Source: an uncultured Pseudomonadota bacterium (GTDB lineage Bacteria; Babelota; Babeliae; Babelales; CAIQNR01). From it: a DNA stretch of 64,000 nt. Of this stretch, positions 1-64,000 are shown one piece after another. The DNA lies in contig CAZRXF010000004.1 of NCBI GenBank assembly GCA_964604015.1, positions 4,861-68,860 on the forward strand, read 5' to 3'. Numbering within the stretch: the first letter of the stretch is position 1; each line of letters begins with the position of its first letter. The notes under the pieces were generated by a model. It was not told where the DNA came from, did not search any database, and saw only the letters and a list, made by a program, of their open reading frames with translations. A program made the translations under genes and the position numbers.

Positions 1-876
1 TTAAATTCAGCCGTGTGGAGTGGGGGAAGTTTTGTATATGTTCCTGCGGGAGTACACGTTGATCTTCCCTTGCAAGCTTACTTTCGTATCGATCAAAAAC
101 AAATGGGACAATTTGAACGAACGCTCATCATTGCTGAACCAGGAAGTAGCGTACACTACGTTGAAGGTTGCAGTGCTCCAGTGCATCGCTCAAGTTCCTT
201 GCACAGCGCGGTGGTTGAATTGATTGCGTTGCGTGATTCAAAAATTCGTTACACCACCATCCAAAATTGGTCACAAGATGTGTACAACCTTGTCACCAAG
301 CGAGCGATTGCTTATCAAAACGCGTCAGTTGAATGGGTGGATGGTAATTTTGGTAGCAAAGTAACCATGAAATATCCGTGCATCGTTCTTAAAGAACCAG
401 GAGCAAAAGGCCATGTTGTTTCCATTGCTGTTGCAGGTAAAGGACAGCATCAAGATACTGGCGCAAAAATTATTCACTGTGCCTCTGATACCACTTCACA
501 CATCATTTCAAAATCGATCAGTAAGGAGAGTGGGCGCACGAGTTACCGTGGACTTTTGAAAGTGCTCAAAGGAGCAACGGGGGTAAAAGCTCGTGTGCAA
601 TGTGACGCGTTGCTGCTCGATGGAGTTTCCCGAACCGACACCTATCCAACAGTCCAAGTGCTTGAAGAACGGGTTGATGTGGGGCATGAAGCTTCAGTTG
701 GAAAATTAGATGATGAGCAGTTGTTTTATCTCATGAGCCGTGGACTGACCGAACAGCAAGCGCAAGCAATGTTGGTGAATGGGTTTATTGATGTGTTTGT
801 TAAAGAACTTCCGATGGAATATGCAGTCGAAATTAATCGTTTGATTGCTCATGAGATGGAAGGGTCAATCGGATGA
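1..876 (+). CDS. sufB: Fe-S cluster assembly protein SufB, C-terminal part (5' end upstream of window)
   Basis: Frame 1 is open from base 1. The translation ([70 protein letters not shown]) matches the conserved SufB C-terminal region. ATGA stop/start overlap with the next gene. Confidence 0.9.
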
Positions 877-1607
877 TTCCTGTTCGTGTCCTTCTTACCA
901 AAGAAACTCCTTCGTATACGCTTCCTGCAGGTACAGAATCTTGCAAGATAGATGTGTTACATTTGGTCGTTCAGGAAGACGTACAAGTGGTTATTAACGA
1001 GCCAGAGCAGTTTTTAGGAACTACGAGGAATATCAATCTTGAATTACAAGCGGGTGCTTCTGTCCAATGGCAGGGTTTTGCAAGTACCCAGGCGTTGCAT
1101 GAGACAGTGATCGTTACCATTGGTGCTCACGCTACGTTTCTAAGAACTTTTCATAGCAACCAAACCGGTTCGTTAATCGGTTCTTATACCTACGTTCTTG
1201 CCGGGCAAGAAGCTCGGGCTACTCTGATTGGTAGACTAAGTCTGACACAAAGAGCCGCACACACGTACACCATCGTGCAACTTCACGAAGCGCCTTCAAC
1301 GCATAGTTCGGTTGATGTAAAAACCGTACTTGCAGATCCAGTATCCTTCTCCTATGACGGGACCATTACTATTCAAGAAAAAGCAGCTCATTCTCAGGCG
1401 TTTCAAAGTCAAAAGAACCTTGTTCTTAGTCCTCAAGCACAGGTACGTTCAGTGCCTAATCTTGAAGTGCTGACTCATGAAGTGCAATGTGGTCACGGTT
1501 CAGCTGTATCATACGTGAACGATGACCACCTTTTTTATCTTCAAATGCGTGGAATCTTTCCTCTAAAAGCTCAGGAACTTTTGGTAGAAGGGTTTTTAAA
1601 AGACTAG
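873..1607 (+). CDS. sufD: SufD-like Fe-S assembly protein (short, 244 aa)
   Basis: Translationally coupled to sufB (ATGA at 873-876). C-terminus [39 protein letters not shown] is the SufB/SufD family signature. No sufC lies between B and D. Confidence 0.75.
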
Positions 1608-4114
1608 CTCGTAAAGCTTTTGCGTATTTTGATAAAATCAGCTTTGGCTTCTCTGGAAATGGTAGATGATCGTACAATAGCTGTTAGTACATTCTTTTCA
1701 AACTCATCACTTTGAGTATGCAGAGCTTGCATAAATACGACTCTTTCAGTTTGATGCAAGATAGATGCTGCTAGGGTTACCGCTTGGTCTGGCTGACTAG
1801 TATAGGCAGAGTAGGCAAGTGGTATAAAAAAACGGTTTATTGGGGGGTGTGAAGTAACCTTGTGTTGAAATCTGTGAGTGCTTCTTTCTAGTGCTTCAGA
1901 GTCGTCTTTTATTGCTTTAAGCATTTCATCTAAGTCTCTTATATGAGGCTTCATTGAAGGCGATTGTATTGAAAGGCGCATGCAAAAATCTTTTCTCAAA
2001 AATGTTGCGTGCGTAATGAACGTTGCCAGAAAAAGATCGACATCTTCTTCTTGTATAGTTTCTACCAAAGCTATAAGTGCTTGTGTGCCCTCATCTGGAG
2101 TAATTTTGTTTGCTCGTGCTTTTTGACATAAAGTGTAGAGCGGCTGTAGAAACTTATTGGTTTTTGCATCAGGACTCACTTTGGTTAAAACAGCAGTGAT
2201 ACGTTTTTGTATTTTACAAAGCTTATTTTTATTTGCAGGAGTGTTTGCTACTTCAATCATTCTCGTTAGACGAGTTTTAAAATTGATGAGATAGATCCAA
2301 AGAGAATCAATCAGCTCTGAGGATGGCTCGTCGTGTAATTCTCTTTCTAGTGCTTCAAAAACTGCTTGCCATACGGGTAGTTCATAACACTGAAACTGTG
2401 GAAGTTGTACCGATTGAAGGATAGGGATCATATTGGCAGGGTTGTTTGTAAAAAGATCGGTGCAGTGATTTATAATTTCTTGTTGTTGAATATCGGAGAG
2501 AGGCAAATCAAGAGTAGTGAAAGAATTGGCATGTACTATTAGTGAAATTGCTGAAAGATGACTGCCGGCTTGTTCGTTTTTGGCTGCGAGTGTACGGATA
2601 GCAGCTTTTACTGATGCTGCTTTAATAGGACTGATATTGGGTTGATGTGGTACTCCTGTAACCCTAGAAGCGTTAGAATGACTTTGTTTTTGTGGTAATA
2701 CTGTATCCACAGTTTGGTTACTTGTTGCTGTGGGTATTGGAGCTGCTGCAGTTTTAGCTTTTTGTTTTCCTTGTTCTTTTCGTATGAGTTTTTGTTCAGC
2801 AGCTGAGAGAGTATTTTCTCGTGAGCGATTGCTTATTGGTCCTTCAGGAGCAGGAGCTTCAAAAGTAAATTCTTCTTTCTTTGATGCCCTTTCTTTTTTT
2901 GAGCGGCGTGCTTGGGTGGTTGAGGTAGGTGCGTTAGATGGATCAGAAGATTGTGCAGTAATGTGTACTGGCACTTTAATAGTAGGTGCTCCCGGAGCGT
3001 AGCGCTTAGGTAGAGAAACAATAACTTTAGTAGAAGCTTTCGAGTTACTTAAATCTGGTACAAGATTTAAAGGTGATGCTGCTTGAGGGTTTTCTTTTTT
3101 TTGTGATTGTACCGGTGCTGCTGGCGGTATGCTCTGAGAAGCTGACGCAGTACGGTTCAGAATTTTAATTGGTTGGAATGGCTTGAAAGGAGAAGGAAGA
3201 GGTGGAAAAAATTCAGGAGAAAACAATGCATTGGTTGTAGCTTTGCGATCTTGTTCAGGTTCAGAAACTGGCATCAGTGCGAGAGGTTCTTGCTGTGACG
3301 ATATTTCCGCAGGTGAAGCAGTTGATTGATGTTCTGTAGGCTCTAAATGTGATGGGTGCAATTGATTTTGATTTTTTTCAGGAGCTATCACAACTGGAGC
3401 AATAGATGGATCTTGTAGTATTCTTTGTTCATGTACGGGGGCAGGTGAAGCAAGATTTTGTTCTTGTAATTTTGAGAGGTCATTTTTGATTTGTTCGATT
3501 TTTTCTTTTGGCAGATGCTTCTGTTGATTTAGAAGAAGTTGGAGGTGTTTTATGGTTCCTTTTGGTCCAAAAATTTTTAGACATTCTTCAATGATATAGT
3601 CAGTTTTATCGATTGGCATTTTAAAAGGTCGTGGGGTTACTGGATGATCGGGGGCTATTGTAGCGGGAGGTACTAGCGCAACGGAGGAGTGGCGAGTTGG
3701 AAGATAGGCAGCTGCTCCTAATGAGGGATTTTGAGGCTCTGGTGCATACCAGTAGATACGATGAAGACAGGGATTTTGGTCCTTATCGAATTGTATTTCA
3801 TAAGCAGCTTCGATGCAATGCACGTTGACAGGATCGCCGCTTGTGACATCGCAGAATACAAATCGGCCAGTTTGTCCTCTGACAAGATAAATAAAATGGT
3901 GATTGTGTTGGTCAGTTTTCCATGTAGTAAAGATTTTCTGCCATGTGATGGTTGGATTATTTGCCGGAGGCCTATAAGCATCAAAAGTAATTGAGTCTGC
4001 GTGTGATAGCGGTTCGTAAGTGAGCGGAAGAACAAGATCTCTGTGTGTCTGTGCGCCATGAGTTATGGCTGGAATACTGCCTAATGACAAAAATATAAAA
4101 AGTACCTTCTTCAT
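1604..4114 (-). CDS. P1: secreted modular low-complexity protein, member 1 of a 7-gene paralog family (function unknown)
   Basis: 836-aa ORF with signal peptide MKKVLFIFLSLGSIPAITHG|AQ. N-domain carries TITWQKIFTTWK. The middle is P/S/A/Q-rich (FFPPLPSPFKPFQP). The helical C-terminal third ends FMQAL...STISREAKADFIKIRKSF. AAGGA lies before the ATG. Its stop overlaps the sufD stop inside CTAG (1604-1607). Confidence 0.85.
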   Translation of the reverse strand: MKKVLFIFLSLGSIPAITHGAQTHRDLVLPLTYEPLSHADSITFDAYRPPANNPTITWQKIFTTWKTDQHNHHFIYLVRGQTGRFVFCDVTSGDPVNVHCIEAAYEIQFDKDQNPCLHRIYWYAPEPQNPSLGAAAYLPTRHSSVALVPPATIAPDHPVTPRPFKMPIDKTDYIIEECLKIFGPKGTIKHLQLLLNQQKHLPKEKIEQIKNDLSKLQEQNLASPAPVHEQRILQDPSIAPVVIAPEKNQNQLHPSHLEPTEHQSTASPAEISSQQEPLALMPVSEPEQDRKATTNALFSPEFFPPLPSPFKPFQPIKILNRTASASQSIPPAAPVQSQKKENPQAASPLNLVPDLSNSKASTKVIVSLPKRYAPGAPTIKVPVHITAQSSDPSNAPTSTTQARRSKKERASKKEEFTFEAPAPEGPISNRSRENTLSAAEQKLIRKEQGKQKAKTAAAPIPTATSNQTVDTVLPQKQSHSNASRVTGVPHQPNISPIKAASVKAAIRTLAAKNEQAGSHLSAISLIVHANSFTTLDLPLSDIQQQEIINHCTDLFTNNPANMIPILQSVQLPQFQCYELPVWQAVFEALERELHDEPSSELIDSLWIYLINFKTRLTRMIEVANTPANKNKLCKIQKRITAVLTKVSPDAKTNKFLQPLYTLCQKARANKITPDEGTQALIALVETIQEEDVDLFLATFITHATFLRKDFCMRLSIQSPSMKPHIRDLDEMLKAIKDDSEALERSTHRFQHKVTSHPPINRFFIPLAYSAYTSQPDQAVTLAASILHQTERVVFMQALHTQSDEFEKNVLTAIVRSSTISREAKADFIKIRKSFTS

Positions 4115-4198
4115 AAAATATCCTTGCTATTCAGTAAAGTTCTGACTTTATACGTCTGGTCAGAGGCATGAAATCAGAACCTTTGTTATTCGATAAAA

Positions 4199-7100
4199 TT
4201 AGTTTTGTTTACTGGCCTTACCTACAAGAGCAGTTACAAAATCTCTGAGTAAAGCGTTAAGTTTTGTTTTATTAGATTCTGCTAGAGCCGGATCTTTGCT
4301 TAATGTCTGTACAAGCGACGATTTTTCAGGAAGTGGAATGTCGGTTGAGGTTATAATTCTTTTCATAAGGTAAAGAAGAAGGTTGCTTGAAAAGCTACTT
4401 AAATTTTTTGCTAGTTCTGGAACGTCGGCTCTAGTAAAAGGTTGCTTAATATTAGTAAAAAAGTTCGGAGTAACCTCTTTTATCTTATGGTATGCCGCAA
4501 GATCTTTAAATAAAGCTTCTTCATCAGCCGTTAAAATCGCCAACAATTGCGCGAGAAATTCGGCTCTTCCTGCTCTTAAGAATTCTTTATGTAGAGGATC
4601 TAGTATTTTGATTTGTTCTTCGGGATTATTCATTAGCGAATTGTAGTTAGAAACTTTTCTTCTAACGTCTCTTATGAAAGGGATTTTTCCAACAGCTGTG
4701 CTATCGGGTTGAGATTTATCGAGATGAGGCTCTAGAGCTTGTCTCCACTCTCGGAGACACGGCAAAAGTTCTGGTAAAAGTTCTAATAAAAGTTTTGCAT
4801 CTTCTTCTTCTTCTTCTTCGATGGATGCTGATAGTAGTGGTTTTGAAAGTGCTTCCAAAGGAGCCGTTATGGATCTTAGGTGATCCCTTTGATTGGTGTT
4901 CGTTAGAAAAAGAATAGATGCTAGTAGGCCTTTGTTAAAATTATCAGTGTCAGGATGAACGAATAGGGCTTCAGTTAATTTTGGTGATATAAAATATGAA
5001 AGATCGTAGTTAGTTATCACTTCTAAAATTTTTTTATTACCAGTTATTTTTTCTATCAAAGCCAATTCTAAAGGGCTATTATGTCCAGGGTTGCTAAAAG
5101 GGAAATAGAATTTTTGTAACTTCATCAAGATATCATTTAATTCTTTCAAAGAGTCTGTAGGAGGGTGTTGAAATAATTCTCCTTGCTCAAACATATCGAA
5201 GATCCGTAATAGACAGTTCTCCCATACCACCTGTCTTGTAAGCCAGGAGTGGTGATTTGTTTGCTCCATCTCATGAATCTCCTGTAGAAATTTTGTATGC
5301 TCTTCGGGGCTCTTAAAAGAGTCAATAAGGGTATCCAAATCTGCAGCTGATTTTGCAGTCATAAGTGTGATGGCTTGTGCGCCTTCTGCGCGTGGTACAG
5401 GGTGTCGAAGAAGAGCGTCTGCTTTCTCCAAAATGGATTGATGACCTAACAAATATGGGGCATTTGTTATTTTTAATGCCTGTATGAAAGCGGGAGTTTC
5501 AGCTTTAATTTTCTGTGCAATAATTCTTCTTGTGGTATCGTCTAACCGAGATGGCATTTTACCCGGAGTATGAACTGCAGAAAAAAAGATGTGGAAAAAA
5601 GGTGCAAAATCTGCGTCAAAAAGTTGAATAAGTTGCTCGTTTGAAGGATCGCCTTTAAGAATAGCATCGAAAAAATTCTCTATTTTTGGAAAAGGATCAA
5701 CGTCTAAGTCTGGAGGAGATTGAACAATAGTTCGAAGCTTTTGAATGAGAGAGTCAACAGAATTTGGTTTTCCTGATGCATCGGTTACTTTTTTTCGACT
5801 CTCACTTTTTGCTTTTTCCGCCTCTGCTTGAGCGCGTCTTGCAGCGGCTTGCTGTAGTTTTCTAATCTGTGCAGCTTCTTGTTTACCACCCTCTTCCTTT
5901 CTTTGTCTGCGGGATAAAATAGGTTCACTTTGAGCAGATGCTATAAATTCAAGAGGGTCGGATTGTTGTTCTGCTTTAGCAGCTGCTGCGGCTGTTCTGG
6001 CCTCTTCTTCTTTCTTTTGTAATTGGCTTATCGGCGCATCTTTTTTAGGAGGTCGTGATGATGTGGCAGTACTTGTAGCAGGGGCAGGCGGTTGCTGCAA
6101 AGATGGTGCCGCTGCTGCTACGGGTAAAACACGAGAAGTGGTGGGCTGTTGAGGTTGTTTTTTTGAAGGTTCAGATGATGGTCTTGGTGCACGAGCGGGA
6201 GCGCTTTCTAAAGTTGACTGCTGCTTTATGTGCTGTCCCTTGGATTGTTGAGAGGTGCTTTGATGTGGTCCAGAGACAGGTACTGACGATTGTGTGTGAG
6301 GAGTAGATTGTTTAGAAGGTGTGGCAACAGCAGTTGGTAGTGGTGCCTGTGGGTTTTTCCCTGTTACAGAGTCTTCTTTTTTGGGGAATTGTAATGCTGT
6401 GGATGCACTGCTGTTTGCTTGTTGTCGTGCGACTGCTGGACGACTTGGCTGTAAAGATGCTTGATGTTTGCGATGTTGAGCTGTTGTAACAGAGGAAGAA
6501 GCAGGGGCTGCTGATGATCTCTGGGATACGGTTTGCAGGGTAGGTTGTAGGTGAGATGGTTCAGAAAAAGGCAGGGCTGGCTGGGCGGCAGCTAGAGGTG
6601 CTTGTTGGGTAGGTGCTGCCTGAGTATCGCTAGAAAGAGATCCATTTTGACTAGGTTGTAATGAAGGTGCGGGGGTAACCACAGGGTTTCTTTTTTCAAT
6701 GTGTGCAGCAGTAAGAGGAGAAGCTTGTGGCTCAGCTGCTGCTGCTAAAGAAGGCTGAGGAGCTGATGGTTGTTCTTGCAAAAGGATTGTGAGGTCACGT
6801 CTTACTTGGTCAAGAGCTTGTTGAGAAAGTCCTGAACCAATAAGTGATAACAGATGCTGAATTGCTCCTTGTTTACCTTTTTGACGTACTAAATCTGGCA
6901 GGCTTACGGACTGGATAAGGGGCATTTGTGCATTGGATGCGCCGTAGTCTACGGGGGGAAGTTGGGTGAAGCTCATAGGTGGGACTGGAGAATACAGAGG
7001 AAGTGGCTGACACATAGGGTGCCCCCACGGTTGTAAAGGATAGCTTGGATAAGGATGGGCTGGAAAAGGATGCGAGTAGAGCGGTGTCCAGAAGCGCGAT

Positions 7101-7477
7101 TCGGCGACATAAGGTGCGCCATCCCTTATTTTGATTGTATGAGTTGCTATTATATTGGAGTGATAAGGTTCTGGTTTGTCGTCGGATCCACAATAAAAAT
7201 CGAGCTGCCCCAAGCCATTATGAATAGCTTGAATGTGGTGCACCCTATGAGGCTGAGTGACCCAATTTTTCAGGAGTTCAGCCCAAGTGGTACCCGGAAA
7301 ATTTTTGGGGGAATGATACATACCGAGAGGCAATACTTTTTTGGGGTTCTGAGGATCTAAAGGTATGTTAAGTTGATATTGAGGCTGTGCGGCACTTGCG
7401 GCAGTACAAGATAGCAAAAGTACTACAAGTACCTTGAATCTAAAAAATATCGGCATAGTTTCTATCTTTTTTTTCAT
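4199..7477 (-). CDS. P2: secreted modular low-complexity protein, family member 2
   Basis: Long ORF 4199-7498. I prefer the ATG at 7477 (MKKKIETMPIFFRFKVLVVLLLSCTAASA|AQ) because GGAGA sits 5 nt upstream. N-domain has GTTWAELLKNW and ATHTIKIRDGAPYV. A Y/H/P linker, a ~400-aa P/A/S/Q-rich region, a K/E/R-rich helix and a helical C-terminal half containing an EEEEEED run follow. Confidence 0.85.
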   Translation of the reverse strand: MKKKIETMPIFFRFKVLVVLLLSCTAASAAQPQYQLNIPLDPQNPKKVLPLGMYHSPKNFPGTTWAELLKNWVTQPHRVHHIQAIHNGLGQLDFYCGSDDKPEPYHSNIIATHTIKIRDGAPYVAESRFWTPLYSHPFPAHPYPSYPLQPWGHPMCQPLPLYSPVPPMSFTQLPPVDYGASNAQMPLIQSVSLPDLVRQKGKQGAIQHLLSLIGSGLSQQALDQVRRDLTILLQEQPSAPQPSLAAAAEPQASPLTAAHIEKRNPVVTPAPSLQPSQNGSLSSDTQAAPTQQAPLAAAQPALPFSEPSHLQPTLQTVSQRSSAAPASSSVTTAQHRKHQASLQPSRPAVARQQANSSASTALQFPKKEDSVTGKNPQAPLPTAVATPSKQSTPHTQSSVPVSGPHQSTSQQSKGQHIKQQSTLESAPARAPRPSSEPSKKQPQQPTTSRVLPVAAAAPSLQQPPAPATSTATSSRPPKKDAPISQLQKKEEEARTAAAAAKAEQQSDPLEFIASAQSEPILSRRQRKEEGGKQEAAQIRKLQQAAARRAQAEAEKAKSESRKKVTDASGKPNSVDSLIQKLRTIVQSPPDLDVDPFPKIENFFDAILKGDPSNEQLIQLFDADFAPFFHIFFSAVHTPGKMPSRLDDTTRRIIAQKIKAETPAFIQALKITNAPYLLGHQSILEKADALLRHPVPRAEGAQAITLMTAKSAADLDTLIDSFKSPEEHTKFLQEIHEMEQTNHHSWLTRQVVWENCLLRIFDMFEQGELFQHPPTDSLKELNDILMKLQKFYFPFSNPGHNSPLELALIEKITGNKKILEVITNYDLSYFISPKLTEALFVHPDTDNFNKGLLASILFLTNTNQRDHLRSITAPLEALSKPLLSASIEEEEEEDAKLLLELLPELLPCLREWRQALEPHLDKSQPDSTAVGKIPFIRDVRRKVSNYNSLMNNPEEQIKILDPLHKEFLRAGRAEFLAQLLAILTADEEALFKDLAAYHKIKEVTPNFFTNIKQPFTRADVPELAKNLSSFSSNLLLYLMKRIITSTDIPLPEKSSLVQTLSKDPALAESNKTKLNALLRDFVTALVGKASKQN

Positions 7478-7753
7478 TTTAGTCTCCATTTTAACCACTT
7501 GGCTAAATTTTAATTTGAATTTAATTGCATATTGTTTTTAAAATAAATCAGCACGTGGAGACGATGTGAAGCTTAAGCCCTTCTTTTTACTTGGTTGGGC
7601 TTAAAAAATGACAAACTTTTTTCACATGGCCTTTCTAGGGCAGCATAAGCAATTAGGTTTTTACGGATGAGGGTGCAACTTATAAAATAAGTGTTTTTGA
7701 TGATGTGTTGTATCGACTCATCCGTAAAGCTTGTTTGGTGAAAATTTGCTGGA

Positions 7754-10700
7754 TTATTTAAGATAAGTTGGGTATTTATTTCTTATGCTTTCTTTTTCTA
7801 TTTTGCATACTCGATCAGATTTTATGAGACGTTCCAACAGATGTTTTTTTGCCAAATAAACAATTTCATCAGAATGCATAATTTTTTCTAGCCCAAGCAT
7901 TACGGTTGCAATGTCTAGTTTATCAATTGCTTGTGTGAATTTTATTGGAGAGATCTGACTACTGCCAGAAATTTCTTTCAACGACGTTATCACAGCTATA
8001 ATAGCCTTGGCGGTTTCGTCTTCCTTCTTAGAGTCACTTTTTGTAGGAATAGCAGCTGCTTGTGCAGTATGTCCGTGTTGAGTTGTCAAAAATGTTCGAT
8101 ATGCCGAGCGAATGCTTTCCTTATCTGGCTCTGAAACGAAATGTGATTTTCCTAGCTGTGTAACAAGGGCATACTTTATCCCTGGCTGAATGGCTTCTGA
8201 TTCAAAAATTTTTGTCGTTACAGGAACTTTAATTAGAAGAGCGTGCGTGCAAAGGGCTTGTACAAATACTGGTACTTCTGGGTAAGAGATTTTTTGAGCA
8301 ATCGCTACAATTTCTATAAGGGCATTCTCTTTTGCAGCATCATCACCGACAGAATGTTTTACTGCTGCATGTGCAATTGGTGTGGTAAAATCATTTTCTG
8401 GATCTGGTGCAATGATCGCAACAGCTGTAGTACCGTCTGCCGATGCTCCTTCTGCTTTAAACCGTTTAGATGTTGATGCATTGGTTCCCAAAAATGTGCG
8501 GATGGCAGTAACAACTTCCAAAGGAATTTCGGCATATCCAGATGCTTCAAGTTGCAGATAAACTGCTTGTGCCAAGAGCCCTCCATGGATTGTTAATGCG
8601 ATACTAAAGCATTTTGCTTCAGAATCAGCCTGTTGAGGATCTATTGTTTTTAAAAGAGCTATTGCTTTTTGGATTGCCTCCTGGCGGGGTTGAGCATGAG
8701 CACCGGTTCCTTCACAATAATGGCGTGCAACTTCTATTATTGGGGTGATGAACCGATTAGTATTTAAAGATTCCAAAGGAAGAGGTTCAAGATTGAGTGT
8801 GTTCCATGCAAGAAGATCTTCCCGAAGCTTTAAAAGTTGCTGATGGTACAACGGATTTTCATGTTGTACGCGTTCGATTATTTGGTTAAGGCGTTCTAAG
8901 AAGTCTTTTCGATAGATATCGAGGCGCTGCTTAGTTCCTGCTTCATCTACAAAGAGTCTTGGCAAGCCTCCTGGTTGTGGGATCTGTGTTTCAAGAATTG
9001 CAATCCAAACAAGTGGCTCACTGGTATGATGGGCGGGATCTGCTGTCATCTGAATCATAGGAATGATTCTGTCTTGGTTTTCTGCAAAAATATTTTTGAA
9101 GGATAGTATGGCTTGGTGTGTAGCAAGCTGTGCCATCTGATCAGAGGAGGCTCCTGGTTGTGCAGCGGCACCTGAGACAGATACTGGTTCTGAGGTCATC
9201 GCCACAATTTTTTTATGAAGATTTTCTATGTGTGAGCGATAAGGTGAAACGTTTTCTTGTGTGAGGGAATATTCAACGAGATATTCTACTGTGGCTAATT
9301 GTTCCTGAAGAAGCGATTTTTTTGATTCAGCCAGAGGAGGCGCTGCTTCTAGGCCAGCTAGAGCAGAGAGAATTACGATGTACACCCCAATGTTTTTTTG
9401 AGGTTGGTTTAATTCTGCAATTACACAGGAAAAATCATCAGGGTTTTTTGCTCGTAATAAGATTTCTTGTGTAATCCTAATTGAATGATTAAGAAGGGCA
9501 AAGACTAACTCTGATGTTTGGTCGATCATGGCAAGGTGAGTGTTCAATTCATCGGAAAAAGAACGAAAAAGCTTTTGAAATCCTACATCGTGAAGTAGGA
9601 GAGTATTAAAAACAGGATCTGTACATTGCCTCCATATTTTTCGTTCGGTATCAGGCAATGTTTTAATGAAGTCTTCGAAAATCTTTGTAACAACTGCGTA
9701 ATGAGAGTCATGTCTATACGACTTTAGAATTGCATAAAAATCGGCAACATCTTGAGGAGTTTTTATTGTAGGAAGATGTTTTTGTAGGACGGTGGTAACT
9801 CTTACTGAGAGGAATCCGTTAAGATCATCAGGAGAGGAAATGGCTTTCAAAACTTTTCTTAAATCGGCCTTATCAGATTCTGTCATATTTGGGTCGCAAG
9901 AGAGGGCACGAAGTTGTTTTTGAGTTTTTGCAGTGATGTACGTTGTGACTTGTTCCGCAGAGATTCCCTTTAAAATTTCTCCGCGACGGGTAAGATCTTT
10001 AAAAAGTTCGGAGATGGAGTTCGCAGATATGTTTTCTGCTCGCATGACAGTAACAGGCATAGGCTCCCGGGCGCCATTAGCTTCGAGAACTTTGAATTGG
10101 AGAGCAGTAATAAAAGCTTGAAGCTCCTGTAATTCTTGGGTTTGAACACTTTGAGTCTTTTCACGGACAGTAAGTATTCGCTTTAGGTCTTCACAAAGTG
10201 TGTGAAACTCATGCAAGGTAAACCATGACCAGCGGTTTTGAGTAATTCCATCAGCAAGGAGAGGCAAAAATTGTTTAAGACTCCTTTCAGAGCCAGGGTT
10301 TTGCTGACAGATCATTAACAATTGTTCGGTATTTCCGACCCTAGTAACAAAATTAAATACGTCTTCTTTAGCGATGCCTTTACCGGTAGGATCTTCAAGG
10401 AGCTTAAGAAGTTCTGTTCTATTGTTGGTAATGGAAGCAGCACTAATGAGAGTGGTAGATGCCGCTGCAGCAGCAACTTCTGTGAGTTTGTTAAGATTAA
10501 TTACTCCGCTAGGATTTACAAATTGTTCTGCAGACATTTTAATCGATACAGTATTTGATGAGCCTTGCCCTATTCTTATACGTAAGGGAGAAGCAGGGAA
10601 GGATTTTGTTTCAAGATAAACCTGTGATTCATTAAGAATATACTCGTAGAAATTAGAAGATATGTTATTTTCTCGGCAGGTTGCTATTGCAGTGGGAACG

Positions 10701-13700
10701 TACTTACAGATAGCTTGCGCAATCGCCTCATGATGATTCTGTTCTAGCTTAAACCGATTGGGTTCTAAGCTACCGTATGCTTCATCATAAAATTGAGGGA
10801 AAAAAGCAATGAGAGACGGAGTTTCAAAAAGGGTTACGAGCTGCCGTGGTGACAAGTTCTTCTTTATAAGGGTATTAGTTACTTCTTCAAGGTGAGAAAG
10901 AGCAGTAGGACCATGTTGTTTTTTTGTCAGTGCTTCAATATTTTGGAGCAGTTGAGTAAATTCTGCGTCACTTACGTTATTGGCACTGGCTAGAGTTACA
11001 GCCTCTGACATAACACGGCTGAGTAGTGTTACCATGGCTTGGTGAGCAGAAGATGGAAGGGGGTTTTCGAGCGTCTCTTTTATTTGTTTAACTAATGATT
11101 TATTTCTGAGTTTTAATTCTACTTTTGCTAAAAAAGTAGCACGATCTCGAGCCATCTGTGAAATCGTAAATCCGCTATGGGGGCACGACACCGCTCTTAG
11201 AAGGGCTGCTTGCAAAACTAAACAAGGGAAGGTGTGCGCGGTCTGATGTGTATTCACAAAGGCACGTGCTTGCTTATGAGGGCAATCCGTACTGTGTGTG
11301 CACGTATCAGGATCTGCTCCTTCGCCTTGCTCCCATGTATTTAAAGTATCTAAAATACGGAATGCTTGTGAATCTACATGTCCACGGTCAGCTGCTGTTG
11401 CGCGATGAATTTTTTGTTGATCAGGATCAGGAAGTTTTCGTCCAAGAAAAGCGTGCAGCTCTGTTTGTTCTTTTTCTGTTAATGAGTGTTCCTGAGGATG
11501 TGCATTGTGTTTAGCAAGAAGCTCCTGACTGTGCCGACAAAGCAATGAAAAATCATGATCTTCATTGGTAAAAAGAGGAAGTGCGTGAGAAACAGCTGCA
11601 AAAACAAGTTTTTTACCAAGAGGCGTAAGTGGATCATGATCACGGAGCAGTGCTGTCAGGGTAGCATAATCATTCTTGTTTAATGCCACAGTAAGATTTG
11701 CAAAAATGTCTTTTTCTTTTTTTTCGACTTCTTCACGTTGTGCTCGTTCCAAGGCAAGACGAGCTTTTCGTATGAGAGTATCTTCTCTACTACTATTACT
11801 CTTTTTTTGCTGACGCCCTGGGAGAGCTTCCGTTTGAATAGATGCTGGAACCTCATCAAACTCATCCTTCCTAGCGCCAAATTTAGCAACTACGGCAGGT
11901 GCAGCGGTGCTGGAACTATCAGTAGCAGATACGCTTGACCGTCCAGATACAGATTCGGATGCTGTGGAAGGGGTAGGAGTTGGTACTGGTCTTGGTTGTG
12001 CGGGCGTGGGCAAAACACCGCGTGTGTTTTGTGCTTTAGGTGTAGCTGAAGGGCGAGCTTCTTGCCGTTGTTGCGGGGCAGGTGTTGGTTTTGTTGTCGC
12101 AGCGGCATGAGATGCTTTTGCAGTTGGCTGGGAACTGTTTTTTGTAGAAGCTCCCTGCCGTTGGTTGTGCGAAGGATCGGCCGAGGGTGTTCTGTGAGAT
12201 GGTTTGCTTTGGACAGTAGAGGCAACAGCATTTTGTGGCCGTGCAGGGGCTGAAGCACTTGCCGCTGCTGGAATTGTAGATTCTTTTGATTTTTGCAAAG
12301 AAGGAGCGCTTGGCGCTGTAGTAGAACGAGGTGTTGGTGCAGGTGCAGAGGGAGCTGCACTGTTTGTTCTGCGGGATATGATTGTTGGAGCAGTGGCCGC
12401 GATATTTGGACCGGATGCCGCAACCGCAGCGGTAGGTGAAGGATTTGTTTGTAATGCCACTGGAACTTCTTGTGTGGTCTGTGGTGCATGTTGACCAGAA
12501 CCTGAGGGTGCGGTGCGAGCAGCAACGGATGTCAAAGCAGAAATTACAGGAATGTCAGCTGCTGGAGTATTGCTTAAAGGTGGTAATGGCGACGGTGTAG
12601 GATTTGAAGAAGGGAGTGGAGTGATTGAAGATGGATTGTGTGAAGAGGCATCTTGAGGCGCCAAATCAACGTGATTGATTACTGGTGCTGTGGCAGGTGA
12701 AGGACTTGCTGTAGGTGCTGACGCTGTTAACTGAGTGAGAAGAGTTTCGAGAGTATGTGGCGGAGTACTGTCGATGGCTGTTATTGGGTTAGAGTTACTG
12801 GTAGGCGGGACTGGTGCCGGAGCCGATGGTGAGATACTTGTGTTGCTTGGGGTTTGTGTTGGAACAGTACGGGCGGGAGTGATTTCAGTTGGAACTGCAT
12901 CACTTGGCGCAGTTGGTGGTACTGGTGGGTGCAAAAGAGAGGCAAGGTCAGCTGCAACTTGTGCAAGATGGTGTGCAGGAAGGGTAGGTGATGCAATCAG
13001 AGTTCTAAGATAGTTGACTGCTCCATTGTGACCACGTTGGGTTAAGACTGTACCAAGGTCAGAGTACATCATTGGAGCAGCAGGAGGGAGTACCGAATGC
13101 GCGTGCGGTGGTAGGGGATGATGTGCAGAAACCTGTGCATGTGGTGGATAGTAAAAGGTATGTCCAGAGACCGGATGGTGTGGGGGAAAAGGATGATAAC
13201 CTTGGGCAGCAACAGGGGAGAAAGTATGGCCTAGCTGAGGATTTTGGTGTGGTAGGAAGGCGCCAGGGTGCGCAGGAAGAAGGGGACCGTGTTGTAATGG
13301 ATAACCAGTTGTCACTGGAGCTACCGGTCTTTGTGTAGGAACGTATCCTTGTTTCCAACGAGATTGCGTAATAACAGGCGTTTCACCCCTAATTACTATG
13401 GTGTGTGTTGCTACCAGCCGTTGATCATGCTTAGATGCTTCCCGTGAACAGTGAAAAGAAAAAATTCCAGGTTGATCGGTTGCGAGCGCATGAATGAAAT
13501 AGTGTTGATCAGGAGATTTCGCCCAATCGAGAAATATTTTGGTCCATTTTTCAGAACTGTTTGCAGGCGTAAAATGTGGATTGAGGAACATATATCCATC
13601 TACCATGCTTTCTGGATCTGGTCCACGAGGGATTCTTAGTCTGAACTCTGCAGCACCGAGTGAACTGCAAAACAATATGAGGAATAGAATTTGAGGGAAT

Positions 13701-13717
13701 CTAAATAATAACAACAT
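7754..13717 (-). CDS. P3: secreted modular low-complexity protein, family member 3 (1987 aa, largest)
   Basis: Signal peptide MLLLFRFPQILFLILFCSSLGA|AE. N-domain has SEKWTKIFLDW and ATHTIVIRGETPVI. A His/Pro-rich linker is followed by a ~450-aa P/A/S/T-rich region, the Cys/His motif CTHSTDCPHKQARAF, and a very long helical C-terminal region with a duplicated terminal module. Confidence 0.85.
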   Translation of the reverse strand: MLLLFRFPQILFLILFCSSLGAAEFRLRIPRGPDPESMVDGYMFLNPHFTPANSSEKWTKIFLDWAKSPDQHYFIHALATDQPGIFSFHCSREASKHDQRLVATHTIVIRGETPVITQSRWKQGYVPTQRPVAPVTTGYPLQHGPLLPAHPGAFLPHQNPQLGHTFSPVAAQGYHPFPPHHPVSGHTFYYPPHAQVSAHHPLPPHAHSVLPPAAPMMYSDLGTVLTQRGHNGAVNYLRTLIASPTLPAHHLAQVAADLASLLHPPVPPTAPSDAVPTEITPARTVPTQTPSNTSISPSAPAPVPPTSNSNPITAIDSTPPHTLETLLTQLTASAPTASPSPATAPVINHVDLAPQDASSHNPSSITPLPSSNPTPSPLPPLSNTPAADIPVISALTSVAARTAPSGSGQHAPQTTQEVPVALQTNPSPTAAVAASGPNIAATAPTIISRRTNSAAPSAPAPTPRSTTAPSAPSLQKSKESTIPAAASASAPARPQNAVASTVQSKPSHRTPSADPSHNQRQGASTKNSSQPTAKASHAAATTKPTPAPQQRQEARPSATPKAQNTRGVLPTPAQPRPVPTPTPSTASESVSGRSSVSATDSSSTAAPAVVAKFGARKDEFDEVPASIQTEALPGRQQKKSNSSREDTLIRKARLALERAQREEVEKKEKDIFANLTVALNKNDYATLTALLRDHDPLTPLGKKLVFAAVSHALPLFTNEDHDFSLLCRHSQELLAKHNAHPQEHSLTEKEQTELHAFLGRKLPDPDQQKIHRATAADRGHVDSQAFRILDTLNTWEQGEGADPDTCTHSTDCPHKQARAFVNTHQTAHTFPCLVLQAALLRAVSCPHSGFTISQMARDRATFLAKVELKLRNKSLVKQIKETLENPLPSSAHQAMVTLLSRVMSEAVTLASANNVSDAEFTQLLQNIEALTKKQHGPTALSHLEEVTNTLIKKNLSPRQLVTLFETPSLIAFFPQFYDEAYGSLEPNRFKLEQNHHEAIAQAICKYVPTAIATCRENNISSNFYEYILNESQVYLETKSFPASPLRIRIGQGSSNTVSIKMSAEQFVNPSGVINLNKLTEVAAAAASTTLISAASITNNRTELLKLLEDPTGKGIAKEDVFNFVTRVGNTEQLLMICQQNPGSERSLKQFLPLLADGITQNRWSWFTLHEFHTLCEDLKRILTVREKTQSVQTQELQELQAFITALQFKVLEANGAREPMPVTVMRAENISANSISELFKDLTRRGEILKGISAEQVTTYITAKTQKQLRALSCDPNMTESDKADLRKVLKAISSPDDLNGFLSVRVTTVLQKHLPTIKTPQDVADFYAILKSYRHDSHYAVVTKIFEDFIKTLPDTERKIWRQCTDPVFNTLLLHDVGFQKLFRSFSDELNTHLAMIDQTSELVFALLNHSIRITQEILLRAKNPDDFSCVIAELNQPQKNIGVYIVILSALAGLEAAPPLAESKKSLLQEQLATVEYLVEYSLTQENVSPYRSHIENLHKKIVAMTSEPVSVSGAAAQPGASSDQMAQLATHQAILSFKNIFAENQDRIIPMIQMTADPAHHTSEPLVWIAILETQIPQPGGLPRLFVDEAGTKQRLDIYRKDFLERLNQIIERVQHENPLYHQQLLKLREDLLAWNTLNLEPLPLESLNTNRFITPIIEVARHYCEGTGAHAQPRQEAIQKAIALLKTIDPQQADSEAKCFSIALTIHGGLLAQAVYLQLEASGYAEIPLEVVTAIRTFLGTNASTSKRFKAEGASADGTTAVAIIAPDPENDFTTPIAHAAVKHSVGDDAAKENALIEIVAIAQKISYPEVPVFVQALCTHALLIKVPVTTKIFESEAIQPGIKYALVTQLGKSHFVSEPDKESIRSAYRTFLTTQHGHTAQAAAIPTKSDSKKEDETAKAIIAVITSLKEISGSSQISPIKFTQAIDKLDIATVMLGLEKIMHSDEIVYLAKKHLLERLIKSDRVCKIEKESIRNKYPTYLK

Positions 13718-13765
13718 ATATTTTATCTTTCTTTATCAAAGTTCAATTAAAGCAATGGTATGGAT

Positions 13766-16700
13766 TTACTGTATTGTGCACATGTCAGACAACGATTCAC
13801 GCCACGTTAGTTGTCTTTTTGGTTCGTCCTGTTCTTGTGCAAGCGCAGCTTGCCAAGGTTCGCTATCTTTTGAATGTTCTCTGAGGGCTGATTTCATCAA
13901 AACAATAAAACCAAAGGGACCATCTTCATTGGTGTAAAGATTAAGAATATGAAGAAACTCCGCAATTTTTGTGGGACTTTTGATGGCTCCAATCACGTTT
14001 GTTGCAAGTGCAAGAAGCCCTTGTAGTTTGTGAGGAATCTCTGCTTTTTTATTAAAAACTCGATAGGCATAGGAAAGAAAAAGAGAGGGAGCGTTGTTGA
14101 TATTGGCAAAAATATAACGTTGCGCGGCAACAGTTTGCTGTACCGTGTTTTGTTGCCCTAACTGATGAATTCGACACGCTATTGTTTCTTCTGCAAGTAT
14201 TGTGAAGAGATTTTCTGGTGCTGTTCTGAAGTTGATTAATGATTGTACAAGCTTTCTGGCATCGTCATCAGTTGTTATTTGTTGCATGAGTTTTGAAATC
14301 CTTGACGTAACAAGGACTCGCTGCCGATTCCTTTGGTCAGGCCCCCCAGGGATTTGTGAAAAATCTGACCAGAGTTGCGCAATGGCGATAAACTGTGGGT
14401 TAAGAATATGGCTAAGTTCTGCGTGCGTTTGGCGAGCAAGCGAAGCTACCGAATCCTGACCAACCTTAGATAGTTTGACCTTATTAAAAAACTTCATACA
14501 AATTTCAAGTTGCGAAAGGGGAAGATGCAGCCTGAAATGGTTCACCGTTTCTTGTAGAGCGAGGAGCAATGCTACCTGATGAGCCAAGCAAGCATCTGCT
14601 TGTCTTGCTTGGTCAACCTGCCGTATAAAAGCGAGGGCATACTGAAAATTGTCTCCTCGAGTAGTTTGCGCAGCAGCTCCTACAGATGTTTCGTCGGTGG
14701 GATCTTGCATGAGCGATACAAGGTGCTCTTTCGCTTTTTGACATGCTGCTTGAAAATTGTGCGCTTCCAGGTCACCCTTCATTGCCTCAAGTGTCGCGGC
14801 ATGACGAGCATTAATTTCTTGTTCTTGTTCCTGGTATGCCCTCTGTGCCTGCCGTTCAGCTTCACGGCGAGCTTCTTCTTGCTGTTGTCGTGTGGGTGGT
14901 GGGGGACCAACTGGTGTTGGTGCCGGCAGCAGCGGTTGAACAAGGGCTGTAATTGTTGCGTGGTCGGCTGCTGGAAGACGTGTCTCTGCCTGGGTGAGAA
15001 GTTCTTGTAACGCTGCAGATGCTTGTGCACGTTTTTGTGAGCAGAGAAGAGCGGCAACCATTGTTTGGTAACGCATAAGCGTGTGATCAAGGTGTTCAGC
15101 ATGCTGTTCTAAGAAAGTTTGTGCTTTGGTATGAACACAGGTGCCACCGCGGCACGATCCTTGGTGTGAATTCATCTGTACCAGGTGCCATTCCAACCCT
15201 GCTGATAGCATGCCCAGGTCTGTCGCTTGTTTTAACAGTGCTTCTCGTCCCCGGTCTTCCTTTGAGGTATAGCGCAGCAGGTACCCTAAAAGGGCACGTC
15301 GATCACTGGCTGCTTGAATAACAAGGCCTTTATTTCTGCCATTCTTTAGCGCGAGTAACTTACCGACTGCCGATACGAGGATGTCAGGAGCTTGTTCGTG
15401 CTGAACTAAACTCAGAAGCTGTTGCCGATAGAGTGTGGGATTTTCTTCCTCTATAGATGCGGTAAGGCGCCATGCTTTTGAGAAATCATTTGTGTCAGTA
15501 GCATCTGTTACCTGCTGGATAAGAGCGGCATATCGTGCCGTTCGTTCAATCTCACGCTGTTGTGCTGCTTCCTTTTTTTTTCTTGCTGTTTCTTTGGCTA
15601 TTTCACGTTGTAAACGTTCTTGCTGCAGTTGTGCATCTCTTCTTTCTCTTGCTTCCTGTGCTTGTAATTCTTCAGCTTGTCGTTGCTTGAGGGCTTTTCT
15701 TTCCTCTTCTTGTTTACGGCTCAAGGCTGCTGTCTGTCTTTCTTGTTCTTCTTGCTGTTCGCGCTGACGTATAAGCGTCGCTTCGTATTCGATTTGTCTT
15801 ATATCTTCTTGTCGTTGCCTTTCTTGCGCCTGTTCCTCACGTTTACGCCCAGGAACTGCTTTTTTACTCTCATGTTGCTGTGCAGGAACAGCAGGTGTTC
15901 TTGTGGTATCGGGTTGACGTTTTTGGCGCTCCCCTTTGTGACGATGATCAACAATGACCACGTGTGCAGGCGTAACAGATGGTGAGGAATTAAGAACAGA
16001 AGAAGGTTCATTCCGAGTTGCACTGGCTGCAGGAGCTAAAGATGCAGCATCTGCTTGTATGGCGATATGAGGGGTATCGTTTTTCTTTTCTACGAAAATG
16101 GGCTTTTCTTGTGGTGCGTCAGCAGCTGGATGTTCTGCTGTGGGTGATAGTGTAGCGGGTAAGTGCGGTGATCTAAAAGTTATATCAGGTGATGGCGAGT
16201 GTAGTGGCGATGGGGATTCTGCTCGAGCACTGGACATTGGTGAAACGGTTTCATGGGATTCTGTGATGTGATGGGCTTGAGGTGACAGTTGAGAACTAGC
16301 TACTACTAAAGGTAAAGGAGGGAGGGGCAAGGAAAGAGGAGCAGCATGTATGGCAGGTGCACTTAGGGGTGGCAGTGGAAGGCGGTGTTGAGGCGCATGA
16401 GACACTAAAGAGGGGGCAGCAGAAAATAGTGGAATCTGTCGACTGGAAGATGCAAGGGAAGACATAGGAGGATAGGTAGGCGCTGCGTACTGGGGGATCT
16501 GTGGGTAGGTTGGAACTGGGTAAGGGAAGGTCCCAGCAACGAACGGGCTTCCTGGCATTTGTTGGTATGCAAGTGAGAGATGTTGGTAAACAGGGTGAAT
16601 GACTTGCTGATGTATAAAGTGACCCTGAGGCTCAGAAGTAGGAAAAACAGGAACCGGAATAAATTGTACGTTTCCATCTTCACAAACAACATTATATCGA

Positions 16701-17032
16701 GCAACATATCTGTCGCGTGGAATCTCATATCCTGCAGTATCGAAATAATAATACAAGCCATCTTGTTGCGGGTCGGCATATTTCCTGACAAGTACGACTT
16801 GTCCACAAATTCGATGTTTCTCCCATTCTGTGAACCAGTCTCCCCATGATGTTCCAGGAGTGTCAGCAGGACTGAATTTTGGATCAAGACCAACTAAACG
16901 TCCCGGGTTATTACAATGATCAGGAAGTGGCAAAAGAAGAGAATCTCTCAATGATTGCGGTACGCTGGCGCATGCTGTTTCATGAGGAGCTACGAGAGCA
17001 GAAAAAATAATCATCAAAATAAATGGTAACAT
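13766..17032 (-). CDS. P4: secreted modular low-complexity protein, family member 4
   Basis: Signal peptide MLPFILMIIFSALVAPHETACA|S. N-domain has GTSWGDWFTEWEKH. Also a Y/P linker, a P/S/A-rich region (LPLPPLPLV), a long E/R/Q/K-rich helix (RKREEQAQERQRQED...), the motif CRGGTCVHTKAQTF and a helical C-terminus. Confidence 0.85.
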   Translation of the reverse strand: MLPFILMIIFSALVAPHETACASVPQSLRDSLLLPLPDHCNNPGRLVGLDPKFSPADTPGTSWGDWFTEWEKHRICGQVVLVRKYADPQQDGLYYYFDTAGYEIPRDRYVARYNVVCEDGNVQFIPVPVFPTSEPQGHFIHQQVIHPVYQHLSLAYQQMPGSPFVAGTFPYPVPTYPQIPQYAAPTYPPMSSLASSSRQIPLFSAAPSLVSHAPQHRLPLPPLSAPAIHAAPLSLPLPPLPLVVASSQLSPQAHHITESHETVSPMSSARAESPSPLHSPSPDITFRSPHLPATLSPTAEHPAADAPQEKPIFVEKKNDTPHIAIQADAASLAPAASATRNEPSSVLNSSPSVTPAHVVIVDHRHKGERQKRQPDTTRTPAVPAQQHESKKAVPGRKREEQAQERQRQEDIRQIEYEATLIRQREQQEEQERQTAALSRKQEEERKALKQRQAEELQAQEARERRDAQLQQERLQREIAKETARKKKEAAQQREIERTARYAALIQQVTDATDTNDFSKAWRLTASIEEENPTLYRQQLLSLVQHEQAPDILVSAVGKLLALKNGRNKGLVIQAASDRRALLGYLLRYTSKEDRGREALLKQATDLGMLSAGLEWHLVQMNSHQGSCRGGTCVHTKAQTFLEQHAEHLDHTLMRYQTMVAALLCSQKRAQASAALQELLTQAETRLPAADHATITALVQPLLPAPTPVGPPPPTRQQQEEARREAERQAQRAYQEQEQEINARHAATLEAMKGDLEAHNFQAACQKAKEHLVSLMQDPTDETSVGAAAQTTRGDNFQYALAFIRQVDQARQADACLAHQVALLLALQETVNHFRLHLPLSQLEICMKFFNKVKLSKVGQDSVASLARQTHAELSHILNPQFIAIAQLWSDFSQIPGGPDQRNRQRVLVTSRISKLMQQITTDDDARKLVQSLINFRTAPENLFTILAEETIACRIHQLGQQNTVQQTVAAQRYIFANINNAPSLFLSYAYRVFNKKAEIPHKLQGLLALATNVIGAIKSPTKIAEFLHILNLYTNEDGPFGFIVLMKSALREHSKDSEPWQAALAQEQDEPKRQLTWRESLSDMCTIQ

Positions 17033-17141
17033 GCGTACAAGATCCCCCTACAGAGTGTGTTGTTTAATACAGTGAGTAATAACGTGCAGAAATAGTACCG
17101 CAGAAACATTTTTTTTTGCACGAGGTTTTTGTGAAAAAAGA

Positions 17142-20100
17142 TCATGCTTCTGCAGCAGCTGCTTGGCCACCTGTAGAAAAGACACCTGATACTTGTTCTG
17201 CTGGTTTGCATGCGGCAAAGAGATGTTCTCGAATTGGTTCAGAAATGAGTGTGGACTGTTCTTCTAGAAACATTTGTAAAGAGGCTTTAAGTTCAGGGGG
17301 ACCATACTTGCTAAATGCGGTTGCAAATGCAGTTGCATCAGTCTCAGTCTTGATGTCGAGCACTGACGCGTGCAAAGTTGCACGGATTGCGGTCATTTCC
17401 CTTTCCCTCTCTTCCTCTGTTGGCAAAGCAGCGGCCCTTCTGTGTGCAACAATCGAAGCAAGAGCGAGTGCGGTGGTTGGATCATTCAAGATTTCCGCTA
17501 CTTGTGATACGGGCTCTTTTTTGGGTGTAGGTAACATCATTGCCTGACGTGCCGGCTGTTGGTCATCAAGTGTGGACAAAATAATCTTGCGAGTTGCTTC
17601 AAGATGTGCGGCAAATTCCGTAAAGAATTCGCTATTTCCATACTTTTGCAATAAAGCTTCGATGGTGGTAAGCACTTTCCTTGATACTACGTTCACTGCT
17701 TCATGAACACGAGGGTCTTTTTCCTGCTGTTTAGCAAATGCTACATGAAAGCTGGTCCAGTAGAAGGATGCTTCATCGGTATCTGCGTTTCTTAGGACGA
17801 TATCTAAAGCATCGCCAAGGTTTGAGGGATAACGGAGGATTTTTGTGACAAGACCGGCTGCATCTTGAAGGCTTCCCGGGTCAGTGAGGTGTTGTGCAAT
17901 AAAGTTTCTAAGTTCTTTTTCAAAATATGGAAGGATCTTAGTTTTGAATGGTGTTCCTCCTGGCATATTCAATGACTCAAAGTGTATAACGTTCATTTTT
18001 GCTTTCCACTGTGCCTGTTTATCAGGAGAAAGTGTCTTGATGTAATTTTGTAGAGCTTGAACTATGGCAGTATGTTCGGGATGTGTACTCTGTTGCCTGA
18101 GGCGTTCAAGAAATCCTACAATATGAGCGTCTGTTTTGATTTTTTCTTCTAGTGTTTTGCGCAGGGTGTCAGCAATGAATTTGCTGCGTAGGGCTGCGGC
18201 GTCTGCACCAGTAAATACAATTCCTGGCAGAAAACCAAAAAAATCAAAAAGAGATTTAAAATACCCCTCAGGTAACTGAGCAACTGCATGTTCTTGCACT
18301 GGTGTATCACTGGTAGCAAGGAGATTTTCAAAGCGCGTATGAAGTTGTTTCAGCTGTTTTACAAACCGTGTGCGTGCACTTTTGGTAGCCGAACTTTCCG
18401 AATCACCTGATTTTTCTGTATCTGCAATGCACTTGCTGAGGAGAGGTTGAAAAATGGTTGCTATTCTTGTGGCATAGGGTTCGAAGGACGGGTCTTCCAT
18501 CAGAGCAGTAATAAAGAAGGAGGCTGCTCGAGGATGCGTTTTTAGAAGATATTCTGTTGCGAGCATCCGTTCTTGAGGCGATTGAAGTGATCCAAAAAAT
18601 GCGGTTACTTGCTCTTGTGCTTTGATAGAACCAGTTCGTGTAAAAAGAGAAGCTTCAATTGCTTCGGCGCATGCCACGGCCTGTTCTTTCAGTGATGGAG
18701 ACGAAATTGGTGTGGCTGCAGCGGATGCGCAGGCTGTTTCAACTGGCTGCAAGGTTCCAGGGAACTTATGTACCATCGCCATGAAAACTTCGAAACTCTT
18801 CTGTTTATCGGTCAGTCCACTTCTTGCGGCAGAGATGACATCCTCGCTTTGAATTTCTCGTACCCTACCACATCCACTTGGGCCAGCGAGCCATCCTACA
18901 GAATGGAAAATGGGGTTTAGGATAATTGTAGAATTTGCAGAAAAACTTGAGCGGACGAAACAGTATGCCCGTCTATGAATACAGTTTTTCATTGCGCAAG
19001 GAGTGTTTTCGTGATCCTCACGATGTTTTAAGAGTGCTTTGATATACCATACCAATCCCTGTGTGAAGTTGTGAGTAAGCTTGATAGCGTCAAGCATATA
19101 GTTTTCTTGTAACTCTTTAGGAGCGTAGCGACTAAGGTAGGTAAGGAGGAGGGCGCGATCTACTGAGGAAAGTTGGCGTTGAATTTCACCGTGGGGACTT
19201 TCAATGAGTGCTTGGCAGGCGCTGGCTATCTCAAAAGTATCGACCGAAGTTTCAGGGTCTGACGTGTCATCGGTAGTAATAGCCAACGCTTTTAGAATCG
19301 CCAGCAAACATTCAACATGAACAGGCCGTTGTATGTCTGGCAGAGAACGAAGATGTTCACGTGCCGTTGCGATGTCGTTTGCTGCAAGAGCGGTGGTTAT
19401 TGCTTCCTGAATGCTCTGCTCGTGTTCTGCGCGTTCTTGTTTCGCTCGTTTTTCCTGCTCTCTTTTTTCTTTGAATGTTACTGTTCTTTCTTTTCTTTCT
19501 TCTTTGTCAGCAGTTTGGTCTGCTTGCGTGCTAGGTAGGACGGTGTCTCCTACGGCGCTTTCAACAGAACCTTCTTGAGCGGTAGGTGCAGGGGCGACAT
19601 GAGGTGCAGATGCATTTCTTGGCTCAGCAGTTTCTTTCCTCACAGATGCGTTTGGAGCAGCAGCTGCAGCAAGAAAGAAATCATTACTCGCCTGTCGTCT
19701 TCGTTGCTTTGCTGGTGTACCTGCACTTTCTGCTTGTGGTGCTGATGCTTGAGATTTTGGTACCACTGGAGGCGTTAGAGCAGAAGCTGCGTTGTTTGCC
19801 GGTGAGAGTGGTGGTACGGGAGTTGTAGCATTTCGTTGTGTGCCGTGACGTGGTTCAGCTGCATGATGGGTGGCAGTAGTGCTGTGTCTGCGTTGTTTTT
19901 GCTGTGTTTGAGGTATTTGTGGAGCAGTAGGGATGGCGCTTGATCGTTGTTGTTGCGTTGTATTTTTACCGCATGAAGATGTTGTAGATGTCTGTGCGGG
20001 TGGCGTTGGAGTGACGCGAGAGGGTGCTGGGGGCCTTGAGGAGCTGGTGGCAATTGTTGGTTTTTTATTCCACGCACCAAGGGCTGGGTTGTATTCTTCC

Positions 20101-21200
20101 TTTGCGGTATCAGGAACGGTGTTCTGTGTTGCAGATGCTTCAGCAGCAATTACTGGAGCTGCAAGAACTGGTAGTAAAGCGCCCGTTGAGTGGATAGAGG
20201 GAGGAGGAGTCGGAGAAGCTACTGATGCCTCTCCTCCTGCATCTGAGGTAACCAAAATAGCGGCGACTGGGGATACAGACAATGCATGTGGGAGTTCTTG
20301 TGCAACTGGTTCAAGTAGGATTACAGAGGAACCATGTGCACCAGGTTCTGGGGATTGTTCAAGAGCTGTTACACTTGCACGAGATTCAGACAAGCGACTT
20401 TGGGCAGGACTTACTTGTTGTAGTTTTGCTAGGCGTTGCGCACACAAGGTAACAAAGCCCGGGCGTTGTTCCGGTGGAATTCCACGTATCAGATCTATAA
20501 GTGATTTCTCGATTTCATCGTCTGATGTTGTTGGAAATGATGATGCCGTAAAGAGCCTTTGCGCAGTTATACAGAAAGATTCATCTGCAGTGGCAAAAAG
20601 AAGGCGAACAATACTTAGGTGTGAAACCGGAGAGATGGTGCCAGTTGGCGATTGGAGCGGAGCAACTGCTCCTGATGGTGCTGCTGTAATTTGCGAAAAA
20701 GCTTGTTGAGGATGAGCGTAAGAGTGTGGTGGGGGAGGCACTGGGAGAGAAAAAAAAGGAAAAATAGGATTGCGGTGAGGCAATGAGGTGTCGAACATAT
20801 GAGTGACTGGGTCGGGAAAGAAGGAGCCGGTTACTTGAGGTAGTTGTCCTGGCGCAAGAAGAAGGTGGTGGTAAGAAAGATGGAAAGGTGATGCATTGGC
20901 AGGTGGTGTTGCTTCAAGGCGATAGGATACACCACTCCCGTTAGGGTTTTTCGTGACAAGAAGACCTGTACTTTGTGCTCCCTGTCCCTGTAACTGAGTA
21001 AGCGCGGCGTACAATTGCCTTCCGGCAGGCCCTCCGGGGTGAACGGAATAGAGCTGTCCATTGTGTCCTGGAAGCATAAGCATGTACACAGAGCTTGCGT
21101 TACAAAGAGGAAAAGTCACAAGGCAGACAAGAGCAAAAAGTCTCTTGAACGTGCGAGAAAAATGGCGGAATTGAGCATTCAAAGAATAAGAATAAGACAT
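17142..21200 (-). CDS. P5: secreted modular low-complexity protein, family member 5
   Basis: 1352-aa ORF whose ATG lies 1 nt after the P6 stop. N-terminal hydrophobic segment LFALVCLVTFPLCNA|SS. Contains a P/A/S/T/Q-rich region, a K/E/R helix (DKEERKERTVTFKEKREQEKRAKQERAE), VDRALLLTYLSRYAPKE, the motif CAMKNCIHRRAYCF and a helical C-terminus. Confidence 0.85.
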   Translation of the reverse strand: MSYSYSLNAQFRHFSRTFKRLFALVCLVTFPLCNASSVYMLMLPGHNGQLYSVHPGGPAGRQLYAALTQLQGQGAQSTGLLVTKNPNGSGVSYRLEATPPANASPFHLSYHHLLLAPGQLPQVTGSFFPDPVTHMFDTSLPHRNPIFPFFSLPVPPPPHSYAHPQQAFSQITAAPSGAVAPLQSPTGTISPVSHLSIVRLLFATADESFCITAQRLFTASSFPTTSDDEIEKSLIDLIRGIPPEQRPGFVTLCAQRLAKLQQVSPAQSRLSESRASVTALEQSPEPGAHGSSVILLEPVAQELPHALSVSPVAAILVTSDAGGEASVASPTPPPSIHSTGALLPVLAAPVIAAEASATQNTVPDTAKEEYNPALGAWNKKPTIATSSSRPPAPSRVTPTPPAQTSTTSSCGKNTTQQQRSSAIPTAPQIPQTQQKQRRHSTTATHHAAEPRHGTQRNATTPVPPLSPANNAASALTPPVVPKSQASAPQAESAGTPAKQRRRQASNDFFLAAAAAPNASVRKETAEPRNASAPHVAPAPTAQEGSVESAVGDTVLPSTQADQTADKEERKERTVTFKEKREQEKRAKQERAEHEQSIQEAITTALAANDIATAREHLRSLPDIQRPVHVECLLAILKALAITTDDTSDPETSVDTFEIASACQALIESPHGEIQRQLSSVDRALLLTYLSRYAPKELQENYMLDAIKLTHNFTQGLVWYIKALLKHREDHENTPCAMKNCIHRRAYCFVRSSFSANSTIILNPIFHSVGWLAGPSGCGRVREIQSEDVISAARSGLTDKQKSFEVFMAMVHKFPGTLQPVETACASAAATPISSPSLKEQAVACAEAIEASLFTRTGSIKAQEQVTAFFGSLQSPQERMLATEYLLKTHPRAASFFITALMEDPSFEPYATRIATIFQPLLSKCIADTEKSGDSESSATKSARTRFVKQLKQLHTRFENLLATSDTPVQEHAVAQLPEGYFKSLFDFFGFLPGIVFTGADAAALRSKFIADTLRKTLEEKIKTDAHIVGFLERLRQQSTHPEHTAIVQALQNYIKTLSPDKQAQWKAKMNVIHFESLNMPGGTPFKTKILPYFEKELRNFIAQHLTDPGSLQDAAGLVTKILRYPSNLGDALDIVLRNADTDEASFYWTSFHVAFAKQQEKDPRVHEAVNVVSRKVLTTIEALLQKYGNSEFFTEFAAHLEATRKIILSTLDDQQPARQAMMLPTPKKEPVSQVAEILNDPTTALALASIVAHRRAAALPTEEEREREMTAIRATLHASVLDIKTETDATAFATAFSKYGPPELKASLQMFLEEQSTLISEPIREHLFAACKPAEQVSGVFSTGGQAAAAEA

Positions 21201-21201
21201 G

Positions 21202-24200
21202 TTATCGTTTTCTAAATAATGATTGTGTTTGAGTTACAATTTCTGCACTGGAAAGATTTCGTTTTTCTTGGGGGAGTTTTACACCGCCTATAGTTTCAAG
21301 AAACTTTTTTTGTGCACGTTTGAAATCTTTTGGTTGCTTGGCAGCTAAATTTGGAGGAGCTATGTACTCAATGCACAGTGCTTTTATGCAATGGACAAGT
21401 GCTTCCCTTTGTTCGCGGGTAAGATCGGTTCCCTGTTGCTTTGATCGATCATAGATGCGGTCAAGAAGAAGTACGTATTCCTCTGGTTGAGGGTTAGCGT
21501 TCACAAGAATTTCAAGAAGATCGATTAATGAGGTACGTGGTACTTTGGAAAGAATTTTTTCAAGAACTTTAAGGAGTGCTGTTTTGTTCTCTGTAAGCTC
21601 CGGACTTGTGAAATCCATGATTGAACGTTGAAGAGGAGTGAGGACGTATTTTGTGAATGCCTCTGAGGACTGTGATCCCGTTAACCATTTTGATTGAAGC
21701 AGTTCCATACACCTTCGATACTCTTCCGGCGTAAGATCAGTATCTTTACATCTTTGGTATTCTTCTTTTGTAAGATTGGTTTCATCACGTTGGGTTTGAG
21801 GGTGAGCTTCTTGAGCGGCCGCGGCCGTATGGCGTTTTCTTTGCTGGTAAACTATGAGCGCAATACAATCAGGATTTTTTAGTTCTAATCCTTTTCTTAA
21901 TGCTCGTTCGTAAGCTGCTTGATCAGTCAAATCAGAAAGATGTTGCACTTTGGTGTAATGCAATGCGAGGCAAAAACACGCTAGCCCCTTTATTGTGTTG
22001 TTCATGTTGACTGCCGTTTCATCCTGTTCATGAACGTCAGCTTCTACAAATTCATTCAAAAGAGTGATGTTATCTTGAGATACATAGAATTCTGATTTTG
22101 TATGGAGGAGGATATAGAGAAGCATAATTTTTTCATGTAGATCATGCGCTGCTCCTGATGCTGTTTTTGCCTCAAGCTGTGCCCGCGCTTGTTTTAAATA
22201 GGCTTTTGTTAAGAGGACATCGTTTGCTGTTTCCTTTAAGACGCGGGACCTGTTCCAATGTTCACTTGCTTTTGAGATATTTTCCAAAGGGGTGAGAAGG
22301 GTGGTTGGGCAGAGGACCTCCTCATCTTTCTGAGAAGATTCGGCTTGTAGTGCCCGTAAACTGCTTAATTTGTCAGGCAAAAAATATTCGTTCTGTTCAG
22401 CTGTTCTAAGGACCCTTTCAACGAGAATAGCTGAAGGTTGGTGCGGGTCTCTGCATGGACACGGCGTGAGGTGAGCCTGGATAAAGAGGTGCATAGCAGT
22501 AAGAGAAGTGAGGGCGGTGTGTTTGTGGGTTTCGATGTAAGCGAGGGCTCTGTGGTGAGGACATTGCTCAGAAGTAGCTTCTGAGCACAGTGTAGGGGTT
22601 CGTGCAGCGTGTTCCACTTCTCTTTCCAACGAAAGATACGTGCATTCTGTGTCCCCGCATTTGCTACCAGCCTGTACATATTCAAAGTATTGTAGATCCT
22701 GCTTATCCTCAATCAAAAATCTACAGAGCGGTTGTAACTGGCTGCCATTGATTGCGCCTCGCTGCGAAGTGAAAAATGCTTTTGCTTTTTTCCGCACGAG
22801 TTTTTCTGTTTCTACATGAGCTGAGCGTTGTTCCGGCGACAAGGTAAGAAAAATCTGTACGAGGATGAAGCAATCATCAAAAGATCTTGTAAGAAGTGAA
22901 GTAAGATCAAGCTGTTCATAGCAGGTAAGTGCCGCTTGCATATCGTTATTCTTGAAGTGATTTGCGGCCCTAGTGTGCTGCTCTTCTTCTGCGTGATTTC
23001 TGACAAATGTATAGGCATTCTTGATAACCCTTGCTACCAGATTATCAGCTATGCGTTCGACTGGGGCTTTTTTCACAATACGCGGATGTTGTGGACCAAA
23101 CATAGGCCGGGCAATAAGAGGGGGAGGAGAAGATGGGAGTGATGCAGCTGTTTGGACAACAGAGACATGAAGACTTGCTTTGCGTGCTTTTTGTGTCATT
23201 TTTTTTCTTTGATTGCGGGAAAATTTAGGAGCTGCTGCTCCTGCCTTTTGTTCATTCACTTCTTCGGTAATGTCTGAAAGATTGCCTTCGATAGATTTTG
23301 AAGGAGCGGTCAAAGATGGGGAAGGAGAAGAAGGTGTGGTTACCACGACTCCTCGCTGAGGGAGCCGTACAATAATAGGTAGTGGCTTTCTGCCATAAGG
23401 CGCTTTCCCCTGCGTATGGTGTAAACCATCAGTTGTTGGTAAAACCCCTTCCTTTTGAACATGTGGGTGTGGTGGAAAAGGAGTGGAAAGTGCAGCGGCC
23501 GAGGCAGCAATTGTCGCATAAGAGCGAGCGGTTAGACCAGATGCTACCGCTCCTGGTTCTTGAATCTCATCAGCAACGGGGGGAGTGGAAGGAGGATGTG
23601 AAGCGGACGTTGCCGCCATTGGCTCTTGAGTTTCGCTAGGACCGTGAGGAGCGGAAGGAAGAGTAGGAGCGCTTGGTGCTGATTCTTCTGTAGGCGAAGG
23701 TTCAGGAGAGACCTTGCGGATGGGTGGCTGATGATCGGTAATGGCAGGAGAGGTCTGTGGGTAAGCAGGAAGAGAAGGATAGTACTGTACATAGTAGGGC
23801 ACAAGAGGAACGAGTATCACAGGGCGAAAAATCAGTACATTGGTGTAAAAGATGGGTGCCGGCGTACTATCAGGAGGAATACGCTGCAGCCATGGGTTGC
23901 TAAGATCGGATGGATACAATGCATAACGCCCGAGTTCTGCGCATTCGTGACATGGATAGGAGTTTTCCTCGTCGGTGAGAATGAAAAATGTCATTCCATC
24001 ATAGAGAAGGGTAAAGACAAAGGGTTGTTGGCGAGAATGACAATCTTCTATTACAGCAAGAAGATTGGGAACATGTTCCGTTTCGGGTCCGTGAGGTATA
24101 AGAGGAATGGTGATGGCACCTCGCGTTCCGCGCAGAATAGGAAGTAAATGCTCAAACTTCTGGCAGACCTCCGAAGATCCTAAGGACGTGTTAAAGCGAT

Positions 24201-24333
24201 CATCAAGATATGGATCAGCAAACCAAAGATTACCATGTAGTACATTGCCGCGAATATTTTGTGCGTACTGAGCGCCTTGAGTTGAGAAGGACCCCAACAG
24301 TAAGAAACTTGAAAACAATACACGATATTTCAT
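21202..24333 (-). CDS. P6: secreted modular low-complexity protein, family member 6
   Basis: ORF track 21202-24357 starts at TTG. The ATG at 24333 gives MKYRVLFSSFLLLGSFSTQG|AQ, a better signal peptide. N-domain has QQPFVFTLLYDG. Also a Y/P linker (VPYYVQYYPSLPAYP), a P/S/T-rich region, the motif CSEATSEQCPHHRALAY and a helical C-terminus. Confidence 0.85.
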   Translation of the reverse strand: MKYRVLFSSFLLLGSFSTQGAQYAQNIRGNVLHGNLWFADPYLDDRFNTSLGSSEVCQKFEHLLPILRGTRGAITIPLIPHGPETEHVPNLLAVIEDCHSRQQPFVFTLLYDGMTFFILTDEENSYPCHECAELGRYALYPSDLSNPWLQRIPPDSTPAPIFYTNVLIFRPVILVPLVPYYVQYYPSLPAYPQTSPAITDHQPPIRKVSPEPSPTEESAPSAPTLPSAPHGPSETQEPMAATSASHPPSTPPVADEIQEPGAVASGLTARSYATIAASAAALSTPFPPHPHVQKEGVLPTTDGLHHTQGKAPYGRKPLPIIVRLPQRGVVVTTPSSPSPSLTAPSKSIEGNLSDITEEVNEQKAGAAAPKFSRNQRKKMTQKARKASLHVSVVQTAASLPSSPPPLIARPMFGPQHPRIVKKAPVERIADNLVARVIKNAYTFVRNHAEEEQHTRAANHFKNNDMQAALTCYEQLDLTSLLTRSFDDCFILVQIFLTLSPEQRSAHVETEKLVRKKAKAFFTSQRGAINGSQLQPLCRFLIEDKQDLQYFEYVQAGSKCGDTECTYLSLEREVEHAARTPTLCSEATSEQCPHHRALAYIETHKHTALTSLTAMHLFIQAHLTPCPCRDPHQPSAILVERVLRTAEQNEYFLPDKLSSLRALQAESSQKDEEVLCPTTLLTPLENISKASEHWNRSRVLKETANDVLLTKAYLKQARAQLEAKTASGAAHDLHEKIMLLYILLHTKSEFYVSQDNITLLNEFVEADVHEQDETAVNMNNTIKGLACFCLALHYTKVQHLSDLTDQAAYERALRKGLELKNPDCIALIVYQQRKRHTAAAAQEAHPQTQRDETNLTKEEYQRCKDTDLTPEEYRRCMELLQSKWLTGSQSSEAFTKYVLTPLQRSIMDFTSPELTENKTALLKVLEKILSKVPRTSLIDLLEILVNANPQPEEYVLLLDRIYDRSKQQGTDLTREQREALVHCIKALCIEYIAPPNLAAKQPKDFKRAQKKFLETIGGVKLPQEKRNLSSAEIVTQTQSLFRKR

Positions 24334-24414
24334 GCTCACCATCCCACAATTTGCCAAAAAAGTGGGGTTAAGCTTACTGATTTATTGTTGTTCTGTAACT
24401 ATTCTTTGCGGTTT

Positions 24415-24459
24415 AAAAATAAAAGAGCCCTCATGAAAATTGAGAGCTCTTTTATTTTT
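24415..24459 (-). terminator. Strong hairpin between P7 and P6, candidate intrinsic (bidirectional) terminator
   Basis: AAAAATAAAAGAGC (24415-24428) pairs perfectly with GCTCTTTTATTTTT (24446-24459). The stem carries A- and T-runs on both sides, and the site lies 33 nt past the P7 stop. Confidence 0.6.
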
Positions 24460-24491
24460 AAACTGCAGACATGAGACGTTGGATACGCTAC

Positions 24492-26777
24492 TTACACTGC
24501 TGCTGCGGCGCCGTGATGATGAACACGTTGGTCAGCCGGAATAATGTCTGTAGGAATAACTGCATTGATTTGTGCTAGTTCTTCATCATCATAGACAGGA
24601 GTTTGCGTACAGCGTTTGTACACTTTTCTTATTCCTTCAGCTATGGTGTCTTTGCCTTTTGTGTAGCCAGCTTTGAGAATGTTACATTTTTCTTGGTAAG
24701 CAGTTACAAGGCTTCTGAGGTAAAGAACAGCAATTTCTACGCATTCTTCCCCGTCTGCTTGAGCAGCTTTAGCAAATTCTTTGGCTTCCTCATGAATGCA
24801 GTGGCGTTTTACTGTGCAGCGCTCCTGTGATGCAGCTCGGTCAAGTAATCTTAGATAGTTAATAGCCTGTGCTTTGGTATGTTGTTTCTCCACGTCACAA
24901 CTAAGACATTGATCAAGAAATTCTTGTTTTTTATCGACATCTTTTTCGTGCATAGAGAGCGCAAAATAAAGACAGGTTCGATACCACTTGTCAATTTTTT
25001 TGTCATGAGAAAATTGGATTGCTTTCGGGATAAAGGCACTGATTTCTTCCGCGGTCAACATATAACGTGCGTTCACGTAAAGATCACCAACAAAAACCGT
25101 GTGTCGCACTTCAAGATGTGCAATGTTAGGAAGACGTTCTTTGGCTTCTTTGAGTCTTCCGGCATTCAACAGCGCCTCGATTTCTTCGAGTGAAATGGTA
25201 TCGCTTATTGGTCGTGTAGGCATCTCCTCTTCGTCGGAATCGAGCTCAGCGGCGGCTGCTATTTGCAATGCAGCAAGAGCGCTGGCGGTACTCCGTTGTT
25301 GCGGACGAGGGTGTTTTTCTTCTGCTTTTTTGTGCGCGATGGTAGCAGCAGCGGCAGCTATGCTTTGTTCTTGTGCGCGTTGAACATCGCGTTTCATTGC
25401 TTGTGCATGTTGTGTAAGTAAGGCTTCAAAATCATCGCCTTTTGCAGCTTTGCTGCGATCCTGTTTTTTGGCTCCGGAAGCAGAAGCTTTTTGAGCAGCA
25501 GCTCTATCTCTTTCTGCTTGCTCTTTTCGTTTTTGTTTTTCCGCTTCTTCTTTTTCTTTTTTCTCAGTATCGGCTTGAGCCTTTTTTGCAGTAGCAGCAT
25601 CTCGCTTTTGCTTAGCTTGTTCTTCTTGCTTTTGTTTAGCTTCACGTTCAGCCCGTTCTTGCGCCTCTTTACGTGCTTTTACGTTAGATTGTTCTTGCGC
25701 TTCCTTTGCAGCTTGTTCTTGGCGCCTTTTTTCTTTTTTAGCCTGTTTTTTTGCTTCTCGTTTAGCTTGTTCTTCGGCAGATACTTCTTCTGTCTCTTCC
25801 TGTTCTTGTAAGGAAGTTTCCGCTGTTCCAGGAACGGATGAGGAAGCTATTGTTGTGGTCTCAGAAGTGGCAGCTGCAGCTGCTTGCGTAAGGTTGCCCG
25901 AAGCAGTATCTGCTTGGTCTTGCTGAAGTCTAAGAGTGGTAGGAAGAGGCGGTTCTTCCTGTTGGTGGCCAGAAAGTTCAACATGATGCAATGTGGCTGT
26001 GGATGGTGTGGATTCTTCTTGCAAAGTTGGAGCCGCTGAGATGACTGATGATTGTTGTTCCTCAAGAGTCAGAGATGCAAGAACTGTTTGCAGTTCGCGC
26101 GTAACAGGGCTTGTAGGTGACGTTGCAGAGGAAGCACGAGAGGTTTGACTTGAAGATCTGCCTGGGGTGTTACTGGTTTGAGCTGGTGTTGCTCGGCGTC
26201 TTTGGTGTCTTGTGGGTGGTGCTACGGGTACGGGTACGGCGAAAGGCACTGGACGATCGACAGGGACAGCAAAAGGTACTCGATGAATAACGGGTACTGG
26301 ATAGGGATGATGAACGACAACAGTTTGTGTAGGAGGGTTCGTCATTTGTTGTTTAAGTGATTCGACTTCTGCTGGAGTAAAATGAAATGCTTTGCCGTCA
26401 GCGTGAACTCGATAAGCAGCAACTATGTCGTAACGAACAGAAGGATTTTTGAAGGGGATGAGGTTTATGTCTGTTCTTAGCAATGCATTGCCACGCTCGG
26501 AGTGCCCATCGTCTGTTTTACAGAGGAAAAAACAGAAGGGTTGATTGCTTGAGTGGGCGGCATCTAAATAGCCGAGTAAAGTTAAGCGTCCCGTTTCTTC
26601 AGCAAGAGGTTTTTGTCTCAGATTGAGAGTCACAGGAGCTTGAGGAGTAGCGATAGCAAGTGAGGACCCATCATCACTCAAAGTGTACGTCCCTATTGAA
26701 CCAAGTCCCTGAGCGGCATAGGCCATTGGGCACACTAAGCTCAGAATAAAGAAATTTAAGAACAGACTTCGCTTCAT
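24492..26777 (-). CDS. P7: secreted modular protein, family member 7 (shortest, with the longest ER/K-type charged helix)
   Basis: ORF track 24492-26792. The ATG at 26777 (MKRSLFLNFFILSLVCPMAYA|AQ) has GGAGG 8 nt upstream. N-domain has SNQPFCFFLCKTDDG. Also a V/P/F linker (RVPFAVPVDRPVPFAVPVPV), an S/T/Q-rich region, ~120 aa of E/K/A/Q/R helix and the motif CTVKRHCIHEEAKEF. Confidence 0.85.
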   Translation of the reverse strand: MKRSLFLNFFILSLVCPMAYAAQGLGSIGTYTLSDDGSSLAIATPQAPVTLNLRQKPLAEETGRLTLLGYLDAAHSSNQPFCFFLCKTDDGHSERGNALLRTDINLIPFKNPSVRYDIVAAYRVHADGKAFHFTPAEVESLKQQMTNPPTQTVVVHHPYPVPVIHRVPFAVPVDRPVPFAVPVPVAPPTRHQRRRATPAQTSNTPGRSSSQTSRASSATSPTSPVTRELQTVLASLTLEEQQSSVISAAPTLQEESTPSTATLHHVELSGHQQEEPPLPTTLRLQQDQADTASGNLTQAAAAATSETTTIASSSVPGTAETSLQEQEETEEVSAEEQAKREAKKQAKKEKRRQEQAAKEAQEQSNVKARKEAQERAEREAKQKQEEQAKQKRDAATAKKAQADTEKKEKEEAEKQKRKEQAERDRAAAQKASASGAKKQDRSKAAKGDDFEALLTQHAQAMKRDVQRAQEQSIAAAAATIAHKKAEEKHPRPQQRSTASALAALQIAAAAELDSDEEEMPTRPISDTISLEEIEALLNAGRLKEAKERLPNIAHLEVRHTVFVGDLYVNARYMLTAEEISAFIPKAIQFSHDKKIDKWYRTCLYFALSMHEKDVDKKQEFLDQCLSCDVEKQHTKAQAINYLRLLDRAASQERCTVKRHCIHEEAKEFAKAAQADGEECVEIAVLYLRSLVTAYQEKCNILKAGYTKGKDTIAEGIRKVYKRCTQTPVYDDEELAQINAVIPTDIIPADQRVHHHGAAAAV

Positions 26778-26813
26778 TTTTTCTACCTCCATAATTTTAA
26801 TACTCTAATAGAA

Positions 26814-26841
26814 ATTTTATATGAGGGGTGAAAAAAGTCAA
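26814..26841 (-). promoter_or_regulatory. Candidate sigma70-type promoter for P7
   Basis: On the minus strand: TTGACT (26841-26836), a 16-nt spacer, then TAAAAT (26819-26814), about 35 nt upstream of the P7 ATG. This is consensus matching only. Confidence 0.3.
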
Positions 26842-26898
26842 AAGGGAGGAAGATTAAGCTTATTTTTTGGGAAATAAGGCAAAGATGAGCATACCTTT

Positions 26899-26927
26899 TT
26901 GTCTAAAATTGCTGTAGGCGTTACACT
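26899..26927 (+). promoter_or_regulatory. Candidate sigma70-type promoter for sufS
   Basis: TTGTCT (26899-26904), a 17-nt spacer, then TACACT (26922-26927), 38 nt upstream of the sufS ATG. The same TACACT -10 appears upstream of rpsI. Confidence 0.3.
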
Positions 26928-26964
26928 GGAAACCTACTGTTTATTTGATGGTTAAGGGCGTTTC

Positions 26965-28164
26965 ATGACACTGTTTAAGGATGATTTTCCTTTTTTTCGT
27001 TCGCATCCTGAGCTTATTTATCTTGATAATGCGGCAACAACACATAAGCCACAGCAGGTGCTTGATGCTTTAGTTCGATTCTACACTGTCTCGAATGCAA
27101 ATATGCATCGTGGCGTGTATCACCTTGCAGAGCGCGCAACAGAAGAGTTTGAAGCAAGTCGATCATTGGTAGCTTCCTTTCTTGGTGCTGCTCATTCTTC
27201 TGAGATTATTTTTACGTCAGGAGCAACGGCGGCTATCAATATGGTTGCGCAAGGATGGGGCACTGCGAATGTGCATAAAGAAGATGAGGTTGTAGTAACC
27301 GCTCTTGAGCATCATGCCAACTTTGTACCGTGGCAGCAGTTGTGTGAACGAACCGGTGCCCAGTTAAAAATTATTCCTGTTGACCAACGTGGTCTGCTTG
27401 ATCTTTCCCATCTTGCATCCATCATAACGTCACGAACAAAAATGGTAGCAGTTACCCACGTGTCAAATGCAATTGGAACCACCGTTGATCTTGCACCGAT
27501 TATTGCACGGGCTCATGCAGTTGGTGCGCGTGTATTGGTTGATGGATGCCAGGCTGTTTCTTTTATTCCGGTAGATGTCCAAAAGCTCGGATGTGATTTT
27601 TATGTCTTTTCCGGGCACAAAGTCATGGGACCTACTGGTGTGGGAGTGTTGTATGCGCGGCGTGAAGTACATGCTGAATTTTTTCCTCCTACTTCAGGAG
27701 GAGGAATGGTCTTTCAGGTAACGCCAGAACGGACGACGTTTTTAAAAGCTCCACGTTGTTATGAGGCGGGAACTCCACCCATAGCAGGGGTAATGGGGCT
27801 TGCTGCAGCGCTTTCGTGTCTTCAAAATGTGGGCATTGAACAGGTAGGCCGGCATACTGCAGCGTTAACACACCAGGCAATTGCAGCATTACGAGAATTT
27901 CCGCGTGTTCGTCTTTTAGGCCCTGTTGAGCAACTTGAAAAAGAGGGGCATCTGATAAGTTTTGTGGTGGATGGGATGCATGCCCATGATGTTGCTGCGT
28001 ACCTTGATCGCTACGGCATATGCGTGCGAGCAGGACATCACTGCGCACAACCTTTAGCCGAGCAGTTGCACTACCAAGCCTCCGTTCGAGCATCATTTTA
28101 TCTGTATACTACCGAACGTGACGTTGAACTATTCATCAAAGCCTTGCGAAACATGATGAGATAA
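26965..28164 (+). CDS. sufS: Cysteine desulfurase SufS (class V aminotransferase)
   Basis: Motifs LDNAATTHKP, HHANFVPWQ, PLP-lysine context FSGHKVMGPTGVGVLY and catalytic-Cys loop RAGHHCAQP. Confidence 0.9.
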   Translation: MTLFKDDFPFFRSHPELIYLDNAATTHKPQQVLDALVRFYTVSNANMHRGVYHLAERATEEFEASRSLVASFLGAAHSSEIIFTSGATAAINMVAQGWGTANVHKEDEVVVTALEHHANFVPWQQLCERTGAQLKIIPVDQRGLLDLSHLASIITSRTKMVAVTHVSNAIGTTVDLAPIIARAHAVGARVLVDGCQAVSFIPVDVQKLGCDFYVFSGHKVMGPTGVGVLYARREVHAEFFPPTSGGGMVFQVTPERTTFLKAPRCYEAGTPPIAGVMGLAAALSCLQNVGIEQVGRHTAALTHQAIAALREFPRVRLLGPVEQLEKEGHLISFVVDGMHAHDVAAYLDRYGICVRAGHHCAQPLAEQLHYQASVRASFYLYTTERDVELFIKALRNMMR

Positions 28165-28212
28165 TCGAAAATCGCTGGCGCAGTTTTTTCCGTGTAAAAA
28201 GGGGACGAGAAC

Positions 28213-29181
28213 GTGAGAAGGAGCGTGCTTTTTGTAGTCTTGTTGCTACCCGTTGGTTGGTGCGGGTTGTTGTCATCTTCCATTCCCTCAAAAATTATGG
28301 ATGACATTTCAGACACGCTTGCAACAGGGATGCCGATTGCTCTTTTTTCAGGGGTATGGTGGGCGGTTGCTAATCGAATTCCTTACAAATGGTCTGATCT
28401 TTCAGAACCAGCGGCGACGTTCATTAGAACGACGTGGAAAGAGCAGGGGCTTAAATATCCTGAAAAAATCATGCTGAAAGAGATTCCAGTAACATCGTTT
28501 CTTGCAAAAATTGTCATGTACACCCAAGAGCTCCCGCATGCACTTGCTGTCGGAGCGCCATTTAAAAATCGCATAGAAGAATTTTTATACGAAAAGATCC
28601 ATCTTGAATCTGAACTTCTTGAAGAAACGGATGAACTGAAGCGGATGCAGCTTCAGGAAAAACTTAAAAAAGTTGAGGAAGGATTGGCTGAGTGTCGCTT
28701 TGTATGCGGGCATGAGCGGGTCCACAAAGAACGGTCCCATACGTATCAAATGCTTTTGATTCAGTTCATAGCGCCTTTTATTTTCCATAGTTTGTTAAAA
28801 CATTCAGCAAACGCACTTGATCGTCATTGCCTCTTGCCAACGCTTTCTGCGGTACTTCGAAAGAATACAACACGGTCAGTTCTTGAAATGATTACATTCT
28901 GGGTGACCGCGCATATTTTTGAACGAGACGCTGATTTGCACGCTTCAAAAGATCCTGCGGAATTGAGAGCTGGAATTAACCTTTTTGTTCAAGCGCAACA
29001 AGCAAAGGCAGAACGGTCCCGAGTGCAGGGAATGAGAACATTTGTTCTTCTCTGGCTCCTGAAATATACCCACCCAACGATTCCTGAGCGGCTTTCTTAT
29101 CTGAAAAAGGCCCTCAAAAAAGCAGAGCGATCACAACACTCCGTACGAAGCAAGAGCAGAACGAATCAGAGAAAGGTCTGA
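28213..29181 (+). CDS. M48-family (HtpX/Ste24-like) zinc metalloprotease, membrane associated
   Basis: HExxH present (CGHERVHKE), followed by ERDADLHA and THPTIPERLSYL, which match the usual M48 downstream motifs. N-terminal hydrophobic segment. Confidence 0.6.
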   Translation: MRRSVLFVVLLLPVGWCGLLSSSIPSKIMDDISDTLATGMPIALFSGVWWAVANRIPYKWSDLSEPAATFIRTTWKEQGLKYPEKIMLKEIPVTSFLAKIVMYTQELPHALAVGAPFKNRIEEFLYEKIHLESELLEETDELKRMQLQEKLKKVEEGLAECRFVCGHERVHKERSHTYQMLLIQFIAPFIFHSLLKHSANALDRHCLLPTLSAVLRKNTTRSVLEMITFWVTAHIFERDADLHASKDPAELRAGINLFVQAQQAKAERSRVQGMRTFVLLWLLKYTHPTIPERLSYLKKALKKAERSQHSVRSKSRTNQRKV

Positions 29182-29661
29182 ATTTTTACAAAGGACGGTC
29201 TTGATGATTCCTGCCTGCAAAGCAGACGTAAGTGCCTGGGGTTGATCATCAATCATGACACAGGCGCGAGGGTCAAGATGATGGATAGCAAGAAAATGCT
29301 TGATAAGCTGCGGATCTGATTTTTGTGTCCCAAACGACTCGCTGCACACGATGTCGCTAAAGTAGGAAAAAAGGAGTTCACTGTGCGGGATGTCTTTTAA
29401 AAAATCAAAGAGGGACGAAGAAAGCGTGGTAATGCTAAAGAGTTTATGCCCACGTCGTCTGCATTCTTCCAGGAACGCAAGGGTCGATCGGTAATCTGGT
29501 GCCAGGGTTTGGGCGTATACAGCGGTACCTGTCGTATTATGTGAACTTTTTTTAAAGAACAAACCATCAAAATCTACGATGAGTGCATACTGGGAAATCT
29601 TTTGTACTGTTGGTTCAGAACCTAAAATTGGACAGAAACGTTCGACTCTCTGCGTCATCAT
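29131..29661 (-). CDS. HAD-superfamily hydrolase (small)
   Basis: Motif I VDFDGLFF (DxD), later SITT and MIDDQPQAL (the DD motif). The 3' end overlaps the convergent M48 gene by 51 nt. Confidence 0.55.
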   Translation of the reverse strand: MMTQRVERFCPILGSEPTVQKISQYALIVDFDGLFFKKSSHNTTGTAVYAQTLAPDYRSTLAFLEECRRRGHKLFSITTLSSSLFDFLKDIPHSELLFSYFSDIVCSESFGTQKSDPQLIKHFLAIHHLDPRACVMIDDQPQALTSALQAGIIKTVLCKNSDLSLIRSALASYGVL

Positions 29662-29709
29662 AGGAAACCCCTTCTTTAAAGACCTTACCTACGATTCAGC
29701 GTAACGGTC

Positions 29710-30411
29710 TTACTGTTTTTGGCAACACCCCTTTCTGGTTATCATCCTTCGTTGCTTTTTTCCAAATCCAAAGAGCGAATGTGATTTTTTGTTTACCGCT
29801 TGCGATACTGCAGTTCCTTGGGCTGAGGTAAGTGTAGTGACCAGATCTTTAAGGTCAGCAAGCTCTTTTTTAATAGCGGCAACTTGTTGCGCTGTTCCTG
29901 CAGTTTCGGAGTTTTTTGCTAGCTTCACAACGAGTGGGGTGATGGTATCAAGTATCCCGACCGCATTTTTTACTTTTGCTCCTAGATTTTCCTGATTTTC
30001 TTTCAACAAAGGGAGCTCTTTTTCCCAGAGTTGAATCTGTTTTTCAAGTCCCAGTAAGGTACTTTTTGTCTCGATGATAATCGCCATTTCATGACCAATA
30101 AAGTGGTAGACACCAAAAACTGCGGCAAGTCCACCAAAGACAAACCAAAGATAGGGGGAAGCCAGGAGAGAAACGCCAGGATTGGTTACAACAAGTGAAC
30201 GAACTTGTGGCTGAGGTGTGGCGGCGCTGGAGTGTCCTGCCACCCCTGCCACGGCTGCGCCTGCGACGACTGCGGCCGTTGAGACAAGATCACGTGGTGA
30301 AGGGAGTGTCAGGGCTTCATCTTGCTCTCTCATAAACTGACTGACCAATCCTTCTTCGGACAATGCTGGAACTGTCGACAGTAGGGCAAGGGCGAAAATT
30401 GTTTTTTTCAT
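29710..30411 (-). CDS. Hypothetical exported/membrane coiled-coil protein with polybasic-CC C-terminus
   Basis: Signal peptide MKKTIFALALLSTVPALS, TM helix LWFVFGGLAAVFGVYHFIG, a heptad-like region, and the tail GKKQRRMITRKGCCQKQ. Confidence 0.6.
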   Translation of the reverse strand: MKKTIFALALLSTVPALSEEGLVSQFMREQDEALTLPSPRDLVSTAAVVAGAAVAGVAGHSSAATPQPQVRSLVVTNPGVSLLASPYLWFVFGGLAAVFGVYHFIGHEMAIIIETKSTLLGLEKQIQLWEKELPLLKENQENLGAKVKNAVGILDTITPLVVKLAKNSETAGTAQQVAAIKKELADLKDLVTTLTSAQGTAVSQAVNKKSHSLFGFGKKQRRMITRKGCCQKQ

Positions 30412-30483
30412 GGCGGTTTCCTATCGTATAAAGCGTGATAAACATTGGGAACGGACTATACTGGAAGGCCGAAGGGTTACGCA

Positions 30484-30861
30484 ATGAGTTATAAAGATTT
30501 GTATCATGAACGGTTGTTGGATTATTTCCACCATCCGCGCAAAAAGGGCACGCTCGAGCAGCCAGATTTCAAAACGGGGGTTCATAACCCCTCGTGTGGC
30601 GATTCTGTCTTTTTTCAAGGCCATGTTCGCGATGGAAAGTTGGTGGCGTGCAGATTTCAGGCCCAAGGGTGCGTGATCAGTTGTGCTGCTGCTTCATTGC
30701 TTGCAGAAAAAGCAGAAGGATGCACGGTAGAAGAGATTGCAACCTATACGCCACAAACGATGCTCGATCTTGTGGGAGTATCGCTTGGTCCAACGCGCAT
30801 GCGTTGCGCGCTTCTTGCGCTTGAAGCATTACAAACAGGGATTATGCGTAAGGAGAGCTAA
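30484..30861 (+). CDS. sufU: SufU/IscU-type sulfur-transfer (Fe-S scaffold-like) protein
   Basis: MSYKDLYHERLLDYFHHPRKKG, NPSCGDSV, GCVISCAAAS and RMRCALLALEAL provide the three Cys plus Asp ligands typical of SufU. The ORF track start 30445 (TTG) is less likely than the ATG at 30484. Confidence 0.85.
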   Translation: MSYKDLYHERLLDYFHHPRKKGTLEQPDFKTGVHNPSCGDSVFFQGHVRDGKLVACRFQAQGCVISCAAASLLAEKAEGCTVEEIATYTPQTMLDLVGVSLGPTRMRCALLALEALQTGIMRKES

Positions 30862-30862
30862 A

Positions 30863-31987
30863 ATGCTAGACCGTGCAAAAGTGATGCGAGAATTAAACAT
30901 CGAAGGGCAACAACTCTTTCTCGATTATTCAGAAGAATATGAAGCGGTGCGTGCACATTGGCATGCGTTGTGTGCCGACCCTCTGTTTCTTGAAAAAGTG
31001 CGCGCCTATCCATCATATGGCCTTGCACTCTGGCAAGGGCAGGTGGGCAGTGCCTCTCTGGTTAAACCATTAGAAAAATCGTATCAGGTTGTATCAGTTG
31101 ATGGATCACAAATTTATCCTGACAAGCATCAGGGTACTACGTGCTTTCTTCTGAACATTGGTACAGCGGTTTTACGCTATGGGCTGGGACAAGGGATGAC
31201 CCTGTTTTCTTCCGAGCCCTCTCTTTTTATCGGTCAGGATGGTGACGATGAAACAGGTCGCTCAATTGATGTGGTAAATGGGAAACGGGAAGAATTTGAA
31301 TTTAAGGCGGGGCTTGAAACGTGTAGTGCATTGCAGGAAGAACAACCTGAAATGCCGCTCCTTTTTTTGTTTGATGGGTCACTTATTTTTTGGCATCTGG
31401 AAAGTAAAGAAGCGCTGCTGAAACAGTATTTTTTGCAGGCGTATTGCCAGTTGCTCCAAGGCTTTTACGAGAAAAAGATACCGGTTGTCGGCTATATTAG
31501 CCTGCCTAAAAGTAAAGATCTGGTGAATCTTGCTCGGGCGCAGGCAACTCAATTTTCCCCAGTCGCTACTGAACGAACACAGCTTTTTACTCACACGGTT
31601 GATACGGTCATTGCTTCAATCTTTCTTGAACCCGGTGAGCGTTCCACTTTTTTTGAAAGTGCTACTCCGATTACGCAGGGATATCCGCCGCATTTGCGTC
31701 CGTGGTTTTGTTATTACGCAACACAAGACGAGATGGTTCGTCTTGAATTTCCTCGTTACGTTGTTGATGACATAGCACTTGCAGAGCAAAGTTTTTCGAT
31801 TATTGCTGACCAAGTAGCAAAAGGTAACGGGTACCCAATCAGCACAGCAGAAGCGCATATACAGGCGGTAGTCAAAGGTGCTGACCGTGAGTTTTTCTAT
31901 CATGCCATTGAGCGCTATGGGGTACAGTGTAAGCGGCGTCTGATTATGTCTCAAAAGAGTCTTAAAAAACGAAGGATGAGTGTATGA
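30863..31987 (+). CDS. NurA-domain-like nuclease candidate (function uncertain)
   Basis: The ATG at 30863 is preceded by AAGGAG. The track start 30737 would overlap sufU. VSVDGSQIYPD (DGS motif) and the C-terminal GNGYPISTAEAHIQAVV resemble NurA-family motifs as I recall them. No herA-like ATPase is adjacent. Confidence 0.4.
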   Translation: MLDRAKVMRELNIEGQQLFLDYSEEYEAVRAHWHALCADPLFLEKVRAYPSYGLALWQGQVGSASLVKPLEKSYQVVSVDGSQIYPDKHQGTTCFLLNIGTAVLRYGLGQGMTLFSSEPSLFIGQDGDDETGRSIDVVNGKREEFEFKAGLETCSALQEEQPEMPLLFLFDGSLIFWHLESKEALLKQYFLQAYCQLLQGFYEKKIPVVGYISLPKSKDLVNLARAQATQFSPVATERTQLFTHTVDTVIASIFLEPGERSTFFESATPITQGYPPHLRPWFCYYATQDEMVRLEFPRYVVDDIALAEQSFSIIADQVAKGNGYPISTAEAHIQAVVKGADREFFYHAIERYGVQCKRRLIMSQKSLKKRRMSV

Positions 31988-32295
31988 AAAAAGGGATGAA
32001 AGCCGTGTTGTGTGCTCTATTTATCATAGGTTCTACCCCTGCAAAGGCAGGATTTTTTGGGTGGCTTGATCTTGCTGCTCTGGTGATTGTGCTTCGTTCG
32101 GCTGAACGGCTTATTTTGGAAAAAGACCAGTGTTGTGCGTGCTGTCAAGGTTGCAGAAAAAATGGTATGCGAGCGTTGATGGCACAAGGGGGAAAGAAAA
32201 AACAGGCTCAGCACAAAGAATGTCTGGAAGGATCAACGGAAATGGTGGTACTACTCAAAGACTGTAGCTGCCGGCAAGAAAGGCAGGAGGGATAG
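31984..32295 (+). CDS. Small hydrophobic-N-terminus Cys-rich protein (hypothetical)
   Basis: ATGA overlap with the upstream gene. N-terminus MKKGMKAVLCALFIIGSTPAKA, a second hydrophobic stretch, then the cluster CCACCQGC. Confidence 0.5.
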   Translation: MKKGMKAVLCALFIIGSTPAKAGFFGWLDLAALVIVLRSAERLILEKDQCCACCQGCRKNGMRALMAQGGKKKQAQHKECLEGSTEMVVLLKDCSCRQERQEG

Positions 32296-32348
32296 GGTAA
32301 AAATGAAGGCGCGTACGTAAAAACGTGCGGGCAAAGGGGGAGAAAGGG

Positions 32349-33533
32349 ATGAAAAGGGAACTGTTGGGAATGTTGTTATGTTGTGCAGGGATTGGCGCTC
32401 TGCAGGGGTCTGACTCGGAACCTTGCTCACGTCCTGCAAGTTGTCCGCCAGTAGTTGAAGGTTCGGCAGGGGCTGGCACTACACTTCCAGATGGAGCTCG
32501 GTTTTCTCTTCATGATCCGAGAAATACCCAGATTCTTCAACTTATAATGCAATGTCAGGCGCTTCAAGCCGAGGTAAAAAAACAATCAACTTATGAATGT
32601 CCGCAAGAGGAAGATGCATCTGCAGTTCGGGCGGTGCGGGCAGAAGGGACTTTGCTAGCATCGATTTCGGGACAATTACAGCAATTAGGAACGGGACTTC
32701 TTGGGTTATGGCAAAATGCAATGGCTGGCTCAGTACATGCTGCGGGACCGGTTCAACAAAGCGTATCATCAGTTGCTGTAGGGGAAGCTGGAGATGTGTC
32801 ACATACTGTTCCTCTTCCTGCGGCAGCTGGATGGTCTCAGGAAAATATTGCTCAGCTGATAAAAGTTGAGGGAGACAGTATTCGTGCTGAGATGACGGGT
32901 ATGTTGGCAAGCAGTATGCAGGGAACACGTTTTTATAATGCTCCAGAAGTTGTTCAGAATCATGAGTTATGCGAGGGGATTGTTCGTTGTGCTTTTGGAA
33001 AAACCGAACAGGGAAACGAGGCTTTTGATAGGCTTAGAGAGCTTGCCCAGCCTCGACAGAGCATATTCTGTTGGCGGCGACGTACTCCGAGACGTTCAAT
33101 ATCTCAAGTGGGCCCTATACCGCTCAGACCACCATCCCCTTCCCTTTCCGGGTATCAAAGAGATGGTGTTGGGATTGCGTTAGCGCAATTACATCCCACT
33201 CCTGTATTCCCTGCAGAAGTGACCGAGGATACGGTAGAGCAGTATTTGCAAGAAGAGATGGAGAATTTGAGGCGAGATATCAAAGCAGAGCTAGTAAGTC
33301 AGGGACGAGCATATGCCATTCTGGAACTTTCAAAAGCATTTGAGAACCGTGAAACGTGCCAAGCACTTGTAAGTGCAGGATTAGGTACAGATGCGTATGC
33401 CAGGTTAGTTGCGCTTGCAGGGGGAGCTCAGAAAGAATCAGTACAACGACCATCTGTCGAGCCTGTTGATTCTCAATGTGGAAGAGGTCGTGCTGCCGGA
33501 GGAGCCGGTGGTGATGGGCTTGTTTTTGTTTAG
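32349..33533 (+). CDS. Hypothetical secreted protein
   Basis: The ATG at 32349 has GGGGGAG upstream. Signal-like MKRELLGMLLCCAGIGALQG. A/G/Q-rich with no recognisable motif. Confidence 0.6.
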   Translation: MKRELLGMLLCCAGIGALQGSDSEPCSRPASCPPVVEGSAGAGTTLPDGARFSLHDPRNTQILQLIMQCQALQAEVKKQSTYECPQEEDASAVRAVRAEGTLLASISGQLQQLGTGLLGLWQNAMAGSVHAAGPVQQSVSSVAVGEAGDVSHTVPLPAAAGWSQENIAQLIKVEGDSIRAEMTGMLASSMQGTRFYNAPEVVQNHELCEGIVRCAFGKTEQGNEAFDRLRELAQPRQSIFCWRRRTPRRSISQVGPIPLRPPSPSLSGYQRDGVGIALAQLHPTPVFPAEVTEDTVEQYLQEEMENLRRDIKAELVSQGRAYAILELSKAFENRETCQALVSAGLGTDAYARLVALAGGAQKESVQRPSVEPVDSQCGRGRAAGGAGGDGLVFV

Positions 33534-33637
33534 GAAGAAGCAGTGTGATGATAAAAAGAGGGCATTTGGAATCAGCTTAAAGAAGGAGTAAAATCACCTG
33601 AGAGTTTCAGAAGTAACCAAAAAAAGAAAGAGCTATC

Positions 33638-34387
33638 ATGGGTAAAGAATACGAGGGAGCAAAAAGTCTGGTGTTGGTCGTTATGTGCAGTAGCATGACG
33701 GCGATGGTGAGTGCGGGGGATAGGTTGTCTACAGCCATAAGTCCTTCGGAGTTGCGTGGGCTTGGAAGTTTTCGTTCGTGCGGCGCAGATCCGGAGGGAT
33801 GCATCGTGTACCTTGCTAAACCATTTTCTCGTGATATTACTCCATCTGCAGTCTCGACTCGAAAATCTTCCGCAAAGAGTGGCACGAGAGTTACGATCCA
33901 GGAAGGTGTTGTCCCACATGAAGATCATGATGATGATCAGGAGCTTTTGAATCTTGCGGAACATCCGGTGAGTTCTCCATCTAAGGGGGCTACTGCAGCG
34001 ATGGCTGCTTTTACCCTCACATCTCCTCGTCCACCTAAAACACCCAGCGCAGAGAGGGTGGTGAATTTAAAGCGGAGACTTCAGGAATTGTTGGGAAATG
34101 ATGAAGCGCTGACCGCTGTGGTTGGAGATGACGGTTCGTATAAAAATTTATGTGCCCTTGTAGCAGCAGCAGCTGGCGCAAAAAAAGGGCGGGGATCTCG
34201 TACAGACGGTGCGGCCTTGGTTCCGCTGCGTCCGCGGTCATCTAGCTTGAAAGGACCGAGACCTAACAGTACGGGTGGCTTCGGGTTGCAACGAATGCCT
34301 TCAGTTCCTGCTACGGTGGAATCAGCTGCCGATTCTCTTCGTGGTGGTGCAGCAAGTGCGGGAGAAGAAGTGGCTGTTAAGGCGTAA
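33638..34387 (+). CDS. Hypothetical secreted low-complexity protein
   Basis: N-terminus SLVLVVMCSSMTAMVSAGD; S/A/G/P/R-rich. Preferred over the antisense 288-aa ORF. Confidence 0.5.
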   Translation: MGKEYEGAKSLVLVVMCSSMTAMVSAGDRLSTAISPSELRGLGSFRSCGADPEGCIVYLAKPFSRDITPSAVSTRKSSAKSGTRVTIQEGVVPHEDHDDDQELLNLAEHPVSSPSKGATAAMAAFTLTSPRPPKTPSAERVVNLKRRLQELLGNDEALTAVVGDDGSYKNLCALVAAAAGAKKGRGSRTDGAALVPLRPRSSSLKGPRPNSTGGFGLQRMPSVPATVESAADSLRGGAASAGEEVAVKA

Positions 34388-34517
34388 ACTTCTGTTCGGA
34401 TTATCCGGTAAAAGTGGTTTTTTTTAGGAAAGCTGTGTACAGTATCCGCAGTTTTTATTGCAGTAGTAGTAAAAACGAGTAAAAAACTAAACAGATGGTT
34501 TAACAAAAAGGATCTGT

Positions 34518-34958
34518 ATGAAAACAGTAAAATATGCTTTTGCAATTGGGCTTTTGTGTGTAGCGCCAGTCCGCGCAGGCGAAGCAACATCGGCAGCTGC
34601 CTCAGATGACGTTGCGCCAGTGCAAATCCCAGTCGATTGCTCTGATCTTGTTGCTGCAAAAGCAGCTGCCTACCGTACCTTACTTGGAGCGTATAAGTCT
34701 GGTGACGATCAGACCGCAGTTGCTGACTCACTTGCCGCGTTGCTGAGTGCGTATCAAGCATGTCACGATGAAAAGTTGGTAGCAAAAACACGATCAGTTG
34801 ACGTATCAAGCGATACGGCATCTTCAGACGCTGCTCCTGCTGATAGCCCTGCACCTTCAAATAGCGATGTTTCTCCTGCTCCAGTTCCGACAGATGCGGC
34901 TTCAGCGACCCCAGCAGTAACAGATGTAACTCCAGCAACACCGGCATCAGCAGCTTAG
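34518..34958 (+). CDS. Hypothetical secreted protein
   Basis: Signal peptide MKTVKYAFAIGLLCVAPVRAG, A/S/D/P-rich tail, AAGGA before the ATG, and a strong terminator downstream. Confidence 0.6.
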   Translation: MKTVKYAFAIGLLCVAPVRAGEATSAAASDDVAPVQIPVDCSDLVAAKAAAYRTLLGAYKSGDDQTAVADSLAALLSAYQACHDEKLVAKTRSVDVSSDTASSDAAPADSPAPSNSDVSPAPVPTDAASATPAVTDVTPATPASAA

Positions 34959-34989
34959 TACTTCCCTCAGCATTCGATACAAACTAAAA

Positions 34990-35016
34990 GCCTCCCAAAT
35001 TTGGGGGGCTTTTTTT
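34990..35016 (+). terminator. Rho-independent terminator
   Basis: GCCTCCC-AAATTT-GGGGGGC stem-loop followed by a T7 run. Confidence 0.8.
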
Positions 35017-35116
35017 ATTGTAAATAATCAGGAACTAATCTTTTTGTAGCACCATTTTTGTACTTTTCCTTATTCTAAAAATGCTTTTTATCGGTCATAA
35101 AGGGTGAGGGGAATAC

Positions 35117-35635
35117 ATGGGGATGTATAAAAAAGGGGCGCTTGTCGGCATATTCTTTTGTCTGTTCAAGAATGCGGCAGGAGCGTTTTCCGGGGATATA
35201 GAACAAAGAAATTTTTTGAGACTTGAGCAGCTGTCTACTCGAGTACATCTGCTTGAAAAGCAGGTGTTACAGGAGGAAAAAGAACGAGTCCTGTTATGGA
35301 GAAAAGTACATGATCTACAGGGTGCACAGCGCGATATAAGGATCAGTCTGGGAGCTTTATGGTTCGGAATTGCTGTTGAAGACAAGAGCATTGCTTTGTT
35401 AGAGAAGGAGGTTTGCCAGCTAAGGCGAGAGATTACCTTGCAAAGAAGGGAACTTGCATTGCTTGAACAACGTTTTTTCGATGGCGATGCAAATTCTCAA
35501 GAAGCTACTTCTGGATCGCGTCTCGTATCGGTGGAAAATACTGAACCTGAAGGACCAACAAGCCCTCTCCTGCCTCCTTCTATTGGATCAAGAGTGGTGC
35601 TCCATTCATCCGAGCAAAGGGGAGGGACCGCATGA
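35117..35635 (+). CDS. Hypothetical exported coiled-coil protein
   Basis: N-terminus GALVGIFFCLFKNAAGA, GAGGGG before the ATG, and heptad-like L/E/Q/R sequence. Confidence 0.55.
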   Translation: MGMYKKGALVGIFFCLFKNAAGAFSGDIEQRNFLRLEQLSTRVHLLEKQVLQEEKERVLLWRKVHDLQGAQRDIRISLGALWFGIAVEDKSIALLEKEVCQLRREITLQRRELALLEQRFFDGDANSQEATSGSRLVSVENTEPEGPTSPLLPPSIGSRVVLHSSEQRGGTA

Positions 35636-36264
35636 AACGAAAACTTTTACTGAGTGTACTGCTTTCACTCGTCCCGTTTCAGACGCAAGCAAGTGTTGAT
35701 GGCAATGCTGATGGGAAGGATGTTGCGATTGTTGTTCTTGCTTGTGGAACGGCGTTTATGTCGGGTGCATGGTTGGTGTGGTGTTGGTACACAAGGTCAG
35801 TGAAGCGAGAACTACAGTATAATTTGGCTCATGCGCAAGGGGAATTAGGAAGAACACAAGGACAATTGCGGGGAGCGGAGGACCGATTGCAGCAGCTTGC
35901 TCAGGCGATAGGTCCTGTAGTTGAAGACACAAGAAGAACGAATCGGGCTGTGGGTGACGCACAGACTCGGATTCAGGCAGTGCGAGATGCAGCACTTGCA
36001 CAGTTGCAACGAGCAACAGCGGCAGGAAGTGCTGACGAAGTTTGGATAACTATGCAGAACGGGGGACCTCCGCCCTCTTATAATGCTCCGCATGTGTCAC
36101 TTGCGCAGCTTTTACCCCCTGCCTTACAGTCAGGTGTTACAGAAACTGACTTGAGACAAGGACCAGCTTACCAGCAAGAAGGTTTTGGTGATGAACAGGA
36201 GCAGGTTGATGGGGTACAGGGGCGAATTGGTGGAGCGGCAGGGTTTAACGACGAAGAAGCCTGA
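35632..36264 (+). CDS. Hypothetical membrane/exported coiled-coil protein
   Basis: ATGA overlap with the upstream ORF. Signal MKRKLLLSVLLSLVPFQTQA, TM helix VAIVVLACGTAFMSGAWLVWCWY, then a Q/R/A-rich helix. Confidence 0.55.
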   Translation: MKRKLLLSVLLSLVPFQTQASVDGNADGKDVAIVVLACGTAFMSGAWLVWCWYTRSVKRELQYNLAHAQGELGRTQGQLRGAEDRLQQLAQAIGPVVEDTRRTNRAVGDAQTRIQAVRDAALAQLQRATAAGSADEVWITMQNGGPPPSYNAPHVSLAQLLPPALQSGVTETDLRQGPAYQQEGFGDEQEQVDGVQGRIGGAAGFNDEEA

Positions 36265-36373
36265 GCAAATTGTCTCGCTTTTGCAAAAAAAGCAGCTACA
36301 CTAGGGCCCATTATGCTTTTTTAAGGCATAAATAGATGAAAACATAAAGTGTTTCTTGCACAAAGGGATGTGT

Positions 36374-36919
36374 ATGAAAAAAGTAAAAATTTTGCTCAGT
36401 GTAACGATGCTCTTGTCTGGGTATAGCGTAGCAAGCGAGGGGGGGCGCCCTGACGACCAGGTTCAAGAACAACTTTTAGCTGGGGCGGTGGCTTCATCTG
36501 ATAACTCAGGTGCAACGGCAGTTGCTGGTGAAGAACAAGAAGAAGGGGCGGTCGCCCAGGTGGGCGTAGATCCTGAGCTGAATGATCACCAAGGTCCGCA
36601 AGTGAATGGTGGTTCCATGCAAGCTGTTCTTGATGCACTTGCCCGGAACGCTTCTGCGCCACTTCCGGGACAAGAGGTGACGGGTTCTAAACTGGTCCGT
36701 GCTATATGGAGGGGGGAAGGTGTTCCAGGAACACATCCAACTGGCGAGGGAAGGACATTGACCGATGCTGAAATTGCTGAAGCAAATGCAGTACAAGCAG
36801 CAAGACGTGCGGTTGGTCGCCCTGCCGCGTATGCGCCTACAACAACGTCGTACCTTGGGCTTCCGGGAGCGGGACATGGAAGACCTCCTCATAGAACTGG
36901 CACCCTACATAGAAGCTAA
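36374..36919 (+). CDS. Hypothetical secreted Gly/Ala-rich protein
   Basis: The ATG at 36374 gives MKKVKILLSVTMLLSGYSVASEG. The sequence looks disordered. Confidence 0.5.
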   Translation: MKKVKILLSVTMLLSGYSVASEGGRPDDQVQEQLLAGAVASSDNSGATAVAGEEQEEGAVAQVGVDPELNDHQGPQVNGGSMQAVLDALARNASAPLPGQEVTGSKLVRAIWRGEGVPGTHPTGEGRTLTDAEIAEANAVQAARRAVGRPAAYAPTTTSYLGLPGAGHGRPPHRTGTLHRS

Positions 36920-37000
36920 GATTTTTGAAAGGGCCTCTGTAGGCCATTTTTTATGAGCAATAATGACAGAAAATACATGATAGGCGATAAGGAAAAGTTG

Positions 37001-37402
37001 ATGAAAAAAGTGCAGCGGTTGATGGTAGCGATGCTGGTCTGTTCAAGTGTGAGTTATGCAAGTGGCGGCCAAAACCAAAATCATACTCGACATACAAGAA
37101 CGCGTTCTGTGGCGGGTGGATCACCCCTTGTAGCATTACAGGGCAAAGGAGATGACGGGGCGAGTTCTTCTGCTCAAGAAGGTGGTGATGCGGGTCTAGA
37201 CGAGTTATTACGGATGCGTCACCTGAGTGTGGGGGCACCGGGTGGTCCTGTGCGGCCAGGTGCAGCCAAGGGGGTTCGGCAAAAAAACTGGGCATTGTTG
37301 AGTGCCGCAGCGGAATCTTCCACCACAGGTGGGGGTGCCGGTTTTTCAGGCGCAGGTTCTGAACAGAAGGGCAGCAAAGACAGCAATGCTCCTGAGAACT
37401 GA
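37001..37402 (+). CDS. Hypothetical secreted Gly/Ser-rich protein
   Basis: The ATG at 37001 follows AAGGAAAAG and gives MKKVQRLMVAMLVCSSVSYASGG. Confidence 0.5.
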   Translation: MKKVQRLMVAMLVCSSVSYASGGQNQNHTRHTRTRSVAGGSPLVALQGKGDDGASSSAQEGGDAGLDELLRMRHLSVGAPGGPVRPGAAKGVRQKNWALLSAAAESSTTGGGAGFSGAGSEQKGSKDSNAPEN

Positions 37403-37438
37403 TGTATGTAGGTGGCAGTGATTTTACAAATGGCGGTA

Positions 37439-37470
37439 AAGAAGGGACTTGGTTTTGCAAGTCCCTTCTT
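37439..37470. terminator. Perfect 13-bp hairpin between convergent genes (candidate terminator)
   Basis: AAGAAGGGACTTG-GTTTTG-CAAGTCCCTTCTT, followed by CTTTT on the plus strand. Confidence 0.6.
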
Positions 37471-37487
37471 CTTTTAAATCGTGAGTT

Positions 37488-38639
37488 CTAACCCAAGAAC
37501 TTTTTAAAAAAGCTGACGATACTGCCTTCCCCACTCGCGCTATCTGTTCCAATGATGTCAGAGTATTCGGTCAGCAGTTTTTTTGCTTCAGGAGAAAGTT
37601 TTTTCGGTATTGCACATTTCGTTATGATAACCAGATTTCCTCGCACTTTGTTGCGCAAATTAGGAAACCCTTTACCGGCCACGATAATACGCTCACCAAC
37701 TTCACATCCCTTTGGTACTTTAACCGTTTCTTTGGTGCCATCGATGCTTTCAATTTCTACCTGTGATCCAAGAACCAGTTGCGGGTACGTTAACATCAGT
37801 GATGAGACTAAGTCGTTGTCTTCTCGTTGGAACTTTTTGTCTGGAGTTACCTTGATCTTCAAAAAAAGATCCCCTGATGGTCCGCCGTATACGCCCGCAT
37901 CACCTTTTTCTGCGATGCGAAGTTCGGCTCCATCGTAGATGCCAGCAGGAATGTTTACGCTAAATTTGTCGTATTTTTGAACGCGTGACTGGCCTTTGCA
38001 GGTTGCACATGGGTGTGGAATGGTATAACCGTTGCCTTGGCATGATGAACACGGTTGTGAGTAGGCAAAAAAGCCTTGCCTAAACTGCACCTGGCCTGCG
38101 CCATGACATGCCGCACATGTTTGTACCGTTGTTCCCGTCTTTAACCCTTTGCCAGAGCAATCATCGCATAAAAAGAAGTGGTAAAAGCTCACCTGCTCTT
38201 TTTTTCCTAAGAACGCATCTTTGAGAGAAACGGTGAGTTCTTTGTAAAGATCATGTCCTCGTTTAGGATCGGGGCCCGTTGCTCCCTTTTTACGCTTCTT
38301 GCTTCGTCCACCGAAAATGTCTTCAAACCCAGAACCGAAAATATCTCCAAAGTTTTCGAAGATATCGTTGATATCCATGCCGCCATGGCCACCAAATCCG
38401 CCCGTGTTCATATTTTCAAAGTTCGCATGACCTACCTGGTCATACTGCTGGCGTTTCGCGTCGTCAGAAAGAATCTCGTACGCGTGAGCAGCTTCCTTAA
38501 ATTTTTCTTCCGCTTCTTTGTTGTCAGGATTTTTGTCCGGATGATATTTGACTGCGAGTTTGCGGTAGGCAGCTTTAATTTCTTCTTTTGTAGCTGAACG
38601 GCTTACGCCCAATATTTCATAAAAATCTTTTTTGGTCAT
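37488..38639 (-). CDS. dnaJ: Chaperone DnaJ (type I, zinc-finger containing)
   Basis: J-domain DFYEILGV and KYHPDKN, a G/F-rich region, and four CxxCxGxG repeats ([32 protein letters not shown]). Confidence 0.95.
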
Positions 38640-38691
38640 GGCTGTTTCGATGGGTTAAAAAGGGAGAATGGAACGGGATTAAGTATAGCAT

Positions 38692-39432
38692 AGTAGGGGT
38701 GTAGCGCCACCCCTTCCTGAAACCCTACTTTTTTTACTTTTATCTTTCTTTGATTCAAGACGCATGTACCCCACTACGCGTGGGGAGGCGCCAGGGGGTG
38801 CTTGTCCACTCCCTTGGAACCAGGACACAACCTTGCAGTTTGATCGCTTTTGACGGCTCCAATCCTCGTTGCGCCCTATCGGTCGACAACTCAGTTCCGC
38901 CTAATAAGGTGTTACCAATCTAGGAACTAAAACAGATTTTTGCTCTGCTGTTTAACCAGTCCAAGTATGAAAGCACTCTCGCTCATTGATCATATTCTTC
39001 TTAACGTCATCCCCAATGAGTGACAGTCGTAGCACTGCAAAAGTGCAGTGACTAGACAAAGCGAATGTCGGGGATCCAGTCAATTTAAAAAACTCTCTTC
39101 ATAGTCATTCCCAATGAATATATAAGGAATGTACCCAATTTTACTGGATCACCGACGCTCACTTTGCCTCGCTGGTGACGACGTCAAGGAGGGTGTGTGA
39201 TTGCTGGCAAGAGAAAACCTAATTCTGGAGTGACTGATAAAATGTAAGTACCCCATTAGGCGGAACTGAGTTGTCGACCGATAGGGCGCAGCGAGGATTG
39301 GAGCCGTCAAAAGCGATCAAACTGCAAGGTTGTGTCCTGGTTCCAAGGGGGTGGACAAGCACCCCCTGGCGCCTCCCCACGCGTAGTGGGGCACATACTT
39401 CTTGAACCAAAGAAAGATGAAAGTAAAAAAAG
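38692..39432. repeat. Intergenic hairpin-mosaic repeat element, copy 1: terminal hairpin, 178-bp inverted-repeat arms and a 349-bp unique core
   Basis: Arms 38728-38905 and 39255-39432 are reverse complements with about 7 mismatches by my manual count. Terminal hairpin GGGGTG-TAGCGC-CACCCC lies at 38696-38713. The arm sequence recurs at 59682-59830. Confidence 0.85.
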
Positions 39433-39458
39433 AAAAGTTGTTTAAAAAGAAGAGATGT

Positions 39459-40346
39459 TCAACCTAAAAGTTTCCGATAGCGTGTGCAGTCCGCTTGTGA
39501 GTGCTTAATTTCTCCACTGCGCTCAGGAGCAAAAAGTGGATCAAGAGGATAATCGAGCTCTTTTTTGAGGTCTTCAAAAAGCTTACGTATTGAACGACTG
39601 GTTCCGGTAGCGATATTGATTGGTTGGCCAGTGCACAAATCAGCAGGAAGTAGGCCTGCAGAAAGATTTGCCTGAACGATCTGATAGACGGGAACAAAGT
39701 CTCGTGTTTGCGTGCCATCACCAAAAATAGTGATCGGCTGTTGTTGCTTCATCCGTTCGGTGAACTTTGCAACAACACCTGAATATTCACTGTGTGGATG
39801 TTGACGAGGACCGTAGACGTTAAAATACCGTAAGCACAGCGTAGGCAGTTGAAATGTCTGAGTGTATTGCTGACACAGCTGCTCTCCAAATAGTTTTGAC
39901 CAGGCGTAAGGCGAAGCAGGGTGGCAGGTAGCTGTTTCTTCACACAGTTTTCCTTGATCACCATAGACGGCGCATGAGGAAGAAAAAACAAAGCGTTCTA
40001 TGTCATTTTTTCGGGCAGCCTCAAGCAGATTACATGTTCCGGTGACATTCGTTTCAAAGCAAAAACGTGGGTTTTCAACTGATTCTGGAACTGAAACTTG
40101 CGCTGCCAAATGGAAAACAGTTGAGGCTCCTTCAAGCGCACGTAGACACGTTGCGGCATCACGAATATCCCCCTCGAAAAAAGTAATTGCGTGGGCAATG
40201 GTAGAAAGATTTTCCTTGGTACCGGTACTCAGGTTATCAAGAACGGTAACCTGGGCGTTACGAGCAACCAATGCTTCAACAAGATGAGATCCAATAAATC
40301 CAGCACCTCCCGTAACAACTACTTTTTTGTTGGCATACTCATTCAT
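39459..40346 (-). CDS. NAD-dependent sugar-nucleotide epimerase/dehydratase (GalE-like SDR)
   Basis: VVVTGGAGFIGSHLVEAL Rossmann motif and YAWSKLFGE (YxxxK). ATGA-coupled to the upstream gene. Confidence 0.8.
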   Translation of the reverse strand: MNEYANKKVVVTGGAGFIGSHLVEALVARNAQVTVLDNLSTGTKENLSTIAHAITFFEGDIRDAATCLRALEGASTVFHLAAQVSVPESVENPRFCFETNVTGTCNLLEAARKNDIERFVFSSSCAVYGDQGKLCEETATCHPASPYAWSKLFGEQLCQQYTQTFQLPTLCLRYFNVYGPRQHPHSEYSGVVAKFTERMKQQQPITIFGDGTQTRDFVPVYQIVQANLSAGLLPADLCTGQPINIATGTSRSIRKLFEDLKKELDYPLDPLFAPERSGEIKHSQADCTRYRKLLG

Positions 40347-41695
40347 GGTTGTGCCTGATGTGAAAGGGGAGCGCGGGGTGTAGGTGAACCTTGACTAAGT
40401 TCAGTCACAAGCAGCTCAGCTATGCTTTTGCCGTCAAGAAGGCTTTCTTGCATGCTCGAATATTTCCATGCTCCGTAGCGGCCAATGGAGTGAATGTTGT
40501 GAGCAGCAAGTGTTTCATGAAGAGCTGGTAGGTTTTTTTCTCGCCAGAAATCAAAGATGACGTACGCGTGTGAAATATTCATCACTTTTTTAACGAGTAC
40601 TTCTTCGTCGCTGAACTGTAAAAGTTGCTGGATTTGCGTAATCGCTTCCCGAGTTAAAGTGCCAGGTGAAGTTTTAGGGGCATTAAGATAGGCAATTTCG
40701 CCATACAGCGAACTGCATCCGTGAGGAACCATGGAAGGAGAGAAGTTGTGATAGAACCCGAGTCGGTAGGGGATGAACTGCTTTTCTGGAAGGTAGATCC
40801 AATGCTTGTCAGAAAGATCAGAACGGTTAATGCCGAGATTAAAATTGATAACAGAATTGCATAAAAGTTTTTTATGAGCTTCAGCCAGAGTTGAAGATGA
40901 GGGTTCTTTCAAAAGTTTTAAGAACGTATCAAGAGGCAAGGTGTTGATCAGGGTGTCATACGATTCAAAATCACCATTGGTAAACGTAACGACCTTGTTC
41001 TTTGTATCCACTTGCTCAACGGTGTAGTCGGTTTTGATGGGTGTTTTAATGGCTTTTGCAAGCTTATCTACCCAAAAGTTGATGCCACCTTTTTTAGGAT
41101 AAAAAAAATTCGCATTGTAGCCGATTTCTTGTTCTTGAGGACTATTCAAACTTCCTTTCAAAATTGCTTGCAGTGAGGTGTCAGGAACAAATCGTCCCGT
41201 CCATGAAGCAGATATCTTTTTAATGTCGTAGGCAAAGATTTTTTCTTGGTAAGGAAGGAAGAAATATTTGGTGAGCCCTGCGCCGAATTTTTTCAAAGCC
41301 CAATCGTAAAAGGTTCGTGGATCCTTTTTGCCTTGAGGCCGATTTACAAAGCCTTCAATGCATTCGATGATGACATCAGAGGGCAATCCGTACAAATTTA
41401 CTTGGAAGGGAAAGGGAGTATACGTTTCGTGGGAATAAATAAAGGAGCGGCGACGAATGGGAGCGAGGTTTTCCATGCCCACCACATCACTTAAAAACTG
41501 CGTAAAATAGGGATCGTTTGAATGAAGCAAATGTCCCGTGTAATCGAAAGTAAAGCCTTGTTCTTCAACAGAACGACAAAGACCACCAGGTGTTGATTCT
41601 TTTTCAAAGATTTTAAAGTCAAAAAAACCTTGCTGTTCAAGATGATAGGCGGTTGAAAGGCCTGTGAGGCCTGCCCCCAAAATGACGATTCCCAT
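40343..41695 (-). CDS. FAD-dependent oxidoreductase, UDP-galactopyranose mutase-like
   Basis: The ATG at 41695 is preceded by AAGGAG. MGIVILGAGLTGLSTAYHL is a dinucleotide-binding motif, and the C-terminal IGRYGAWKYSSMQESLLDG resembles the GRxxxY[KR]Yxxm[DQ] end of Glf-type mutases. Confidence 0.5.
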   Translation of the reverse strand: MGIVILGAGLTGLSTAYHLEQQGFFDFKIFEKESTPGGLCRSVEEQGFTFDYTGHLLHSNDPYFTQFLSDVVGMENLAPIRRRSFIYSHETYTPFPFQVNLYGLPSDVIIECIEGFVNRPQGKKDPRTFYDWALKKFGAGLTKYFFLPYQEKIFAYDIKKISASWTGRFVPDTSLQAILKGSLNSPQEQEIGYNANFFYPKKGGINFWVDKLAKAIKTPIKTDYTVEQVDTKNKVVTFTNGDFESYDTLINTLPLDTFLKLLKEPSSSTLAEAHKKLLCNSVINFNLGINRSDLSDKHWIYLPEKQFIPYRLGFYHNFSPSMVPHGCSSLYGEIAYLNAPKTSPGTLTREAITQIQQLLQFSDEEVLVKKVMNISHAYVIFDFWREKNLPALHETLAAHNIHSIGRYGAWKYSSMQESLLDGKSIAELLVTELSQGSPTPRAPLSHQAQP

Positions 41696-41791
41696 ACACG
41701 CTCCTTTTTCAAAAGATAGCACCGATCTGCACGTGGTGCTCAGTAACTGCAAGAATGAGCATTTAGTTATAAGCAGAAAGTAGGGAATTGT

Positions 41792-42316
41792 CTATTGAGC
41801 GCCTTGTTTTTTAGCCGCTTGGAAAGCCTCTGGTAGTGAAGTAGTAATGAGGGAAAATGAGCCTTTTTTGAGAAGTTTTTCGATGTCCTTGTTGACTGTT
41901 AAAACGATGGAAAATTTTGTTGTTCCTTGCAAAGGAAAAGGAGAGGAAAGTGTGAACGTGAGGCATTGCGTGTGCTCGTCCCAGGTACTTGAGGCAATGT
42001 GGTTTTCATGAATGGGGTGGCGACCTTCGTTCAGTTTTTTAAACAACGTGCCTTTGATCTTGTGGGTTCTGATAGGTGGACCTTCCCATTGGAGCTTCAC
42101 TGTTTTTAAGAAAGCCTCGTCGGGTGTTTTTTTTGTGAAAGATAGCGTGGCATACGTTCTTTCATAAAAGCCGGGTTTACCAATTTTTTCATGCAATTTT
42201 TCTGAGTCAGGAAGCGCTTTGCTTTCTTTATCAGCCGTCAGGGAGTGTTCGTTATAGGTCGGGGCAAAAAGTGAAGTACAAAAGGCTACAAAACAGAGAA
42301 TAAGGCGCATGTGCAT
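41792..42316 (-). CDS. Hypothetical secreted protein
   Basis: The ATG at 42316 follows AAGGAG and gives the signal MHMRLILCFVAFCTSLFA. Confidence 0.6.
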   Translation of the reverse strand: MHMRLILCFVAFCTSLFAPTYNEHSLTADKESKALPDSEKLHEKIGKPGFYERTYATLSFTKKTPDEAFLKTVKLQWEGPPIRTHKIKGTLFKKLNEGRHPIHENHIASSTWDEHTQCLTFTLSSPFPLQGTTKFSIVLTVNKDIEKLLKKGSFSLITTSLPEAFQAAKKQGAQ

Positions 42317-42396
42317 ACAATCTCCTTTCCTGAACAAAGATACAGACAAGTTTTAGTGTAGCAAGATGATTCAGTCAGAAGAAAGCATGCATGTCG

Positions 42397-43506
42397 TTAC
42401 GGGTAGACACTTACCTCAAAACGGGCTGTTTTTTTACCCAAACGTTCTGAAAGAGGGGGAAAAGGAGCGGCGGTATAAATGTCATTGAGACAAAGGTTGT
42501 CAAACTCCTTGCATCCTGAAGAAACGACAAGGTCAACATCGATGACATTACCTTCAAGGTCGATGGTAATGCCGCAATGGAGAATGTACTGGATCTGATG
42601 CGTACGCACCCATTCTTGAATAAGGTGTTCTTTCCCTCGTCTGCTAAAACGTGCAGAAGCGTTTAGGTGGTTCAGGAAGGTTGACCAGAGTGTGTAATAC
42701 CGCATATCGCCTTCTTTGATGGTTATCTGATGTCCTGAGCCAAGATCATCGCCACCTTCAGTGCCAGCCTTCTTGGCGGAAGGAAGCCCGTCTTGAGCAA
42801 AGCTTGCGATGGTGTTTCGTGAATTTTTAAACAGGTCTGCCAACGTAAGTTTGTTTGCTTGCTCCGCCTTTTGTTTTTTTGGAGTGGTTGATTGCTTTTT
42901 TGAAATAGCAGGTACGGTAGATTCTTGGGCTTGTGTAGCGAGGGCAACCAACGAGGAGGGCGTAGGCTCTGAAAACGATTCTTGTTTTTCTGCTACTGCT
43001 TCTTGTTCCGGTTGTTTCTCAAACGTTGGAGTTGCTGGAACCTGTTCATGATGTTCTTCTTGAGGTCCTACTTCAACTTTGTCGCCTATCGTTTCTGACA
43101 CTACCGGCACGGTTCGTTCTGGTGCAATTGCATGAGCAGGTGGGGTAGGCAGCGATGTCGGCGTGTGTTCAAAGGCTGATTTTCCATCGGCATGACCTGA
43201 GACGGGAACCGGTTTATTCATCATCGCCTGATTGCCATAAAACACTACGGGCGCAGGAACAACAAAAGGTTGGTCAAGCGTCGCCTTTTTTGTCGGATCA
43301 TCTGATTTTTTTGTGGCCTGAGGTTGTGCAGGAGTGGTTGAACGGGAACGTTCTGGCTGTTTAGATGGTTGAGCCGGAAGAAAAAGAGGAGAGAGTTTTT
43401 TCTCGGTCAGTATCAGGAAAAGAAGGAGCAAAAGAAGAGCGTGGATGGTAAGGGATACAACGACCCCCGTGCTTTTTTTTGTCTGTTTGTGTTCGCGTGC
43501 AACCAT
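42397..43506 (-). CDS. TonB-like energy-transducer protein
   Basis: N-terminal anchor VVVSLTIHALLLLLLFLIL, a Pro/Glu/Gln-rich spacer, and a C-terminal TonB_C-like GNVIDVDLVVSSGCKEFDNLCLNDIYTAAPFPPL. Confidence 0.55.
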   Translation of the reverse strand: MVAREHKQTKKSTGVVVSLTIHALLLLLLFLILTEKKLSPLFLPAQPSKQPERSRSTTPAQPQATKKSDDPTKKATLDQPFVVPAPVVFYGNQAMMNKPVPVSGHADGKSAFEHTPTSLPTPPAHAIAPERTVPVVSETIGDKVEVGPQEEHHEQVPATPTFEKQPEQEAVAEKQESFSEPTPSSLVALATQAQESTVPAISKKQSTTPKKQKAEQANKLTLADLFKNSRNTIASFAQDGLPSAKKAGTEGGDDLGSGHQITIKEGDMRYYTLWSTFLNHLNASARFSRRGKEHLIQEWVRTHQIQYILHCGITIDLEGNVIDVDLVVSSGCKEFDNLCLNDIYTAAPFPPLSERLGKKTARFEVSVYP

Positions 43507-43608
43507 CCCAAGTTCCTTCTTTTTCCAATCTTTTTATAAAGAATACCCGAGAATCGGTGTTTCGGTAAATTTTTGAAGGGGGAGAGCCTCGCTCGCCCCC
43601 TCACTTTG

Positions 43609-44577
43609 TTAGCGTGTTTGTGCTGTGTGGCGGCCAGCTTTATGAGAGTTCTTTGGTGTTGCCTGTGGCTTCATGCTGCCTTTTTTTGAAACTACCACGG
43701 TAAAGAGGACTGATTTGTTTCCGTCTACATGTTTTGCAACGACGCAAAAGGTTCCGGAAGAAACGTGTTTATCAAGTGCAAGGCGATAATAATACGTGTC
43801 AGATGAATGACCTGGCATGTTGATGCCATCAGAAACATCTTTTCTAGTGAGCGTCGCAGGGATCTTTTTACCGTCGCAGGAATGAAGCATGTAATCAAAA
43901 ACTCTTTGTGGAGCAAACGTGCCATTGCTTGAGTGAAGTGGTGGCAGGCTCGGGTTTGTTGTATCGGTCAGAATGGTACCTGGCTTTAAGGTGTAATGGA
44001 CAGAATCCTTTTCCATTTGCTGCATATCCATAGGAACAAATTCTATTCGTTCTGGTCCATGAAAATGCCAATGCATCCGATTGTATTCCCACTGCAGGTT
44101 CCAGTACGTTCCCCACGCAAGAGAAGCCTTCGTTTCTGCCGTTTCAATAGCGTCTCGGTACATTCGGTCGTAAAAGACCTCTTTAAGCTCAAGTTCATGT
44201 TCTTTTCTGAAACGATCGAGTTTGCTTTGAAGTTGAAGAAGTTCTCGGTAGACGGGATATTTTCCTGCCAATCCCGCATCACGTTTTCTGTACAGAGCGT
44301 TGACTTGAGCCTCATCTGTTTGTGCAAGAGCATGTGCTTTTTGGACTTGTACAAGCGTCACTGACTCGTTATCAATAAGAAACGGTGTGTGGAGTGGTCC
44401 TCGTGGACGGGCTTGGATGCCGTGTTCTGGCGCATGGTGAGAAGCAAGATACATCAATCGCAACTGATCGATTTCTTGTTTTTTTACGTTTGGGTTCATT
44501 TCTTTTTTGGCCATCGCTGCTGTCTGGGCAAGTCCCAGCAGCATGAGTAGCCCGATGGGCGCTGTTTTTTTCTGCAT
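43609..44577 (-). CDS. Secreted protein, member A of a 3-gene paralog cluster (unknown function)
   Basis: Signal peptide, then QLRLMYLASHHAPEH, a helical hairpin, TILTDTTNPSLPPL, and a beta-like C-terminus YYYRLALDK...VAKHVDGNKSVLFTVVVSKK. Confidence 0.7.
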   Translation of the reverse strand: MQKKTAPIGLLMLLGLAQTAAMAKKEMNPNVKKQEIDQLRLMYLASHHAPEHGIQARPRGPLHTPFLIDNESVTLVQVQKAHALAQTDEAQVNALYRKRDAGLAGKYPVYRELLQLQSKLDRFRKEHELELKEVFYDRMYRDAIETAETKASLAWGTYWNLQWEYNRMHWHFHGPERIEFVPMDMQQMEKDSVHYTLKPGTILTDTTNPSLPPLHSSNGTFAPQRVFDYMLHSCDGKKIPATLTRKDVSDGINMPGHSSDTYYYRLALDKHVSSGTFCVVAKHVDGNKSVLFTVVVSKKGSMKPQATPKNSHKAGRHTAQTR

Positions 44578-44615
44578 ATGGTTTTCCTCTTTTGTGATGG
44601 GGTTTTTACCACCGG

Positions 44616-45176
44616 TTAGACAATTTTTAATTCGTCGTCAGTCAGCACAATGAGTTTTTCAGGATGACGTACTTTAAAAAGTTGTGCCTCCGCACTGTAG
44701 TTCCAGTAGGCGCTACTTGCCTCATACTGAGCCTTACGTATTTTTTCAGTGAGGTAGGTATTGGTATGCGCTGCTGAAAGTTCTTTGTGATATTTTTTTT
44801 CAAAGTGGGCTAGTTCCTGTTTCATCTCACGATATTTGCGATAGACCGAATGACGTTTTGCAAGATACTCATCTCGCTGAGCATTTAGCTTAAGAAGGTC
44901 TGCCTCTTTGTTGTGAAAGGTGTGCCATGCCCGTGTGACGTCCTTTTCTGTTACTGTCTCAGAAACGGGCAGATCGTCCCAGGTCAGGTCGATTACTGGC
45001 TCTTCAAAAAGTGGTACGAGGCTAGGGTTGGGATGGCTCCCGAGATACGCAAGGCGCATTTTTTCATGTTGTTCTGTTATGGTAGATGCTTTGGTCTGAT
45101 GAGGGCTTTTTTTTGCGTATCCATGACCGTGATGTGCAAGAAGATAGGCAACGGTGAGAATAACAGAGCGATTCAT
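44616..45176 (-). CDS. Secreted protein, member B (truncated form lacking the C-terminal domain)
   Basis: The ATG at 45176 follows AAGGA. Signal MNRSVILTVAYLLAHHGHG, then EKMRLAYLGSHPNPS and the same helical region. It ends before the C-terminal domain. Confidence 0.65.
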   Translation of the reverse strand: MNRSVILTVAYLLAHHGHGYAKKSPHQTKASTITEQHEKMRLAYLGSHPNPSLVPLFEEPVIDLTWDDLPVSETVTEKDVTRAWHTFHNKEADLLKLNAQRDEYLAKRHSVYRKYREMKQELAHFEKKYHKELSAAHTNTYLTEKIRKAQYEASSAYWNYSAEAQLFKVRHPEKLIVLTDDELKIV

Positions 45177-45186
45177 AGGGAGTTCC

Positions 45187-46152
45187 TTATTTCTTTTTGG
45201 CCACAACTTCTAGAGTGAAAAGCACGGAATGATCACCGTTTACATGATTTTGAATGATGCAATTTTTGCTGCCAGGGCACGCGTCTTTGCCAACTGTTAA
45301 CGTGTAGTAATTTGTTCCTGTAGATCCGCCAACCATACCCATTGGATTGTTGTTTGAGACGTAATTCATTCCCATTCCAAACTGCATTGCTCGTTTGCAT
45401 TTTGGATTTCTTTTGACTGGGAGCTCAAACAAAGAATAGCTTTCAACTTGTCTGTTGATGCTTCGTTCTACGCCGCCTTGTGGGGATGCAAGGGCAGGCA
45501 GACGAGGATCAGTTTTATCATCGAGCACTTGGCCAGGTACTACTTTGATAGTAGGAGCTTTTTTAGCGAGCTGTTTGACTTCAGCAAGTGATGGTTCTTT
45601 TGGAAATGTTGGCATCGGGAAGTTGTTCCATGGCCCGTGATACGGGTTTTGATGTTCCATTTCATAGGTAAATTGCAGTTGATCAAGAGTAAACCATGCT
45701 TGAGCCAGTTGTGTTTGGGTTGCAATGATCTCCTTGTTATACGGACAGTCTTTCATGACGGTTTCAAGTTCTTTCTGATGTTTCTCTCTGAACGCAGTCA
45801 GGTGCTTTATAAGAGATTCAAGTTCTTTGTAAGCGGGGCTATTTTGTTCGAGATACAGATTCCTTTTTTCTGTGAGAGCTTTGATGTCTTGTTGTAATGC
45901 GTTGTAAGCCTTTTGCGCTTGATTGATTTGTTCTTGCGTAACAGCGGTAGCCTGTGGAAGCGATCGCCAGTGAAGAGGAATGGACGAATGAGGCGTTGGC
46001 ATGATGTTATGTTCAGGATGGAGACGCAAGTACACAAGGCGCATTTTTTCTGCCTCGTCGGCTTGTTTTGCTGTCTTGCTTCCTCCTGGGGTTGCTGAAC
46101 AGAGCTGGAAGGCGGTTAAGAGGGTGAGTAGTGGTTTGATGGATGTATGCAT
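45187..46152 (-). CDS. Secreted protein, member C of the paralog cluster
   Basis: The ATG at 46152 follows AAGGAG. Contains EKMRLVYLRLHPEHN, QVLDDKTDPRLPAL and NYYTLTVGKD...IQNHVNGDHSVLFTLEVVAKKK. Confidence 0.7.
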   Translation of the reverse strand: MHTSIKPLLTLLTAFQLCSATPGGSKTAKQADEAEKMRLVYLRLHPEHNIMPTPHSSIPLHWRSLPQATAVTQEQINQAQKAYNALQQDIKALTEKRNLYLEQNSPAYKELESLIKHLTAFREKHQKELETVMKDCPYNKEIIATQTQLAQAWFTLDQLQFTYEMEHQNPYHGPWNNFPMPTFPKEPSLAEVKQLAKKAPTIKVVPGQVLDDKTDPRLPALASPQGGVERSINRQVESYSLFELPVKRNPKCKRAMQFGMGMNYVSNNNPMGMVGGSTGTNYYTLTVGKDACPGSKNCIIQNHVNGDHSVLFTLEVVAKKK

Positions 46153-46272
46153 GGGAAGGCTCCTTTTTTTGGTACACAACGGCAAGCGTTGCAAGAATCA
46201 ATAAAACAGATTGATTTACCATAGAAAGTGCTGATGAAAAAAAGGAACGGTTTTGAGGGGGAGGTTAAAAAA

Positions 46273-47298
46273 CTACCGATGCTTAAGTGAAAGAAGGCCC
46301 TTGGCCTTTTCAAGTTCCCATTCAGGTGACAGTTCATGCGTTCCACCACGTGGTGACTGTAAAAAACGCATAATTTCTTGCAAAAAGCTTTCTGACGAGC
46401 GAGCTGCTCCATTTGTTTCTAAGGAGAGCCACTGGGCAAGTACCCGGTACTGAAGGTAGGGATTAAGTGCAAAGAATTTCTGAAGATCGAGAGTGCGGTG
46501 ATCTGTTTCAGATGGTGCTACTACTGATACAAGAGCTTGCTCCGTCACAATTTTCAAGAACCGTTCTGTTTCTTCCAGATTCTTCATAGCGCGCGTCAGA
46601 TTTTTTTTCGAGCGATCATCACAGGCAGCAAAAGCAGGAATGAGGTTTGATCGAATGCGGTTCCTGAGGTAGGCATCAGACTCGTTGGTAGGGTCGATCT
46701 GATAAGGAATGCTGTGCTCTGCAAGATATGCAAGAATATCTTGCTTGGTTATCTGTAAGAGTGGTCGCACAAAAAAGCCATCGTGAGCCTTCATGCCACC
46801 CAGTCCAGCAATGGTAGTACCTCGTATGAGATTGATGAAAAACGTTTCAAGTTGATCATCTTGATGATGAGCCAACAAAATATCTGAAGCCTGATGAGCC
46901 GCGCGCACCTGTTCAAGAAAGAGACGACGAAGCTTTCTTCCCACTTCTTCCTGTGAGCCGTTGGGAACAATGGTGTGGGTAAGGTGAGAGGCGTAGCCAA
47001 TTTCCAGAGGTATCTGAAGACCAGCACATAAACGTTGACAGAAAGCAACGTCATCTTTTGATGAGGCACGCCATTCATGGTCAAGGTGCGCAGCAATAAG
47101 AGAGAGGCCCAATGACTCTCGTACGTGCATCACATGGTGAAGCAGGTATACAGAATCGGGGCCTCCCGATAATCCTATGATGACCGTGGTGTTTGGTGTA
47201 ATAAGCCGAAAAAGTTCTTCGCGAACGTTAGATGTCGAGGTTTTTTGCAAAGCGGCCATTGCGTTCGATGAAATCCTTTCGACCGGAAACGTCATCAC
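46273..47298 (-). CDS. tilS: tRNA(Ile)-lysidine synthetase TilS
   Basis: PP-loop VIIGLSGGPDSVYLLH. The true start may be the ATG at 47259. Either start overlaps the gyrB 3' end. Confidence 0.85.
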   Translation of the reverse strand: MMTFPVERISSNAMAALQKTSTSNVREELFRLITPNTTVIIGLSGGPDSVYLLHHVMHVRESLGLSLIAAHLDHEWRASSKDDVAFCQRLCAGLQIPLEIGYASHLTHTIVPNGSQEEVGRKLRRLFLEQVRAAHQASDILLAHHQDDQLETFFINLIRGTTIAGLGGMKAHDGFFVRPLLQITKQDILAYLAEHSIPYQIDPTNESDAYLRNRIRSNLIPAFAACDDRSKKNLTRAMKNLEETERFLKIVTEQALVSVVAPSETDHRTLDLQKFFALNPYLQYRVLAQWLSLETNGAARSSESFLQEIMRFLQSPRGGTHELSPEWELEKAKGLLSLKHR

Positions 47299-49633
47299 CC
47301 ATCAGCGTGGCAAACCAGGTGTCTGCTTCAAGAGCATCTTCGATAGAAACTTGCAGCAAGGAACGGCTTTCGCGGTCCATGGATGTTTCCCACAACTGTT
47401 CAGGGTTCATTTCCCCCAAACCTTTGTAACGTTGTACATGCATGTATGGCTTGCTGATGGCGCGAATGGCGTTGATGAGAGCAATTGCTCCAACACCAGT
47501 CAGTGCGCGATTCTTTTCTTTGACTTCAAGAATCCACTCTTGTTCGACGTCAACAAGACCTTCCTGTGTTTTAAGAACAAGTGCTGTTTCTTCTGAAGCA
47601 AAGAAGGCAACTGGTGCCTGCCAGGACTTATTAAGAAGTTCAAATTTTATCCAGTCAGAAGGGGCTGATTCATCATTCTTGAGAGCATCTTCACGTGTCA
47701 GGAGAACTTTGTAACTTTTGAAAAATGCTGGAAGCTTGGCAACAATCTGTTCAACTGGTGTAGCAGCCGTAATCTGGTTTTCTCGCATGAACAAGAGAAG
47801 ACGATGGCCTTGTGCATCAGTCAGCTTGAAGTTGGTGCACAGTTTTGCAAGTTCATTTTCGTACTGGGTGAGTGTGTTCAGGAATGAGGTCCACGCAACT
47901 TCGGGTAACACATGGTCGCCCATGGTACACACGAGCTGTTCGCGGGCCCAATCAAACAAAAACTCTCTGAACGAACGTTCGTCTTTGAGGTACTGTTCTT
48001 TTTTGCCTAGTTTTGCTTTGTAAAGCGGTGGCTGAGCGATGTACAAGAACCCTTTTTCGATGACTGGTTTCATGTATCTGAAAAAGAATGTCAGGAGCAG
48101 GGTGCGAATGTGAGAACCGTCAACGTCGGCATCGGTCATGAGAATGATTTTGTGGTAACGGGTCTTTTCAACATCAAATTCGTCACCGATACCAGCGCCA
48201 ACTGACGCGATAAGTGCCTTGATTTCTTCGTTTGAAAGAATTTTATCAAGACGTGCCTTTTCTACGTTCAAGATTTTACCTTTGAGTGGCAGAATTGCTT
48301 GGGTGAATCGATCACGACCTTGTTTTGCTGAACCGCCTGCAGAATCCCCCTCAACGATAAACAGTTCGGTATCGGCAGGGTTTTCATTGGAACAGTCAGC
48401 AAGCTTTCCAGGTAAAATGGTGCTTTCTAACTCTGTCTTGCGGCGTGTTAAGTCGCGTGCCTTTTTGGCGGCTTCTCGAGCGCGTTGAGCAAGTTCTGCT
48501 TTCTGAATGATCTTTTTAACGATGTTCGGGTTTTCTTCAAAGAACGTATCAAGATGAGCAAATGTCCAGGTTTCAACAACCCCTTTGACTTCACTGTTGC
48601 CCAATTTGCCTTTTGTTTGTCCTTCAAATTGTGGCTCTGGAACCTTGATGTTAATGACCGCAACAAGCCCTTCACGAACGTCTTCACTTGAAAGATTGTT
48701 CCCTTTCAAAAGACCCATTGCCTGACCACGCTTGTTACAAATCTTGGTCAAAGCTGCTTTAAAACCGGCAACGTGTGTACCGCCATCAATCGTGTTGATG
48801 TTGTTAACGAATGAATAGAGCTGTTCGGCGTATCCTTCGTTATATTGCATGGCGATTTCAAGAACGTATTGGTCGTCTTCCGTTTGGAACGAAATAACTT
48901 CTGGAAAGATTGGATTCTTTTTCTCGTTAATAAATTCGATCAAAGAAACGATACCACCTTCAAAAAAGAACGAGTGATCCTTTGCGTTGAACTCATCAAT
49001 TATGGTGATGCGTAGTCCTTTGTTCAAGAACGCAAGTTCTCGAAGGCGGGCAGAAAGAGTGTCAAATGAGAACGCCGTTGTTTCCATAAAGATCGTTGGA
49101 TCAGGAAGAAAGCGAACCATCGTACCGTTTGGTTTGTTGGTATCACCAGTCATAGCAAGAGGAGCAAGTGGTTTACCTTTTTCATATGATTGGCTGTACA
49201 CGTTCCCGTTTTTGTACACTTCAAGATAGAGCGATGTAGAAAGAGCGTTTACAACAGAAACACCAACCCCGTGAAGACCACCAGAGAAGCGATACGAATC
49301 TTTATCAAACTTACCCCCAGCATGCAGCTTGGTAAGAACAACCTCGGCGGCAGAAATTTTTTCGGTGGGGTGGATGTCGGTTGGAATACCGCGTCCGTTA
49401 TCTTCGACTGAGCAAGAGCCATCGGTGTGAAGAATTACTTTGATGTTATTGCAGTATCCTGCGAGTGCTTCGTCAACCGAGTTATCAACAACTTCGTATA
49501 CCAGATGATGGAGACCCTGAGGACCCGTTGAGCCGATATACATGGCAGGGCGTTTACGTACCGCCTCAAGACCTTCCATGACGCGAATGGACTTGGCACC
49601 ATATTCGTTTTTTTTGTCTGCTTCATGAGCCAT
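47228..49633 (-). CDS. gyrB: DNA gyrase subunit B
   Basis: LEAVRKRPAMYIGS, HLVYEVVDNSVDEA, GGLHGVGVSVVNALS, the Toprim motif EGDSAGGSAKQGRDR, PLKGKILNVEKA and the C-terminus ...FAKNLDI. Confidence 0.97.
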   Translation of the reverse strand: MAHEADKKNEYGAKSIRVMEGLEAVRKRPAMYIGSTGPQGLHHLVYEVVDNSVDEALAGYCNNIKVILHTDGSCSVEDNGRGIPTDIHPTEKISAAEVVLTKLHAGGKFDKDSYRFSGGLHGVGVSVVNALSTSLYLEVYKNGNVYSQSYEKGKPLAPLAMTGDTNKPNGTMVRFLPDPTIFMETTAFSFDTLSARLRELAFLNKGLRITIIDEFNAKDHSFFFEGGIVSLIEFINEKKNPIFPEVISFQTEDDQYVLEIAMQYNEGYAEQLYSFVNNINTIDGGTHVAGFKAALTKICNKRGQAMGLLKGNNLSSEDVREGLVAVINIKVPEPQFEGQTKGKLGNSEVKGVVETWTFAHLDTFFEENPNIVKKIIQKAELAQRAREAAKKARDLTRRKTELESTILPGKLADCSNENPADTELFIVEGDSAGGSAKQGRDRFTQAILPLKGKILNVEKARLDKILSNEEIKALIASVGAGIGDEFDVEKTRYHKIILMTDADVDGSHIRTLLLTFFFRYMKPVIEKGFLYIAQPPLYKAKLGKKEQYLKDERSFREFLFDWAREQLVCTMGDHVLPEVAWTSFLNTLTQYENELAKLCTNFKLTDAQGHRLLLFMRENQITAATPVEQIVAKLPAFFKSYKVLLTREDALKNDESAPSDWIKFELLNKSWQAPVAFFASEETALVLKTQEGLVDVEQEWILEVKEKNRALTGVGAIALINAIRAISKPYMHVQRYKGLGEMNPEQLWETSMDRESRSLLQVSIEDALEADTWFATLMGDDVSGRKDFIERNGRFAKNLDI

Positions 49634-49815
49634 ACTGATCTGACCTCTCCGTCTATGATATTAAAATGTTGACTGAAACTACTTGGTTAACGAGCTAAAA
49701 CAGATTATTCTCAAGTAGTATAACGTAAGAACCTCTAGTTGGCCAGAAGGTAGGGCGTCAAGAAATGAGGGGAGAAACGGTCGAAGAATGGTGATGAAAT
49801 CGTGATCTTGAGAAA

Positions 49816-50286
49816 GTGAATACTATGGCAGATTTCTGGACAGATGAACAGTACATGCGCAAGGCGCTTGAGTATGCACAGCAAGCGGCATCTGAGGGCG
49901 AAGTTCCCATAGGGGCTTTGGTAGTTGACCCTTCTGGTGAGATTATCGGGGTTGGATATAACCAAGTTGAACAACGAAAAACTCAGACGGCTCACGCAGA
50001 GATGACAGCACTCTTTCAAGCAGCTCAGAGAAAGGGTGATTGGCGCCTTGAAAACTGCACTTTGTATGTTACACTTGAGCCCTGCACAATGTGTAGTGGA
50101 GCTGCCCGATTAAGTAGACTGGCAGGGGTTATCTACGGAGCGCAGTCGAACCTGTTCGGGTGCCACCTTGACAAGGATTCTTTTATTCCATTATACAGCA
50201 AGGATACGCCGTTTTTTAAAGGGGGCGTGTGCGCGCAGGAATGTGCCGATGTTTTAAAAGCGTTCTTCAAAAAAAGAAGGGAGTAG
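49816..50286 (+). CDS. tadA: tRNA-specific adenosine deaminase TadA
   Basis: Zinc-binding motifs HAEMTAL and PCTMCSGA. The start could be the ATG at 49825. Confidence 0.85.
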   Translation: MNTMADFWTDEQYMRKALEYAQQAASEGEVPIGALVVDPSGEIIGVGYNQVEQRKTQTAHAEMTALFQAAQRKGDWRLENCTLYVTLEPCTMCSGAARLSRLAGVIYGAQSNLFGCHLDKDSFIPLYSKDTPFFKGGVCAQECADVLKAFFKKRRE

Positions 50287-50287
50287 C

Positions 50288-50674
50288 GTGAGTAGTCAAA
50301 AAGGCTCAAGAAAAGAACTTGAAAAAATAAAAGAAGTGTTGCTGACACGTAAAAAAGAGCTTGAAGAGGCTATTGTTCAGCTTCAGGCAGAAGGGGACGT
50401 TTCTGGCCAGGCTCAGGATCAAGGTGACCAAGCCATTTCGGCTGCCTTTGAAACCCTTAAAAGTTCGCTTCATAATAATGAATATGAAGAATTTAAAATG
50501 ATTACTAAGGCCCTCAAGATGATTGATGAAGGGACCTATGGTATTTGTGCCGACTGCGGGCAGCCTATTTCAGAGCGCCGATTGGAATCCTATCCTAACG
50601 CGACCCGTTGCTTACCCTGTCAGGAAGCGGCTGAGGATGAGCGGGAACGGAACAATCCAGGCTCATTTTTTTAA
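50288..50674 (+). CDS. DksA/TraR-family C4 zinc-finger protein
   Basis: Coiled-coil N-terminus followed by CADCGQPISERRLESYPNATRCLPCQ. Confidence 0.8.
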   Translation: MSSQKGSRKELEKIKEVLLTRKKELEEAIVQLQAEGDVSGQAQDQGDQAISAAFETLKSSLHNNEYEEFKMITKALKMIDEGTYGICADCGQPISERRLESYPNATRCLPCQEAAEDERERNNPGSFF

Positions 50675-50733
50675 GGCATTCTTTTTGACTCATGAGGGGT
50701 AAATCGTTACTCTAGAGGTTCAATGTCAGTTGT

Positions 50734-50808
50734 GCCGGTGTAGCTCAGTGGTAGAGCAATTGATTCGTAATCAGTAGGCCGTCGGTTCAAATCCGATCAC
50801 CGGCTCCA
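50734..50808 (+). tRNA. tRNA-Thr (anticodon CGU), CCA encoded
   Basis: Manual cloverleaf: acceptor GCCGGTG/CACCGGC, D-arm GCTC-AGTGGTA-GAGC, anticodon arm ATTGA-TTCGTAA-TCAGT (CGT at positions 34-36), T-arm GTCGG-TTCAAAT-CCGAT, discriminator T, then CCA. Confidence 0.9.
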
Positions 50809-50865
50809 GATGGGGACCAAAGTATCGTTCCAGTACCTCGCAAAAAGAAGCTCTGGTTCGCTCAA

Positions 50866-50893
50866 TTGACAAGTTTTGGTGGCGTGGTACACT
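50866..50893 (+). promoter_or_regulatory. Candidate sigma70-type promoter for rpsI
   Basis: TTGACA (50866-50871), a 16-nt spacer, then TACACT (50888-50893), 55 nt upstream of the rpsI ATG. Confidence 0.35.
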
Positions 50894-50948
50894 CACTGAG
50901 GCATAAATCGTACAATAAAATCCATTTTGCAAGGCGGTATAAAGTCTT

Positions 50949-51386
50949 ATGGTTAAGCCTGAAGAAAGAAAAGAAAAGGGAGCTGCAAAAAAAGCTTCTG
51001 CTCATGTTATAGGTGTTGTTGGTCGCCGTAAGAAGGCTGTTGCCCGTGTGTGGCTACGCCGTGGCGCAGGTGGGGTTGCAATCAACTCACTCCGTTGCGC
51101 AGATTACTTCCCAACCGACGAAACACGTACCACAGCGGTAAAATCGCTGGTTGTGTGTGACGCCCTTGCTAAGTACGATGTTGTTGCTAACGTCCAAGGC
51201 GGTGGCAAATGTGCTCAATCAGAAGCAGTGCGACTCGGTATCGCTCGCGCGCTGGTTGAAGAAAACGAAGCGTTCCGCTCAGTTCTTCGTGAACACGGAT
51301 TCTTGACCGTTGATGCTCGTAACAAAGAGCGTAAAAAACCAGGTCAACGTGGTGCACGTCGTAAATTCCAATTCGTAAAACGTTAA
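50949..51386 (+). CDS. rpsI: 30S ribosomal protein S9
   Basis: GRRKKAVARVWL, GGGKCAQSEAVRLGIARAL and the C-terminus RKKPGQRGARRKFQFVKR. Confidence 0.93.
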   Translation: MVKPEERKEKGAAKKASAHVIGVVGRRKKAVARVWLRRGAGGVAINSLRCADYFPTDETRTTAVKSLVVCDALAKYDVVANVQGGGKCAQSEAVRLGIARALVEENEAFRSVLREHGFLTVDARNKERKKPGQRGARRKFQFVKR

Positions 51387-51422
51387 GGTTTTGCTGCTTT
51401 TGCATAAAAAAGGCTTCTGAGT

Positions 51423-53291
51423 ATGTGTAGCGTTGTCGGGTATGTTGGACATCGCCAAAGTTGTGCCCTCGTGTTGGATGGGTTAGTCCGTCTTGAATAT
51501 CGTGGGTATGATTCTTCGGGATTTGCATGTATCAATGCAAAAACTGAGAACCTTGAAGTTGCAAAAGCAGTCGGTGGACTTTCGAATCTCTTTGAAGTCC
51601 TCAAAAAACATCCCATTGATGGTACTGTAGGGATCGGTCATACCCGCTGGTCCACGCACGGTATCCCTTCTGAAAAAAATGCCCATCCCCATGTCGATTG
51701 CCATCAAAAATTGGCAGTTGTTCATAATGGCATTATCGAAAATCATCAGGCGCTGAAAGTAAGTCTAGAAGCAAAGGGGCATACCTTTACATCAGAAACA
51801 GATAGTGAAGTTATAGCCCATCTTTTTGAGCAAGAACGTTCTTCGTGTGTCTCGTATCCTGTAGCATGCCCTCCATCTTATAAAAATGTTGTATTGCAAG
51901 TTGTTAAGCAACTTGAAGGTGCGTATGCCTGTGTGGTGGTGTTTGAGGATGCTCCTGAAACATTACTAGCTCTTCGAAAGAGCTCGCCACTGTGTGTCGG
52001 GCGTGGGCAGAAAGAAATGTTTGTAGCGTCTGATGTACTTGCTTTTTCAGGTCATGTGCAGGAAGTCGCGTTTTTGCCACAGGAAACCTATGCATTCGTG
52101 AGGGCAACTAGCGTTGAAGCATTTGATTTTTCAGGTAATCCTATCGAGCTGAACTTTGAAAAGCTTGATAGCCTCTGGATAGCAGCAGAAAAAGATGGAC
52201 ATGAACATTACATGCTCAAAGAAATTTACGAACAAAAAAGTGCTATCTACAAAACAGCAACTCTGTGTTCATCGCTTGGGACTGCGGTGTGGGATAAAAC
52301 CGGTATCTCTTCTGAAGCTATCCAACGCCTTAAACGTATTAAAATTATTGGGTGCGGTACCTCATGGCATGCTGGTCGCATAGCGGAGTTCTTTTTTGAA
52401 GAAACAGCGGGTATTCCAACCACTGCCGCGCTTGCATCTGAGTTTCGGTACCGTACTTTTTTCCCTGAACCTGACACGTTGTATATTGCGGTCTCTCAAT
52501 CAGGTGAAACGGCAGATACCCTTGAAGCGGTTAGAATGCTTAATCAACAGGGACAGCTTACACTTGCGCTTACCAATGTTGCTTCAAGCACGCTTGTCAG
52601 AGAATGCGAAGGGTTCTTGCTCACCCAAGCAGGCCCAGAAATGGCAGTTGCTTCAACCAAAGCGTTTACTACGCAAGTTGCAGCGCTTTACTGGCTTTCA
52701 CAACGCATTGCCTATGAACGGGGCAAAATAACGCGTGAAGCATTCGAGCACGCGTATGATGGGTTGTTGATTGCAGGTGAGTATCTTGAAAATGCGATCG
52801 ATTTGTACAAGTACCAGATTTTTGAAAAGCTTTCGTTTTTCTATGCGAACTTTAAAAACTTCATCTTTTTGGGACGCCATATCAGTTACCCGTTAGCACT
52901 AGAAGCAGCGTTGAAGTTAAAAGAAATTGCCTATGTTTTTTCACAGGCGTATCCAGCAGGTGAACTGAAGCATGGCCCACTGGCCCTTGTAGATGCTGAA
53001 ACACCGGTTTGTATTTTTTCTCATCCTGACCCGGCCATTTACCAAAAAATTCTTTCAAATGCTCAGGAAGTCGTTTCCCGCAAAGGGCGTATTCTGGCCT
53101 TTTGCTTTGAAGGGCAAGATGAACTTAAAAACCTTGCCGAGCACGCGTTTGTATTTCCTGTTCTTCATCCGCATCTTGCTGTTATCGCTATGTCTGGCAT
53201 CATGCAGCTTTTGATGTATTCGATTGCTAAGGCTCGAGGCTGTGACATTGATCGTCCACGTAATTTGGCAAAATCAGTAACGGTTGAATGA
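51423..53291 (+). CDS. glmS: Glutamine--fructose-6-phosphate aminotransferase GlmS
   Basis: N-terminal MC(S)VVGYVG (Cys2 nucleophile), GIGHTRWSTHG, SIS-domain motifs SQSGETADT and AVASTKAFT, and the C-terminus NLAKSVTVE. Confidence 0.96.
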   Translation: MCSVVGYVGHRQSCALVLDGLVRLEYRGYDSSGFACINAKTENLEVAKAVGGLSNLFEVLKKHPIDGTVGIGHTRWSTHGIPSEKNAHPHVDCHQKLAVVHNGIIENHQALKVSLEAKGHTFTSETDSEVIAHLFEQERSSCVSYPVACPPSYKNVVLQVVKQLEGAYACVVVFEDAPETLLALRKSSPLCVGRGQKEMFVASDVLAFSGHVQEVAFLPQETYAFVRATSVEAFDFSGNPIELNFEKLDSLWIAAEKDGHEHYMLKEIYEQKSAIYKTATLCSSLGTAVWDKTGISSEAIQRLKRIKIIGCGTSWHAGRIAEFFFEETAGIPTTAALASEFRYRTFFPEPDTLYIAVSQSGETADTLEAVRMLNQQGQLTLALTNVASSTLVRECEGFLLTQAGPEMAVASTKAFTTQVAALYWLSQRIAYERGKITREAFEHAYDGLLIAGEYLENAIDLYKYQIFEKLSFFYANFKNFIFLGRHISYPLALEAALKLKEIAYVFSQAYPAGELKHGPLALVDAETPVCIFSHPDPAIYQKILSNAQEVVSRKGRILAFCFEGQDELKNLAEHAFVFPVLHPHLAVIAMSGIMQLLMYSIAKARGCDIDRPRNLAKSVTVE

Positions 53292-53393
53292 GTGCCAAAA
53301 TAGAAATTCTATTCGGCTCGTGCTCGTTGAATTTTTCTCGATCATCGATATCCTCTGAACAGCCGTTTAAACTCTTAAGGAGGGATCTCTCTG

Positions 53394-54326
53394 ATGAACA
53401 TAAAGATACTTTGTTTTGTGGCTCTCAATCTCGTTTGTGCCTGCAGTCTGGTCGTGGCAACGGTGTCGTGCAAGGCGACGGCGCTTACCGGTCAGGAGCG
53501 GCAGGAGTGCTTTGATGTGTGGTCGGGCCAGGAACGTGGGGTCTTCACGGAGCGGGCAGCGCGTGCTATGGTTGCTGACTATTTTAAGGCCAGAGCTGGC
53601 GAATCCTTTCCGGACGGATTATTCACTCCTCGCCGAAAGGATTTTGAGAGCTGGATCGGGGATGTTTTCCTTCTCATGCTCAATAAAGCAAACGTCATTA
53701 GCTTAGCGCGGGAAGACGCAGTGGTTGATGATGTTCGGAATATCGTCAAAGCTTCTCAAAACGACCTTAAAAAGATAGTACAACGAAGGAACAAAAAACT
53801 TTCCCCAACAGAAGTTCATAGGCAAGAGGTTAAAAGACTCGTGGCGTGGATTCGGCTTCTCCCTGAATGGCAGACCTATGAGGAAAGGAAGAGCGGAGGG
53901 TGCAGGCAATCTGATTCTGGGCAGCAGGGGGATTTTGATGTGTGGTATGACCAAGGGCGTGGAGTTTTTACACCACAGGAAGCACGTGCTATGGTAACGA
54001 GATATCTCAAGGTAAAGGCTGGTGAATCTTTTTCGTTCTCTCGGCAAAAAGATCTTGAAGATTTTATGCGGGATTCTCTGCTTGTGATGCTCGCTGGAGC
54101 GAAAATTATTCTCTTAGGCAATCCAGACTCTGAAGACGATGTGAAGGCCGTTGTAAAGCTCTCTCGAGAAAAACTCAAAGAAACGTCTTATGAAGTTGAA
54201 GCACACAACCGGTTCGATGCTCGTCGTCGGCAAGAGGTTAAAAGGCTGGTTGCGTGGATTCGCCTTCTTCCCGAATGGCAAGCATATGAAGACAAGATGA
54301 GCAAGATATGTGGGTGTTCTAAATAG
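53394..54326 (+). CDS. Secreted protein built from two tandem ~141-aa repeats (unknown function)
   Basis: AGGAGGG before the ATG. Signal MNIKILCFVALNLVCACSLVVA. Repeat units start at FDVW (53511 and 53934) and each ends with RQEVKRLVAWIRLLPEWQ[TA]YE. Confidence 0.75.
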   Translation: MNIKILCFVALNLVCACSLVVATVSCKATALTGQERQECFDVWSGQERGVFTERAARAMVADYFKARAGESFPDGLFTPRRKDFESWIGDVFLLMLNKANVISLAREDAVVDDVRNIVKASQNDLKKIVQRRNKKLSPTEVHRQEVKRLVAWIRLLPEWQTYEERKSGGCRQSDSGQQGDFDVWYDQGRGVFTPQEARAMVTRYLKVKAGESFSFSRQKDLEDFMRDSLLVMLAGAKIILLGNPDSEDDVKAVVKLSREKLKETSYEVEAHNRFDARRRQEVKRLVAWIRLLPEWQAYEDKMSKICGCSK

Positions 54327-54567
54327 CTTGCCGTCTATTCTGCAATTATCACTGTGGTCTTTACGCGGTCTATTGTTGGGGACTGCAGATTCGAGCTCCC
54401 ACCATGATTTGATAAAAAATCAGTGACTGTTGGGTGATTGTCTCCCTGATTGACCTCTCGTCCTTGGCGTACTAACTTTTTTAAAAAGTTGCTTTCACTT
54501 GCGTCTGAAGTAAAAAAAGGCTGTGGGAAGGCGAAATCGAAGTTTAATTACTCATCTATGGGGGATT

Positions 54568-54912
54568 ATGAAAAGATATGTTTTTGTAGTGGGTATCGGT
54601 TTGATATCGTCATCTGAAGTTTTTACGATGGACCTGAAAAAAGCACTAGAAGAGCAAAATAAAGATAACTCACCAGTACGTTCGCTTGCAGTGTTAATAG
54701 CAGCAGATCAGCGGCCTACAGATCCTACTCCTGGGCAACAACGGTCAGTTGGGCGGGCAACTTTTATGAGTGCTCAACCTCCGCAACAGGGTCTTGGAGC
54801 TCGAATTAGAAGCTTTTTCAGAGGCGCAGTTCTGAGTACAACGCAAGAGCAAGTCGTAACCGGAAAAAGACAAGGACCTGATAGGGACGATGAGGATAAC
54901 GATCTTTTATAA
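54568..54912 (+). CDS. Small hypothetical secreted protein
   Basis: The ATG at 54568 follows GGGGGA. N-terminus MKRYVFVVGIGLISSSEVF, with a disordered Q/R/P-rich remainder. Confidence 0.5.
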   Translation: MKRYVFVVGIGLISSSEVFTMDLKKALEEQNKDNSPVRSLAVLIAADQRPTDPTPGQQRSVGRATFMSAQPPQQGLGARIRSFFRGAVLSTTQEQVVTGKRQGPDRDDEDNDLL

Positions 54913-55263
54913 AGCAGCTGGGTGAAAAACAGCTAGGAAACAGGTAAATGGGATTCTTGGATTGTCATTTTCTGACCAACCTTTTTGCATGGTGGGTTCT
55001 TTTCAACCAACACAAAAATAAAGAAAAAGAATAAACCATACGCGACGGCTGAAGACAGCCACTGTTTCTGACATCTTCTCATGTGAAAGCTTTCCACTAA
55101 TTTCTAGATTTCCCTTTTCCTGCCCCAGGTTCTTTTTTCGAGACTTTTCCCCAGGAGCAGAGACTTTCAAGTATCCCGTTAAAGGCCTATTTTGTCAAAA
55201 AACACTCCATTCTTGTGGTGTAAGGGGAAGGTAACAGGTGAACACTTCCCCCCTGTATTCTAC

Positions 55264-56760
55264 TTATTCCTTTACTTCTTTCAGGCTTAATTTCTGGCCT
55301 ATGGCATACGTATTTTTAAGGAAGGCAAGCTGGTCTTTATGGGTAATCATTTTAGGATTTGCTTTTTTGCCTGCATTAAGAAGGTCAATGAGTGTTACGG
55401 TGTTTTGAAGGACATAATCTTGGGCAAGGAGTTCTTTGCGTTTTTCCTTCCACGGAATATCGTCATCCTTCTCTTTTTTTGATTTTTTTGGAGAAGCATT
55501 ATCATCGGCTCCATGAGGTTTGATCGTTCGTTTAAGAACTACTTCTCGTCCAAAATGGTGAGTCATCCAGCGGGCTGTTTCACTTGGTGGGGTGTACTGT
55601 TCAATGACAATGTCAGGGGTAATTCCTTTTCCTTGGACGCAGGTATCGTAGGGAAGGTAATAGAGAGAGGTGGTCATTTTGAGTGCACATTCGCCGCTCA
55701 GAGGAATGACTTCTTGTACGGAGCCTTTACCAAACGTTTCCGTTCCCACCACAAACACCTGAAGGTTGTCTTTCGGTTTTAGTTTTTCAGAATACAGTTT
55801 TAATGTCCCTGAAAGGATTTCTGCAGAAGATGCGGTGTAATTATTAACGATAAAGAAAATCGGAACCCCCTCTTTGCGTGGCAATGGTTTGCGTGTGGTT
55901 TTCCATGATTCGATGACTTTGTTGTCTCGATTTTTGGTGGTAGCAACCAATGATCCTTTTGGTAGGAACAGGCCAGCAATATCAAGTGCAGCTTCAAACA
56001 GGCCACCGGTGTTGTTTCGTAAATCTATGATGATCCCGTGACTTTCCTTTTTATATGCTTCTTCTAGTACTGCTTGCACGTGCTTGATCGATTTTTCACT
56101 GAACACAGAAAGCAGCAGGTAGTAGATATCATGCTCCTGAATATAGAACATGGCAGAAATTTCATCGTTGATGACGTCTCGAATAACAACAAATTCAAGA
56201 GGATCAGTATGATTTGCGCGCATGATTTTGAGGGTGACTTTGGTTCCCTTTTCACCTTTCAAGTGGGACATGACTTCTTCAAGTTTCATGCCCTTTACTA
56301 CGTGATCATCGATTTGAATGATTTTGTCTCCCGCCTTAAGGCCGGCCTTTTCTGCAGGGCCGTTAGGTACCAACTCGATGACCGGCACCACTTCATCTTC
56401 TGGATCTTTATCACCCGGCATCAATGCACCTACGCCATAGAAATGGCCACTGATCTTAGTAAAAAGTTCTTCACATTCTTTCGAGCCAAGAAATACCGAA
56501 TGAGGGTCAAGACGAGAAAGGGCCCTGCACGCTTCTTCCATTCTTTCTTTTGTTTCTTCTTTGCTAGGTTTTTTATAATAACGTGCTTGTGGTCCGTACA
56601 TGAGTGCGACTGTTTCGTTAAACGGGTGAGAAGATTCAAGAAGTTGCTGCTCCGCAGGAGAAAGAGTGGTTTGTAAAACGCGGTTATGTCCCAACAGGGC
56701 TGGTGTGATGCAGGTGAAAATCAGGAGAAAAAAACGGGAAAAAGAGAAGCGTTGTTTCAT
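55264..56760 (-). CDS. ctpA: Carboxy-terminal processing protease (S41, PDZ-containing)
   Basis: Signal peptide, PDZ region GPAEKAGLKAGDKIIQID, catalytic-Ser context NNYTASSAEILSGTLK and Lys context TFGKGSVQ. Confidence 0.88.
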   Translation of the reverse strand: MKQRFSFSRFFLLIFTCITPALLGHNRVLQTTLSPAEQQLLESSHPFNETVALMYGPQARYYKKPSKEETKERMEEACRALSRLDPHSVFLGSKECEELFTKISGHFYGVGALMPGDKDPEDEVVPVIELVPNGPAEKAGLKAGDKIIQIDDHVVKGMKLEEVMSHLKGEKGTKVTLKIMRANHTDPLEFVVIRDVINDEISAMFYIQEHDIYYLLLSVFSEKSIKHVQAVLEEAYKKESHGIIIDLRNNTGGLFEAALDIAGLFLPKGSLVATTKNRDNKVIESWKTTRKPLPRKEGVPIFFIVNNYTASSAEILSGTLKLYSEKLKPKDNLQVFVVGTETFGKGSVQEVIPLSGECALKMTTSLYYLPYDTCVQGKGITPDIVIEQYTPPSETARWMTHHFGREVVLKRTIKPHGADDNASPKKSKKEKDDDIPWKEKRKELLAQDYVLQNTVTLIDLLNAGKKANPKMITHKDQLAFLKNTYAIGQKLSLKEVKE

Positions 56761-56847
56761 GGCCTAGATCCTTCTTGTAGTGAGTGAAAACGGCTTTCAA
56801 ACTACTCTTTTGCTCCTGCGGCTGTGAAGGTTTTAAAAAGGAGATGC

Positions 56848-57132
56848 ATGATGTCAGGACATAAAAAGATAGGGTTACGGGTATTTTTTATCGTAGAACT
56901 CGTTGTTTTTGTTGCCTTGTACGTGGGAGGTCCAGAAGGAATGCGATGGATTGCAAAAAAACGGGAGGAAAACAAACAGCTTGCTTTGAAAACGGAAAAT
57001 CTTTCGTTCAACATTAAAAAACTTGAAGCAGAAATTCAAAAATGGGAACATAATCATTTCTATCAAGAAAAAGTAGCCCGTGAACAATTACAGATGGCCC
57101 GTCCGACAGACGAGGTCTATCGCACCACCTAA
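56848..57132 (+). CDS. ftsB: Septum formation initiator FtsB/DivIC family
   Basis: The ATG at 56848 follows AAGGAG. TM helix LRVFFIVELVVFVALYV, a coiled coil, and YQEKVAREQLQMARPTDEVY. Confidence 0.8.
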   Translation: MMSGHKKIGLRVFFIVELVVFVALYVGGPEGMRWIAKKREENKQLALKTENLSFNIKKLEAEIQKWEHNHFYQEKVAREQLQMARPTDEVYRTT

Positions 57133-57158
57133 CTCGATACCAGACTAAAGGAGTTTTT

Positions 57159-57776
57159 ATGTCAGGTCCTTACACTCTTTCCCCGCTTCCTTACGCCTAC
57201 GGCGCGCTTGAACCGTATATCGAAGCACAAATTATGGAATTACATCACAGTAAACACCAGCAAGCGTATGTTGACGGTCTTAATGCAGCATTGGAAAAAC
57301 ACCCTGAACTTTTTGAAAAACCACTTGTTGAACTTCTTACCAATCTTGATGAGGTTCCTGCTGATATTCAGACAGCGGTGCGAAATCATGGGGGCGGTGT
57401 CCATAACCATACGTTCTTCTGGCACGTCATGAATATCAAAGGTGGGGGAGAGCCGGTAGGAAAATCGGGAGAGGCAATCAAGGATGTGTTCGGAAGTTTC
57501 GATCTTTTTAAAGAGCAGTTTAACACTACTGCAAAAAACAGGTTTGGCAGTGGTTGGGCGTGGCTTTCACTTGATAAAAGTGGAACGTTGGTTGTTTCAT
57601 CGACCGCTAACCAAGATAGCCCGCTTTCAGGGGGCCTTATCCCGATTTTAGGGTTGGATGTCTGGGAACACGCTTATTACCTCCAGTACTTCAATCGCCG
57701 CGTTGACTACATTTCTGCCTGGTGGAATATCGTCAACTGGGAGTATGTTGAGGAGCAGTATACGACCCTTCTGTAA
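57159..57776 (+). CDS. sodA: Fe/Mn-type superoxide dismutase
   Basis: LPYAYGALEPYI, ELHHSKHQQAYV, NHGGGVHNHTFFW and DVWEHAYYLQY. Confidence 0.93.
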   Translation: MSGPYTLSPLPYAYGALEPYIEAQIMELHHSKHQQAYVDGLNAALEKHPELFEKPLVELLTNLDEVPADIQTAVRNHGGGVHNHTFFWHVMNIKGGGEPVGKSGEAIKDVFGSFDLFKEQFNTTAKNRFGSGWAWLSLDKSGTLVVSSTANQDSPLSGGLIPILGLDVWEHAYYLQYFNRRVDYISAWWNIVNWEYVEEQYTTLL

Positions 57777-57865
57777 AGGGACGGTACCTGGTAGAAAAAT
57801 GATGCGATATCGCTATACTTGAAAAGAAACAAATAAAGCCACCTGATCGACAAAAAGGACCTGTC

Positions 57866-59374
57866 ATGACAAAAGAAAAAGCTCCTGATGCAGCACTGCA
57901 TCACTCCCATGCTGAATCACAAGAACACCTCGTTCGCGTAGAAAAGGTAAAAAAACTGCGCGAAATGGGAATTGAGCCATGGCCTGAAAGTAAACAGGTT
58001 ACTGGTACGTGCCATGAAGTCGTGGAGCAATTTGAGCGTGACGAAGAAAAGGAATATGCCGTTGCTGGACGCTTAGTAGCATTACGCGGTCACGGTAAGA
58101 CTATGTTTGGTAAGCTGCAAGATCGGTCAGGGACAGTGCAGCTTTATTTCAAACAAGACACGCTGGGCGATGAGGCTTTTAGCTTGCTTGAAAAGTTTGT
58201 AGATCTTGGAGATTTGCTTTGGGTTCGTGGTGTTTCTTTCAAAACAAAAACAGGTGAAGTCACGCTTCGTGTTGATGAGTTGACGCTGCTTGCTAAATGT
58301 TTGCATCCGCTGCCTGAAAAATTTCACGGGCTTACTGATATCGAAACTCGCTACCGTCAGCGCTACCTCGATCTGATTACCGATGAGGAAAGCAGGACTC
58401 GCTTTATTGCGCGATCAAAAATTATCAGTGGCATTCGTCACTATCTTGAAGATCATGGGTTTATGGAAGTGGAAACACCGATGCTCCATCCCATTCCTGG
58501 AGGTGCTGCAGCTCGTCCTTTTGTGACGCATCACAATGCACTCAATTCTGAATTTTTCCTTAGAATTGCTCCTGAATTGTACCTAAAACGTTTGGTCGTT
58601 GGTGGTTTTGAACGGGTGTATGAAATCAATAGAAACTTTAGAAATGAAGGAGTTTCTACTCGTCATAATCCAGAGTTTACGATGCTTGAGTTCTATCTTG
58701 CGCATCATGATTACAACTACATCATGGACTTTGTTGAGCAGATGTTGCGTACCGTTGCTTTGCAAGCGCGTGGTACTACACAACTTTCGTTCCATGGTCA
58801 TGCCATTGATTTTTCAAAACCGTTTTCTCGTTTGAGCGTTAAAGACGCCGTGTTACAGTACGGTAAACTGACTGAAGCGGCCATTGCACCTGATGCCATC
58901 GATAAAGAACTGGCAAAGCATGGCATTGAATTGAAAGTAAAAGACACTTCCTATGCACAGAAACTGTTCTTGTTGTTTGAGGAAGTGGCAGAAAAGCAGC
59001 TGATTCAGCCAACATACATTATCGATTATCCTGTTGAAATTTCTCCTCTTGCAAAGAGTGATGCACAAAAACCGGGATTTGTTGCGCGTTTTGAACTCTT
59101 TATTGGTGGTATGGAATTTGCAAATGCCTTTAACGAATTGAATGATCCATTTGATCAGGAACAACGGTTCAGAGAACAAGCAGCAACACATAAGGCGGGC
59201 GATGATGAAGCTCATCGTTATGATGCTGAATATGTGCAAGCGCTGCAATACGGTCTCTTTCCAACCGTTGGGTGTGGTATCGGAATCGATCGTTTAGTAA
59301 TGCTTATGACTGATGCTCCATCAATCAAAGATGTGATTCTTTTCCCTACTCTTAAAAAGAAAGAACTGGCGTAG
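57866..59374 (+). CDS. lysS: Lysine--tRNA ligase (class II)
   Basis: OB-fold N-domain, motif 2 FRNEGVSTRHNPEFTMLEFY, and motif 3 GCGIGIDRLVMLMTD. Confidence 0.95.
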   Translation: MTKEKAPDAALHHSHAESQEHLVRVEKVKKLREMGIEPWPESKQVTGTCHEVVEQFERDEEKEYAVAGRLVALRGHGKTMFGKLQDRSGTVQLYFKQDTLGDEAFSLLEKFVDLGDLLWVRGVSFKTKTGEVTLRVDELTLLAKCLHPLPEKFHGLTDIETRYRQRYLDLITDEESRTRFIARSKIISGIRHYLEDHGFMEVETPMLHPIPGGAAARPFVTHHNALNSEFFLRIAPELYLKRLVVGGFERVYEINRNFRNEGVSTRHNPEFTMLEFYLAHHDYNYIMDFVEQMLRTVALQARGTTQLSFHGHAIDFSKPFSRLSVKDAVLQYGKLTEAAIAPDAIDKELAKHGIELKVKDTSYAQKLFLLFEEVAEKQLIQPTYIIDYPVEISPLAKSDAQKPGFVARFELFIGGMEFANAFNELNDPFDQEQRFREQAATHKAGDDEAHRYDAEYVQALQYGLFPTVGCGIGIDRLVMLMTDAPSIKDVILFPTLKKKELA

Positions 59375-59977
59375 GAGTGTAGCGCCACCTTCGCCGTTGC
59401 GACTTTGTCGCTAAGGCGTAATCACGCCGTAGCCTTGGCGAAGGCGGACCTTACTGTAGCCCTTCTCTTCTTTTACTTTCAGCTTTCTTCTGAACAAGAC
59501 GTATGTGTGCCCTTACGCAGGGCATGCGTAAAAGGGGTGCTTGCCCACCCCTTTTAAAACAGGGCACCAGCCGTTCCTCTGGACCCCCATGACGGCAACG
59601 ACGTTTCGCCGCATCCTTCGGGGGACGGCTCACGGCTCTGCCTGATATGGACCTTTATTAAATTAAATTTAGTCACTCCTTATTAGGCGGAACTGAGTTG
59701 TCGACCGATAGGGCGCAACGAGGATTGGAGCCGTAAAAGCAATCAATCCGCAGGATTGTGTCCTGATTCCAAAGGGGTAGACAAGTACCCCTTTGGTGCT
59801 GCGCGCAGAGCGCATACATACTTCTTGAACTTAAGGCATACTTTGTGGGCCCTCACAAAAAAGGACCGCTTTGGCGCCCTTTCCCGGCGTAAGGGGGTAC
59901 AGATGTCGTGTTCCCACGAGAAAGAGAAAAAGGTCAAAATAAAAAGTAGGGGATTGAGAAGTGGTGGCGCTACACCA
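59375..59977. repeat. Intergenic hairpin-mosaic repeat element, copy 2 (both termini present)
   Basis: Inverted termini GTGTAGCGCCACC (59377-59389) and GGTGGCGCTACAC (59963-59975). A well-conserved arm (59682-59830) is homologous to 39255-39410, and a degenerate inverted arm lies at 59471-59646. A private three-way-junction insert sits at 59385-59447. Confidence 0.8.
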
Positions 59978-60045
59978 GTCTCTAGACCTTTCCCTTTCTA
60001 GAACGGTATAACGAACAGAAATTGTTCTTAGAAAAAGGAAGAGGA

Positions 60046-62235
60046 ATGGGAAAAAAATCGTATCTTTTATATCTTTTTTTGTTGATTCCAGTAGGAGCTC
60101 GGGCAGACGTTAATGATAATCTCAGTTATCTCGTCTCTCAGTACGGCATACAGTATCTCTTTCCGTACTATTACTTTGATATCAACTCTGCGGCAGCTGC
60201 TTTGCGTGGTTCCATGCGTGCGGCATGGACGGTGAAAGGTTGGGTAGGGCTTGGTAGTTTTAGTGATCTTCAGAATGCGTATCTCTACCCACCAGATGGT
60301 GCTGTTCCTGCGGATGTTCGTGCGAAATTACAGGAATTCAATCAGCACGTTGTTGCAACGTCAGAAGTCCCGGAATTTGTAGCCGAACACCCCTTGCGTC
60401 GTGACACTGATCTAGGAAATTTTGAAAAAGAATTCATTACAAATCGATTGAATTATGCAGCGCCTCTCTTTCAGATGGCGGATGAGGATCATCCTTTTGT
60501 AGATCCTGACACAAACCTTACGAAAAACCCAACTCCGTATGGGTACGCGCTTGATGTGCCTTTAGTTGCAGGGGCAGATGTTCCTCGGATTGCCACCTGC
60601 TTTAGTGGAGGAGGATTCAGGGCAATGATTGCAACACTTGGTTTTTGGCAGGCGGTAAGTGACATGGGCATAGCAGGTTCCATTCTGTATAGTGCGAATC
60701 TTTCAGGGTCTACCTGGTGTACCATTCCTTGGACGGTGGGAGCATCATTGCGTGATTTGTATGTGACCTATGAAAAATATGCACACATTTCTGTTGGGGT
60801 AGCGACTTTGAATGATCTGCGTAAATACGTGGTTCCTCCTATGAGCGTAAATGGTGATCTGGGGTATGTGCGTAAAAAATTTGTGAGTGCGTTTTTATGG
60901 GCACAGCCACTTAGTTCGGTGCGTGGACTTTACAGTCCGTTGCTTGGTCAGATGACCCTTTCTGCGTGGGATGATGATCTTTTACGTCAGGCCTATGATA
61001 TTACGCTTCCAAAGCAGTCTTCGCAGTACCTCTATTTTTGGCAGGCAATGGATTTCATTAAAGATGGGACGAAGCGTCCTTTCCCCATTGCAACCTCTTT
61101 GATCCCCTACGCGGGCAATTTCAATGAAGTTGCTTCAAAAATTGCTGTGAAACAGAAATCTTCCAATGGTATTTGGATGGAATTTAATCCTGAATCGGTA
61201 GGATTTGAATATTTCGATAAGAACAAAGACCTGACAGGGGTATGGATTCCTTCGTTTGCCTTGGGAAGATTCTTTAATCCCGTGTACAAAGAACCTTCTC
61301 GGTGGTATCGCATTTTCACAAATAAAACAGTGTTAGGGTATGCCAGTGATCCGGCTCCAGTACACACGTTAGACTATTGGGAAGGAACCTGGGGATCAGC
61401 ATTTACCGTGTCCCCGGCAGATGTGTATCGGATCTTTTTTAAAGAGGTTCCGCCTTCTGAAGATCAAAGTTCAACAGGACTTTCGAGCAGTACTACATTG
61501 ACAGAACGGGTTATTGGGTTACTTGGTAGTGCAGTTGGGGGAGCTGCAACGCTTGGTAAAGAAGTTGCAGCGCTTAGTAATATGAATAATATACGTCTCT
61601 TTCCTGCGTACTTTAATAATTTTGCACCATTTGATGATTCGCCTATTCAAGCTGCTACATTTACGGCCGTTGATGCGGGAATTGATTTTAACCTTCCCTT
61701 TCCTCCTCTTCTTCGCCAATCTCGCGGTGTTGATTTGATTATTGTGGGAGATTGGTCTGAAGCAACGCCTGCCTACCCTGCAAAGCAACTATGTCTAGCA
61801 GAAAAGTGGGCCCAAACGCGGGGAGTTCCATTCCCAAAAATTCTTACTTCAAAGTTTTACAAAACGATCTATGACCGACCTATGACATTGTTTAATGAAT
61901 ACGAAGAAGGTACAAGAGGACCTGCAATTTTGTATATTCCGTTGATCGACAATGAGTTCAACGTTCCTGATTTTAATTTGAATGGCTGTTTTAATGGCTC
62001 TTGTTCAACATTCAACTTTGATTATTCAAAAAAGGGACGTGATGGAGTGAAAGACCTTTCAGAAGAGGTGTACAATATCTTATGGGATCTGTATCCGCAG
62101 ATGAGGCAAGTAGTTCAGCAGATGGTGGTGGCAAAGAATGAGGCCGCTCAGAATCATACGCCCTACCAATTTTCTATGACAATGGCAGATGTCGATCCGA
62201 TTGCACCACAGGCTGCAATTCAAGCTGGTGCGTAG
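60046..62235 (+). CDS. Secreted cytosolic-PLA2/phospholipase-B-type lipase (PLA2_B/PLAc catalytic domain)
   Basis: The ATG at 60046 follows AAGGAAGAGGA. Signal MGKKSYLLYLFLLIPVGARA. Contains FSGGGFRAM (60604-60627), the nucleophile elbow NLSGSTW (~60697-60717) and VDAGIDFNLPFPPLLRQSRGVDLII (Asp codon 61672-61674). This is the GGGFR / G-x-S-G-S / D-x-G-x-x-F-N-L-P pattern of eukaryotic cPLA2. Confidence 0.85.
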   Translation: MGKKSYLLYLFLLIPVGARADVNDNLSYLVSQYGIQYLFPYYYFDINSAAAALRGSMRAAWTVKGWVGLGSFSDLQNAYLYPPDGAVPADVRAKLQEFNQHVVATSEVPEFVAEHPLRRDTDLGNFEKEFITNRLNYAAPLFQMADEDHPFVDPDTNLTKNPTPYGYALDVPLVAGADVPRIATCFSGGGFRAMIATLGFWQAVSDMGIAGSILYSANLSGSTWCTIPWTVGASLRDLYVTYEKYAHISVGVATLNDLRKYVVPPMSVNGDLGYVRKKFVSAFLWAQPLSSVRGLYSPLLGQMTLSAWDDDLLRQAYDITLPKQSSQYLYFWQAMDFIKDGTKRPFPIATSLIPYAGNFNEVASKIAVKQKSSNGIWMEFNPESVGFEYFDKNKDLTGVWIPSFALGRFFNPVYKEPSRWYRIFTNKTVLGYASDPAPVHTLDYWEGTWGSAFTVSPADVYRIFFKEVPPSEDQSSTGLSSSTTLTERVIGLLGSAVGGAATLGKEVAALSNMNNIRLFPAYFNNFAPFDDSPIQAATFTAVDAGIDFNLPFPPLLRQSRGVDLIIVGDWSEATPAYPAKQLCLAEKWAQTRGVPFPKILTSKFYKTIYDRPMTLFNEYEEGTRGPAILYIPLIDNEFNVPDFNLNGCFNGSCSTFNFDYSKKGRDGVKDLSEEVYNILWDLYPQMRQVVQQMVVAKNEAAQNHTPYQFSMTMADVDPIAPQAAIQAGA

Positions 62236-62361
62236 GGCGTGTCTACTTTAAAAAACGATAATCTTAGTAAAAAGTGAACTTGTATGTCTCCATTACGTCG
62301 CCCCCAACGAACAACGTGAGTGTTGGGGGTCCAGTAAATAAAAAAAACAAAATCATCATAT

Positions 62362-62388
62362 GAAAGGGGTAGGAGAGTACCCCTTTTT
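62362..62388 (+). terminator. Rho-independent terminator downstream of the phospholipase gene
   Basis: AAAGGGGTA-GGAGAG-TACCCCTTT followed by a T-run. A second hairpin CCCCCAAC...GTTGGGGG lies at 62301-62329. Confidence 0.6.
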
Positions 62389-64000
62389 TATGGCGTTACT
62401 GCTGGATCAGGCGCAGTGGAAGGGGAGTGAGTATGGTGGTGAGGATTTTCCAGCGTGCCGTGAGACATCATGTAGATCTTGATGCCAAAAATAGCAGCAC
62501 TGAGTGGGAAAAGGAGCCAGTATTTTTTTAACCATTCTTTCCAGTCCATGCCCACGTGAATCTCATTTTTTTCAAGAAATTGGGGAAGCTCTTCCACAAG
62601 GATATCAAGCAGATTGAGGATATCCTCAAGTGGCATTTGTTGCAGTTGGTCAAGAGGAAGCCGCCCTTTTCCTTCAATAAACAGGGGGCGGCACCGGGAA
62701 GAAGCATGGTGCGTTGCCGTTGTATGAAGAAGATGTGTTACAAAACAGGCAAATTCTTTCATGATTTGTTCGTCTTGAATGTATTTATACCGATTTATGT
62801 TGTTCCAAAAGGAAAAAAGGGGACGGAAGGAACGGGTTCGATAGAGCGCTCGAATCATCACCAAGACCGGCTCTTTAGTAATGTTAAGTTGTTCAAGGCA
62901 CGGATCAATTTCATCACCAGTGCTGTTGCTGCAGCTGAGGCGCAAAAGCCCCTGCGCGTTAAGAAGATAGAGTTTGTGAAGCGCGGGTTCCATTCTTTTC
63001 AGGAGATAGAATCGACTGATCACCTTATCAATTTCAATCCATGGCCTGAAATCAGAAAGAAGGGCTCCCTGTTCCTGTGAAAGATTTTTGTAAAGTCGTG
63101 CGGTGGGTGTGGGCTGTGAGGAGAGAAAAATGTGGAGTAACGGGGCATAGTGTTGGTTTGCAGGGGAGCTCAGGACAGTGTGTGAGAGGATAAAAATTTC
63201 TTTGGTAAAATCTTCAATAAGTTTTTGATCACACACATCGCGGTATGCCTTAAAATCTTCCCAGACAAGAGCAAGCGGTTTAAGAAGCAAACTTGTTTTT
63301 GTTGGTTCTGAAGAAGATTCGCGGGAGGTGAGTTTAAGAAGGATTTTTGCTACTTCTTCAAGTCGTTTAATGTAGTAGTAACGGTGAAACACCATATTGG
63401 TAAAAGACTCAGGTGTGGTGTTGTATTCTGTTTTGATGAGGGTACTGATGGAAGAAAGATCGGTAGTTTTTATGTGGGGAACAGAACGAGGAAGGGCCAA
63501 AGGCTCATGAGCATAGGCAGAAAGACGATTGCTGTATTTTTCATTGACCGTATCGATGAGGGTGAGGATTTGTTCTATGGAAAGTTCTTGCAGTTCATCA
63601 AATGTTTCAGTTGATCGAAGTGTGAAAGCGTCTTTGTATACCAGACACAAAAGAAGGAGGAGTTCCTTAGTGAAGGTAGGGCTTTTTATAAAATCAAAAC
63701 TTTGAAATTGGCCAATGACCTGTATGAGTGGGCCAAGATGTTTTTCTTCCAACAACAGAGAAAAATATCCAGCTATCACAGGATCGTTAAAAATAAGATC
63801 TTCTTTTTTAAATCCAAGGTTCTCAACGCCGTGAAGAAGAATAGGAACATTTCGGTCGTGGAGCGATTTGAAAAGCACAAAGCTTGCATGGAGTCTTTTT
63901 GTTAGGTAGTAACGAAGGGCAAAACTTGCGCAGAAATCATCAGTATAGACATGTGGAGTTGGTGGTCGTTGAACGGCAACAAGCGCAAGAGGAGAGTAGC
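62388..64000 (-). CDS. Hypothetical helical protein with C-terminal TM helix and His-rich tail (probably 5' partial)
   Basis: The track ORF 62388-63878 starts at GTG, but I read the same frame with no stop up to base 64000, so the gene may begin beyond the window. C-terminus WLLFPLSAAIFGIKIYMM then ENPHHHTHSPS. Confidence 0.6.
   Translation of the reverse strand, partial: YSPLALVAVQRPPTPHVYTDDFCASFALRYYLTKRLHASFVLFKSLHDRNVPILLHGVENLGFKKEDLIFNDPVIAGYFSLLLEEKHLGPLIQVIGQFQSFDFIKSPTFTKELLLLLCLVYKDAFTLRSTETFDELQELSIEQILTLIDTVNEKYSNRLSAYAHEPLALPRSVPHIKTTDLSSISTLIKTEYNTTPESFTNMVFHRYYYIKRLEEVAKILLKLTSRESSSEPTKTSLLLKPLALVWEDFKAYRDVCDQKLIEDFTKEIFILSHTVLSSPANQHYAPLLHIFLSSQPTPTARLYKNLSQEQGALLSDFRPWIEIDKVISRFYLLKRMEPALHKLYLLNAQGLLRLSCSNSTGDEIDPCLEQLNITKEPVLVMIRALYRTRSFRPLFSFWNNINRYKYIQDEQIMKEFACFVTHLLHTTATHHASSRCRPLFIEGKGRLPLDQLQQMPLEDILNLLDILVEELPQFLEKNEIHVGMDWKEWLKKYWLLFPLSAAIFGIKIYMMSHGTLENPHHHTHSPSTAPDPAVTP

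Follow-up and report, generated by a model that had tools for sequence, protein, structure and literature searches.

A clade-restricted array of seven large, predicted Sec-exported modular proteins between sufBD and sufS

The stretch of DNA analysed here, a window of 64 kb, carries seven genes (P1 to P7) on the minus strand, which encode proteins of 766-1987 aa and together account for 39% of its length. These proteins represent a new family with a new domain (the CCHC helical domain) within a familiar theme, and members were found only in the source organism and one sister species, as expected from the original prediction of a lineage-specific family. According to their predicted signal peptides, all seven would be exported via the Sec pathway. 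We give roughly even odds to the view that they are clade-restricted, tether-like modular proteins that work outside the cytoplasm, on the cell surface or farther out, as binding or scaffold proteins directed at a host or partner cell, and that they diversify fast.

Array layout and transcription signals

All seven reading frames proved to be real and were located as predicted. Along the array from P1 to P7, the intergenic gaps measure 84, 255, 48, 109, 1 and 134 nt, the stop of P6 and the start of P5 being one nucleotide apart. P1 (1604..4114, minus strand, 836 aa) consists of a signal peptide, a type-A N-terminal domain (aa 21-135), a low-complexity region (aa ~136-521), an LRTLI helix module (aa 173-224) and a helical C-terminal part without a CCHC domain. 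The same parts make up P2 (4199..7498, minus strand, 1099 aa as mechanical open reading frame), with the type-A domain at aa 37-150, low complexity at ~aa 151-600 and the LRTLI module at aa 198-247, again followed by a helical C-terminal part lacking the CCHC domain. In the largest protein, P3 (7754..13717, minus strand, 1987 aa), the signal peptide is followed by a type-A domain (aa 23-150), a His/Tyr/Pro linker, the LRTLI module (aa 219-264), ~490 aa of low complexity, a short ER/K helix (aa 643-671), the CCHC helical domain (aa 681-906) and a helical C-terminal region of ~1080 aa. P4 (13766..17032, minus strand, 1088 aa) combines a signal peptide and a type-A domain (aa 23-135) with a Pro-rich segment, a long ER/K helix (aa 395-499), the CCHC domain (aa 502-727) and a helical C-terminal part, while P5 (17142..21200, minus strand, 1352 aa) has a signal peptide, an N-terminal region of its own, low complexity, an ER/K helix (aa 557-604), the CCHC domain (aa 610-835) and a helical C-terminal part. 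P6 (21202..24357, minus strand, 1051 aa as mechanical open reading frame with a TTG start) contains a signal peptide, a type-B N-terminal domain ('QQPFxF'), a Pro-rich segment, the CCHC domain (aa 466-691) and a helical C-terminal part. Finally, P7 (24492..26792, minus strand, 766 aa as mechanical open reading frame) comprises a signal peptide, a type-B domain, a Pro/Val-rich linker, a low-complexity region, an ER/K helix of 115 aa (aa 328-442) and the CCHC domain, which forms its C-terminus (aa 534-766).

For P2, P6 and P7, the start assigned mechanically probably lies too far upstream. P2 likely starts at position 7477 (1092 aa) and P7 at 26777 (761 aa, with GGAGG ahead of the start), both agreeing in length with the database gene calls; for P6, the true start is probably 24342 or 24333.

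On one side of the array, the 3' part of sufB (13-876, plus strand) and sufD (873-1607, plus strand) are convergent with it, and the end of sufD overlaps the P1 stop. On the other side, sufS, encoding a cysteine desulfurase (26965..28164, plus strand), is divergent from P7. The array splits the suf operon into sufBD and sufS, which had been overlooked in the first reading of this region.

A sigma-70-like promoter of P7 (26814..26841, minus strand; TTGACT, 16 nt, TAAAAT) lies in the intergenic region from which P7 and sufS are transcribed in opposite directions, and its -35 box, -10 box, 5' leader and GGAG are all conserved in the sister species. Downstream of the P7 stop, we identified a strong hairpin with runs of A and U on its flanks (24411..24463, minus strand) with a folding energy of -34 kcal/mol (z = -10.1; 0/200 shuffles fold equally well). 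It is a probable intrinsic terminator, and P7 would thus form its own transcription unit. Two further intergenic gaps also hold conserved blocks.

Domain sharing and the CCHC helical domain

The original prediction assumed one module order in all seven proteins. This assumption fails: the comparison yielded a mosaic network with the type-A N-terminal domain in P1-P4 and the CCHC helical domain in P3-P7, so that P3 and P4, judged by sequence comparison, bridge the two domain-sharing groups. A compact N-terminal domain had been suggested for every member and does exist as a homologous domain of ~110 aa in P1-P4 (leave-one-out HMM searches, E 1e-10 to 4e-4, every one outscoring 1000 shuffles; P2 versus P3 2e-9, versus the P3 orthologue R3 8e-10), but no link was found joining it to the N-terminal domains of P5, P6 or P7. 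The latter two are weakly similar to each other (hhalign P 0.0025). Likewise, the proposed G-x2-G-[AT]-[IV]-x-[HY]-L helix is part of a real module of ~50 aa, which is, however, limited to P1, P2, P3 and the P3 orthologue; clear charged helices of the ER/K type occur in P3, P4, P5 and P7; and the ND-x3-A helix opens a conserved domain of ~200 aa that is missing in P1 and P2. The match noted between P4 and P5 ('DRRALL..YL.RY') was confirmed. Further resemblances concern the C-terminal parts, namely P1 aa 553-819 with P3 aa 1542-1843 (blastp 4e-8 to 7e-8) and P5 aa 1015-1196 with R3 aa 1439-1613 (4e-9). At the nucleotide level there is no similarity among the genes, as had been stated, and no tandem repeats were found in them.

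The predicted P/A/S/T/Q-rich low-complexity segments are present, although the description "mostly disordered" was overstated, as low complexity accounts for ~24-54% of each protein. Their Pro-rich segments showed no enrichment of the eukaryote-binding linear motifs SH3 class I/II and PPxY. The ER/K helices of P4 (aa 395-499) and P7 (aa 328-442) are runs of Glu, Lys, Arg, Gln and Ala without Pro or Gly, a composition typical of stable single helices that serve as rigid spacers. Called by composition alone, both could instead form a coiled coil.

The strongest feature in common, also overlooked in the first reading, is the CCHC signature. In P3-P7 it reads C-x3-8-C-x-H-x2-[AS]-x2-[FY], with a third Cys 31-37 residues on. 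All five signatures lie on the minus strand: 11183..11302 in P3 (C806, C812, H814, C845), 15041..15154 in P4 (C627, C632, H634, C664), 18870..18998 in P5 (C735, C740, H742, C777), 22459..22587 in P6 (C591, C599, H601, C633) and 24684..24818 in P7 (C659, C665, H667, C703). Shuffled sequences would give 0.003 matches per set of seven proteins, compared with the five window proteins in which the motif was seen. Derived from the window proteins alone, the motif was afterwards recovered in 5/5 orthologues (0.003-0.008 matches expected per protein set from shuffling), and all ten domain sequences have the three Cys and the His without exception. Pairwise comparisons of the domains gave hhalign P values of 3e-9 (P4 pair versus P5 pair) to 4e-2, always in the identical register. 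AF2 models were built on alignments of just 4-5 sequences; for the CCHC domain (five sequences), the model is all helical, with 12 helices arranged in hairpins and a pLDDT of 68.6, rising to 80-92 over the first ~110 residues. A Foldseek search of this model against the PDB returned no match with E <= 0.001, the nearest folds being weak and generic TPR-like ones (TM 0.46 for 3gw4, 0.44 for the LGN TPR).

The four residues probably form a metal site, or else a disulfide plus a free ligand. In one rival reading, the array encodes metal or Fe-S proteins functionally tied to the suf locus, and the ligand of the CCHC site, with a part in metal handling, would be iron, zinc or an Fe-S cluster. The invariant signature is consistent with such a function, and so are the partly conserved divergent region common to P7 and sufS and the fact that, in both species, the array is placed between sufBD and sufS, not far from nifU. 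However, the array genes lie on the strand opposite to suf, P1 and P2 lack the site altogether, and the remaining members hold just one such site in 760-2000 aa of sequence that is unrelated in other respects. A more distant relative has two unrelated small secreted open reading frames next to sufD at the array position. Moreover, cofactor-loaded exported proteins normally take the Tat route, whereas the signals here are of the Sec type; a twin-arginine (RR) motif is absent from every N-terminus, and none was classed as a Tat signal. Taken together, we regard a role in metal handling as very improbable.

Database searches and divergence from the sister species

Searches of Pfam and NCBIfam gave no family matches for the seven proteins, and the PDB contained neither a sequence nor a fold match. 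In line with the original prediction, profile and structure searches detected neither a catalytic nor an autotransporter family, nor any named repeat family. When the seven proteins were scanned against Pfam at E <= 1, TPR and Sel1 profiles did not come up; with the ten CCHC domains and a limit of E <= 10, a single TPR_8 match (0.042) appeared, in one of the domains. There was no Pfam match to autotransporters or other beta-barrels, and no array protein ends in an aromatic residue. The TolA model matched P4 alone (E 0.0016, 17.8 bits versus a cutoff of 59.45); confined to aa 370-504, this sub-cutoff match covers only the compositionally biased charged helix, and a TolA identity of P4 was rejected. 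TolA and TonB C-terminal domains are found in none of the array proteins.

Among 5.8 billion clustered proteins, full-length P3, its C-terminal part and the Cys-domain profile retrieved only themselves. When 1.84 billion representatives were scanned exhaustively with an HMM profile of the N-domain, this revealed one true outside relative, the remaining matches being dismissed as artefacts from summed tandem repeats. This relative, R3 (P0022, 1862 aa), is the P3 orthologue and led to the array of a sister species, whose GyrB and SufB are 92% identical to those of the source. There, a syntenic five-gene array with orthologues of P3-P7 is located between sufD and sufS. With order and site unchanged, it bears out the earlier claim of old, retained duplications. 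P1 and P2 have no counterpart in the sister species.

Array orthologues are merely 24-36% identical, compared to 44-92% for the neighbouring genes (GyrB and SufB 92%, NifU 78%, SufS 72%, M48 69%, a secreted ORFan 55%, SufD 48% and HAD 44%). For example, P6 and its orthologue R6 share 27% identity over 660 aa (E 6e-53). Between P7 and R7, the CCHC domain is 39% identical and a C-terminal 'INAxIPxDxIPADQR' is conserved, while the ER/K helix of the P4 orthologue, R4, shows an indel of 19 aa. Comparing two close strains, dN/dS amounts to 0.7-1.3 over 4,297 codons, a value that covers array genes only (pooled counts: Sd 34, Nd 107). Replacements reach the helical C-terminal part too. A ratio of about 1 between such strains also fits relaxed constraint, and it is inflated by the short divergence; Rocha and co-workers reportedly described dN/dS as time-dependent in 2006.

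Such a ratio, the extreme divergence of the orthologues and the large low-complexity share could also be expected of unconstrained, decaying or "junk" reading frames with little or no product function, kept by inertia in a reduced genome with low recombination. Nevertheless, frames of 766-1987 codons are unbroken in three independent genomes or strains, gene order is conserved, the Cys and His residues are invariant in 10/10 domains, and signal peptides, promoter, leader and ribosome-binding site are all retained. Furthermore, genomes under reductive pressure tend to lose useless DNA, yet the array spans 25 kb. We therefore consider decay improbable. Frames, order, signal peptides, promoter and Cys/His site are kept while all else changes, and this pattern of retention suggests that the genes are central to the way in which the lineage deals with its environment, most probably a eukaryotic host.

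Predicted export and proposed role

A signal peptide had been claimed for each protein. Using a heuristic of our own (positive n-region, hydrophobic core of 7-15 residues, small residues at -3/-1), the n/h/c pattern was found in 7/7 array proteins and, despite the sequence divergence, in 5/5 sister-species orthologues. The recurrent cleavage context reported earlier ([GA]|A[QE]) occurs in five of the seven. With their AxA-type sites, the N-termini resemble cleavable signals more than anchors, and most members have no hydrophobic anchor beyond the signal peptide. A lipobox ([LVI][ASTVI][GAS]C) fits R7 ('LVAC') and marginally P2 ('LLSC'), but not the other proteins. The Sec signals argue against a Type III or IV effector route, and the 64-kb window contains no secretion-system genes, including T3SS and T4SS. 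No C-terminal sorting signal is common to all seven, and passage beyond the periplasm is proposed here as a possible further step.

Under the proposed mechanism, the signal peptide would carry each protein across the inner membrane, and the small N-terminal alpha+beta domain (type A in P1-P4, a different type in P5-P7) would remain proximal. The His/Tyr/Pro linker, 150-500 aa of low complexity and, in four members, the ER/K helix would form an extended spacer. The distal helical part would be the binding end, opening in P3-P7 with a helical-hairpin domain held by Cys-Cys-His-Cys. The family would expand by tandem duplication, P1 and P2 being P3-like copies that are either extra duplicates or lost in the sister species, and divergence well above that of the rest of the genome would be expected of proteins facing a changing partner. 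Since the searches turned up neither a functional nor a structural homologue, the binding role is suggested by the architecture, and spacer role, ligand site and host-facing function are predictions. A surface, matrix or host-interaction scaffold, as originally proposed, is plausible in view of the signal peptides, the architecture, the rapid divergence and the likely lifestyle.

Structural tethers of the cell envelope, which would stay in the periplasm or at the outer membrane, span or organise the envelope by means of their Pro-rich and ER/K segments and have no direct host role, would look similar in several respects. TolA, TonB and long lipoprotein spacers come to mind: the N-terminal hydrophobic segment, the Pro-rich or Lys/Glu/Ala-rich helical spacer and the C-terminal interaction domain of TolA and TonB resemble the array proteins, P4 gave the weak TolA match mentioned above, and a Sec signal by itself delivers no further than the periplasm. 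The window also encodes an S41 protease and a protein resembling TonB-C, which indicate a diderm envelope. In contrast to TolA and TonB, however, the array signals appear cleavable, neither a TolA-III nor a TonB-C domain is present, and the TolA score remained far below the cutoff in a biased helix. Seven fast-evolving copies that have diverged beyond their neighbours would be unusual for housekeeping envelope parts, and the family is absent outside one narrow clade. We thus consider an envelope function unlikely, though less so than decay, and favour the surface or host-directed role.

Large Sec-exported autotransporter families in tandem are known from intracellular bacteria with reduced genomes, namely the chlamydial Pmp and rickettsial Sca proteins. 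The array shares with them the clustering of large, paralogous, exported proteins that occupy a sizeable part of a small genome and diverge between species, but it lacks a beta-barrel or passenger-repeat signature, and its C-terminal parts are all-helical. Also similar in build are the SLR/Hcp proteins of Helicobacter, which likewise form a paralogous family with Sec signal peptides and conserved cysteines tying helices; their stacks of antiparallel helix pairs may have a counterpart in the helical hairpins modelled for the CCHC domain. By eye, the array segment ahead of the Cys motif ('A.D.GD...L.W/Y') is reminiscent of an SLR. The rapid, partly adaptive evolution of this cysteine-rich, Sel1-like repeat family has been attributed to host interaction (PMC1941758). 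Unlike these proteins, the array members match neither SLR or TPR profiles nor any PDB sequence, carry a single Cys-Cys-His-Cys cluster per protein instead of the disulfide Cys pair per repeat of Hcp, and are 3-8 times larger; they also contain additional domains at both termini and extended spacers of the low-complexity and ER/K types. A more specific version of our reading is tentative: a new class of giant Sec-exported "tethered-hook" proteins, in which a spacer of disordered and single-helix sequence, hundreds of residues in length, would join a small proximal domain to a new metal-stabilised (Cys2-His-Cys) helical-repeat binding domain, directed by an uncultured Babeliales-like parasite to its surface or host in an arms race, in which five ancient paralogues would serve distinct targets and P1 and P2 would be newly spawned.

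While the array neither reveals a new mechanism nor settles a standing question, it provides a candidate host-interaction set and one new domain in a phylum of whose effectors hardly any is understood. The array is also a clean case of giant disordered exported proteins born by tandem duplication and then diverging past recognition. The source belongs to an uncultured lineage, and its closest labelled relative is a Candidatus Babeliales (TM6) MAG (GyrB 67%, with local synteny in common); the second closest carries the label Pseudomonadota. The sister species is represented by a 1.05-Mb contig, and the genome is at least about 1 Mb and may be little larger, in which case the 25 kb of the array would devote roughly 2-2.5% of it to seven proteins. 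The distant labelled relative and the contig size point to a host-dependent lifestyle. In Chromulinavorax destructans, a cultured Babeliales parasite, 44% of CDS carry signal peptides, with an overrepresentation among them of ORFans that presumably act on the host (PMC6561590). Effectors described from Dependentiae/Babeliales are mainly ankyrin-repeat proteins, proteases and nucleases, whereas the array contains no ankyrin or enzyme domain and was found in two sister species only. The small genome with many signal-peptide CDS and secreted ORFans is nevertheless a shared pattern: in the window, about a dozen further ORFans have signal peptides at their start.

Array layout and predicted signal peptides

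All seven long open reading frames of the original prediction are present on the minus strand with exactly the predicted coordinates: P1 (1604-4114), P2 (4199-7498), P3 (7754-13717), P4 (13766-17032), P5 (17142-21200), P6 (21202-24357) and P7 (24492-26792). Their products comprise 766-1987 aa, the array covers 39% of the window, and the intergenic gaps, in order from P1 to P7, measure 84, 255, 48, 109, 1 and 134 nt. For P2, P6 and P7, the mechanically assigned start probably lies a few codons too early; in the database gene calls, P2 has 1092 aa and P7 has 761 aa, and GGAGG precedes the second P7 ATG. As had been proposed, the genes show no nucleotide similarity to each other, and no tandem repeats were found within them.

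The array splits the suf Fe-S assembly operon: sufB and sufD lie on one side (13-1607, plus strand, convergent with P1), sufS on the other (26965-28164, plus strand, divergent from P7). Just past sufS, nifU and a NurA-domain gene are found. A mobile or foreign origin of the array was considered and rejected based on a GC content similar to the rest of the window, an only slightly lower GC3 (0.27-0.36 vs 0.40) and flanks without integrase, repeats or tRNA.

Based on our own heuristic rather than SignalP, signal-peptide-like N-termini were confirmed in 7/7 proteins, with small residues at -3/-1, an n-region that is basic (weakly so in P4) and a hydrophobic core of at least 10 residues (mean Kyte-Doolittle 2.3-3.1). 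The recurrence of [GA]|A[QE] at the predicted cleavage sites is likewise real. Beyond the N-terminal segments, other strongly hydrophobic 19-residue windows occur only in P3 and P6. Low-complexity sequence rich in Pro, Ala, Ser, Thr and Gln is present as described, but it accounts for roughly 24-54% of each protein, and the description “mostly disordered” does not hold. Within the Pro-rich parts, PxxP and [FWYL]PxφP are raised over shuffles (z about 5) because Pro residues cluster locally, and the eukaryote-type motifs SH3 class I/II and PPxY showed no enrichment over shuffles. Charged helices of the strict ER/K type (free of Pro and Gly, with E/K/R/Q/A/D making up at least 75%) were detected in four of the seven members, namely in P3 (aa 643-671), P4 (aa 395-499), P5 (aa 557-604) and P7 (aa 328-442).

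A mosaic of shared domains

Instead of one module order common to all seven proteins, as initially claimed, we found a mosaic. Masked BLASTP and leave-one-out HMM comparisons revealed a domain of ~110 aa (type A) directly after the signal peptide of P1-P4 only, in which the pattern P..P....W..[IL]F..W precedes strands. Members left out of the profile scored E-values of 1e-10 to 4e-4, each beating 1000/1000 shuffles. The AlphaFold2 model of this N-domain is poor (pLDDT 53, one helix and four strands), which deprives its fold matches of meaning. No significant profile-profile link to the P1-P4 domain was seen for the N-terminal regions of P5, P6 and P7, while those of P6 and P7 are weakly alike (profile-profile, P 0.0025). 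The G-x2-G-[AT]-[IV]-x-[HY]-L helix, predicted for the whole family, corresponds to a genuine helical module of ~50 aa common to P1, P2 and P3. In addition, the C-terminus of P1 is similar to P3 aa 1542-1843 (4e-8).

The strongest shared feature is a motif that the original prediction had not noticed: C-x4-7-C-x-H-x2-A-x2-[FY], located directly after the charged helix in each of P3-P7 (5 matches observed vs 0.003 expected per seven-protein set by shuffling). It is contained in a helical domain of ~200 aa, referred to here as the CCHC domain, to which the previously described ND-x3-A helix and the P4/P5 match (DRRALL..YL.RY) also belong, the former opening it; neither domain nor motif was found in P1 and P2. 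Three Cys and one His are invariant in 10/10 CCHC domains, and the third Cys, which lies 31-37 residues past the second in P3-P7, was recognised only after orthologues had been added to the comparison. Using ortholog-pair profiles for the five lineages, hhalign linked P4 with P5 (P = 3e-9), P3 with P5 (1.5e-5), P3 with P4 (7e-5) and P5 with P7 (4e-4), the other pairs reaching P = 4e-3 to 4e-2, with a constant register throughout. Since P1-P4 are joined by the N-domain and P3-P7 by the CCHC domain, with P3 and P4 carrying both, the family forms a mosaic network.

Modelled with AlphaFold2 from a 5-sequence alignment, the P3 CCHC domain consists of twelve helices in hairpins (mean pLDDT 68.6; 80-92 across the first ~110 residues). 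Foldseek found no match to this model in the PDB at E <= 0.001, the best TM-scores being 0.44-0.46 to TPR-like proteins, and the domain with its CCHC signature appears to be new. Judged by residue conservation, the odd number of invariant Cys together with the His would fit a putative metal site better than disulfides alone. That P1-P7 have a metal or Fe-S role linked to the neighbouring suf genes is highly improbable, considering their Sec-type signals, the position of the array on the opposite strand and the missing Cys/His site in P1 and P2.

Relatives, divergence and conserved features

No known family could be assigned to P1-P7: whole proteins yielded nothing significant against Pfam and NCBIfam, nor did the ten CCHC domains against Pfam, and PDB sequence searches with single sequences and profiles gave no match. 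The sole named match, of the P4 charged helix to TolA, was dismissed as compositional (17.8 bits vs a cutoff of 59). Full P3, its C-terminal 1298 aa and a 5-sequence alignment of the Cys domain each retrieved only themselves in word-indexed searches among 5.8 billion clustered proteins, and a genome-contig scan with the C-terminal part of P3 gave no match. When the N-domain HMM was run exhaustively against 1.84 billion representatives, it retrieved, besides the four proteins of the window, a single true relative from outside, P0022 (1862 aa, E 9e-11); eight further matches were rejected as sums of about 0-bit scores over 5-24 tandem repeats. A metagenome-contig scan (JGI) with the P7/R7 domain alignment yielded no species other than the sister species already identified.

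All modules of P3, the Cys motif among them, recur in P0022, a full P3-like protein encoded on a contig of this sister species (ENA ERZ27247967, 661,847 bp; also JGI Ga0214923_10000002 and a contig of 1,051,688 bp). Between sufS and sufD, five co-directional genes (712, 1016, 1469, 1078 and 1862 aa) represent positional orthologues of P7, P6, P5, P4 and P3 (R7-R3). The flanks are colinear, with NurA, nifU, a secreted ORFan, HAD, M48 and sufS on one side and sufD and sufB on the other. In both species, sufB-sufD and sufS are thus kept apart by an opposite-strand array (sister-species strain locus L083, 3213-4406 and 23326-24410). Counterparts of P1 and P2 were not found at the sister-species locus; the simplest reading is that both are P3-like copies gained in the window lineage, the alternative being that they may have been lost in the sister species. 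In a more distant relative (GyrB 59%; locus L003, 5563-7034), two small secreted ORFs adjoin sufD in place of the array, one of which combines a hydrophobic segment at the C-terminal end with a J-domain-like HPD motif (YVHPDKNPDD).

Judged by global identities of housekeeping proteins, the window organism and the sister species are close: GyrB and SufB share 92% identity (SufB 80% at the nucleotide level), followed by NifU (78%), SufS (72%), the M48 peptidase (69%), a neighbouring secreted ORFan (55%), SufD (48%) and the HAD hydrolase (44%). The array proteins fall to 36% (P7/R7), 30% (P6/R6), 29% (P4/R4), 27% (P3/R3) and 24.5% (P5/R5), and identical five-residue runs are almost absent between orthologues. 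Between the two sister-species strains (L083 and L084), per-gene dN/dS ranged from 0.72 to 1.30 (Nei-Gojobori), with 34 synonymous vs 107 non-synonymous differences over 4,297 codons when pooled, and replacements reach the helical C-terminal part as well. The R4 ER/K helix differs by a 19-aa insertion between the strains (L083 14544-17780, L084 8210-11503), so spacer length is variable within one species.

Such values could be expected of nearly unconstrained sequence, an explanation we consider improbable, since reading frames, gene order, the ligand residues and the promoter are conserved; signal peptides are also held fixed despite the drift. The P7 promoter region is kept in the sister species (TTGAC, a 16-17-nt spacer, TATAAAAT, a leader and GGAG), a strong terminator hairpin lies 3' of P7 (-34 kcal/mol, z = -10), and conserved blocks also occur in the P7-P6 and P5-P4 gaps. 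In the P5-P4 gap, the conserved block TTTCTGCGGTAC overlaps a small hairpin (window 17085-17102; L083 about 14470-14490) and could represent an internal promoter or processing site. Furthermore, the blocks ATTCCAGTGTAAC, GCAATTTT and AAAATAAGCT, located between sufS and P7 in the half nearer to sufS (window 26845-26964; L083 4407-4500), are conserved and may form a regulator site for sufS or both genes. The last ~25 residues of P7/R7 (ELAxINAxIPxDxIPADQR; window 24495-24560; L083 6650-6718) are among their best conserved stretches and could serve as a sorting or interaction motif; this type of tail is absent from the other members.

Possible function and signal-peptide ORFans

Overall, the original prediction was largely right in proposing a real family, its single module order and predominant disorder aside. 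The family is confined to one clade, and none of the described families or folds searched matches it. The closest nameable analogy is provided by the Sel1-like/cysteine-rich proteins of Helicobacter, which combine signal peptides and Cys-tied helix-pair repeats with expansion into paralogues and with evolution that is fast and in part adaptive (PMC1941758); both sequence and Cys pattern, however, exclude P1-P7 from that group. The most likely reading, to which we give an even chance, is that P1-P7 are Sec-exported, extended binding scaffolds directed toward a host or partner, with their site of action on the cell surface or outside it. In this picture, the proximal part would be the small N-terminal domain, the spacer the disordered and ER/K segments, and the working end the helical C-terminal portion, whose hairpin domain would be stabilised by Cys2-His-Cys; a changing target could drive duplication and fast divergence. 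The same exported proteins might instead be housekeeping envelope tethers of the TolA/TonB type, which seems rather unlikely to us. The general kind is familiar, namely large exported proteins that form tandem families and evolve fast in a bacterium that has a small genome and probably depends on a host.

The nearest GyrB sequences belong to a Candidatus Babeliales MAG (67%) and an uncultured Pseudomonadota MAG (59%), both of which resemble the window in local gene order. No other genome exceeds 54% over the full length of GyrB; a few reach 56-61% on the best segment only. Babeliales belong to Candidatus Babelota (Dependentiae, TM6). Chromulinavorax destructans, a Babeliales parasite grown in culture, has signal peptides in 44% of its CDS, and ORFans with a presumed action on the host are over-represented among its secreted proteins (PMC6561590). 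The window is similarly rich in further ORFans starting with signal peptides. Taken together, these GyrB neighbours, the ORFans and the Chromulinavorax parallel make a Babeliales placement and a host-dependent lifestyle plausible.

Among these ORFans, a second tandem family (43609-46194, minus strand) comprises three adjacent genes (322, 196 and 335 aa) whose products all start with a signal peptide, have an EKMRL.YL..HP region in common (24-34% identity) and lack a Pfam match. A run of small ORFans at 29710-36919 (233, 402, 249, 172, 210 and 187 aa) shows signal-peptide-like N-termini in most members and no Pfam matches; together with further signal-peptide ORFans at 41792-42349, 53394-54912 and 60022-62235, it suggests an unusually large exported ORFan complement. 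The NurA-domain nuclease gene (30737-31987, plus strand; Pfam E 2e-24) has no adjoining HerA-like ATPase, and its next ORF is a secreted ORFan, an arrangement shared with the sister species (L083, 1-520). Finally, the 737-aa signal-peptide protein at 60022-62235 (plus strand) shows a sub-threshold match to the PLA2_B lysophospholipase family (E 0.0014) and may be an exported lipase.

What the first reader, a model, noticed from the sequence alone, without database searches (positions are those of the whole stretch)
38692..39432. 740-bp structured element upstream of dnaJ: 178-bp near-perfect inverted arms around a 349-bp core
Arms 38728-38905 and 39255-39432 are reverse complements (about 7 mismatches by eye). 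Each arm is itself a chain of local hairpins, for example CCCCAC-TACGC-GTGGGG and GGGGTG-CTTGTC-CAC(T)CCC. The left end has an extra hairpin GGGGTG-TAGCGC-CACCCC (38696-38713). No transposase or other credible ORF lies inside, so the 63-aa track ORF at 39219-39410 falls within an arm. The size and geometry resemble a MITE or ERIC-like large palindromic unit. However, the arm is much longer than typical terminal inverted repeats, and the element occupies the whole promoter region of dnaJ.
Basis: seen in the sequence. Interest (0 to 1): 0.65.

Follow-up and report, generated by a model that had tools for sequence, protein, structure and literature searches.

The report
Nested palindromic mobile repeat splitting dnaJ promoter
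The 740-bp structure is real. It is a non-coding, hairpin-rich repeat found only in a small group of Babeliales bacteria. It inserted into the dnaJ promoter in this lineage but not in its closest relatives. This makes it an undescribed kind of miniature mobile DNA, not a gene or a known RNA.

Summary
Arms 38721-38910 and 39250-39439 are 190 nt long and 94% complementary, around a 339-nt core. The host is an uncultured Babeliales (Dependentiae) bacterium.

The arms are two outward-facing copies of a ~165-nt structured module, the "A-unit". It has helix P1, hairpins H3 and H4, and a loop-flank pseudoknot. The same module recurs in a second element (E2, 59375-59979) and in four related genomes. 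The core is itself an inverted pair of a second hairpin repeat.

Relatives have only 64-185 bp between the epimerase gene and dnaJ, and 75-79 bp at the E2 site. The sister species carries an element at a third site that is empty here. These are therefore lineage-specific insertions.

E1 (~38691-39445) sits between a -35-like box and the extended -10 of dnaJ. Stems co-vary but are almost purely Watson-Crick (178 pairs to 1 G·U). One hairpin loop is exactly inverted between two 99%-identical strains. Both point to hairpins forming in DNA.

There is no transposase, no target-site duplication, no Rfam, plasmid, phage or E. coli match, and no literature.

Best reading: a non-autonomous, MITE/REPIN-like mosaic repeat, a new variant of a known kind. 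A structured-RNA role is not excluded.

The parts
38691..39445 (.). E1: the whole inserted composite palindrome (~755 bp, boundaries +/-3 nt)
   Evidence: Empty-site comparison with L006 (149-bp spacer), L034 (89 bp), L045 (64 bp) and L048 (185 bp). Homology to relatives resumes at TGCTATACT on the dnaJ side and at ATCTCTTCTTT on the epimerase side.
38696..38713 (.). Terminal hairpin module GGGGTG-TAGCGC-CACCCC (contains GTAGCGCCAC). It is present only at the dnaJ-proximal end of E1.
   Evidence: The same 10-mer occurs only at both E2 ends and inside the L033 element.
38721..38910 (.). Left inverted-repeat arm of E1
   Evidence: 190 nt, 94% complementary to 39250-39439.
38748..38912 (-). A-unit E1L, read on the minus strand towards dnaJ. 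Order: lead TATTAGG, P1, variable domain, conserved J, pseudoknot, H3, H4, tail CTTG.
   Evidence: Manual structural alignment and nhmmer/cmsearch hits.
38791..38817 (.). H3 hairpin of E1L (10-11 bp stem, 6-nt loop). Loop bases 38803-38806 pair with 38824-38827 (pseudoknot).
38769..38785 (.). H4 hairpin of E1L (6 bp; loop GCGTA on the outward strand)
38911..39249 (.). Core. It is itself an imperfect palindrome built from an inverted pair of a second hairpin repeat (B family) around an AT-rich centre.
   Evidence: RNA fold of the minus strand gives -116 kcal/mol (z -6.0) and of the plus strand -98 kcal/mol (z -3.2).
39054..39093 (.). B-family hairpin copy 1 inside the core
   Evidence: inverted match to 39137-39169, and similarity to window 62288-62348.
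39137..39191 (.). B-family hairpin copy 2 inside the core (ACTGGATCACCGACGCTCACTT...)
   Evidence: homologous to L006 5866-5930 and to window 62288-62348.
39250..39439 (.). Right inverted-repeat arm of E1
39248..39412 (+). A-unit E1R, read on the plus strand towards the epimerase 3' end. H3 is 39343-39369, H4 is 39375-39391, and the pseudoknot pairs 39333-39336 with 39354-39357.
38682..38690 (-). Native extended -10 of dnaJ (TGCTATACT), conserved in relatives and directly abutting the E1 end
   Evidence: Direct reading. The promoter function is inferred from consensus only.
39446..39462 (-). Native remnant TTGAACATCTCTTCTTT. It is a -35-like box overlapping the epimerase stop codon and is now separated from the -10 by E1.
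   Evidence: Aligns with L006 TAGATGGATCTCTTCTTTC, which directly abuts TGCTATACT there. The function is inferred.
59375..59979 (.). E2: second element of the family (605 bp). It starts directly after the lysS stop codon and ends before the conserved CTCTAGAC.
   Evidence: Empty sites in L038/L039 (79-bp spacer) and L041 (75 bp).
59487..59655 (-). A-unit E2L: a diverged copy (~60% identical to the others) that keeps all helices
59676..59835 (+). A-unit E2R. It is followed at 59836-59915 by an extra hairpin and a duplicated link-H4-tail module.
59376..59389 (+). E2 left terminal motif AGTGTAGCGCCACC
59963..59976 (-). E2 right terminal motif GGTGTAGCGCCACC (inverted)
62288..62348 (.). Solitary B-family hairpin (GCCCCCAAC...GTTGGGGG) downstream of the patatin-like gene

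Best explanation
E1 is a lineage-specific insertion of non-autonomous, hairpin-rich mobile DNA. It is built from repeat modules that circulate in one clade of Babeliales.

Anatomy:
- Two copies of a ~165-nt A-unit face away from each other. Each carries a ~55-nt terminal extension, and one carries a GTAGCGCCAC hairpin.
- They flank a core that is an inverted pair of a second hairpin module (B).
- The result is a fully nested 755-bp palindrome.

What is shown:
- The family is dispersed, with six loci in five genomes.
- Its presence differs reciprocally at three orthologous sites between sister species.
- Every helix of the A-unit is kept by compensatory change.
- The stems are almost exclusively Watson-Crick.
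- One hairpin loop has flipped between near-identical strains.

What is inferred:
- The hairpins extrude in single-stranded or cruciform DNA in vivo.
- The elements spread or rearrange through such intermediates, as REPINs and IS200/IS605-type miniature elements do, using an enzyme encoded elsewhere.
- Modules nest into each other's AT-rich centres and ends.

Effect on the host, also inferred: E1 landed between the -35-like box and the extended -10 of dnaJ. dnaJ must therefore now rely on the extended -10 alone, or on read-through from the epimerase gene across a hairpin predicted at about -480 to -500 kcal/mol.
For: Dispersed family:
- Four A-units lie in the window.
- Two lie in L016, two in L033, one in L035/L036, and one plus a degenerate partner in L038.

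Insertion polymorphism:
- The epimerase-dnaJ spacer is 819 bp here. It is 64, 89, 149 and 185 bp in L045, L034, L006 and L048.
- The lysS-patatin spacer is 647 bp here and 79, 79 and 75 bp in L038, L039 and L041.
- The cmk-downstream spacer is 479 bp with an element in L038. It is 54 bp in L042, which is the same species as the window.

Non-coding and non-autonomous:
- The arm ORF has no homologue.
- No transposase family was found in the window or in the called genes of related loci (Pfam columns).

Structure conservation:
- 93.6% of cells are paired against 78% in shuffles, and 27-57% when the partner is slid.
- 11 of 20 pairs show double changes.
- There are 10 distinct H3 stems and 5 distinct H4 stems.

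DNA-level signs:
- 178 Watson-Crick pairs against 1 G·U.
- The H3 loop is exactly inverted (CTTGCC versus GGCAAG), with clustered changes, between L035 and L036, which are 99% identical over 572 nt.
- Hairpin modules recur at different positions: GTAGCGCCAC at the ends here but internally in L033, and CTAAGGCGT..ACGCCG in the E2 end and in the L033 variable domain.

Nesting:
- The core is palindromic.
- Its half is homologous to L006 5866-5930 and to window 62288-62348.

Metagenome contigs from other samples break inside the arms (L003-L005, L044), as expected for repeats.
Against: - No autonomous partner or transposase was found, and whole genomes could not be scanned.
- No consistent target-site duplication was found. 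The 14-bp terminal motif is present at only three of the four window ends.
- Only two elements lie in 64 kb, and about six loci in ~230 kb of related sequence.
- Only one true locus was found in 241 million metagenome records, so copy number may be low.
- Some features are more typical of a functional RNA than of selfish DNA: a covarying loop-flank pseudoknot; strongly conserved unpaired sequence (J: AAGCGATCAAAC.GCA.GTTTG); an H4 loop that is always GYRNA on the same strand; and a unit upstream of dnaJ, co-oriented with it, in three lineages (window, L016, L035/36).
- Compensatory change and loop flipping could also arise from templated mutation at quasi-palindromes without any transposition.
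Confidence: 0.6

Rival explanations
1. The A-unit is a structured non-coding RNA: a small RNA gene or a cis-acting leader or insulator. It has been duplicated around the genome, and the palindromes are by-products of paired copies.
For: - Helices P1, H3 and H4, plus a sterically plausible H-type pseudoknot, are supported by double substitutions.
- The unpaired J and tail sequences are conserved.
- The H4 loop orientation is invariant.
- Single units lie 110-130 nt upstream of a start codon and co-oriented with the gene in L016 (dnaJ and ORF232), L035/36 (dnaJ), and the window (dnaJ and the patatin-like gene).
- In both E1 and E2 the strand of the flanking genes folds slightly better.
Against: - No Rfam family matches even at E = 10.
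- No promoter- or terminator-like sites lie in E1.
- G·U pairs are virtually absent (1 in 179), which is unusual for RNA helices.
- An H3 loop has flipped between strains.
- Half of the copies point at the 3' end of a convergent gene.
- The 5' half is replaced by unrelated hairpins in L035.
- Single-unit fold z-scores are modest and show no strand preference.
- The closest relatives lack the unit at the dnaJ and lysS sites.
Confidence: 0.2
2. The arms are the ends of a decayed single-strand (HUH, IS200/IS605-like) or RNA-guided transposon. Each outward-facing pseudoknotted unit would be a guide-RNA-like scaffold that reads into flanking DNA, like the omega or right-end RNAs of TnpB.
For: - The units sit at the element ends and read outward into the flanks.
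- They contain several stems and a pseudoknot.
- Two left ends abut GTAG/TAG.
- No target-site duplication was found, as expected for HUH-type insertion.
Against: - Both ends carry the same unit in inverted orientation, whereas IS200/IS605 ends are asymmetric.
- No TnpA, TnpB or IscB was seen in any fetched locus.
- Rfam omega-RNA-type families do not match.
- The resemblance rests on my recollection of those systems, not on a test.
Confidence: 0.06
3. E1 is an invertible DNA switch. Recombination between the 190-nt arms would flip the core and change dnaJ expression.
For: - Long, nearly identical inverted arms flank a 339-bp segment in a promoter region.
- Loop inversion of a small hairpin is seen between L035 and L036.
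Against: - The core has the same orientation in the window and in three independent assemblies.
- The core is itself nearly palindromic, so flipping would change little.
- It contains no promoter-like site.
- No recombinase gene is adjacent.
- E2 has the same arms but only a ~30-nt centre.
Confidence: 0.03
4. The palindrome is an assembly or amplification artefact (a chimeric fold-back).
For: Contigs in several samples end inside the arms.
Against: - The full 819-bp spacer is identical at 99.9-100% in contigs from different samples and assemblers (L001, L002, L004).
- E2 is likewise reproduced in L042 and L043.
- Arm divergence (6% in E1, ~40% in E2) is incompatible with a fold-back chimera.
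Confidence: 0.01

Closest known systems
REPINs / REP sequences with RAYT transposases (Bertels & Rainey 2011, PMC3116915)
   Same: - Non-coding and extragenic.
- Units are organised as inverted doublets that form a hairpin in ssDNA or mRNA.
- They are non-autonomous.
- Doublets are better conserved than singlets.
- The terminal hairpin here is preceded by GTAG at two ends, recalling the GTAG head of REPs (the latter from my own knowledge).
   Different: - The unit is ~165-215 nt with four helices and a pseudoknot, not a 20-40-nt single palindrome.
- The spacer can be 30 or 339 nt.
- No RAYT gene was seen.
- Copy number appears to be tens, not hundreds.
- There is no sequence similarity.
BIMEs (bacterial interspersed mosaic elements) of enterobacteria
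   Same: A mosaic, combinatorial arrangement of several palindromic and non-palindromic modules in intergenic DNA. Many copies lie just after stop codons.
   Different: - The modules are unrelated in sequence (no match in E. coli genomes).
- They are much larger.
- They are nested as a single large palindrome rather than as tandem alternating REPs.
Classical bacterial MITEs such as Correia/NEMIS (Neisseria), RUP, Nezha and Rickettsia palindromic elements
   Same: - Small, with no ORF and a palindromic overall shape.
- Insertion-polymorphic between close relatives.
- They can land in promoters and be co-transcribed as hairpins.
- Nested insertions are known.
   Different: - No target-site duplication and no parent IS were identified.
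- The inverted repeats are ~190 nt and internally structured, rather than 10-40-bp transposase-binding ends.
- Single arms occur alone.
ERIC / IRU elements
   Same: An imperfect palindrome of over 100 bp in intergenic, transcribed regions.
   Different: - There is no sequence similarity.
- ERIC is ~127 bp, with insertion variants.
- ERIC is restricted to Enterobacteriaceae and Vibrio (from my own knowledge).
GC-cluster / double-hairpin mobile elements of fungal mitochondrial genomes (e.g. PMC4478555, PMC7218506, seen)
   Same: GC-rich perfect hairpin modules scattered in AT-richer intergenic DNA of a reduced genome. They are modular and nested, and no dedicated transposase is known.
   Different: - The host is eukaryotic organellar.
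- The modules are much shorter (30-60 bp).
- The comparison rests on titles and abstracts only.

Membership tests
MITE (DDE-transposon-derived) | Short, and lacks a transposase or any coding capacity | tested here: met
   The element is 755 bp. ORFs are 63 aa or shorter and have no homologue. No Pfam transposase was found in the window ORFs tested.
MITE (DDE-transposon-derived) | Terminal inverted repeats at both ends | tested here: inconclusive
   E2 has GGTGTAGCGCCACC at both ends, inverted. E1 has it only at the dnaJ end. The 190-nt arms are inverted but are complete modules that also occur singly.
MITE (DDE-transposon-derived) | Target-site duplication flanking the insertion | tested here: inconclusive
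   Junctions were compared with empty sites in L006, L034, L038, L041 and L042. A TA duplication is possible for E1 but is not consistent for E2. Flank divergence limits resolution.
MITE (DDE-transposon-derived) | Presence/absence polymorphism at orthologous sites and multiple dispersed copies | tested here: met
   Three sites are polymorphic between sister species, and there are six loci in five genomes.
MITE (DDE-transposon-derived) | A related autonomous IS with the same ends | not testable with these tools
   The genome contigs and metagenome scans were exhausted. None was found in ~230 kb of fetched related sequence.
REPIN / REP-RAYT | A REP unit: a 20-40-nt imperfect palindrome with a conserved GTAG-type head | tested here: not met
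   The repeated unit is ~165 nt with several helices. Only the small terminal hairpin (GTAGG-GGTG-TAGCGC-CACC) resembles a REP, and it is optional.
REPIN / REP-RAYT | Inverted doublet forming a hairpin | tested here: met
   E1, E2, L033 and L038 are inverted pairs.
REPIN / REP-RAYT | A cognate RAYT (Y1 HUH transposase) gene flanked by the repeats | not testable with these tools
   None was found among the called genes of the window or loci. Whole genomes were not available.
ERIC / IRU | Sequence similarity to the ~127-bp ERIC consensus present in E. coli genomes | tested here: not met
   blastn with 11-nt words against 5,426 complete E. coli genomes gave no match.
Any Rfam RNA family | A covariance-model match at or near the gathering score | tested here: not met
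   The gathering-threshold scan of the whole window found only tRNA-Thr. Permissive scans of E1 and E2 gave best E = 0.4, with scores far below gathering.
Invertible promoter switch (inverton) | Both orientations are present in populations, with a promoter inside and a recombinase nearby | tested here: not met
   One orientation was seen in four assemblies. No promoter-like site was found. No recombinase is adjacent.
IS200/IS605-derived miniature element (PATE) | Different sub-terminal hairpins at the left and right ends on the same strand, no TIR, no TSD, and insertion 3' of a fixed tetranucleotide | tested here: inconclusive
   No TSD was found, and GTAG/TAG abuts two left ends. However, the two ends are inverted copies of each other, which is not the IS200/IS605 arrangement.

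The most novel reading that the evidence does not exclude
The ~165-nt A-unit is a previously undescribed pseudoknotted single-stranded (RNA or ssDNA) functional element that is both mobile and used by the cell or by a trans-acting enzyme. One possibility is an outward-reading guide or scaffold RNA of an unrecognised nuclease or transposase. Another is a promoter-proximal regulatory RNA repeatedly recruited upstream of dnaJ. In either case its fold, rather than its palindromic pairing, would be what selection maintains.
Probability: 0.15. Interest if true: 0.75.

Novelty: new variant of a known kind. Interest (0 to 1): 0.45.

Why it matters
Dependentiae/Babeliales are obligate intracellular parasites of protists with reduced genomes. 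Their non-coding and mobile DNA is essentially undescribed. I found no paper mentioning palindromic or miniature repeats in the phylum.

This family shows three things:
- Such genomes carry active, modular hairpin repeats that turn over between sister species.
- These repeats can split a housekeeping heat-shock promoter.
- They break metagenome assemblies.

The unit is unusually complex for selfish DNA. It has four co-varying helices, including a pseudoknot, yet almost no G·U pairs, and a hairpin loop has flipped between strains. That makes it a clean natural case for separating selection on structure from templated palindrome correction. It is also a candidate substrate for an unknown hairpin-recognising enzyme.

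Tried and rejected
- **Rfam.** Scans at the gathering threshold and at E <= 10 found no family.
- **tRNA/tmRNA scan**. Only tRNA-Thr at 50734 was found.
- **Promoter and terminator consensus scan of E1**. Nothing was found inside the element. A sigma-32-like reading of CTTGAA / CCCCATTA, and sigma-70 readings of the tail and lead, were considered by eye and dropped as inconsistent across copies.
- **CIRCE, IHF and attC resemblances** (GCCTAAT...ATTAGGC). These were considered by eye and rejected as partial or coincidental.
- **First DNA pattern.** It was specific to the window copies and gave 0 hits in GTDB representative genomes and JGI metagenomes.
- **Relaxed pattern.** It gave one true locus (L033) and one chance hit inside a coding region (L032) in the metagenomes, and none in viral contigs.
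- **The 63-aa arm ORF used as a probe for other copies.** It had no homologues.
- **Cargo of the L016 inverted units** (dnaJ plus two ORFs). No transposase was found.
- **Strand assignment from G·U versus A·C.** In the E1 arms the split is 7 to 3 in favour of the minus strand (not significant). In the unit helices it is 3 to 1. Whole-element folds favour the gene strand by 8-29 kcal/mol. None of this is decisive, and transcription-associated deamination could explain it.
- **Pairing of the H4 loop with the tail.** It is not consistent across copies.
- **Covariance model R1.** It found no extra full units in ~400 kb of fetched sequence beyond those already known.
- **Plasmid, phage and E. coli similarity searches.** All were empty.
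Full report
**1. Observation**

The inverted repeat is real and far beyond chance. Arms 38721-38910 and 39250-39439 are 190 nt long, 94% complementary and 339 nt apart. This is the only large local inverted repeat in the window. The quoted local hairpins and the extra left-end hairpin GGGGTG-TAGCGC-CACCCC (38696-38713) are present.

The element fills the 819-bp spacer between an epimerase gene (39459-40346, minus strand) and dnaJ (37488-38639, minus strand). Its ORFs are 63 aa or shorter, and the longest has no homologue in 5.8 billion proteins. The same sequence and orientation occur in contigs from other samples and assemblers (L001, L002, L004). It is therefore not an artefact. Several contigs break inside the arms (L003-L005), as repeats tend to cause.

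**2. Host**

DnaJ and LysS place the window in uncultured Babeliales/Babelota (Dependentiae). The closest relatives have 82-89% protein identity.

**3. The arms are copies of a dispersed module**

A second element, E2 (59375-59979), lies between lysS and a patatin-like gene. Its right half is 90-96% identical to the E1 arm. Its left half is only ~60% identical but collinear, and the centre is ~30 nt.

Both E2 ends and the dnaJ-proximal E1 end carry GGTGTAGCGCCACC. This gives 3 matches in the window against 0.19 expected by chance.

I call the common module the A-unit. Read from the element centre outwards, it contains:
- a lead, CCnTATTAGG;
- helix P1 (GGC/GCC, GGATC/GATCC, GGATTCG/CGAATCC or GGG/CCC), which closes a variable domain of 41-175 nt;
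- a conserved unpaired stretch, GTCAAAAGCGATCAAAC.GCA.GTTTG;
- an 11-12-bp hairpin, H3;
- a 5-6-bp hairpin, H4, with loop GYRNA;
- a tail, ACATAC.TCTTG.

The same unit is found in relatives:
- L016 has two single units 2.57 kb apart and inverted. Each is upstream of a gene and co-oriented with it, dnaJ and a hypothetical ORF. The segment between them holds no transposase.
- L033 has a palindromic pair with a 130-nt insertion in one variable domain.
- L035/L036 have only the 3' half of the unit, upstream of dnaJ.
- L038 has a diverged pair downstream of cmk.

A covariance model built from 11 units finds these and no others in ~400 kb of fetched sequence.

**4. The core is a nested second repeat**

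The 339-nt core folds as a long imperfect hairpin. The minus strand gives -116 kcal/mol (z -6.0) and the plus strand -98 kcal/mol (z -3.2).

It contains two inverted copies of a hairpin module, ACTGGA-stem-GCTCAC..-stem. This module also occurs singly at window 62288-62348 and at L006 5866-5930.

E1 is therefore a fully nested palindrome of two repeat families. E2 shows further mosaicism:
- an extra triple-hairpin block at its left end, which resembles part of the L033 variable domain;
- a duplicated link-H4-tail block in its right arm.

**5. The elements are insertions**

Spacer lengths at three orthologous sites:

| Site | This organism | Relatives |
|---|---|---|
| epimerase-dnaJ | 819 bp (E1) | 64 bp (L045), 89 bp (L034), 149 bp (L006), 185 bp (L048) |
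| lysS-patatin | 647 bp (E2) | 79 bp (L038), 79 bp (L039), 75 bp (L041) |
| cmk downstream | 54 bp (L042, same species as the window) | 479 bp with an element (L038) |

Sources: for the first row; for the second; for the third.

At the first site two further relatives have long spacers. L035/36 has 949 bp, including a real small ORF and a partial unit.

L034, L038 and L039 come from one sister organism. Presence and absence are therefore reciprocal at three sites between sister species.

Aligning the flanks gives E1 as roughly 38691-39445 and E2 as 59375-59979. E2 and the L038 element begin directly after a stop codon, and E1 begins 13 nt after one. I could not establish a consistent target-site duplication.

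**6. Effect on dnaJ**

In all relatives a conserved box (TAGATG-like) lies 16-19 nt upstream of an extended -10, TG(C/G)TATACT.

In the window the -10 (38682-38690) abuts the E1 end. The homologue of the upstream box, TTGAACATCTCTTCTTT (39446-39462), overlaps the epimerase stop codon on the far side of E1. E1 therefore split the promoter spacer.

This is a reading from consensus only. The scan tool finds no alternative promoter in E1.

**7. What maintains the structure**

On the 11-unit alignment:
- 93.6% of cells in H3, H4 and a four-pair interaction between the H3 loop and a segment 6-10 nt upstream are paired. Shuffles give 78% (0 of 500 reach the observed value), and slid partners give 33-51%.
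- 11 of 20 pairs show changes on both sides.
- The loop-flank interaction alone gives 93% against 69% in shuffles and 27-57% when slid.
- It occurs in six sequence versions: TGTC/GACA, TGCC/GGCA, CACC/GGTG, TAAT/GTTA, CAAT/GTTG and CAG/CTG.
- Topologically it is an H-type pseudoknot.

The sample is small and the sequences are related, so these numbers are indicative rather than probabilities.

Three observations argue for the DNA level:
- Across 22 hairpins with 15 distinct stems there are 178 Watson-Crick pairs and 1 G·U.
- L035 and L036 encode the same DnaJ and are 99% identical over 572 nt. They differ by an exact reverse-complement of the H3 loop, with clustered changes around that hairpin.
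- Modules shuffle between positions.

Three observations argue for a strand-specific single-stranded function:
- The H4 loop always has the same orientation.
- The unpaired J sequence is conserved.
- The pseudoknot cannot form in duplex DNA.

Attempts to assign a strand from wobble asymmetry were inconclusive.

**8. Comparison with known elements**

- There is no match in Rfam, plasmids, phages or E. coli genomes. The element is therefore not ERIC or BIME by sequence.
- No transposase was found in the window or in the called genes of the related loci.
- No literature was found on such repeats in Dependentiae.
- In behaviour it is closest to REPINs (inverted doublets that form hairpins and are mobilised in trans; PMC3116915), and to mosaic BIMEs and nested MITEs.
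- The unit is five to eight times larger and has a multi-helix fold. Neither a RAYT nor a parent IS could be tested for.

**9. Verdict**

The best-supported reading is a new family, and a structural variant, of non-autonomous palindromic mobile DNA in a Babeliales clade. It inserted into and split the dnaJ promoter (confidence ~0.6).

The main rival is that the unit is a functional structured RNA (~0.2). This rival and the more speculative guide-RNA-like reading make up the novel case.

Interest is moderate. Miniature palindromic repeats are well known. However, the complexity of the unit, the clean insertion polymorphism, the loop inversion and the unexplored host phylum make it worth a genome-wide follow-up.

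Noticed in passing
L035 9821-9844 vs L036 7411-7436: Two contigs encode the identical DnaJ and are 99% identical over 572 nt. They differ by an exact reverse-complement of a 6-nt hairpin loop (CTTGCC vs GGCAAG), with five more changes clustered within 15 nt of that hairpin. This looks like palindrome-mediated loop inversion or templated mutation caught between strains.
   Followed up: partly
window 62288-62348: A solitary hairpin, GCCCCCAAC-(13 nt)-GTTGGGGG, lies downstream of the patatin-like gene. It is homologous to both halves of the E1 core and to L006 5866-5930. It represents a second dispersed hairpin repeat family.
   Followed up: partly
window 62363-62392; L042 19838-19865: Genuine-looking bidirectional intrinsic terminators (AAAGGGGTA-GGAGAG-TACCCCTTTTTT and AAAAGGGGAAGCAGAACTTCCCCTTTT) have stems almost identical to the H3 hairpin stems of the repeat units (AAAGGGGT..ACCCCTTT). 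H3 may derive from, or mimic, local terminators.
   Followed up: no
window 1604-26792 (minus strand): Seven consecutive very large ORFs (766-1987 aa) lie here. Six were tested and none has a Pfam domain at E <= 0.001. They may be a block of lineage-specific giant, possibly secreted, proteins.
   Followed up: partly
window 35117-37460 and the homologous regions of L016, L034, L035: A cluster of small ORFs (130-230 aa), several with signal-peptide-like N-termini and none with a Pfam hit, lies downstream of dnaJ in all relatives. The cluster varies in number and sequence.
   Followed up: no
window 53816-53894 and 54224-54302: A 79-nt direct repeat (81% identity, 408-nt spacing) lies inside a 310-aa ORF with no Pfam family, suggesting an internally repeated protein.
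   Followed up: no
L035 9537-9714 (and L036 7127-7304): A further small palindromic element lies upstream of the partial A-unit. It has 22-nt AT-rich inverted arms around a 134-nt GC-rich, hairpin-rich centre and is unrelated in sequence to the A or B families.
   Followed up: no
L016 2251-2360, 2813-2832, 5303-5350: A short motif, AATAAGCTC(T)TA, is repeated at least four times around the two A-units of L016. It suggests additional small modules travel with the unit in that genome.
   Followed up: no
L041 9003-9776 and the JGI contig of P0126 (genes at 4817-6962): Relatives carry one to three C2H2 zinc-finger proteins (a eukaryote-like domain) inserted between sodA and lysS. These are absent from the window.
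   Followed up: no
window 59372-59374: E2 begins on the base immediately after the lysS stop codon. In this organism LysS ends ...KKKELA, against ...KKK in L038 and ...KKKEA in L041. The insertion site is therefore within a few bases of the coding end.
   Followed up: partly

What the first reader, a model, noticed from the sequence alone, without database searches (positions are those of the whole stretch)
39318..39391. Compensatory substitutions keep three hairpins intact between repeat copies, pointing to selection on structure
Hairpin A is GGGGGTG-GACAAG-CACCCCC in copy 1 (39347-39366) and CCAAAGGGGTA-GACAAG-TACCCCTTTGG in copy 2 (59769-59796). The loop is identical and two G:C pairs are replaced by A:T pairs on both sides. 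Hairpin B, always just inside the conserved AAGA(A/C)G(T/C)ATGT box, uses three unrelated stems: CCCCAC/GTGGGG (39375-39391 and 38769-38785), TGCGC/GCGCA (59800-59814) and TGCCC/GGGCA (59508-59524). Hairpin C is CAAACT-GCA-AGGTTG in copy 1 (39318-39332, one mismatch) and CAATCC-GCA-GGATTG in copy 2 (59744-59758, perfect), with paired changes. Covariation of this kind is the classic signature of a functional RNA or single-stranded DNA fold rather than neutral decay.
Basis: seen in the sequence. Interest (0 to 1): 0.7.

Follow-up and report, generated by a model that had tools for sequence, protein, structure and literature searches.

The report
Hairpin-rich palindromic intergenic repeat family
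The three hairpins are real and stay paired through matched double substitutions, but they belong to an undescribed family of non-coding palindromic repeat elements that are gained and lost between genes in uncultured Babeliales (TM6) bacteria, and the evidence fits a DNA-level property of a mobile repeat better than a discrete functional RNA.

Summary
Observation confirmed and extended. The finding lies in the right arm of a ~770-bp non-coding palindromic element (38695-39467) between dnaJ and an epimerase gene. A second element lies at 59365-59978, and a third about 2.7 kb left of the window. The organism is a Babeliales (Dependentiae/TM6) metagenome genome.

I collected 10 alignable arms from four related species. 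Hairpins C, A and B are paired in 96% of cells, against 77% in shuffles and 33-53% in slid controls. 17 of 24 pairs show double-sided changes. Loops, a TAC(G/T)TCTTG box and a core stay conserved.

The signature is strand-symmetric:
- 40 Watson-Crick-to-Watson-Crick cells against 2 G·U cells.
- A·C and G·U mismatches are balanced between the strands.
- Arms lie in both orientations relative to genes.
- One loop is inverted between two strains.
- The hairpins are a mutation hot spot.

Sister species differ in presence or absence at three loci, in both directions. Elements start at stop codons, and short-read assemblies break inside them. No Rfam family, promoter or terminator was found.

Best reading: a new MITE/REPIN-like repeat family. 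Its hairpins are probably maintained at the DNA level, by template switching or conversion plus selection for hairpin formation. A strand-specific ncRNA is not excluded, but nothing here supports it.

The parts
38695..39467 (.). Element L1. This is a ~770-bp non-coding palindromic element between dnaJ (37488-38639, minus strand) and an epimerase gene (39459-40346, minus strand). Its decayed right end supplies the epimerase stop codon.
   Evidence: Inverted repeat I1. The whole element folds at -469 kcal/mol, z = -50. A six-frame translation has no protein relatives. Relatives L006, L044, L045 and L047 have only a 64-185 bp spacer at this site. The epimerase is 15 aa longer in L006.
39250..39439 (+). 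L1 right arm, which holds the finding. Its order is core, hairpin C, hairpin A, hairpin B, box, then a purine-rich tail.
   Evidence: nhmmer E = 1e-47 and CM E = 8.5e-27.
38721..38910 (-). L1 left arm, 94% complementary to the right arm. It lies 65 nt upstream of the dnaJ extended -10 box (TGCTATACT).
39318..39332 (+). Hairpin C (CAAACT-GCA-AGGTTG). The mirror copy is at 38828-38842.
   Evidence: Five of its 6 pairs carry double-sided changes across the arms.
39343..39369 (+). Hairpin A (CC[A]AGGGGGTG-GACAAG-CACCCCCTGG). The mirror copy is at 38791-38817, with one A.C mismatch.
   Evidence: Seven of 12 pairs carry double-sided changes, and the pair next to the loop shows all four Watson-Crick types.
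39375..39391 (+). Hairpin B (CCCCAC-GCGTA-GTGGGG). The mirror copy is at 38769-38785.
   Evidence: All cells are paired, and 5 of 6 pairs carry double-sided changes.
39392..39406 (+). Conserved unpaired box, CACATACTTCTTGAA (family consensus YAC-N-TAC-K-TCTTG). The mirror copy is at 38754-38768.
   Evidence: The box is present in all 10 alignable arms.
38911..39249 (.). L1 centre. It is non-coding and partly self-complementary, and is homologous to the centre of element L3.
   Evidence: nhmmer E = 7e-16 to L034:6521-6670, and a self-hit on the opposite strand with E = 1e-7.
38695..38714 (.). Terminal hairpin D (AGGGGTG-TAGCGC-CACCCCT), carrying the outer inverted end GGTGTAGCGCCACC.
   Evidence: (3 sites against 0.19 expected).
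59365..59978 (.). Element L2. This is a ~614-bp imperfect palindrome between lysS (57866-59374, plus strand) and a 729-aa gene (60046-62235, plus strand). It overlaps the lysS stop codon.
   Evidence: The sister species L050 has an empty 79-bp spacer, and right-flank homology resumes at CTCTAGAC, which is window 59980.
59677..59835 (+). L2 right arm (subfamily I). Hairpin C is at 59744-59758, hairpin A at 59769-59796 and hairpin B at 59800-59814.
59487..59655 (-). L2 left arm (subfamily II, about 60% identical to the other arms). Hairpin B is at 59508-59524 and hairpin A at 59529-59556.
   Evidence: It shares AAGGAWGCGGCG and a GGAAC hairpin-C loop with the arms in L040, L041 and the left arm of L050.
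62276..62394 (+). Probable decayed partial copy between convergent genes. It has a centre-like GTTGGGGGTCCAGTAAATAAAAAAAAC and a hairpin-A-like AAAGGGGTA-GGAGAG-TACCCCTTTTTT that now looks like a bidirectional terminator.
   Evidence: nhmmer gives E = 0.03 to the L1 centre and the CM gives E = 0.075. This is weak evidence.

Best explanation
The hairpins are modules of a lineage-specific family of non-coding, palindromic, interspersed repeat elements (MITE/REPIN/BIME-like, 440-770 bp) in a genus-level clade of uncultured Babeliales (Candidatus Babelota, also called Dependentiae or TM6).

Anatomy. Each arm of about 160-215 nt has a core, three short hairpins (C, A, B) with conserved loops (GCA; GACAAG/GGCAAG; GCRKA), an unpaired box TAC(G/T)TCTTG and a purine-rich tail. 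In this species there is also a terminal hairpin D. Arms occur singly, as near-identical inverted pairs (L1), or as pairs drawn from two old subfamilies (L2).

Shown:
- The elements are multi-copy.
- They sit directly behind stop codons or in promoter-distal spacers.
- They are present or absent at orthologous sites between sister species, in both directions.
- Their stems are kept Watson-Crick on both strands while the stem sequence turns over faster than the neighbouring core.

Inferred mechanism. The hairpins form in single-stranded DNA, during replication or in a transposition intermediate. Template switching within the quasi-palindromes, and conversion between copies, create paired changes and loop flips in single events. 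Copies that lose the hairpins stop propagating and decay, as in the L045 remnant. The conserved loops and box next to variable stems suggest recognition by a structure-specific enzyme, as HUH/Y1 transposases recognise IS200/IS605 ends or REPs. That enzyme has not been seen.
For: Repeat architecture.

Multi-copy status:
- Three elements (5 arms) plus one remnant lie in about 81 kb of this genome.
- Three independent short-read assemblies of the same organism break inside elements: L002 ends at window 39362, L005 ends at 59580, and L033 starts at 59884.

Family in relatives: arms are found in L016 (two arms), L040/L041 and L050.

Gain and loss:
- On the DnaJ tree there are three sister pairs, and each has one filled and one empty (or decayed) dnaJ-upstream site. 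The outgroup is empty.
- The sister species is empty at the L1 and L2 sites but filled behind cmk, where this genome is empty.
- L045 keeps a decayed remnant.

Non-coding: plus indels between copies.

Covariation: 96% of cells paired, 17 of 24 pairs doubly changed, 0/500 shuffles reach it.

Strand symmetry: 40 double changes against 2 G.U cells, and 3 A.C against 2 G.U. Arm orientation relative to flanking genes is inconsistent.

DNA-level events:
- The loop is CTTGCC in L040 and GGCAAG in L041, although the two strains are 98.5-99.5% identical.
- 12 of 36 strain differences in 3.2 kb fall in the 100-nt hairpin bin.
- The hairpin tract diverges faster than the core at short range (70% against 91%; 87% against 100%). 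At long range it is better kept (52-65% against 35-52%).

Literature: template switching yields multi-base compensatory changes and loop inversions (PMC8794818). REPINs are inverted REP doublets mobilised by RAYTs (PMC3116915, PMC3337134).
Against: - No transposase or RAYT gene appears in the ~81 kb seen of this genome or in the relatives' loci (Pfam columns).
- No target-site duplication could be identified.
- The total copy number is unknown, because the full genome could not be scanned.
- An arm lies upstream of dnaJ, in the same orientation and 65-85 nt from the -10 box, in three non-sister lineages. That could mean a conserved cis function rather than mobility.
- The L1 right arm folds better than shuffles on the plus strand (z = -3.2) but not on the minus strand (z = -0.75). 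This is a weak hint of strand preference.
- The structural alignment was made by hand with the structure in mind.
- The arms are few and related, so the shuffle statistics overstate independence.
Confidence: 0.6

Rival explanations
1. The arm is a strand-specific structured non-coding RNA of about 160 nt with three hairpins. It would be either a small RNA gene or a cis-acting leader or upstream element, for example for dnaJ. Selection on the RNA fold would keep the stems paired, and the extra copies would be paralogues.
For: Covariation is strong. An arm lies upstream of dnaJ, co-oriented with it and 65-85 nt before the conserved -10 box, in the window, L016 and L040/L041. Both L016 arms point toward the downstream gene. 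The plus strand of the L1 right arm folds with z = -3.2, against -0.75 for the minus strand. Loops and the box are conserved.
Against: No Rfam match appears even at E = 10. No promoter-like or terminator-like site lies inside the elements. L3, L1R and L2L point against the flow of transcription. G.U pairs are nearly absent and the mismatch types are balanced between strands. The sister species of each carrier lacks the arm upstream of dnaJ. The long-range closing stem in the minimum-energy fold is not conserved even between the two L1 arms. A loop inversion between strains would change the loop of an RNA.
Confidence: 0.15
2. The hairpins act at the RNA level whichever way they are transcribed. 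They would work as 3'-end stabilisers, RNase III or RNase E targets, or ribosome or transcription roadblocks within read-through mRNAs, as reported for REP, BIME, ERIC and Correia elements. That orientation-independent use would be what selects for Watson-Crick stems on both strands.
For: All four full elements start at or over the stop codon of the upstream gene: epimerase, lysS, the MshEN-domain gene and cmk. Each whole element would fold into a very long duplex if transcribed. Strand-symmetric pairing fits this reading. A hairpin-A-like stem at 62362-62390 sits between convergent genes and has flanking A and T tracts.
Against: No expression data are available. The hairpins inside the elements lack U-tracts. 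This reading does not explain the conserved loops and box, the mutation hot spot or the gain/loss pattern. It is compatible with, rather than an alternative to, a selfish repeat origin.
Confidence: 0.15
3. There is no constraint. The pairing would be a by-product of recent inverted duplication of short segments or of chance, and the hairpins would be decaying neutrally.
For: The two L1 arms are 94% identical, so they are not independent. Related sequences can beat shuffle controls without any structure (tool caveat).
Against: Pairing is kept at 96% across arms that are only 35-65% identical elsewhere, and across four species. Slid-partner controls, which preserve relatedness, give 33-53% pairing and a covariation score of 0.02-0.10 against 0.50. 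At least 20 independent double substitutions are needed to explain the pair types. Where constraint is evidently lost, in L045, the hairpins are deleted and the sequence becomes AT-rich.
Confidence: 0.03
4. The palindromes are binding sites for a dimeric DNA-binding protein or a tyrosine recombinase. Hairpin A has the 11-6-11 layout of dif or core sites. The two half-sites would then co-vary because both must fit the same protein.
For: Hairpin A has 11-bp arms and a 6-nt centre, 28 bp in all. Flipping the centre, as seen between L040 and L041, is what inversion of a symmetric site would look like.
Against: The half-site sequence is not conserved between copies in one genome (GGGGTG, GGGGTA, GATATG), so one protein could not read them all. 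Three different hairpins with unrelated stems show the same behaviour. No CIRCE-like operator is present. No recombinase gene lies nearby.
Confidence: 0.04

Closest known systems
REP / BIME / REPIN elements of proteobacteria (mobilised by RAYT Y1 transposases; PMC3116915, PMC3337134)
   Same: Both are extragenic, non-coding and multi-copy. Both are built from short imperfect palindromes arranged as inverted pairs that form a larger hairpin. L2 combines two arm subfamilies, as BIMEs combine Y and Z REPs. Both lie right after stop codons and persist in a lineage over species-level divergence.
   Different: These elements are about 5-10 times larger (440-770 bp against about 70-150 bp). Each arm carries three or four different hairpins plus a 57-nt conserved core. 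A GTAG tetranucleotide is not consistently placed. No RAYT gene has been seen. The host is an obligate-intracellular-type Babeliales lineage, not a proteobacterium.
Bacterial MITEs and long palindromic repeats (Correia/NEMIS, ERIC, RUP, Rickettsia palindromic elements)
   Same: Both have terminal inverted repeats, no coding capacity, filled and empty sites between close relatives, and insertions that abut or overlap gene ends. Here the epimerase loses 15 aa and LysS gains 3 aa. Both fold into a long hairpin if transcribed.
   Different: No target-site duplication and no parent insertion sequence have been identified. The arms of one element can be only about 60% alike. Solo arms are common. 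Internal hairpins with conserved loops and hypervariable stems are not a defining MITE feature.
Subterminal hairpins of single-strand transposons (IS200/IS605 and their PATEs; IS91/ISCR and Helitron 3' hairpins) and integron attC sites
   Same: In both cases the structure is conserved while the stem sequence varies. Conserved short motifs lie next to the hairpin foot (here the TAC(G/T)TCTTG box). Recognition is expected on single-stranded DNA.
   Different: Those systems are strand-asymmetric, with different left and right ends. These elements are symmetric inverted repeats. No HUH enzyme or integron integrase gene is in view. The resemblance is functional analogy only.
Template-switch-maintained hairpins (Monttinen and Loytynoja 2022, PMC8794818)
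   Same: Both show multi-base compensatory changes confined to stems, a fully inverted loop between close relatives, stem extension or deletion, and mutation clusters at hairpins.
   Different: That work concerned rRNA and microRNA genes, whose function is at the RNA level. Here the hairpins sit in a repeat element with no evidence of an RNA product.

Membership tests
MITE (miniature inverted-repeat transposable element) | Terminal inverted repeats bounding a short non-coding element | tested here: met
   L1 has 190-nt arms that are 94% complementary. The ends GGTGTAGCGCCACC / GGTGGCGCTACACC occur at L2 and on the left of L1. A six-frame translation has no protein relatives.
MITE (miniature inverted-repeat transposable element) | Several copies per genome and insertion polymorphism (filled and empty sites) | tested here: met
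   Three elements plus one remnant lie in about 81 kb. Three loci differ between sister species in both directions. Assemblies break inside elements. The genome-wide count is unknown.
MITE (miniature inverted-repeat transposable element) | Target-site duplication flanking the element | tested here: inconclusive
   No duplication is visible at L2, L1 or L50 when compared with empty sites. The relatives are 11-13% diverged in protein, so short duplications could be erased.
MITE (miniature inverted-repeat transposable element) | A parent autonomous insertion sequence with matching ends | not testable with these tools
No transposase Pfam hit appears in any fetched locus.
REP / REPIN-RAYT | Short imperfect palindrome with a conserved 5' GTAG-type tetranucleotide | tested here: not met
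   GTAG precedes hairpin D at the left ends of L1 and L2. It overlaps the stem in L3 and is absent at the right end of L2. Hairpins A-C have no such motif.
REP / REPIN-RAYT | Two palindromic units in inverted orientation forming a larger hairpin | tested here: met
   L1, L2 and L50 are inverted arm pairs.
REP / REPIN-RAYT | A single-copy RAYT (Y1 transposase, PF01797) gene in the same genome | not testable with these tools
   None is seen in the ~81 kb available. The whole genome is not available.
Known structured RNA family (Rfam 15) | Match to a covariance model at or near the gathering score | tested here: not met
   Only tRNA-Thr at 50734 reaches the gathering score. The best matches in the elements have E = 0.35-5 and lie far below the gathering score.
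Intrinsic (Rho-independent) terminator | G+C-rich stem followed by a U-tract | tested here: not met
   No site is found in L1. In L2 the only site is on the minus strand of hairpin C, which is no more than shuffles give. Hairpin A is followed by CTGG, TTTGG or TTTTA. Only the solo hairpin at 62362-62390 has a T6 tail.
CIRCE / HrcA operator (heat-shock genes) | TTAGCACTC-N9-GAGTGCTAA upstream of dnaJ, dnaK or groE | tested here: not met
   No match with up to 3 mismatches anywhere in the window.
IS200/IS605-derived PATE | Asymmetric left and right ends with subterminal hairpins and no terminal inverted repeats | tested here: not met
   The elements are symmetric inverted repeats.

The most novel reading that the evidence does not exclude
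The arms are substrates of a dedicated, still unseen structure-specific enzyme, in a long-lived and mostly vertically inherited repeat-enzyme partnership. This would be the Babeliales counterpart of REPIN-RAYT, but with 160-nt arms of three hairpins. The loops and a TAC(G/T)TCTTG box would be read by the enzyme, while the stems are free, or even driven, to diversify. Two arm subfamilies that predate the species splits would then behave like two co-existing replicator lineages in a reduced, host-dependent genome.
Probability: 0.15. Interest if true: 0.6.

Novelty: new member of a known kind. Interest (0 to 1): 0.42.

Why it matters
The result has three uses.
1. It documents an interspersed palindromic repeat family in Babelota/Dependentiae. 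My one literature search (Dependentiae + palindromic) returned nothing that describes such repeats in this group. The family explains recurrent assembly breaks in these metagenome genomes, and it changes gene ends, because stop codons are supplied by the element.
2. It is a caution for covariation-based discovery of non-coding RNAs. Here very strong covariation comes with a strand-symmetric, Watson-Crick-only signature, a loop inversion between strains and a local mutation hot spot. That combination points to DNA-level hairpin dynamics in a repeat rather than to an RNA gene.
3. If a cognate enzyme exists, the conserved-loop and variable-stem design would be a new example of structure-specific recognition of single-stranded DNA.

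Tried and rejected
- **Rfam.** I ran the gathering threshold on the whole window, and E up to 10 on both loci. Nothing turned up beyond one tRNA and chance-level hits.
- **Exact-pattern scans.** The core 20-mer CTGAGTTGTCGACCGATAGG gave 0 hits in GTDB representative genomes and in JGI metagenomes. The hairpin-A-plus-box pattern gave 0 hits in JGI metagenomes. The source genome is not in those collections, and the family is narrow.
- **Six-frame translation of both elements** as a bait for spurious ORFs called in other copies. It found no hit among 5.8 billion proteins.
- **Protein-coding reading of the 57/63-aa ORFs in the arms.** Rejected: indels between copies break the frame and there are no homologues.
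- **REP-like GTAG motif.** It is not consistently placed.
- **CIRCE operator.** Absent.
- **Terminator reading of hairpin A.** There is no U-tract.
- **Long-range closing stem** (39251-39263 with 39377-39391) from the minimum-energy fold. It is not conserved in the L1 left arm or in L2.
- **Pseudoknot between loop A (CAAG) and the box (CTTG).** By inspection it is not kept in L16, L40 or L41.
- **Target-site duplications** at filled and empty sites. None were found.
- **MAFFT/RNAalifold on raw arms**. The stems come out of register in the diverged arms, so I used a hand-registered, N-padded alignment, and separately ran a covariance-model search of the related loci.
- **Literature search** for palindromic repeats in Dependentiae. 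Nothing relevant.
Full report
**1. What is at the coordinates**

The finding is not in a simple direct repeat. It lies in the right arm of a 190-nt inverted repeat: 38721-38910 pairs with 39250-39439 at 94% complementarity, with 339 nt between the arms.

Together with an outer hairpin carrying GGTGTAGCGCCACC, this makes a ~770-bp element, L1 (38695-39467). It fills the 820-bp spacer between dnaJ (37488-38639, minus strand) and an NAD-dependent epimerase gene (39459-40346, minus strand).

It lies between lysS and a 729-aa gene and is bounded by the same inverted ends. L2 is an almost continuous imperfect palindrome.

Aligning the four arms shows one common order: core, hairpin C, GTGYCCTG, hairpin A, hairpin B, the box ACATRCKTCTTG, a purine-rich tail, then terminal hairpin D. 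It also shows that the left arm of L2 is a diverged (~60%) homologue of the other three arms over its whole length.

**2. Source and relatives**

The sequence comes from metagenome assemblies (ENA ERZ27282915 and others). DnaJ relatives in GTDB genomes are MAGs labelled Candidatus Babelota / Babeliales (lineage).

The core 20-mer and a hairpin-A-plus-box pattern have no exact match in 596 Gb of representative genomes or in JGI metagenomes. Rfam gives nothing. A six-frame translation of both elements has no relative among 5.8 billion proteins.

A profile of the arms (nhmmer) and a covariance model (R1) found further arms:
- one about 2.7 kb left of the window in the same genome (L3 = L034:6327-6484, with a centre homologous to the L1 centre);
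- two in the related MAG ZH-3nov15-92 (L016:2640-2806 and L016:5376-5541);
- one upstream of dnaJ in two strains of another species (L040:9723-9888 and L041:7313-7479);
- an element of about 440 bp in the sister species (L050, about 19040-19470).

Nothing was found in about 390 kb from more distant Babeliales.

**3. Covariation test**

MAFFT put the stems of diverged arms out of register. I therefore built an N-padded alignment of the three stem-loops by hand. Each stem-loop string was checked to be an exact substring of its source, and MAFFT kept the alignment gap-free.

On 10 arms:
- 96.0% of 223 cells form standard pairs. Shuffles give 76.8 +/- 1.7% (0/500 reach the observed value) and slid partners give 33-53%.
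- 17 of 24 pairs have changes on both sides (shuffle mean 7.3).
- The covariation score is 0.50, against 0.15 shuffled and 0.02-0.10 slid.
- The pair next to the loop of hairpin A shows all four Watson-Crick types.
- Position 6 of hairpin C shows four types.
- Position 4 of hairpin B shows three types.
- Hairpin B of L1 and of the L2 left arm share the loop GCGTA, with 4 of 6 pairs doubly changed.

Caveats: the alignment was made with the structure in mind, and the arms are few and related (L1R/L1L, L16a/b and L40/41 are near-duplicates). Even so, the pair types require at least about 20 independent double substitutions.

**4. Nature of the constraint**

Several results argue against a one-strand RNA.
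- Only 2 cells are G.U, against 40 double changes. Mismatches that would be wobble pairs on the other strand (A.C, 3 cells) balance them.
- Arms lie in both orientations relative to the flanking genes. L3, L1R and L2L point against transcription, while L16a, L16b, L1L and L2R point with it.
- No promoter-like or terminator-like site lies in the elements.
- Between two strains that are 98.5-99.5% identical, the hairpin-A loop is CTTGCC in one and GGCAAG in the other, an exact reverse complement. In addition, 12 of the 36 differences in 3.2 kb fall in the 100-nt bin that holds hairpins C-A-B.
- At short range the hairpin tract changes faster than the adjacent core: 70% against 91% for L1R/L2R, and 87% against 100% for L40/L41. 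At long range it is the better-kept part, 52-65% against 35-52%.

Loop inversions, multi-base compensatory changes and mutation clusters at hairpins are the published footprints of template switching during DNA replication (PMC8794818). The only hint of strand preference is the fold energy of the L1 right arm: z = -3.2 on the plus strand against -0.75 on the minus strand. That fold rests partly on a closing stem that is not conserved.

**5. Gain and loss**

On a DnaJ tree, the seven closest genomes form three sister pairs plus an outgroup. In each pair one member has an arm upstream of dnaJ (window, L040, L016). The other has a spacer of about 90-185 bp (L044, L006, L045). The outgroup L047 has 64 bp. 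L045 keeps a decayed remnant in which the top of hairpin A, hairpin B and the box are deleted.

The sister species of the window organism is also empty at the L2 site. It has a 79-bp spacer, and flank homology resumes exactly at the element's end. That species carries its own element between the cmk stop codon and the terminator, where this genome has 5 nt.

Within a genome, arms resemble each other more than they resemble arms at the same position in other species. Even so, two subfamilies (I: L1, L2R, L3; II: L2L, L40/41, L50L) are shared across species.

All four full elements begin at or over the stop codon of the upstream gene. The epimerase is 15 aa shorter than in L006, and LysS is 3 aa longer than in L050. 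Three short-read assemblies of the same organism break inside elements.

**6. Interpretation**

The best-supported reading is a new family of non-coding palindromic interspersed repeats, of the MITE / REPIN / BIME kind. Its hairpins are kept Watson-Crick on both strands.

Shown: architecture, multi-copy status, turnover between sister species, covariation, strand symmetry, and the hot spot with loop flip.

Inferred:
- The hairpins matter in single-stranded DNA.
- Template switching and conversion supply the paired changes.
- A structure-specific enzyme reads the conserved loops and box.

No transposase, RAYT gene or target-site duplication was seen, so membership of any specific mobile-element family is not established. 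The rivals remain open at lower probability, because no expression data could be consulted. They are a strand-specific ncRNA or dnaJ leader, and an orientation-independent role in mRNA ends.

**7. Verdict**

In novelty this is a new member of a known kind. Interest is moderate. The finding is a clean natural example in which strong covariation does not by itself indicate an RNA gene, and no earlier description of such repeats in Babelota turned up in my one literature search.

Noticed in passing
window 62276-62394: The spacer between convergent genes contains GTTGGGGGTCCAGTAAATAAAAAAAAC, which resembles the L1 centre, and AAAGGGGTA-GGAGAG-TACCCCTTTTTT, whose stem is identical to hairpin A of L2. 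It looks like a decayed partial element now serving as a bidirectional terminator. Support is weak: nhmmer E = 0.03 and CM E = 0.075.
   Followed up: partly
window 59393-59447 and 59833-59920: The outer segments of L2 carry extra hairpin-rich inserts that L1 lacks. On the left, CCACCTTCGCC...GGCGAAGGCGG encloses two 5-bp hairpins. On the right, an ~85-nt insert weakly resembles a second hairpin A-B tract (nhmmer E = 0.04). This suggests nested insertion or partial duplication.
   Followed up: partly
window 38683-38694 (minus strand); L006:4864-4875; L016:2880-2891; L040:9935-9946: TG(C/G)TATACT(T/C/G)AA lies about 40-50 nt upstream of the dnaJ start codon and is conserved across all relatives. 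It is probably an extended -10 promoter. In the window, the element ends only 7 nt upstream of it.
   Followed up: partly
window 1604-26792 and 60022-63878: Nine large ORFs (496-1987 aa) have no NCBIfam match at E <= 1e-5. Where genes were called on the matching contigs (most of the nine), they also carry no Pfam hit on record. This is typical of the uncharacterised giant proteins of host-dependent bacteria.
   Followed up: partly
window 60041-60186 compared with L004:6177-6322: Contig ERZ27282915 k141_4260506 matches the window at 99.98% up to 60040. It then shows 35 mismatches in its last 146 nt, which cover the 5' end of the 729-aa gene, and the contig ends. This could be a strain or paralogue variant that caused the assembly break just past element L2.
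   Followed up: no
L016:2260-2370, 2810-2830, 5290-5345, 5650-5665: The related MAG has a second short repeated motif, ATAAGCTCTTA(C), often as small hairpins such as ATAAGCTCA...TGAGCTTAT. It flanks both arms in a different order. It may be another repeat family or a terminator type in that species.
   Followed up: no
L040:9018-9452 (and L041:6608-7042): A 144-aa gene on the opposite strand lies between the epimerase gene and the dnaJ-upstream arm. It overlaps the epimerase 3' end by 34 nt. It is absent from the sister genome L006, so about 800 bp (gene plus arm) differ between the two.
   Followed up: no
window 53816-53894 / 54224-54302 and 45012-45065 / 45997-46050: Two direct repeat pairs (81% and 70% identity) lie inside or at the ends of neighbouring ORFs. 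They probably reflect internal domain repeats or tandem paralogues and are unrelated to the hairpin elements.
   Followed up: no
window 38714 (L001) and 59482 (L004): There are very few single-base differences between assemblies of this organism: 3 in 20.9 kb, and 1 in the first ~6.2 kb of L004. Two of them fall inside the elements. One breaks the basal pair of hairpin D. This agrees with the elements being mutation-prone.
   Followed up: partly
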